Assembly: GCA_965649265.1 (NCBI GenBank)
Contig: CBFGKC010000023.1
Coordinates: 1 to 23,790, forward strand
From: a candidate division WOR-3 bacterium
GTDB lineage: Bacteria > Hydrothermota > Tepidihabitantia > B3-TA06
Direction of reading: 5' to 3'
DNA length: 23,790 nt
Shown: piece by piece, positions 1-23,790 of the stretch
How positions within the stretch are numbered: the first letter of the stretch is position 1
How the letters are laid out: each line of letters opens with the position of its first letter
The notes under the pieces: generated by a model
Databases searched by the model: none
What the model was told of the DNA's origin: nothing
Seen by the model: only the letters and a program-made list of their open reading frames with translations
Translations under genes and position numbers: made by a program

Positions 1-55
1 TGATGGTTTCGCTCACGATTCATTCCCCTTCGGAAGGGGGAAAGGGAAGGAATTT

Positions 56-174
56 GTGTTACGGGGGGTCCCCGAAGAAACACACCGCGTTTCTTTGGGG
101 TTGTGTTACGGGTGTTATTTCCTTGTAAAACAAGCTGCTTATGAGAATCCCCGGATGGGGACTGGTGTTACGGG
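56..174. repeat. REP-like element: GGGGTCCCC-led hairpin (70-100) flanked by GTGTTACGGG decamers, plus a third decamer
   Basis: GTGTTACGGG at 56-65, 103-112 and 165-174. 12-bp stem CCCCGAAGAAAC/GTTTCTTTGGGG with one G-T pair. Same layout as 22032-22091. Confidence 0.8.
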
Positions 175-1431
175 TTAGTCTACCTTGCGCTTCGGGGAAG
201 GCTTCCTGAACCGCGGACGCTTTCCCTGGGTGATGGTTTCGTCACCGATGACACATTCAACGCAGCCTTCCTTTTTGCGTTCTGGAAGTTCGAACATGAT
301 GTCGAGCATGGTCTGTTCCATTATGGAGCGAAGTCCTCTGGCGCCGGAGCCGCGCTCGTACGCACGGTGGGCGACCGCACGCAGGGCGGAGGGGGTGAAG
401 GTGAGCTTTATTCCTTCCATGTCGAAGTAGTGCTCGTACTGGGTGAGAACGGCGTTGCGGGGTTCTGTCAGGATGCGGATGAGCGCGTCCTCGTCGAGAG
501 AGGTGAGGGAGACGATGACGGGGATGCGGCCTACCAGTTCGGGGATAAGGCCGTAGTGGACCAGGTCCTCGGTTTCGACTCGCGCGAGGATTTCGTCGTC
601 CGAGAAGTTCTCGACCCTGTCGCGCTCGACGCCGAAGCCTATGGCCACCTTGCGGAGCCTCGTGCGGATTATGGGCACGAGCCCGTCGAACATGCCGCCG
701 AAGATGAAGAGTATGCCGCGCGTGTCCATTGGTATGAACTGCTGTTCGGGATGCTTGCGGCCTCCGCGAGGAGGAACGTTCGCGGTTGTGCCTTCGATAA
801 TCTTTAGAAGCGCCTGCTGCACGCCCTCGCCCGAGACGTCGCGGGTTATGGAGGGAGAGTCGGAACGGCGGCTGAGCTTGTCTATCTCATCGAGGTAGAT
901 GATTCCCTGCTGCGCGCGTTCGAGGTCGTAGTTGGCGGACTGCAGGAGCCGGAGGAGGATATTTTCTACATCCTCGCCGACGTAACCGGCCTCGGTGAGC
1001 GGTGTCGCGTCGGAGATGGAGAAGGGAACGTTCATGTAGCGGGCCATGGTCTGCGCAAGCAGCGTTTTGCCTACCCCGGTGGGACCGATGAGGAGAATGT
1101 TGGATTTATCTATCTCGACGCCCTTCGAGCGCGTGATGAGCCGCTTGTAGTGGTTGTAAACGGCGACGGAGAGAACCTTCTTTGACCGTTCCTGTCCGAT
1201 GACGTACGCATCGAGGTGGTTTTTGAATTCGGAGGGCGTGGGCAAGGTTCCGAGAGAAAGAGTCTGCTCGGCGCGCTCCTCGTTGGCGACGACCTCGCCG
1301 AAGAGCTTCACGCACGAGTCGCATATGTAGCCGTGGCGACCCGAGATCATGCGCTTGACTATCTGCTTGGGCCTTCCGCAGAAGGAACACTCTATCTGCT
1401 TCGGAGTCTGGGTTTTATTCTTTTCGCTCAT
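175..1431 (-). CDS. clpX: ATP-dependent Clp protease ATP-binding subunit ClpX
   Basis: N-terminal Zn finger CSFC...CDSC, Walker A GPTGVGKT, pore loop GYVG, Walker [13 protein letters not shown] loop, IGF loop, GARGLR. Start moved to ATG 1431 (MSEK), overlapping the clpP end. Confidence 0.98.
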
Positions 1432-2011
1432 TGCCGGGGATGAGGATATCGTCGATGAGACCATACGTCTTGGCCTCTTCGGGGCTCATGAAGTTATCCC
1501 TGTCTGAGTCCTGGGAGATGCGGTCGATGGGCTGGCCGGTTGCGTCTGCAAGTATCTCGTTCAGACGCTGGCGCCACTTGAGAAGCTCGCGCGCGTGGAT
1601 CTCGACGTCGGATGCTACGCCGGAGAGTCCTGAGATGGAGGGCTGGTGAAGCATTATGCGCGAGTTCGGGAGCGCGTAGCGCTTTCCCTTGTGACCTGCG
1701 GCCAGGAGGACGGACGCGATGGACGCGGCCATCCCGACGCAGATGGTTACGACCTTGGACTTTATGTAGCGCATGGTGTCGTAGATGGCGAGTCCGGAGG
1801 TTATGATGCCGCCGGGCGAATTGATGTAGAGGAAGATATCCTTGTCCGAGCTTTCGGCGTCCAGGAACAAAAGCTGGGCGACCACGAGGTTGGCCACGTT
1901 ATCGTCAACCGGCGAACCCAGGAACACGATGCGGTCCTTCAGCAGTCTCGAATAGATATCATAGGCCCTCTCCCCTCTTCCGGTCTGTTCAATGACTATC
2001 GGGATGTACAA
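1415..2011 (-). CDS. clpP: ATP-dependent Clp protease proteolytic subunit ClpP
   Basis: [19 protein letters not shown], catalytic Ser in GMAAS, His in MLHQP, Asp in DRDNF. AAGGAGG RBS upstream of the TTG start. Confidence 0.98.
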
Positions 2012-3221
2012 GCAAACCTCCTTGAGCTGCGCGCTCCAAGAGAAAATCTATGGTTTTACGACGAACCAATTCTTCCTTAGCCCTGTCCTTCTTCCATAGG
2101 GATTTAGCCTGGGCAAGAGGGATTCCGAGACCTTTTGAACGCTCCTCGTACCAGCGCTCGAGTTCCTCGTCGGATGTGGCGATTTGCTCCTTTTCCGCGA
2201 GCGTCTCTATTATGAGATCAAGCTTGACATGCTCTCGAGCACGAGGTTCGAGTTCCTTGTGCACTTCCTCGGAATCTTCGAGACGAAGTCTGCGCATGAG
2301 GTAGTGAACCTGTTCCTCTACCAGGGAGGGAGGGGGGTCGAACGGGTTCTTTTCGAGAAGCTGTTTGAATATCTGGTCTTCTTCTTTCTCCCTTACTATG
2401 TTCTTTGCCTCCGTCTCGGCATCTTCGGCGAGCTTTTCGCGAAAGGCTGCGAGGTTTTCATGCCCCACGTCCTTGGCGAAGTTGTCGTCGAGTTCGGGCA
2501 GCTTTTTCTCTTTTACTTCGTGAATCTTGAATTTGAAGACGGCTTTCGTCTCGGTGGACTCGCCTTCCGATACGGGCACGTTCACGGTGACCTCGACTGA
2601 GTCCTGGGCTTTTTTGCCAAGAAGCGCGGCGTTGATATCGGGCAAGTTTTCCTTGTCACCCAGAAGGATGAGAACGCTCGTATGCTTCTCCTCCTTGCCG
2701 CCGGCCTTTTGAGTCGAATAGTCGCATCTTATGAAATCACCTTCCCTTGCTTCCCGTTCGACCGGTTCCAGGCGCGCGGCGCGTTCCCTGAGTGCCTCAA
2801 GACGGCGCTCGAGAAGCTCTTCCTTTGCAGGCGGGGTAACCGCCTCGAGTTTGAGCGCGTCAGTACCGCGCACGTCTATCGCGGGTATAATCTCGACCTC
2901 AACCTCGAAGCGAAGTTCGTCATCCTGGATGAAATTCCAGTGGGTAATCCTGCCCTGGGTAAGCGGTTTGACGTTCTTGTCTTCGAGTGCCTGCCTGTAA
3001 GCCCTGGAGGCAAACTCCTCTACGAGTTCGGCGCGGATATCCTCCTCGAAACGCGAAGCAACCATCTCGAGTGGCGCCTTGCCCGGCCTGAAACCCGCAA
3101 GCTTGGCTTTCTTTGCGAACTTCCTCGTGAGCGCCGCCTTTTCTTCGCCGACCTCGGAAGGCGTAACCTTGCCTTCTATTGCCAGAAGCCAGTCCGATTT
3201 GTGGACTACATTGGTTTCCAC
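1989..3221 (-). CDS. tig: Trigger factor
   Basis: Ribosome-binding signature [31 protein letters not shown]. Canonical tig-clpP-clpX order. AAGGA RBS before the GTG start. Confidence 0.95.
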
Positions 3222-3287
3222 TTAATTCTTTCCTTTCTTGAAGTAATAATTATTAAAAAGCCCTTTTTAAGGGACTTGCAGTAAACA

Positions 3288-3369
3288 TGCGAGGAGGGGG
3301 AGTTGAACCCCCACGAGTCACCTCACTGGATCCTAAATCCAGCGCGTCTGCCTATTCCGCCATCCTCGC
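3288..3369 (-). tRNA. tRNA-Leu(TAG), CCA not encoded
   Basis: Minus strand reads GCGAGGATGGCGGAATAGGCAGACGCGCTGGATTTAGGATCCAGTGAGGTGACTCGTGGGGGTTCAACTCCCCCTCCTCGCA. Acceptor GCGAGGA/TCCTCGC, anticodon stem CTGGA/TCCAG around TTTAGGA, long variable arm, T-loop TTCAACT, discriminator A. Confidence 0.97.
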
Positions 3370-3478
3370 TTTTTTTCCCCATCATGAGGATGGAGAGTTG
3401 TATTGCATGAAAATTACAACCAGGCATGGAAACAATTGAGTTCCCGGCCCCGAGGTCACGGCTGACCCGCGATGTTTG

Positions 3479-3506
3479 ATTATAGGGGCTCGCCTTAACG
3501 TGTCAA
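3479..3506 (-). promoter_or_regulatory. sigma70-like promoter for tRNA-Leu/tig-clpP-clpX (proximal)
   Basis: TTGACA-N16-TATAAT on the minus strand. Confidence 0.8.
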
Positions 3507-3523
3507 CATAAGCCTTTAGGTGA

Positions 3524-3563
3524 AGAATACTCCGCGAAGTGACGCGCGCAATAGAAACCTGAC
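3524..3563 (-). promoter_or_regulatory. Putative second (distal) promoter for the tRNA-Leu/tig operon, overlapping a 24-bp shared motif
   Basis: TTGCGC(3551-3546)-N16-TATTCT(3529-3524). 3540-3563 matches 20717-20740 at 22/24 nt. Confidence 0.5.
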
Positions 3564-3564
3564 G

Positions 3565-3592
3565 TTGACACGGAATTTTTGCGGGATATCAT
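3565..3592 (+). promoter_or_regulatory. sigma70-like promoter of purL (probably leaderless)
   Basis: TTGACA-N16-TATCAT, then CCGAA and GTG at 3598. No Shine-Dalgarno sequence. Confidence 0.7.
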
Positions 3593-3597
3593 CCGAA

Positions 3598-6450
3598 GTG
3601 ATTTACAGAATAGAAGTGTCGAAGAAAGGCCAGGACCCCCAGGTGGAGGGACTCGTCAGATTATTAGTTGAGGAGGGACTTCCTTCCAAAGGTCTCTCGA
3701 TCATCAGGGTTTACTTTTTGAAAAGCGAACTATCCAAAGGAGATATCGAGATGCTCGCCTGTGAGCTGTTCGCGGACCCCGTGAGCGAGGAACTTTCATT
3801 CGGCCGCTCGGTTCCATCCGGACTCCGGGCTTTAGAGGTATGGTATCATCCCGGGGTGTCCGATCCCGAATCTAACTGGATACTCGCTCATCTCAAGGCA
3901 AGGAATCTTGCAGTCGAGGACGTCAGAAGAGCCACAAGGTTCCTTTTTCCGGCCTCCGTTCCCAGGGCCAAGCTCGTGAGATTCGCGGAGCGTCATCTTT
4001 TCAATCCATTGATCCAGCATCTTACGGTGAGGGGCGAGGAGCCTTTTCCATATTATCACGGCGCACGCTTCAAACAGGAGTTCGTCAAGCTTGATGGACT
4101 TACAGAAGACGAGCTGATGGAACTCTCCTCAAAATCGAGCTGGCACTTCGACGAATCGGAGCTAGGGGCCATAAGGAAACATTTCAAGGATCAGGGGCGT
4201 GACCCTTCGCTCATTGAGATAGAGACGCTGGCTCAGACCTGGTCCGAACACTGCGTGCACAAAACTTTCAATGCCTCCTTCGAGGTCGCAGGAGAGAAAT
4301 TCACGAACCTCCTCAAGGAAACCATAATGAAACCCTCAAGGGACCTTGAACTCCCGTGGTGCCTCTCGCTTTTCAAGGACAACTCCGGAGTGGTCGAGTT
4401 TTCGAAAGACTGGGCGCTCTCATTCAAGGTGGAGACGCACAACCATCCTTCGGCAATCGAGCCTTACGGCGGGGCCGCCACCGGGATAGGCGGTGTAATA
4501 AGAGATGCGCTCGGCACAGGCCTCGGAGCCGACCCGGTGCTGAATACGGACATCTTCTGCTTCGGACCGCCGGGGTTTCCTTCGCGTAAACTTCCGAAAG
4601 GTGTTCTCTCGCCGCGCAGGGTTCTTGAAGGAGTCGTCGGCGGGGTGCGTGACTACGGCAACAGAATGGGTATACCCACCGCAGCGGGTGCCATCTACTT
4701 CGACGAGCTTTATCTTGCCAACCCTCTGGTTTACTGTGGAACCGTCGGCATAATGCCTAAGAGCGCGGTGGAAAAGAAGGTTTCAAAGGGCGATGTGATA
4801 GTGCTTGCAGGAGCAAGGACCGGAAGAGACGGCATACATGGCGTCACGTTCGCTTCAACGGCTCTTGCCGGCTCATCGCAGACGAAATACGGCTCGGCCG
4901 TACAAATCGGCAATCCCATAGAGGAGAAGCTGTTGAGGGATCTCGTTATTGCGGCAAGAAACAAGGGCCTTATCTCGAGCATAACAGACTGCGGGGGTGG
5001 AGGTCTCTCTTCCGCGGTTGGAGAAATGACAAAGAGCAACGGCTGCGTCGTAGAACTCGACAAGGTACCGCTCAAATATGCCGGGCTACTTCCGCACGAG
5101 ATATGGATTTCGGAATCGCAGGAAAGGATGATCGTGTTCGTCAAGCCCGAGAAGATAGCGAGTTTTCTTGAGCTTGCCGGGGAAGTCGGCGTAGAGGCCG
5201 CGGTAATAGGAGAAGTAACTTCGGACAAAACCCTGAGACTCAAATTCAAGGGAAACGAAATAGCCTCTTTGAGAATGGACTTTCTGCACGACGGTCTGCC
5301 TCAGCGCAAGTACCGCATTGAACCGCCGAAACCAGAAATTGAGCCGGATCCCGAAATAGTTCAGCCCAAGGATCTCGGACAGGCGCTCTTGAGACTCCTT
5401 GGGCAGATAAACATTGCCTCGAAAGAATGGGTGATAAGACAGTACGACCACGAAGTCAAAGGGACCACAGTGCTCAAACCTCTTACCGGTGTAAAAGCCG
5501 ACGCCCCTTCGGATGCGGCAGTAATACAACCCATTCTTGACGACCCTTTGTGCGTGGCAGTTTCTCACGGACTTGCACCGAGGTATGCCCTGATTGATTC
5601 ATACTGGTCGGCGGCATCCGCGATCGACGAGGCCATACGCAACCTGGTAGTCTCTGGCGGTCGCCTCGATCGTGTTGCTCTTCTCGATAATTTTTGCGCA
5701 GGAGATACGCAAGACCAGCGGATACTTTACGAGGTTGTCCGGGCGGCCGCGGCGTGCCGCGACGCCACCAAAATCTATGGAACACCTTTCATATCGGGAA
5801 AAGACAGCCTCAACAATTTCTTTACGCCCACGGAAAAGGAAAGAATAAATATTCCCACAACCCTTCTCGTATCCGCACTCACGCTGGTCAAGGACGCTTC
5901 ATGCATAATATCGTCCGATTTCAAACGTCCTCGCTCACGCATCTATCTCCTGGGAAAAACAGGATTAGAGATGGGTGGGAGCGAATACTTCCATTTAAAC
6001 ATGCAGCTGGGCACAAGCGTTCCGCATGTGGAGATGAAGCAGGCCAAGAAACGCTACCAGAAATTCGAACGAGCCGCCCGTGCGGGTCTTGTTCTTGCCG
6101 CCCACGATATATCCGAAGGGGGTCTCGGTGTCGCACTCGCCGAGATGTGCCTTGGCGGCGACATGGGTGCAAAAATCCATCTGGACATGATACCCGGAGC
6201 AAGGGAGATAACGAGAAAGGACTACCTTCTTTTTTCGGAGACCCAGAGCCGCATTCTCGTGGAAGTAAGCGAAAAATGCGCTGCGGACTTTGAAAAAATC
6301 TTCGAAGGCGAGCTCTTTGCACAGATTGGCGAGACCACTTCCGAGCCGCGCTTGATCTTGCAGGAAGACGCCCGCCGCACGATTGCGACGGTTTCAGTGG
6401 AAGAGATACGCGCATCCTGGACTCAGGGTCTGAATCGTTTCCTCGATTGA
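3598..6450 (+). CDS. purL: Phosphoribosylformylglycinamidine synthase subunit PurL with fused N-terminal PurS-like domains
   Basis: QTWSEHCVHK, FKVETHNHPSAIEPYGGAATGIGG, DCGGGGL, SESQERM, YDHEV, FISGKDSL, HDISEGG, LFSETQSR. The N-terminal ~140 aa (YRIEV...DP..LFADPV; EVWYHPGVSDP...LFNPLIQ) resemble tandem PurS units. No glutaminase domain. Start placed at GTG 3598 rather than 3520 because of the promoter position. Confidence 0.95.
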   Translation: MIYRIEVSKKGQDPQVEGLVRLLVEEGLPSKGLSIIRVYFLKSELSKGDIEMLACELFADPVSEELSFGRSVPSGLRALEVWYHPGVSDPESNWILAHLKARNLAVEDVRRATRFLFPASVPRAKLVRFAERHLFNPLIQHLTVRGEEPFPYYHGARFKQEFVKLDGLTEDELMELSSKSSWHFDESELGAIRKHFKDQGRDPSLIEIETLAQTWSEHCVHKTFNASFEVAGEKFTNLLKETIMKPSRDLELPWCLSLFKDNSGVVEFSKDWALSFKVETHNHPSAIEPYGGAATGIGGVIRDALGTGLGADPVLNTDIFCFGPPGFPSRKLPKGVLSPRRVLEGVVGGVRDYGNRMGIPTAAGAIYFDELYLANPLVYCGTVGIMPKSAVEKKVSKGDVIVLAGARTGRDGIHGVTFASTALAGSSQTKYGSAVQIGNPIEEKLLRDLVIAARNKGLISSITDCGGGGLSSAVGEMTKSNGCVVELDKVPLKYAGLLPHEIWISESQERMIVFVKPEKIASFLELAGEVGVEAAVIGEVTSDKTLRLKFKGNEIASLRMDFLHDGLPQRKYRIEPPKPEIEPDPEIVQPKDLGQALLRLLGQINIASKEWVIRQYDHEVKGTTVLKPLTGVKADAPSDAAVIQPILDDPLCVAVSHGLAPRYALIDSYWSAASAIDEAIRNLVVSGGRLDRVALLDNFCAGDTQDQRILYEVVRAAAACRDATKIYGTPFISGKDSLNNFFTPTEKERINIPTTLLVSALTLVKDASCIISSDFKRPRSRIYLLGKTGLEMGGSEYFHLNMQLGTSVPHVEMKQAKKRYQKFERAARAGLVLAAHDISEGGLGVALAEMCLGGDMGAKIHLDMIPGAREITRKDYLLFSETQSRILVEVSEKCAADFEKIFEGELFAQIGETTSEPRLILQEDARRTIATVSVEEIRASWTQGLNRFLD

Positions 6451-7235
6451 TGATAGCTGGAGTTTTACAATTCGCGCCCGAATGGGGATCAAAGGAAGCG
6501 AATTTTCGAAAGATTAAAACGCTTTGTGAAGGAAAGAGTGTCGATTTGCTCGTTCTTCCCGAGTTATCAACGACCGGATACTTTTTTCTGTCGCGCAAGG
6601 AACTTGAACCGCTGGCCGAAAGATTTCCAGGCGGAGAGACCACCGATTTTCTTACCTCTCTCGCAAAGCAAGTTGAAGGGTACGTTGTCGCCGGTGTCGC
6701 GGAAAAGGATGAGGAAAAGCTTTACAACTCTGCCGCACTGGTCGGTCCGGAAGGATTTGTCGCCATATACCGCAAAGTTCACCTCTTCTCTAGCGAGAAA
6801 AAGGTTTTCGATCCGGGCAATCTCGGGTTTCCCGTTTTCGACCTGGGTTTCGCCAAGGTGGGGATGATGATCTGCTTCGACTGGATATTTCCCGAATCCG
6901 CTCGCTCACTCGCACTGGAGGATGCTGATGTCATCGCTCATCCTGCCAATCTGGTTCTACCGTACTGTCCCCAGACGGTTTTTACGCGGGCGCTTGAAAA
7001 TCATGTATTCTACATGCTCGCAAACAGGACAGGCAAAGAAAGGCGAAGGGATATCGAGCTGAATTTTATTGGGCAGAGCCGGATCATAGGTACAAAGGGC
7101 GAGATGCTTGCATCGCTGGAGGGGGAGGAGGGGCTCATCACCTCCACAATTGAACCTTTCCATGCAAGAGATAAACACATCACGCCAGATAACGACCTTT
7201 TCCTTGACAGACGCCCTCAACAGTACAAACTCTAG
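6450..7235 (+). CDS. Nitrilase-superfamily carbon-nitrogen hydrolase
   Basis: Glu-Lys-Cys triad motifs VLPEL, YRKVHLF and ICFDWIFPE, plus RALEN, ANRTG and FIGQS. ATG overlaps the purL stop (TGATG). Confidence 0.92.
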   Translation: MIAGVLQFAPEWGSKEANFRKIKTLCEGKSVDLLVLPELSTTGYFFLSRKELEPLAERFPGGETTDFLTSLAKQVEGYVVAGVAEKDEEKLYNSAALVGPEGFVAIYRKVHLFSSEKKVFDPGNLGFPVFDLGFAKVGMMICFDWIFPESARSLALEDADVIAHPANLVLPYCPQTVFTRALENHVFYMLANRTGKERRRDIELNFIGQSRIIGTKGEMLASLEGEEGLITSTIEPFHARDKHITPDNDLFLDRRPQQYKL

Positions 7236-7539
7236 CTAAACTCACTGGATAACCGTCACCAGGCTGAGATTTGACAGATCTTCTTGAGCCAAAAATGATG
7301 TTACCAGTGGCTTAAGGTCTTTATTATACTAAAAGAGTCCGCCGAAGATTCTTTTAGAAACCTTGTGACGTCCGGCAGCCTTAGAAACAGATGAAGAACC
7401 GACCGGGATCAACCAGGGAAAAAAAAGATTGCGAACCGGAAAGCACAAGAAGGACTCGAAGCAGTATTGCTTGATTTTGAAACCAGGGAGCCAAAAAAAT
7501 GGACTCCTACTTCCTTTCGCAAAAAGGACTTACAAAAGC

Positions 7540-7567
7540 TTGACATGTAGAAAGATGCCTATATAAT
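7540..7567 (+). promoter_or_regulatory. sigma70-like promoter of the Roadblock/LC7 gene
   Basis: TTGACA-N16-TATAAT; GGAGG RBS at about 7579-7583. Confidence 0.8.
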
Positions 7568-7587
7568 GACTTTTCATTGGAGGATAG

Positions 7588-8007
7588 ATGCCAGGACTTG
7601 AAGATAAACTACGTGCGATACTTTTCAAATTGACACAATCTTCACCAGAAATCCAAGCATCGGCTGTGGTAAGCATGGATGGTCTCATGCTGGCCTCAGC
7701 ACTTCCCGCCGGAACAAAGGACGACGATGTAGCTGCAATATCGGCAACCCTTCTAGGTCTTGGCGAGCGGACGGTGGAGGAGTTCCGTCAAGGAACGCTG
7801 GAGCAGGTATACGTCAAGGGAAGCAAGGGATACACCATCATCACGAATACTGGTCAGGATACCGTGATCGTAGTGGTGACCGATGAAAACGCGAAGCTGG
7901 GACTCATCTTTTACCAGATCAGAATTGTGGCCAAAGAGGTCTCACAGGCCTTCGCAAATCTCCTTGACGTCCCGGGACCGGGACAGCCAAACACCTTCAT
8001 AAGATAA
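7588..8007 (+). CDS. Roadblock/LC7 (MglB-like) domain protein
   Basis: AVVSMDGLMLASALP, VAAISATLLGLGER, LEQVYVKGSKGY and AKLGLIF are typical of the Roadblock/LC7 family. Has its own promoter and RBS. Confidence 0.9.
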   Translation: MPGLEDKLRAILFKLTQSSPEIQASAVVSMDGLMLASALPAGTKDDDVAAISATLLGLGERTVEEFRQGTLEQVYVKGSKGYTIITNTGQDTVIVVVTDENAKLGLIFYQIRIVAKEVSQAFANLLDVPGPGQPNTFIR

Positions 8008-8073
8008 TATTCCTGAAAAGGAAAAATAGTCCGGTTAGGTTGGCGCGAGGGATTTATTTCCGGGGAAGCGATT

Positions 8074-8868
8074 TCACGAAAACTTGCTCCTGGCCTTTTT
8101 TACAAGGTTGGTCAGAAGCGTCAGACCGTGAGGCTCACCGGAGAACTCGCTGCGGGGATTGAGTGGATGCTGCTGCTGAAGCACGAAACGTTCAGGATGA
8201 GGCATGAGACCCATAACCTGCCCGGACGGGTCGGTAATTGCGGCGATGTGGCCTTCCGAGCCATTAGGGTTTGCAGGGTACTTCGGAGGAGTACCGTCGT
8301 TGGTTGCGTAGCGAAGAATGATCTGGCCGTTCGTCTCGAGCTGGCGAAGCACTTTTTTGTCCTTCACGGTGAACCTTCCCTCGGCGTGCGCGACTGGCAG
8401 GTTGATAACCTTCGGAAGCCCCTTTACCCAGAAGCTTGAGCCTTCCGGCTTGAGATATACCCAGCGGGCCTCGAACCGCAGGGATTGGTTCGCTTCGAGA
8501 GTAACGGACGGTTTCTCGAACGGTTTCTCGAAAAGCGGCAACAGCCCGCTCTTGACAAGAATCTGAAAACCGTTGCATATACCTATTATAAACTTGCCGT
8601 CTTTCAGGAATTGCGAAATTTCCTTGGACATGCTGTGCTTTAAATCGGCGGCAAAGAGCGTTCCTGCTCCCACGTAATCGCCGTACGCGAAGCCGCCCGG
8701 AAAAACGAGGATGTGGTAGGAACCGAGATCTTCCGGATGACGGCAGAACAGCCTAAGGCTCTCCTCAACAACTTCGCAGCCGAGCAGGCGGAAAGCAAAG
8801 ACCGTTTCGGCATCGCAGTTGGTTCCGGGACCCGACAGCACAAGAACTTTTAATGCAGATGAACTCAC
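8074..8868 (-). CDS. purQ: Phosphoribosylformylglycinamidine synthase glutaminase subunit PurQ
   Basis: GPGTNCD, PGGFAYGD, catalytic GICNGFQ, PVAHAEG, NPNGS, GLMPHPER. Confidence 0.96.
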   Translation of the reverse strand: MSSSALKVLVLSGPGTNCDAETVFAFRLLGCEVVEESLRLFCRHPEDLGSYHILVFPGGFAYGDYVGAGTLFAADLKHSMSKEISQFLKDGKFIIGICNGFQILVKSGLLPLFEKPFEKPSVTLEANQSLRFEARWVYLKPEGSSFWVKGLPKVINLPVAHAEGRFTVKDKKVLRQLETNGQIILRYATNDGTPPKYPANPNGSEGHIAAITDPSGQVMGLMPHPERFVLQQQHPLNPRSEFSGEPHGLTLLTNLVKKARSKFS

Positions 8869-8873
8869 TTTGG

Positions 8874-8901
8874 AGTGTATCTAACCGCTAAATTTTGTCA
8901 A
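8874..8901 (-). promoter_or_regulatory. sigma70-like promoter of purQ (probably leaderless)
   Basis: TTGACA-N16-TACACT, then CCAAA and GTG at 8868. No Shine-Dalgarno sequence. Confidence 0.7.
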
Positions 8902-8997
8902 CGGCAAGCGGGATGATTTGGAACCGTTGATATAAAAGCATCCGCAAAGTTCAGAGGGAAAAACAAGCCGTATTCAATATTTTCACACCGGGCAGCA

Positions 8998-10392
8998 TCA
9001 GTTCTTGATGTGTATAGCCTGCTTCTTGACGTTCTCGGCAGCCTCCATCACCGCCTCAAGAAGTGTGGGGTGAGGGTGAACGGACGAGCCGAGCACTTCA
9101 AAGGATGCGTCAAGCTCGAGGCCTATTATGCCCTCGCCTATGAGTGTGTCGGCGTTGGCACCAAGAACGTGCATGCCGAGAAGTTGACCTGAACCCTTCT
9201 CGGCGATTATCTTCACGAATCCGTCGCGCTCGCCCAGGGTTGCTGCTCGGCCCAGTGCGGAGTAAGGGAACCTGCCGATGAGGATATCGTACCCGGCGTC
9301 AATGGCCTGTTTTTCCGACAGCCCGACTGAGGCGACGTTAGGAATCGTGTAGATGCAAGCCGGCATGGCCTTCGGGTTGTAGCCCACGTCGTGACCGGCG
9401 ATCACCTCTGCGGCAACCACACCCTGTCTCGTCGCGCGGTGCGCGAGAAGGGGGGGGCCCGTGACATCCCCGATAGCATAGATTCCGGGAACGGTGCTTT
9501 CTAGCCTGTCCGAGACCCGTATGAATCCCTTCTTGTCTGTCTCTATCGGAACGGTGGGAGACCAGAGATTCTCCGTGAGGGGCTTGCGTCCCACACCCAG
9601 AAGGAGCTTTTCGACGTCCTTTTCGATCTTCCGACCGTCATGCGTTTCGATGACTGCATGAAGACCGCCGGCCGTATTTGAGATGTCGGCGATTTTGGAC
9701 GAGAGGTGGAGGTCGATGCCCTGTCTTGAGATAAGTTTCGCAAGGTTTTCTGCGATCTCTGAATCGAGACCGGGCTGTACCTGCGGCATTATTTCGACGA
9801 CAGTGACCTTGGTTCCGAACGCGTTGTAGATGGTTGCCATCTCGAGGCCGGTCGCGCCGGCGCCCACCACCAGCATGGATTCAGGGACGCTAGAGAAAAA
9901 AAGGGCGCGTTCGGCATAGAAGATTCGCTCGTCGTCGGGCACGAGCCCGGGAAGAGGGGTAGGCGCGGAGCCTGTGGCGATTATTACGGCATCTGCCTCG
10001 AGAAGTTCCGAACCTGAAGCAAAACCGACCTCTACTTTGCCGGGCTCAGGGATGTGTGCGAGGCCGCGGAAGAGTTCGATGCCGTATGCGTTGAAGAGGA
10101 ACTCCACACCCTTGACCAGCTTCGTGACCGTCGCATCCTTCCACTGCTGGAGCCTGGGAAAATCCATACCCTTATCTTCAAAGCCAAGCCCCATACGCTC
10201 GAAGAGGGGGAGGGAGTGCTTTATCTCGGCGGCGTGGCAAAGTGCTTTTGTCGGTATGCATCCCCAGTTGAGACACACCCCGCCCACCGCGTTCTTTTCG
10301 ACTACGGCGACCTTTTTCCCCAGTTGGGCAAGCCTGATAGCTGCCGGATACCCCCCCGGGCCCGCACCTATCACAACGGCATCGTATTTCAT
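8998..10392 (-). CDS. lpdA: Dihydrolipoyl dehydrogenase
   Basis: FAD-binding GAGPGGY, redox disulfide GGVCLNWGCIPTK, ATGS, IYAIGDV, LAHRA, C-terminal HPHPTLLE. AAGGAG RBS. Confidence 0.95.
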   Translation of the reverse strand: MKYDAVVIGAGPGGYPAAIRLAQLGKKVAVVEKNAVGGVCLNWGCIPTKALCHAAEIKHSLPLFERMGLGFEDKGMDFPRLQQWKDATVTKLVKGVEFLFNAYGIELFRGLAHIPEPGKVEVGFASGSELLEADAVIIATGSAPTPLPGLVPDDERIFYAERALFFSSVPESMLVVGAGATGLEMATIYNAFGTKVTVVEIMPQVQPGLDSEIAENLAKLISRQGIDLHLSSKIADISNTAGGLHAVIETHDGRKIEKDVEKLLLGVGRKPLTENLWSPTVPIETDKKGFIRVSDRLESTVPGIYAIGDVTGPPLLAHRATRQGVVAAEVIAGHDVGYNPKAMPACIYTIPNVASVGLSEKQAIDAGYDILIGRFPYSALGRAATLGERDGFVKIIAEKGSGQLLGMHVLGANADTLIGEGIIGLELDASFEVLGSSVHPHPTLLEAVMEAAENVKKQAIHIKN

Positions 10393-10441
10393 CGCAAAAC
10401 TCCTTCAGGAACTTTTCTGGATTTATTTCGAATTTAAAAGG

Positions 10442-10469
10442 ATTCTAGCGCGAGGGCATCCCTTGTCAA
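10442..10469 (-). promoter_or_regulatory. sigma70-like promoter of lpdA
   Basis: TTGACA-N16-TAGAAT on the minus strand. Confidence 0.75.
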
Positions 10470-10635
10470 GTTTTGAGGTCCGCAGACAGAAGGTTACTGT
10501 TTGAAACACCTTACGGAAAAAACGACGTGAAACGAATGCAGGAGCAAATGATTTCTTCAGACTGTCTTGACGAAGACGTATGAAACAAATAAAGGTGGAA
10601 GGCGAAATTTGAATTGTTGTGGGTAAAAAAAAATC

Positions 10636-10663
10636 TTGACAACCCTCCTGGAGGAGGTATAAT
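10636..10663 (+). promoter_or_regulatory. sigma70-like promoter of the repeat-protein pair
   Basis: TTGACA-N16-TATAAT, with an A-tract (UP-like) immediately upstream. Confidence 0.8.
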
Positions 10664-10697
10664 TTTTTCAATAAACTACAATATATCGGGAGGCTTT

Positions 10698-11903
10698 ATG
10701 AAAAGGTTGTTGGTTTTCCTTTCCTTATTTCCATTATCGATTTTGACCGCAGGTTGGATGAAAACTTACGGTGACATATATGACGACTACGGTCAGTGCG
10801 TGCGCACGACCAAGGACGGCGGGTATATAGTGGTCGGTACCACCTCATCTTACGGATTGCTTCCGGTAAGCCTCTGGCTGCTGAAGCTGGACGCTAACGG
10901 CGATACAACCTGGATGCACACCTACGGCAGAAAAGCCAAATCTTCGCTGTCATCTTCAGGCGTCGGGGTAGTCGAGATTCCTGACGGCGGTTACGTAACT
11001 GCCGGAATCTCAATTTCAGGCAACGTTGTTCTGGATTCAAGGGGATACGGTGTGGACGAGGAACTTATTACTATGTCACTTGAAAAAACGGAAATAGCCA
11101 TGTGGCTTTTAAAGACAAACTCCGCGGGCGGCGCGATATGGGAAAGAACTTACCTCGGGAAGCATGCAAGTACCGCGCATTATTTGTGCGCCACATCCGA
11201 CGGCAACTTCGTTGCGGTGGGTACTGCGGCTGACACGTCCGGAAAGAAACCACTAGATCATCTCTACATTGTAAAAGCAAGCATTCGCGGCGACGAGATG
11301 TGGAACAAAATATACATGGGCGACGTATCGTCGGGAGGCTCCTGCATTGTGGAAACCCCGGACAAGGGTCTTGCGGCTTGCGGACGGAGAGGTGAGGATG
11401 CATGGCTTTTAAAGACCGATTCGGCCGGCAACATCCTCTGGGCGCGCACGTACGGCGGATCGAAGGATGACGTTGCTCTTTCATTGGCCGTGGCGGCCGA
11501 CGGCGGTTTTTTTATGGCGGGCAGCACCTTATCAGCTGGAGCAGGGAAAACAGACCTTTGGCTCGCAAGAACGGATTCTCTCGGTGATACTTTGTGGACA
11601 AAAACTTACGGCGGCGAGAAGGAGGACTGCGGTATGTCTATCGTTGTCACCCCAGGCGGCGGAGCCGTGATTGCAGGCTACACGAAATCGCAGGGTGCCG
11701 GAAGAAAGGACGCCTGGCTTCTCGAAGTGGATTCCGAAGGCAAGCTTTTGTGGCAGAAAACCTTCGGCACCTGGCAGGACGAGGAGGCGACATCCGTGGA
11801 CAAAACAACGGACGGCGGCTACGTGGTTACCGGCTACTTTACCCAGAAAGGCTCACAGGACCTCTGGATAGCTAAGGTCGACTCGAAAGGCAATGTGAAC
11901 TGA
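10698..11903 (+). CDS. Secreted repeat protein, probable beta-propeller (paralog 1)
   Basis: GGAGG RBS then ATG 10698. Signal peptide MKRLLVFLSLFPLSILTA. About 7 repeats of ~50 aa: W.(K/R)TYGG...D....T.DGG....G......WL.K.D..G. The fold is inferred. Confidence 0.85.
   Translation: MKRLLVFLSLFPLSILTAGWMKTYGDIYDDYGQCVRTTKDGGYIVVGTTSSYGLLPVSLWLLKLDANGDTTWMHTYGRKAKSSLSSSGVGVVEIPDGGYVTAGISISGNVVLDSRGYGVDEELITMSLEKTEIAMWLLKTNSAGGAIWERTYLGKHASTAHYLCATSDGNFVAVGTAADTSGKKPLDHLYIVKASIRGDEMWNKIYMGDVSSGGSCIVETPDKGLAACGRRGEDAWLLKTDSAGNILWARTYGGSKDDVALSLAVAADGGFFMAGSTLSAGAGKTDLWLARTDSLGDTLWTKTYGGEKEDCGMSIVVTPGGGAVIAGYTKSQGAGRKDAWLLEVDSEGKLLWQKTFGTWQDEEATSVDKTTDGGYVVTGYFTQKGSQDLWIAKVDSKGNVN
11763..11827 (+). 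repeat. 65-nt exact direct repeat, copy 1 (partner 13102-13166)
   Basis: TTCGGCACCTGGCAGGACGAGGAGGCGACATCCGTGGACAAAACAACGGACGGCGGCTACGTGGT is identical in both paralogs. Confidence 0.95.
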
Positions 11904-12012
11904 ATATCGCTTTTTATATAAAAGCTTAAAGCCGATCGTTTGGAAGAGAATACTTCGGAGTTGTTGCTTTAGAGTTATGCTTTCTTAATAAACGACAAAG
12001 CGGGAGGCTTTG

Positions 12013-13242
12013 ATGAAAAAAACTTACCGGGTTTTATCCCTTTCATTTCTTTTTCTTGTGATGCCTTCATTGGCTTATGCCGGCTGGATGAAAACGTATG
12101 GAGATCGCGACTGGTTTGAGACAGGTACTTGTGTCAAATCAACTTCCGACGGGAAATACATCGTAGCAGGTTCAAAAGGCGCTTATCTCTGGCTTGTTAA
12201 GATAGACTCCACTGGTGATACCATTTGGGATTACATCTATGAGAGACAATCCAAGTTATCATTATCCACCTCTGGACAGTGCGTTAATGAATTACCGAGC
12301 GGGGATTTCCTCGCCACAGGTACGGCAGTCACAGGCGACATAGCCATTTATGGGGATGACTTCGGATCAATGGAAGAAATGATTTCAAACATACTTTCCG
12401 GTCAAACTGCAGTATATTATGAACAAGCGGAAATTTCCTTATGGCTCCTTAAAGTCACGACTAGTGGGTCCCAGGTTTGGGAAAGAACCCGAAAAGGCAC
12501 AAGAGGGAGCGTAGGAAATTTTTTATGCATAACTTCAGACGGTAATTGTGTAGCTGTGGGATCTGCCATTAATTCAACGTCTCACAAGGAATCAAACACA
12601 CTCTTTGTTGTTAAATCAACACTTAGAGGGGACGAGGTGTGGAGCAAAACCTATGAGACAGATTCGTTGTCTTCAGGTCTGTTTGTCAATGAAACTGCCG
12701 ATAAAGGCTTAATCATATGCGGCGTGAAGAAACAAGACGCGTGGCTTGTAAAGATGGATTCGGTAGGTAATAAGCTGTGGTCACGCAGTTATGGCGGGAA
12801 TAAGGCGGATTCAACTTTCGCGCTTTGTGAAATGGGTGACGGCGGATTCCTACTTGTCGGAAACACGCTATCCTTTGGTGCGGGAAAATCAGATCTCTGG
12901 CTCGTACGAACCGGCTCAAAGGGTGATACTTTGTGGACCAAAACCTACGGCGGCGAACGCAATGATGCAGGAAGTTCTATCGTTGCCACGGCAGATGGAG
13001 GAGCAGTCATAGCAGGTTACACTCAATCGGAGGGAGAAGGAAAGAAGGATGCCTGGCTCATTAAGGTTGATGCGAACGGAAACAAAACATGGTCAAAAAC
13101 TTTCGGCACCTGGCAGGACGAGGAGGCGACATCCGTGGACAAAACAACGGACGGCGGCTACGTGGTCACCGGCTACTTCACGCAAAAAGGCTCAAAGGAC
13201 CTCTGGATCGCCAAAGTCGACTCTAACGGAAACGTCAACTAA
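12013..13242 (+). CDS. Secreted repeat protein, probable beta-propeller (paralog 2)
   Basis: GGAGG RBS, signal peptide ending LAYA|GWMKTYGD. Same repeat architecture as paralog 1 and collinear with it. Confidence 0.85.
   Translation: MKKTYRVLSLSFLFLVMPSLAYAGWMKTYGDRDWFETGTCVKSTSDGKYIVAGSKGAYLWLVKIDSTGDTIWDYIYERQSKLSLSTSGQCVNELPSGDFLATGTAVTGDIAIYGDDFGSMEEMISNILSGQTAVYYEQAEISLWLLKVTTSGSQVWERTRKGTRGSVGNFLCITSDGNCVAVGSAINSTSHKESNTLFVVKSTLRGDEVWSKTYETDSLSSGLFVNETADKGLIICGVKKQDAWLVKMDSVGNKLWSRSYGGNKADSTFALCEMGDGGFLLVGNTLSFGAGKSDLWLVRTGSKGDTLWTKTYGGERNDAGSSIVATADGGAVIAGYTQSEGEGKKDAWLIKVDANGNKTWSKTFGTWQDEEATSVDKTTDGGYVVTGYFTQKGSKDLWIAKVDSNGNVN
13102..13166 (+). repeat. 65-nt exact direct repeat, copy 2 (partner 11763-11827)
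   Basis: Identical to 11763-11827. Confidence 0.95.
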
Positions 13243-13309
13243 CAGTATCTGCAATTAACTTCTATCAAAGCGATTTGTGGTTCACCGACAGCCCAGCCCT
13301 TGCTTCTTT

Positions 13310-14782
13310 CTAATCTCCGAACGCGCGCTTGAGGGTCTCCTGTGACGGCTTTTTCGTAAAAAGCGAAACGAAGACGATCACGAGCAGGGCGACCACGATG
13401 CCGGGGATGAACCCGTGGATGCCCGAAGCGGCCACAAACTTCAAGCCCAGCTTCCCCAGCACCTGCCATGCGAGCGCGACAGATGAGCCGATAATCATGG
13501 AAAGCAGGACCCCCATCTTCGACGCGCCGCGCCAGTAGATTCCAAAAAGCATCGGCCACAGGTTCGTGGAGGCGATTATCGCCCAGGCAAAGCCCGTAAT
13601 GACGAGTATGAGGTCGGGCGGTTTGATGGCGATGACGAGCGAGATAAGCCCGGCTATGAGGCTGACGATCCTTCCCCAGAGAACCTGCTTTTTGTCCGAC
13701 ATGTCGACCTTGAGCCCTTTCTCTACGACGTCACGTACGACTCCTGAGGAGACTATGATGAGAACGGACGCGAACGTACTCATGCCTGCGGCGAGGACCC
13801 CGGCCAAAAGAAGCCCGCCCGCCCAGGGGGGGAGGGTGTGCTTGACGAGCGTGGGTATAGCAAGGTCGGGGTTTGCAAGATTGGGAAAGAGCACTCGCGC
13901 GGCCGCTCCGGTAAGGTATGGCAGCAGCGCGATCGAGCCGCCAACGGTGGCCACAACGGTTCCTATCCGCAAGAGCTTGGTTTTCTCGATGGAATAAAAG
14001 CGGACGACCAGCTGCGGCATTCCCCACACCCCGAAGCTCATGATGAGTGAGAAGCTTATAAGCCCCGCCCATCCCCACTCGCCTGGTGTCTGGATGAGTC
14101 CCATATTGATGGCGGCAAGGGATTGGTTGAGCTTGGCGAATCCACCCACGGCCATGACGGCAAAGATGCTCATAAAGACGAGCGCGAATATCATCACCCA
14201 TCCCTGCAGAAAGCTGGTCCACACGACCGCCAGGTAGCCGCCCACCGCGACGTAGAGTAGAATGAGGAGACCGGAGACGAGGACCGATGTGATGTAGGGC
14301 CAGCCCATAAGAACCTCGAACGCGTTGCCCATACCCTTGAGAACGCTCACGTTGTAGATTATGAGGAAGATGATGATTACGGCCGCTGAGAACAGCCGGG
14401 ATGTGGGCGAGTTGAAGCGCTCGGCGAAGAACTCGGGAACGGTCATGGTTCCGAGCCTGTGAGTCATCTTCCTGACGCGCGGCCCCATCACGGCCCACAC
14501 AAGGAAGCACCCTACGAGCACGTTGATAGCGCCTATCCAGAGCGTCGAAAGCCCGTACTTGTAGCCGAATCCTCCGCCGCCGATGATGAGAACGGATGAG
14601 AAGTATGCGGCTATGAAGGAGAGGGCTGTGACCCACGGCCCAAGCTTGCGACCGCCCAGAAAGTAGTCCTCACTCTTTGAGGATTTTCTTCCCGCGAGAA
14701 TCCCTACAAGTATCGTAACCGCGAAGTAGACAACGATTATTGCCCAGTAGGTGAAGGCTGGTGTTTTAATGAAATCAATCAT
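13310..14782 (-). CDS. Sodium:solute symporter (SSS family, PutP/PanF-like); substrate unknown
   Basis: About 13 hydrophobic segments, EDYFLGGRKLGPW, TVPEFFAERF, YVAVGGYLAVVWT, GMPQLVVRFY, Na+-site motif GVLAAGMST. Confidence 0.92.
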   Translation of the reverse strand: MIDFIKTPAFTYWAIIVVYFAVTILVGILAGRKSSKSEDYFLGGRKLGPWVTALSFIAAYFSSVLIIGGGGFGYKYGLSTLWIGAINVLVGCFLVWAVMGPRVRKMTHRLGTMTVPEFFAERFNSPTSRLFSAAVIIIFLIIYNVSVLKGMGNAFEVLMGWPYITSVLVSGLLILLYVAVGGYLAVVWTSFLQGWVMIFALVFMSIFAVMAVGGFAKLNQSLAAINMGLIQTPGEWGWAGLISFSLIMSFGVWGMPQLVVRFYSIEKTKLLRIGTVVATVGGSIALLPYLTGAAARVLFPNLANPDLAIPTLVKHTLPPWAGGLLLAGVLAAGMSTFASVLIIVSSGVVRDVVEKGLKVDMSDKKQVLWGRIVSLIAGLISLVIAIKPPDLILVITGFAWAIIASTNLWPMLFGIYWRGASKMGVLLSMIIGSSVALAWQVLGKLGLKFVAASGIHGFIPGIVVALLVIVFVSLFTKKPSQETLKRAFGD

Positions 14783-14891
14783 CCCGAGCCCCCTTCCGAC
14801 GGACGAGCGCCCAGATTATGGACGCAACTATCGTCGCCGCGGTGACAAGCACCGCCGCAAAAGTAATCCAATCAAAACCAAAAGGTGCCAT
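14775..14891 (-). CDS. Small single-TM protein (38 aa), putative symporter accessory subunit
   Basis: MAPFGFDWITFAAVLVTAATIVASIIWALVRRKGARDD*. AAGGAG RBS upstream; the stop overlaps the SSS start (ATGATTGA). Below the ORF-track size cutoff. Confidence 0.85.
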   Translation of the reverse strand: MAPFGFDWITFAAVLVTAATIVASIIWALVRRKGARDD

Positions 14892-14924
14892 CAACACTCC
14901 TTGAGGGTTAAAAAATTTTACTGG

Positions 14925-14952
14925 ACTATACGTATCCGAAGGACATAGTCAA
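14925..14952 (-). promoter_or_regulatory. sigma70-like promoter of the small protein/SSS operon
   Basis: TTGACT-N16-TATAGT on the minus strand. Confidence 0.7.
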
Positions 14953-15053
14953 GGATAACCATTCACTTCGGCGAAGCAAACAACAGGGATATGTCCGATA
15001 AGCTACGCTCCACGAAGGTTTGTTAAAATTTCAAGGAAAGCGGTGCAATCCCC

Positions 15054-15091
15054 GGGGTCCACCAAAAAGTTGCGAGCAACTTTTTGGTGGA
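15054..15091. repeat. REP-like perfect inverted repeat (divergent family member)
   Basis: TCCACCAAAAAGTTGC-GA-GCAACTTTTTGGTGGA, a 16-bp perfect stem at 15058-15091, preceded by GGGG like the other copies. Confidence 0.7.
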
Positions 15092-15097
15092 TAACCC

Positions 15098-15125
15098 TTG
15101 ACTCGAATGCAACGAGGAGTATATT
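15098..15125 (+). promoter_or_regulatory. sigma70-like promoter of the DUF3160 operon
   Basis: TTGACT-N16-TATATT; AAGGAGG RBS at about 15141-15147. Confidence 0.7.
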
Positions 15126-15151
15126 AGATTGAAATCTTACAAGGAGGATGC

Positions 15152-17206
15152 ATGCGCGCGTCTTTGATCGTTTTCTTAACCTTAAACATGGGAGTTCTCA
15201 TGGCCTACTCGGGTAAACTGAAGGATGTAAAAGCGCTTGAGAGCGAGAAAGATCTGTTGTCAAACATCGGTGAGAGCGAGTTCTCGAGGATAAATTCGCT
15301 CGGCTTCGTTCTTGTTCAGACCGGCAAGGACGAGATATACGATCTGTACCAGGGTTACTACAGCTCACCCTACACCCCCATGTTCGTTTCAGTGGATCTG
15401 ACGTTTCACACCATGCATCTTCTTGTGGACCGCGCGGTTCGAAAAATGGAAGTGGAGGAACTCCTGCCTAAGCTCGAAAAGCTTGTCACAGGGATGCTCG
15501 AGATGGCAAAGAAGGATTACGCGAGCATGAAGGGTGAGGGCTCCAAAATAGCCGAATCCGAACTCATCTACTTCGCTGTGGCACAAGGACTCCTTGGTAA
15601 GGAGCCCGACGTGAAAGGCATCGTTAAAACAAAGGTGGATGAGGAGCTTGCGAGAATCGAACGTCATGAGGGTATTTACGACGTTACTTTCCTCGCCGAG
15701 ACAAAGGAGGATTACTCCCAGTACGTGCCGCGCGGCCATTACACGCGTTCCGACGACCTCAAGCGCTACTTCAAGGCAATGATGTGGCTGGGACGGCTTC
15801 CCCTTCACGTGCCGAAGGAAGGCAAGGATCAGCAGGCGTTCAGAACTGCCCTGCTCGTTTCGTACAATCTCTCGCAGAGCGCGGAGCTAAAGGAATTGTG
15901 GAAGGAGATATACGATCCCACCGCCTTCTTCTTCGGATCGGCTGAGGACCTCACGGTGGAGATATTGGAGAAGGAGACGAGCAAATTCTATGGAAATAAG
16001 GGAATAGCGGAGATATTGGCCGACGCGGCAAAACTTGAGGAATTTGCCAGGCTATTGAGGACGAAATATCAGCCCAAGATCCTTTCGGAGTACGCGGAGT
16101 CAAAACCGGGCGAGGAGCCTATAGAGGTTCCCGTATCTTTTCGATTCATGCCCCAGCGGTTCGTCCCGGATTCTTACATGATGACCGAGCTTGTAGCCGA
16201 CAGGGTTCGCGACTACGAGGGAGAGTATCTTGGAGGAAGTCCCCTGCCTTTCACCTGCGGCATGACCGAGATGGGCCCAATGCGCGTCTTCCCGAGAGGG
16301 TTGGACGTAATGTCAGTAATCGGATGGCAGCCGGCGGAAGAGATAATCTCCGCGGACGGCGACGCCATGTACAAGAACTACCCGGAGCAGTTGGAGAAGA
16401 TGAGAACGTGGTATTCTTCCCTGTCAGAGGATGAACGGGCTTCTTCGATTTACTTCAGGTGGTTCGAGATGTTTTCTGTCTATAAGCAGACTGTTCCACC
16501 GCCGGACGTGGACGCGGACGCGTGGGCACGGAAGATGCTGTTCACGACGCTCGGCTCCTGGACAGAGCTCAGGCACGATGCAATCCTCTACGCCAAGCAG
16601 AGCTACACCGGCTACGTTACGGGCGCACCGCCCGGCAGGGATACCGAACCCCCTCCCCCACCGCTGGAGCTTGCGGTCATAGAGGAGTCGCCGGAGATTT
16701 ACGTGATAATGGCTGAATGTTCAGGGATGATCGCCGACTTCATCGGCGAGAAGGAAGGCTACAACCAGATAAGGGAAACCTTCATCGAGTTGGAGCAAAC
16801 CCTTTTGAAGATGGACACGCTGGCCCGCAAGCAGATGTTTGGAAACCTCTCAAAGGATGAGCATGCCTGGTTGTGGCACCTGCCCGGCAAACTCTCCGGT
16901 TTTAAGTACATGCTGGGGGACATCCCGGAGACCGAGGCCGACGAAAGGATGGCGCTGGTTGCCGACGTTCACACTGACCCTAACACTAAACAAGTGCTGG
17001 AGGAGGCGACCGGCAACCCTGCCAGGATGTACGTGATTGTCGGCATCGGCGGAAAGAAATACGTGGCGCAGGGTGCCGCCTTTACGTATTACGAGTTCAA
17101 GCAGCCGCTTTCGGACCGTCTCACGGACGAGGCGTGGCAGGCCAGACTCGATTCGTACGAGGCGACTCCCATGCCTTCCTGGACAGACATCTTCTTCACA
17201 AGGTAG
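15152..17206 (+). CDS. DUF3160 domain-containing exported protein
   Basis: Recognised family motifs EDYSQYVPRGHYT, YFKAMMWLGR, FRFMPQRFVPDS, LGSWTELRHDAILYAKQSY, LVADVHTD, VLEEATG, YYEF and RLTDEAW. Hydrophobic N-terminus and strong RBS. Confidence 0.88.
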   Translation: MRASLIVFLTLNMGVLMAYSGKLKDVKALESEKDLLSNIGESEFSRINSLGFVLVQTGKDEIYDLYQGYYSSPYTPMFVSVDLTFHTMHLLVDRAVRKMEVEELLPKLEKLVTGMLEMAKKDYASMKGEGSKIAESELIYFAVAQGLLGKEPDVKGIVKTKVDEELARIERHEGIYDVTFLAETKEDYSQYVPRGHYTRSDDLKRYFKAMMWLGRLPLHVPKEGKDQQAFRTALLVSYNLSQSAELKELWKEIYDPTAFFFGSAEDLTVEILEKETSKFYGNKGIAEILADAAKLEEFARLLRTKYQPKILSEYAESKPGEEPIEVPVSFRFMPQRFVPDSYMMTELVADRVRDYEGEYLGGSPLPFTCGMTEMGPMRVFPRGLDVMSVIGWQPAEEIISADGDAMYKNYPEQLEKMRTWYSSLSEDERASSIYFRWFEMFSVYKQTVPPPDVDADAWARKMLFTTLGSWTELRHDAILYAKQSYTGYVTGAPPGRDTEPPPPPLELAVIEESPEIYVIMAECSGMIADFIGEKEGYNQIRETFIELEQTLLKMDTLARKQMFGNLSKDEHAWLWHLPGKLSGFKYMLGDIPETEADERMALVADVHTDPNTKQVLEEATGNPARMYVIVGIGGKKYVAQGAAFTYYEFKQPLSDRLTDEAWQARLDSYEATPMPSWTDIFFTR

Positions 17207-17209
17207 CTC

Positions 17210-17770
17210 TTGCGGTTTCAACTAGTCACGATACCGGTATTGCTTCTTTGCATCGGAACGGCCGATGCAGGAAAGTTCACCCTGGGCGCAGGGGTTGGCA
17301 GCAGTTATTTCGCGGAGAAGACGCTTTTCTACATACCCAGTCAGGAGTCTTACGCCTACGATTATCTCGGCTTGCGCCTCGAGACTGAATCTGGTTTCTA
17401 CGCCGAGCGATCAAAATTCAATGCGCTCGTCTCTTACGGTGCAACCTTTTTCAACCTTGACTCTATAACCTGGCTTGTTGATCAGCAGGCTTCGCTGTTG
17501 ACGGAATACCGGCTGCTGCCTTTTGGCGAAAAAGGCAGAAACTACTTTACGGTCGGACTCGGACCCTCTCTCAGATTCGGCAGTTTAATTTCAGGGGACT
17601 CGGTTTTCTGCGCGGCACCCCAGTTTTACGCGGACGGCGAACTCGCCTTGCTTTTTCTATCAAAGGAACACTTCTTTCTCAGAGGTCAGGTTACCTACTC
17701 GGTTTCGCCCTTTAATCCGCTGCGCAGCATTTTTCTCAATTTGACCGTGCGCGCCTGCTACCGGATATGA
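17210..17770 (+). CDS. Hypothetical exported protein, probable small outer-membrane beta-barrel (paralog A)
   Basis: TTG 3 nt after the DUF3160 stop. Signal peptide ending TADA|G. Alternating amphipathic strands rich in G/F/Y. Aligns along its whole length with the next gene. Confidence 0.7.
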   Translation: MRFQLVTIPVLLLCIGTADAGKFTLGAGVGSSYFAEKTLFYIPSQESYAYDYLGLRLETESGFYAERSKFNALVSYGATFFNLDSITWLVDQQASLLTEYRLLPFGEKGRNYFTVGLGPSLRFGSLISGDSVFCAAPQFYADGELALLFLSKEHFFLRGQVTYSVSPFNPLRSIFLNLTVRACYRI

Positions 17771-18378
17771 AAACCGGACTGAAATATCATGTTCGCCGGG
17801 ATTCAATATTTGAGGAAGGTGCAGCGCCGCGTTTCGCAGCCGTTCTTCCCCTTCTTTTCGCTTCTCCCCTTTTGGCCGGAAGCTGGGCACTGGGTCTGGG
17901 CGCAGGGTCGGCCTCTTACGTTGCGCCCGACTCCAGTACGGTGACTTATTTCGATTTGTTCAACGTAGTAAGAAGCGGATACAGGCTTGAAGCCGAGGCC
18001 GGCTACTACTCCGGCAAACAGGGCTTCAACGTCATAGGGACTTTCGGCGAAAACATCGCCAGGCTGAGCGATAACAGGAGCCTTTTACTGGACAGCCACA
18101 TAGCCCTTCTCGGCGAATACCGGTTGATTCTCCTCGAGCAGTCGGGAATCATTCAGGGCACGTTCGGGCTCGGGCCTTCGCTGCACTTTTCGAGTTACAA
18201 GTTTCCGGACACGCTGCAGCGATTTCCAGTTCTGTTTACTCTTGACCCCGAGATCGCCGTCATCGTTTTCGTGTCAAAACACCTGCACTTGAGACTCCAG
18301 GGAATCTACTCCTTCCCGCCTCTAAGCCCGAACTCCGGCGTCTGGAACGTTACTTTGAGAGCGGTGTTCAGGACCTAG
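17767..18378 (+). CDS. Hypothetical exported protein, probable small outer-membrane beta-barrel (paralog B)
   Basis: ATGA overlap with paralog A. Hydrophobic segment ending PLLA|G. Shared motifs G.RLE.E.G.Y, LL.EYRL and GLGPSL.F. Confidence 0.7.
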   Translation: MKTGLKYHVRRDSIFEEGAAPRFAAVLPLLFASPLLAGSWALGLGAGSASYVAPDSSTVTYFDLFNVVRSGYRLEAEAGYYSGKQGFNVIGTFGENIARLSDNRSLLLDSHIALLGEYRLILLEQSGIIQGTFGLGPSLHFSSYKFPDTLQRFPVLFTLDPEIAVIVFVSKHLHLRLQGIYSFPPLSPNSGVWNVTLRAVFRT

Positions 18379-18468
18379 TCTTTCCTGCGCTTCGAAGCCC
18401 TCAGTCTCAATGGAAGGGAGGGTGGATTGTTTTGAGGATTTCTGGGGTTCACTGGAAAGTATTAAGGA

Positions 18469-19329
18469 CTATATTGACAGGTAATCCGCAAGGTTCTCTA
18501 CGTTGAAGCAGCCGCCCTCGGCCTCAAAGGCGACAAGGTATTCGTAACCGTTCTTTATGAAGACAAAAACATAGTACGGGGCCGAATTACGGTAATCCGA
18601 GCCATGCAGATATTTATAATCGTATACCACTCGCGCCCGCACCCTGTAGGCAGCAACTCCGTAGAAAGGCGCGGCGCAGCGCATAAGGCTTGAAGGTTTG
18701 TTCCATTTTGGATTGTTGAAACGGCTTATGAATACCCCATCCTCGCATGCACGGTCGAACGCTTTGCGCGCCCGTACTGAGTCCATAAGAGTATCTGAGG
18801 TTGAAGACCAAGAGACAACAAGAGTGCCGCCGTACTCAAAACCACCACATACACTTGACAAACAAGAAGCCATGACGAACCCTTCTTCTGGGGTTCCGAC
18901 TCCATCACAAATAAACAAATCTCTCCCACCTCCCAGGTAGTGGATTTTGACGGGTTTGCTTAAGTTCTCAAGTTTATCCGAATAAAGATAGAAAATGAGT
19001 TTTCTCCTTATCTCATCCGACAAATTACTGAGCGTCTCCGAGGTTGGTTTAAGTGAATCCATTGCCCAGTCAAGGCTTTTGCCTTCATCCATTAAAAATA
19101 CGATCTGACTGTCGAGTTCCTTAGCGGCCTCAGAGTAGGTTTTAACAACAGGAGCGACTAATTGGTAGTTGGATGAAATTGTATCATTGTAGCTTGGTTT
19201 TGTAACACTCATGACGTATTGGAACCATTCATTTATGCATCTATACTTCTCAAAACTCAGCTGAGCGTCCAAGACACTGACATTCAAAAACAAAAAAGCT
19301 ATGAATAGTTCTTTTCGCATGGCAACCAC
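18469..19329 (-). CDS. Hypothetical secreted protein (7 Cys); start GTG 19329 or ATG 19320
   Basis: 286-aa ORF in AT-richer DNA. Signal peptide MRKELFIAFLFLNVSVLDA|Q. A consensus promoter lies directly upstream. Confidence 0.8.
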   Translation of the reverse strand: MVAMRKELFIAFLFLNVSVLDAQLSFEKYRCINEWFQYVMSVTKPSYNDTISSNYQLVAPVVKTYSEAAKELDSQIVFLMDEGKSLDWAMDSLKPTSETLSNLSDEIRRKLIFYLYSDKLENLSKPVKIHYLGGGRDLFICDGVGTPEEGFVMASCLSSVCGGFEYGGTLVVSWSSTSDTLMDSVRARKAFDRACEDGVFISRFNNPKWNKPSSLMRCAAPFYGVAAYRVRARVVYDYKYLHGSDYRNSAPYYVFVFIKNGYEYLVAFEAEGGCFNVENLADYLSI

Positions 19330-19336
19330 TTGTTAG

Positions 19337-19364
19337 ATTATAAAACTAAAGTTTACTTTGTCAA
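19337..19364 (-). promoter_or_regulatory. Consensus sigma70-like promoter of the secreted hypothetical gene
   Basis: TTGACA-N16-TATAAT, 7 nt before GTG 19329, fitted into a 48-bp intergenic gap. Confidence 0.8.
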
Positions 19365-19377
19365 GTGTCCCCTATTC

Positions 19378-20676
19378 TTATTTCCCGAACCTCATATACT
19401 GGTGGATTAAACCTACCACATGTCGGGGTGTAAACACCCCTCCAAAAGCCTTTTCGTTCACACCTGTTTTTTTGTTTTCCTTCGCAACCTCAAGGATGCG
19501 GTGCGAGATATACCCGGCAAGCCAGCGGGCCGTAATGCCTGCCGAGCTTGTCAGGGTGTCTAACCCCATGTTGTCCGCGTCGAACTCGTCAAGAAGAGGA
19601 CTTGGATTCCCGGGAGCCCAGAACTCGTCACGTTCCCTAGGGACATCCCCAGAGTAAGGTCTGAGAAACTCTGGTATAACGTCCTTCCTTATCGCCGGGG
19701 GATATAAAGTCTGCAAAAGCCAGCCATAACTTACGTGGCAAGTATTGCCAGCCTCAAATATAGTTTGTGGGGTAACAACAACAATATCGTTGTTGCTCAG
19801 CCGAACACTTCTCGTGCATTCGCCTAATTCAGCCACCTTGTGAAAAAGCCAGCAAAGATATGCTATGCTGATATTCTTACCCATGCAGTTATAGAATTCT
19901 GAAGACGGCAGCACGTCAAGTGCCGCACCAACGCAATGAGCGCTTTGAGAAGCCTGGCCGACCTGAGTCTGCCAATACAGGGTTCTATATCCTCCGTGTA
20001 TTTCAAGATTGCCTGAGCCGACATCGCTGAATACGGTATGCCATTCCCTATTCGTTTCTAAGAAAAGAATGGCGATATCAGGTATTATGAATGCTTTCTC
20101 CTCCTCTCCCGTTTTTTTCTCCTCAAGTGATTTTCCGCTTGCAACTGCATTAGGTTGACTTGTGTCTCTTTCACCAGGAAAGGCATAAGGGTACAGTTCC
20201 CGCGCCGTGAAATACATCGCCCTGCGCCAGGCTTCGCTTGTCGCGGTTTTCGCCCTTTCAAAGCAATAGTCGTAATCATCGTAGCTGGATATCTTGAATC
20301 CAAGCTTCCGGGTCGAATACGTTATGTGTTCAGGCGGGATTCGCCACACGGTCATGCAATAAGTAATATAATCCAGTATCCTTCGCAGCCGGTTGCACTT
20401 TTCCTGTGATGCGAACGTAAAACCGGTGTAAGTTTGAATCAAGGCATGTGCTGAGTTGTTGTATACTGGCAGGATCCCAGGCCTTTTTCCCGGCTGCCAG
20501 AGATTGGTTGAGTATCCCAGTTCATCGAACTGACCCTGCGCGGAATCAATGTATAAATAGATGAAATACGCCCACGCCTTCATATCCTGCGGGTCAAAGT
20601 CCGGAAAGAGCGAAGGATCGGGCGGCGCTTTAGGCGAGACCTGCGAAAGAATATTCTCGATTGTGGCATAAGCCAT
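19378..20676 (-). CDS. Hypothetical protein with a putative peptidase M15 (Hedgehog/DD-peptidase-fold) Zn site
   Basis: AAGGAGGT RBS then ATG 20676 (432 aa). Motifs IHGGYRT, SAHCVGAALD (H-x6-D) and QTIFE...CHVSY appear in the M15 order. No signal peptide. The ORF is secure; the domain call is tentative. Confidence 0.65.
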   Translation of the reverse strand: MAYATIENILSQVSPKAPPDPSLFPDFDPQDMKAWAYFIYLYIDSAQGQFDELGYSTNLWQPGKRPGILPVYNNSAHALIQTYTGFTFASQEKCNRLRRILDYITYCMTVWRIPPEHITYSTRKLGFKISSYDDYDYCFERAKTATSEAWRRAMYFTARELYPYAFPGERDTSQPNAVASGKSLEEKKTGEEEKAFIIPDIAILFLETNREWHTVFSDVGSGNLEIHGGYRTLYWQTQVGQASQSAHCVGAALDVLPSSEFYNCMGKNISIAYLCWLFHKVAELGECTRSVRLSNNDIVVVTPQTIFEAGNTCHVSYGWLLQTLYPPAIRKDVIPEFLRPYSGDVPRERDEFWAPGNPSPLLDEFDADNMGLDTLTSSAGITARWLAGYISHRILEVAKENKKTGVNEKAFGGVFTPRHVVGLIHQYMRFGK

Positions 20677-20700
20677 AACAGACCTCCTTTGATTTTGAAC

Positions 20701-20740
20701 ATTATCTCCCGTTTGATGACGCAGGCAATAGAAACCTGAC
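20701..20740 (-). promoter_or_regulatory. Putative promoter of the M15-motif gene, with the shared 24-bp motif
   Basis: TTGCCT(20728-20723)-N16-GATAAT(20706-20701). 20717-20740 matches 3540-3563 at 22/24 nt. Confidence 0.55.
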
Positions 20741-20801
20741 CACAGGCTCAAAACTCCCTAAATTACGGTACTAATAACCTTAAGAGAGAATTCGACTAAA
20801 A

Positions 20802-20837
20802 GGGTTCCCAAAGAAACGCCCCTGCGTTTCTTTGGGA
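20802..20837. repeat. REP-like hairpin immediately after the patatin stop; may also act as a terminator
   Basis: TCCCAAAGAAACGC-CCCT-GCGTTTCTTTGGGA, a 14-bp perfect stem at 20806-20837 with the same sequence family as 70-100. ACCCTTTT follows on the minus strand. Confidence 0.8.
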
Positions 20838-20838
20838 T

Positions 20839-21813
20839 TTATTTAAGCTTCTCCCACCACCGGGGGGAGGCCTTCTCGAGCTTTTCCGGGACGTTCTGAC
20901 GCGCCCATAGAGCGGTCTCCTCGTACTGCTCGCGCTGGGTGTCGAAGTCGAGCATGGAGTAGGACTTGGAGAGCTTAGGCATGTAAAGGTACGCGCGTCT
21001 CGCGATATAGGGCGCGCGCTCGAGTTGGCAGTTGAACATGTCGTTATTGAGGATGCTCGAAGCCTCCAGGTAGTTTGAAAGGATCCTGGGAGCGGTGAAG
21101 AGCTTCTTCTTTCCGAACTCCTCCCCCTTCTTCTCTTTCCCGCCCCGCATCTTGGAGATGATATAAATTTCGGAACAGTTCTCATATGCGAGCGCCTCGA
21201 CCGGAATGCCGTCGCGGCCCGTGCAGCCGTCAACGAACTCGCCCGTAAGCCCCGCTATCGTTTGAGGCTTGAAGGCGACCGCAATCGCCGTGGATGCCAT
21301 GAGAACGTCGAGCAAAAGAAGCTTCGCGTGCTTCGGGTCGCGGCTCGAAAGCCGCAGTGTCTCGCGCTTGTCGGTGTCAACCACGGAGATGTAGGTCGGC
21401 AAATAAAGGCTGCCGAGGGTATCGAAACCCATGCGTGCGAGGACCCGGGATAGAAACTCGCGAAGGGGTGAGGTGTCTAGCACGAAACCGTCCGCGATGT
21501 TCGTCGTGAATATCCTGCCTATGCCTTTGACGCTAATGTCGAATACCTTCTCGTTTCCCAGGGTGAAGAGAAGCGACTTGTAGTCGCCCCAGTCGAAGCG
21601 GGAACCCGATTGCTCATTCTTAGACCGCAGAACCGCGTTGACGGCCACCGCGTTAAGGGCGCCCGAGCTCGCGCCGGAGACGACGTCGGGCACGATCTTT
21701 TTTTCGAGCGGGGTAAGGCCTTCGATTAAAGCCTCCGATAGCGCGCACTCCTGGGCAATACGCGCCGCGGCACCTGAGAATACGAAGCCCACCTTCGGGT
21801 TAATGATGTTCAT
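20839..21813 (-). CDS. Patatin-like phospholipase family protein
   Basis: VGFVFSGAAAR (Gly-loop variant), nucleophile GASSG-ALNA, LDTSPLR, LMASTAI, catalytic FVDG(C). Start ATG 21813 or GTG 21816, just below the promoter. Confidence 0.85.
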   Translation of the reverse strand: MNIINPKVGFVFSGAAARIAQECALSEALIEGLTPLEKKIVPDVVSGASSGALNAVAVNAVLRSKNEQSGSRFDWGDYKSLLFTLGNEKVFDISVKGIGRIFTTNIADGFVLDTSPLREFLSRVLARMGFDTLGSLYLPTYISVVDTDKRETLRLSSRDPKHAKLLLLDVLMASTAIAVAFKPQTIAGLTGEFVDGCTGRDGIPVEALAYENCSEIYIISKMRGGKEKKGEEFGKKKLFTAPRILSNYLEASSILNNDMFNCQLERAPYIARRAYLYMPKLSKSYSMLDFDTQREQYEETALWARQNVPEKLEKASPRWWEKLK

Positions 21814-21824
21814 CACGGTTATTG

Positions 21825-21852
21825 AGGATAGCGTAGCTTCAGAGTTTGTCAA
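21825..21852 (-). promoter_or_regulatory. sigma70-like promoter of the patatin gene (leaderless or very short leader)
   Basis: TTGACA-N16-TATCCT, 8 nt before GTG-ATG. No Shine-Dalgarno sequence. Confidence 0.65.
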
Positions 21853-22031
21853 GCCCCCCTCAGAACTCTTCCCATGTGAGGAAACTGGAAACGGATTACT
21901 ATTGTTCGCGACAGTTAAAAGGAAGTTGGTGACGTTTCTCACCGGGGCTGGGTCCCAGGCCGAGAACGTAGTTATCGACTGAGGCACGAAGTGAGATCCC
22001 TCAAGAAGTACTCCGTGATTGTTTGGGGCAT

Positions 22032-22091
22032 GTGTTACGGGCGGGGTCCCCAGAGAAATGCTCAGCATTTCTTTGGGGTAAGTGTTACGGG
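22032..22091. repeat. REP-like element: hairpin flanked by two GTGTTACGGG decamers
   Basis: GTGTTACGGG at 22032-22041 and 22082-22091. CCCCAGAGAAATGC-TCA-GCATTTCTTTGGGG at 22048-22078. Confidence 0.8.
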
Positions 22092-22095
22092 GGGC

Positions 22096-22123
22096 TTGAC
22101 AGGAATTGGAAATCTCTTATAAT
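22096..22123 (+). promoter_or_regulatory. Consensus sigma70-like promoter of rho
   Basis: TTGACA-N16-TATAAT; GGGAGG RBS before ATG 22176. Confidence 0.8.
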
Positions 22124-22175
22124 CATTCTGTCCAGGGAAAAACCTCTTAAACAAATTCCCCCAGACGGGAGGCTC

Positions 22176-23429
22176 ATGGAACTTGAAGAGCTACGAAAAA
22201 AGAAGATAACCGATCTTCAACAGATCGCTGAGAAATTCAGCATTGACACAACGGACAAGGAAAAGGAAGATCTGGTCCGGGCGATTCTTGAGGCCGAAAG
22301 CAAGGAACACGAAAACGGTCTGGTTGAATGCTCCGGTGTGCTTGAGATTTTGAGCGAAGGATTCGGATTCCTGCGCTCGCCGAACTACAGCTACCTGCCA
22401 AGCCAGGATGACATTTACATCTCACCCGCGCAGGTAAAGCGCTTCGGTCTTAAGTCGGGCGATACGGTCGCCGCGCGCGCAAGGCCGCCCCGCGACAGCG
22501 AGAAATTTTTCTCGGTAGTCAAGGTGGACACCGTAAACGGCGATCCGGTTGCAGCCGTCCGCGGACGCATACCGTTCGACAGTCTTACGCCCCTGTATCC
22601 GACCCAGCGCATCCACATGGAAAACACCGACGACCGCGACTTCACGACTCGCGTGATTGACCTTTTCACGCCCATAGGCATGGGGCAGCGCGGACTCATC
22701 GTTTCGCCGCCGCGCGCGGGAAAGACCATCATTCTTCAGAAAATAGCCAACTCCATAACCCGTAACCACCCCGAGATAGAACTCATCATCTTGCTCATTG
22801 ACGAGCGTCCGGAAGAGGTAACGGATATGGAGCGCTCGGTGAAAGCGGAGGTCATCAGCTCGACGTTCGACGAGGCGCCAGAGCGCCACGTCCAGGTCGC
22901 CGAAATGGTCCTGCAAAAAGCCAAGCGCCTTGTCGAGCACAAGCGCGACGTGGTCATTCTACTGGACTCGATCACGCGTCTCGCGCGCGCTCACAACATG
23001 GTAATACCGCACTCCGGAAAGACGCTCTCCGGCGGTCTCGATTCCAACGCCCTGCAGAAGCCGAAGAAATTCTTCGGCTCGGCAAGAAACATCGAGGAAG
23101 GCGGCTCGCTGACGATAATGGCGACCGCGTTGATCGACACCGGCTCGCGAATGGACGAGGTCATCTTCGAGGAGTTCAAGGGCACCGGCAACAACGAAAT
23201 GGTCCTGGACCGCAGGCTTGCCGAGCGCCGCGTGTTCCCCGCAATAGACCTTCAGCGCTCCGGAACCCGCAAGGAAGAACTCTTGCTGACGGACCACGAG
23301 CTAAACCGCGTGTGGTTACTGCGCAAGATTCTGGCAGAGATGAGTCCTGTAGACATGATGGAGTTCATCATCGACAAGATGCGGCTGACCAAGAACAACG
23401 CCGAGTTCCTCGAGGCGATGAACGAGTAG
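22176..23429 (+). CDS. rho: Transcription termination factor Rho
   Basis: [77 protein letters not shown]. 417 aa from ATG 22176. Confidence 0.98.
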
Positions 23430-23442
23430 GAACCTGCCGGGT

Positions 23443-23485
23443 CCAGGGTCCAGGGGCCCAGGGGCCAGGGGCCAAGGTCCAGGGT
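23443..23485 (+). repeat. Heptamer tandem repeat CCA(G/A)GG(T/G) x6
   Basis: CCAGGGT CCAGGGG (C) CCAGGGG CCAGGGG CCAAGGT CCAGGGT, starting 14 nt after the rho stop. Confidence 0.9.
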
Positions 23486-23557
23486 CCGGACCGATTCAAC
23501 CATAATTGATCGAGAGGGGGAGGAGGGCCAGCGGGCCGCGGTAGAACTACGCCTTTA

Positions 23558-23588
23558 CCCGTAACACACCCACCCTCCCCCGTAACAC
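23558..23588 (-). repeat. Pair of GTGTTACGGG decamers (reverse orientation)
   Basis: CCCGTAACAC at 23558-23567 and 23579-23588. Confidence 0.8.
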
Positions 23589-23790
23589 GCCTTCCTCATC
23601 TGCGAGCTAGCCGCTGGGAGCGGCATGGGCGGAAGCAAACTTCCTAAACTCTCCCCTGGAGAGATTCGCGCGCCTTCGAGCGAGATTAGTCATCGCGAGG
23701 CAGCCGGAGGATGCACGGCACAAAGCTCGAAACAACTCCCACAACAAATGCGATAGTTCTCTACTCTCACACCTCGAAGCATCCGTCCAT

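Follow-up and report, generated by a model that had tools for sequence, protein, structure and literature searches.

In work on bacterial transcription, the -35 and -10 boxes are taken to lie a constant 17 bp apart, and promoter predictors hard-code this spacer. Promoters with a 16-bp spacer in E. coli, such as rrn P1 and tac, form a minority class that is read as deliberately suboptimal. A lineage-wide departure is seen in the sigmaA promoters of Bacteroidota, which carry TTTG and TAnnTTTG. Alphaproteobacterial -10 boxes lack -7T, a change tied to the polymerase in the available text of one study (PMC7703639). As for spacing, the available text of another report gives 17 bp as the commonest E. 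coli spacer, followed by 18 (PMC8695583). According to the accessible sections of two cross-phylum surveys, the 17-bp spacer predominates in each of 49 species whose starts have been mapped and is called universal; it is "significantly below baseline in none" of 67 phyla, which may or may not include WOR-3 and Mcinerneyibacteriota (NAR 2025, PMC12641261; ProFinder preprint 10.64898/2026.09.23.753901). Judged by those same sections, the surveys ask the genome-wide question asked here, and their pooling by phylum would hide the mosaic described below for WOR-3. Our literature search, which had little reach into subscription journals or supplements, found no report of a 16-bp spacer mode.

The original prediction concerned the window, i.e. 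the whole stretch of 23,790 nucleotides analysed, and named 13 promoter-like sites with 16 nt between the hexamers. All 13 are present with this spacing, at the coordinates and on the strands given below. Eleven match at least 10 of the 12 consensus bases, five of them at 12/12, and two are weak. A search for TTGNNN-N14..19-TANNNT with at least 10/12 matches in window positions 3001-23000 returned 11 sites, all with spacer 16. The stricter TTGACA-N14-20-TANNNT has 11 matches in the window, against 0.55 expected, and this number was reached by 0 of 100 shuffles. The promoter scan of the window found 33 promoter-like sites, versus 12.9 +/- 3.0 in shuffles. Twelve of these have at least 10/12 matches, 11 of them with spacer 16, and the lone spacer-17 site is TTGACA-17-AATGAT at 7271(+).

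The perfect form, TTGACA-16-TATAAT (12/12), occurs five times in the window. The first copy (3479..3506, minus strand) is upstream of tig, the trigger factor gene (1989-3221, minus strand), in whose product the Pfam domains Trigger_N and Trigger_C were found. The second (7540..7567, plus) has the ATG of a Roadblock/LC7 gene (7588-8007) 20 nt downstream. The third (10636..10663, plus), upstream of an ORF ending at 11903, is divergent from TTGACA-16-TAGAAT (11/12; 10442..10469, minus), which lies upstream of a pyridine nucleotide-disulphide oxidoreductase gene (8998-10392). The fourth (19337..19364, minus) has the start codon of ORF 18469-19329 only 7 nt past its -10 box, so the mRNA of this ORF is likely leaderless, and the fifth (22096..22123, plus) is upstream of rho (ORF 22023-23429). 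A leaderless mRNA is also likely for the glutamine amidotransferase gene (8074-8868), since its start codon is found 5 nt past the -10 box of TTGACA-16-TACACT (10/12; 8874..8901, minus).

Divergent from the tig promoter, TTGACA-16-TATCAT (11/12; 3565..3592, plus) is upstream of the FGAM synthase gene (ORF 3520-6450). Two promoters contain TTGACT, namely TTGACT-16-TATAGT (10/12; 14925..14952, minus), upstream of a sodium:solute symporter gene (13310-14782), and TTGACT-16-TATATT (10/12; 15098..15125, plus), upstream of a DUF3160 gene (15152-17206). TTGACA-16-TATCCT (10/12; 21825..21852, minus) is within the patatin ORF when this is taken at its longest (20839-22068), and the true patatin start is therefore probably downstream. 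Finally, the two weak sites are TTGCGC-16-TATTCT (7/12; 3524..3551, minus), read directly from the sequence and below the promoter-scan threshold, and TTGCCT-16-GATAAT (9/12; 20701..20728, minus), at the 5' end of ORF 19378-20751. Both are at chance level and would not stand alone.

In a genome of the same genus (G001), with coding DNA 70-85% identical to that of the window genome, boxes and spacer 16 are kept at 10 of the 11 strong window promoters and the spacer sequence has diverged. The FGAM synthase and rho promoters have unchanged boxes and spacer 16 in their G001 orthologues, the symporter promoter has identical boxes and spacer 16, and the tig promoter retains both boxes and spacer 16 with changed spacer letters. 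The likely counterpart of the promoter in the patatin ORF has spacer 17.

Over the whole 2.74-Mb genome, TTGACA-Nx-TATAAT was found at 3, 91, 22 and 1 sites for x = 15, 16, 17 and 18. With the looser TTGACA-Nx-TANNNT the counts are 19, 612, 134 and 87, the last in part reflecting TATAAT boxes matched again in a register shifted by two bases. The 612 sites have 611 distinct spacers, which excludes a dispersed repeat family, and 464 of them are outside long ORFs on a crude ORF map. The mode of the genome-wide histogram is thus 16 bp and not 17 bp, in agreement with the original prediction. Its statement that no site has 17 nt was too strong, since 17 bp is a real minority class with about 20% of the genome's sites. 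What holds of a lineage-wide 16-bp geometry is the mode, in this genome and in its relatives; what does not hold is strictness, given a ratio of about 80:20 in this genome.

The value of 16 bp falls inside the 15-19 bp range accepted by sigma70, and it is the modal value that differs from the canonical 17+/-1. Unlike in E. coli, the mode is 16 and the distribution is narrower and skewed, with 15 and 18 at background. Consensus boxes are also far more frequent, with 612 TTGACA-16-TANNNT sites versus 9 in E. coli K-12 (reversed control 20). By the same method, TTGACA-N16/17/18-TANNNT has 9, 13 and 11 matches in K-12 versus 20, 24 and 30 for the reversed pattern. These exact-box counts carry no signal at any spacing, so K-12 is uninformative as a control and Bacillota genomes were used instead. 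With the same counting, 17 is far above 16 in 12 of 12 named Bacillota genomes.

In other respects the sites resemble sigma70/SigA promoters of E. coli and B. subtilis, with the same hexamers, unchanged reading residues in sigma regions 2.4 and 4.2 and the same placement relative to genes. The implied start would be about 6-7 nt past the -10 box, where sigma70 transcription is expected to begin (about 7 nt). A C directly before the -35 box is present in 59% of sites, and an extra G three bases ahead of the -10 box, rather than at the usual TGn position, in 42%. The flanks are the same for 16- and 17-bp sites (C before -35, G three bases before -10, A-rich downstream), as is their placement relative to start codons in this genome.

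An ORF of at least 80 aa starts no more than 400 nt downstream of 594 of the 612 TTGACA-16-TANNNT sites, with a median gap of 28 nt. At 128 of the 612, about a fifth, the start codon is 5-7 nt past the -10 box, which is an indirect proxy for start position and is what leaderless mRNAs beginning at the canonical distance would give. With an anchor independent of the -35 box, namely -10 boxes ending 5-7 nt before the start codon of an ORF no shorter than 100 aa, TTGA is found at spacings 15, 16, 17 and 18 in 0, 109, 26 and 2 cases. The 16S rRNA gene has three upstream promoters, all with spacer 16 and two of them at 12/12, and in the window tig, rho and purine genes have promoters with this spacer. 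By these indirect signs the predicted 16-bp sites behave as working promoters. They are like E. coli rrn P1 and synthetic tac in having 16 bp between canonical boxes and in their use by the rRNA operon, and unlike that class in that genes of every sort have 16 bp as their norm throughout the genome. The suboptimal minority has a spacer shorter than the organism's own mode, whereas here 16 is itself modal, both in this genome and in all 41 genomes of the class-level sample described below. The genome comparisons demonstrate a heritable, genome-wide spacing preference that is maintained by selection at individual promoters.

In terms of relatives, the best RpoD matches, full-length at 75% and 74% identity, carry the record title Candidatus Stahlbacteria; WOR-3 is equated with Stahliibacteriota in the available text of PMC12285271. 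In a class-level sample 16 exceeds 17 in all 41 genomes, with ratios from 57:43 to 97:3. The phylum sample included 151 genomes, of which 123 have at least 15 perfect sites. Among these 123, a preference of 2:1 or more is seen for 16 in 41 and for 17 in 30, and the other 52 are mixed. The 16-bp mode thus recurs in many WOR-3 families besides those of the class-level sample. The reversed-pattern control gave 0-3 matches per genome versus tens to hundreds of real ones. The extremes for single genomes reach 35:1 for 16 over 17 and, in sister lineages, 190:1 for 17 over 16. One family, f25, is strictly 17 (24 versus 1466 sites for 16 versus 17, summed over 8 genomes), and strictly-17 WOR-3 genomes have counts such as 2 versus 128 and 4 versus 237. 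Judged from such predicted promoters, spacing preference differs sharply between sister lineages of one phylum.

In the RpoB+RpoC tree, the 16-class of the window is sister to a 17-clade (support 0.999), and f25 is paired with a 16-clade (support 1.0). There are at least two well-supported switches between 16 and 17 within the WOR-3/Stahlbacteria phylum. Spacing does not follow base composition, with 16 found at 51% and 31% GC and 17 at 37% and 41%. In all 10 genomes of a second candidate phylum, Mcinerneyibacteriota, 16 outnumbers 17. Genomes of Eisenbacteria, Aminicenantes, Omnitrophota, Gemmatimonadota and Saccharimonadales each have no more than 8 perfect sites for either spacer length and are uninformative. 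The Bacteroidota and alphaproteobacterial cases are similar in that one promoter feature deviates from the E. coli rule across an entire lineage; in contrast to them, the boxes here are canonical, the distance alone differs, and it has switched back and forth inside a single phylum.

The RpoD of this genome has 547 aa, with Pfam regions 1.1, 1.2, 2, 3 and 4. When regions 2.3-2.4 and 4.2 were aligned to E. coli, the DNA-reading residues were found to be kept, which fits the identical boxes. Sigma, the RpoB flap and the RpoC zipper had been suggested as places to inspect for indels. None between the -10 and -35 reading heads of sigma tracks spacing class: the span between E. coli positions 440 and 585 has 145-147 residues in 29 of 29 WOR-3 sequences, whatever their class. 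Neither the beta flap tip nor the beta' zipper has a class-specific indel, and no indel tracking spacing class was found in the zinc-binding region, lid or clamp helices of beta'. The clamp-helix tip carries one extra residue in a single 16-subclade and nowhere else.

A sigma region 3.0 oddity in the window's class, VRVPAHI(I/L)D in place of IR(I/V)PVHM(I/L)E, was considered as a candidate cause. Other 16-lineages keep the canonical region 3.0, so this variant cannot be the general cause. Columns separating 16-lineages from strong 17-lineages (E. coli numbering) are beta' T317 to K/R, beta R200, Q932 and S508, and sigma D513; they come from two independent clade contrasts in a set of over 3000 columns and are candidates only. 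Outside the phylum they are contradicted, as beta' 317 is T in a 16-mode Mcinerneyibacteriota genome and sigma 513 is D in E. coli. Among the protein features compared, none was identified that would account for the 16-bp shift.

With modest confidence, we favour the reading that these are ordinary group-1 sigma promoters with a 16-bp optimum set by the transcription machinery itself. The boxes would be canonical TTGACA/TATAAT of the sigma70/SigA type, with 16 bp favoured, 17 tolerated as a minority and 15 and 18 essentially unused. The preference may be set by the core's hold on sigma domain 2 versus domain 4, or by a tightly bound factor, and the best fit would then be shorter by 1 bp, about 3.4 A and 34 degrees, than that of E. 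coli or Bacillota. Families range continuously from about 2% to 92% 16-bp sites, so the optimum probably lies on a continuous scale from 16 to 17, and small distributed substitutions, not one indel, would shift it. Genome spacer frequencies reflect selection on expression and not necessarily the binding optimum of the enzyme. More tentatively, and as a possibility that falls somewhat short of probable, the holoenzyme may be a retuned molecular ruler, in which small substitutions on core or sigma surfaces shift the sigma2-to-sigma4 register by 1 bp. Such flips would have occurred several times in WOR-3 and independently in Mcinerneyibacteriota, with mixed lineages in between.

We regard it as unlikely that the polymerase is unchanged and that the state of DNA in the cell (superhelical set-point, growth temperature, nucleoid proteins or ionic milieu) makes 16 bp the in-register length. 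A continuous physical variable does predict continuous family shares, as found here (0.02 to 0.92). Against it, a one-bp step of about 34 degrees is, as a rough estimate, more than realistic differences in supercoiling or temperature would be expected to add to the twist. At E. coli promoters, according to the available text of one report, spacer length and supercoiling interact (PMC8695583). Reverse gyrase, which marks thermophily and positive supercoiling and serves here as a proxy for supercoiling regime, is present in 11 of 30 genomes favouring 17, 1 of 41 favouring 16 and 4 of 52 mixed ones. This association is, however, confounded with one clade. The most extreme 17-family, f25, has reverse gyrase in 0 of 8 genomes, and families f20 (27 versus 7) and f10 favour 16 yet have it. 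As a stand-in for the supercoiling set-point that had been proposed, reverse gyrase is neither necessary nor sufficient and does not follow the spacing preference.

It is similarly improbable that the binding optimum is still 17 and that near-consensus boxes select a mismatched 16-bp spacer for promoter escape or growth-rate control. The argument, that overtight binding slows escape or is insensitive to growth-rate control, is the one made for E. coli rrn P1. The unusual density of consensus boxes in this genome relative to K-12 and the 16-bp rRNA promoters speak for it, as does the roughly equal strength of tac (16 bp) and trc (17 bp) in E. coli. However, f25 is equally rich in perfect-consensus promoters (128-237 per genome), nearly all with 17 bp, so consensus density does not force 16. 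A spacer of 18 bp, equally detuned, is not used, and a lineage-specific difference in machinery or DNA would still be needed for the differing lengths of sister clades.

Very unlikely, in our view, is that the same boxes are read by two sigma factors, each at its own spacing, with lineages differing in which one carries the housekeeping role. The genome does encode a second sigma70-family protein (regions 1.2, 2, 3 and 4 plus a PDZ insert), a second, shorter sigma match is found in most genomes of the phylum, and 16 and 17 occur side by side in mixed lineages. Yet these second matches are found in 16- and 17-lineages alike, the two spacing classes share flanking composition and start-codon placement, and the housekeeping targets rRNA, tig and rho are driven by the 16-bp class. 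Chance, the reader's search image or a dispersed repeat carrying a promoter copy is already refuted by the window shuffles, the reversed control, the distinct spacers and the pattern in 41 of 41 related genomes, even though the three weakest sites were found after the pattern had been noticed and two are at chance level.

These lineages offer a natural system for how RNA polymerase measures the -35/-10 distance, with 16-lineages beside strict-17 sisters. The determinant of spacer length has, to our knowledge, never been pinned to specific residues. The repeated 16/17 switches give a comparative handle on what sets the distance between the boxes, whether parts of the holoenzyme or the state of the DNA. 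Pooling at phylum level conceals real variation in spacing, and promoter prediction and the design of genetic tools for these uncultured phyla need lineage-specific spacing. A cultured WOR-3 isolate now exists, according to the available text of its report (PMC12285271), which makes part of the 16-bp question testable. If the retuned-ruler reading is true, sister enzymes would have opposite strict preferences, and piecewise swaps between them could locate the determinant.

The original prediction named thirteen promoter-like sites in the window, all with 16 nt between the -35 hexamer (TTGACA) and the -10 hexamer (TATAAT). All thirteen were recovered on the strands and at the coordinates given, with exactly 16 nt, and the five said to be perfect do match 12/12 consensus bases. 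The match is at least 10/12 in 11 of the 13 (strong sites, below), while 3551(-) with 7/12 and 20728(-) with 9/12 are weak and insufficient taken singly. A search of window positions 3001-23000 that left the spacer open (TTGNNN-N14..19-TANNNT, at least 10/12 matches) returned 11 sites, every one with spacer 16. The built-in scan, confined to spacers of 16-18, gave 33 promoter-like sites in the window against 12.9 +/- 3.0 in shuffles. Among its 12 sites with at least 10/12 matches, spacer 16 occurs in 11 and spacer 17 in one; the statement that none has 17 is overstated. The pattern TTGACA-N14-20-TANNNT occurs 11 times in the window (0.55 expected), a number reached in none of 100 shuffles.

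According to the ORF map and Pfam, the 23.8-kb window has a housekeeping gene content: clpX, tig, parts of FGAM synthase, a solute symporter, rho, a dihydrolipoyl-dehydrogenase-like oxidoreductase and several genes without a Pfam family. Three divergent promoter pairs stand back to back (3479-3592, 10442-10663 and 14925-15125), with their -35 boxes 59-167 bp apart. This arrangement is also kept in a relative of the same genus.

The assembly of the window's own genome has 27 contigs (2.74 Mb, 51% GC), the window being contig 23. Counted on both strands, TTGACA-Nx-TATAAT is found 3, 91, 22 and 1 times at spacers of 15, 16, 17 and 18, respectively, and 0-3 times at each other length from 10 to 24. 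The looser TTGACA-Nx-TANNNT gives 19/612/134/87 at the same four spacers, and TTGNNN-Nx-TATAAT gives 14/165/52/8 over a background of about 16. With exact TATAAT, the bumps that the loose -10 pattern shows at 18 and 21-22 disappear; at least in part they are shadows, in which TATAAT is read with an offset of two bases. Among the 612 sites with spacer 16, 611 spacers are distinct and only 11 of 186,966 spacer pairs have three or fewer base differences; therefore, the sites are not repeat copies. On a crude ORF map, 464 of the 612 lie outside long ORFs, compared with 6-12 for off-target spacings. In this genome spacer 16 is the mode (about 80%), 17 is a real minority (about 20%), and 15 and 18 are essentially unused.

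As for E. coli K-12 (W01), exact TTGACA-N16..18-TANNNT occurs 9-13 times and the reversed pattern 20-30 times, which is no enrichment. The window's genome, at 0.6 times that size, has 612 sites with spacer 16. Promoters of the window's lineage are kept unusually close to consensus.

Several features of these sites favour a promoter function. An ORF of at least 80 aa begins within 400 nt downstream of 594 of the 612 sites (median gap 28 nt), and start codons cluster sharply after the -10 box, with 45, 55 and 28 sites at 5, 6 and 7 nt. This pile-up is the pattern that would be expected of leaderless mRNAs initiated at the canonical distance. When the start codon replaces the -35 box as anchor, TTGA is found in 0, 109, 26 and 2 cases at spacers of 15, 16, 17 and 18. 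The rRNA operon has three promoters in front, all with spacer 16 and two of them perfect. Furthermore, coding DNA is 70-85% identical between the window and the syntenic contig of the same-genus relative, where 10 of the 11 strong sites have counterparts with spacer 16 and identical or almost identical boxes, and the spacer sequences largely differ. The likely counterpart of one strong site has spacer 17. ORF placement, start codons, the rRNA operon and this conservation all indirectly support function.

The start codon of a long ORF lies 5-7 nt past the -10 box in 128 of the 612 consensus promoters, about a fifth, which suggests that leaderless mRNAs may be widespread in the window's lineage. 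Within the window, the likely leaderless promoters are 8874-8901 (-) and 19337-19364 (-), both with the start codon 5-7 nt after the -10 box. In likely leaderless genes of the whole genome, the start codon is nearer to the -10 box at spacer 17 than at 16: gaps of 5, 6 and 7 nt number 17, 7 and 2 at spacer 17 vs 35, 46 and 28 at spacer 16 (chi-square p = 0.006, on small numbers). It looks as if the distance from -35 box to start is partly conserved across the two spacers.

Flanks could be cut for 611 sites, and in their logo C precedes the -35 box in 59%, a T-rich stretch leads up to a G at three bases from the -10 box (42%), and A-rich sequence follows downstream. The flanks of 133 spacer-17 sites look like those of spacer-16 sites. 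Enrichment of TG (12% vs about 5%) falls one base upstream of where the classical TGn would place it. The window's class (L084-L090) has VRVPAHI(I/L)D as sigma region 3.0 of its RpoD, where the widely conserved form is IR(I/V)PVHM(I/L)E. The changed segment includes the region 3.0 glutamate, which reads the extended -10 TG in E. coli. The altered region may be related to the shifted G before the -10 box.

The RpoD of the window's genome has its closest full-length matches, at 75% and 74% identity, in records titled Candidatus Stahlbacteria, a name that belongs to candidate phylum WOR-3 according to PMC12285271. Exact TTGACA-N16-TATAAT and TTGACA-N17-TATAAT were counted in 41 relatives, reaching class level. 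Spacer 16 exceeds 17 in 41/41, with counts of 10 vs 8 at the low end and 139 vs 4 and 225 vs 23 at the high end, and the reversed pattern gives 0-6 per genome. The predicted lineage-wide shift to 16 bp is thus borne out; its strictness is not, given the share of about one fifth that 17 holds in the window's own genome.

At phylum level, 151 genomes were evenly drawn, and the 123 with at least 15 perfect sites divide into 41 that favour 16, 30 that favour 17 (each by at least 2:1) and 52 in between. Family f25 is strictly 17, with 24 sites at 16 vs 1466 at 17 summed over 8 genomes (2 vs 128, 1 vs 190 and 4 vs 237 in single genomes, for example), as are f18, f27, f32, f36 and f40. Families favouring 16 beyond the window's class are f19, f16, f20, f26, f28 and f38, and f21, f33, f11 and f13 are mixed. 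Perfect pairs at 15/16/17/18 number 0/1/14/0, 0/9/10/0, 0/4/0/0 and 0/0/7/0 in four phylum genomes sampled over 200-400 kb each; in these, 15 and 18 are unused irrespective of the mode. The mode does not follow GC, with 16 at 51% and 31% GC and 17 at 37% and 41%. Family shares of 16-bp sites form a continuous range, which suggests that the optimum slides between 16 and 17.

A FastTree phylogeny (LG+gamma) was built from concatenated RpoB and RpoC (2554 columns, 36 genomes, two Bacillota as root), leaving off a genome with rpoC split over two contigs, one with rpoC truncated at a contig start, and a duplicate. Five strict-17 families together form the sister clade of the window's 16-bp class (support 0.999), the sister of f25 is a group of three 16-bp families (support 1.0), and the weakly 17 f15 is sister to f19 plus a mislabelled genome, both favouring 16. 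On this tree, at least two strong switches between 16 and 17 are needed, whatever the ancestral state.

Thirty genomes entered via RpoD loci formed the outside comparison set. Spacer 17 is well above 16 in 12/12 named Bacillota genomes (6 vs 11 to 6 vs 48), which validates the count method; in five other phyla, perfect sites were too few for any spacing signal. Two genomes whose record titles mislead favour 16. One, titled "uncultured Bacteroidales" (L024/G180), falls inside WOR-3 on the tree. The other, titled "Bacillota bacterium" (L034/G181), falls outside WOR-3 and far from the two Bacillota, and at 94% identity its RpoC is closest to a record titled Candidatus Mcinerneyibacteriota. All 10 genomes examined of this small candidate phylum, represented by loci L034 and L141 (G181, G198-G206), have 16 above 17 (13 vs 6 to 24 vs 5), so the 16-bp mode is present in at least two candidate phyla. 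The Mcinerneyibacteriota-like phylum is an origin of the trait beyond WOR-3. Separately, another title at odds with the tree is that of a "Cloacimonadota" MAG (L014/G168), which duplicates WOR-3 genome G054 down to the rpoC coordinates.

In the literature, the commonest spacer of E. coli is 17 bp, then 18 (PMC8695583), spacers are predominantly 17 bp in 49 species with mapped starts (a 2025 study, PMC12641261), and the median is 17 in 49/49 genomes (a September 2026 preprint, 10.64898/2026.09.23.753901). In the literature searched, where coverage of subscription journals is limited and an older report is possible, no lineage is described as having a 16-bp mode.

In these lineages the spacing preference is a real trait of the transcription system, heritable and open to selection. 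We lean, with some reserve, towards the holoenzyme, or a factor bound tightly to it, as the source of this preference, with the favoured spacing set by distributed substitutions rather than an indel. RpoD of the window's genome is a canonical group-1 sigma, and in regions 2.3-2.4 and 4.2 its reading segments agree with those of E. coli. Indels were looked for in RpoD, RpoB and RpoC: none separates the classes among 29 WOR-3 sigmas, where 145-147 residues lie between E. coli positions 440 and 585 in 29/29 (146 in 22 of them and in E. coli), and none is class-specific in the beta flap tip or the beta' zipper, zinc-binding region, lid and clamp helices. A column scan (E. coli numbering) found beta' T317 to be K/R in 14/14 WOR-3 16-lineages and non-basic in 12/12 strict-17 lineages; beta R200, Q932 and S508 and sigma D513 also separate 16-lineages from both strict-17 clades. 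These positions are leads and not findings, because two independent contrasts are set against thousands of columns. The associations break down beyond WOR-3.

A different physical state of the DNA in the cell is possible but less likely. Reverse gyrase, a proxy for topological regime, passes the family cut-off in 31 of the 151 phylum genomes: 11/30 favouring 17, 1/41 favouring 16, 4/52 mixed and 15/28 with few sites. Absent from f25 (0/8 genomes) and found in f20 and f10, which favour 16, it is neither a necessary nor a sufficient cause. Most of the genomes that have it belong to one clade of strict-17 families or to families where consensus promoters are very scarce. A binding optimum that is unchanged, with kinetic tuning on top, is about as likely as the DNA-state reading, and would still require something specific to the lineage as its cause. 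That two sigma factors differ in spacing is unlikely, and chance or artefact is excluded by the shuffles and the distinct spacers. As a separate observation, contig 1 of the window's genome encodes a second sigma70-family protein of 511 aa (L002:910-2445 (-)), with regions 1.2, 2, 3 and 4, in which a PDZ domain forms an insert between 1.2 and 2; its gene is directly downstream of an ORF that looks PDZ-rich by sequence appearance.

Lastly, the original prediction is partly supported: the observation is confirmed and generalised, the shift is lineage-wide and not strict, and a tuned holoenzyme is a candidate mechanism. The 16-bp lineages are of interest for research on transcription initiation and for tool building in uncultured phyla.
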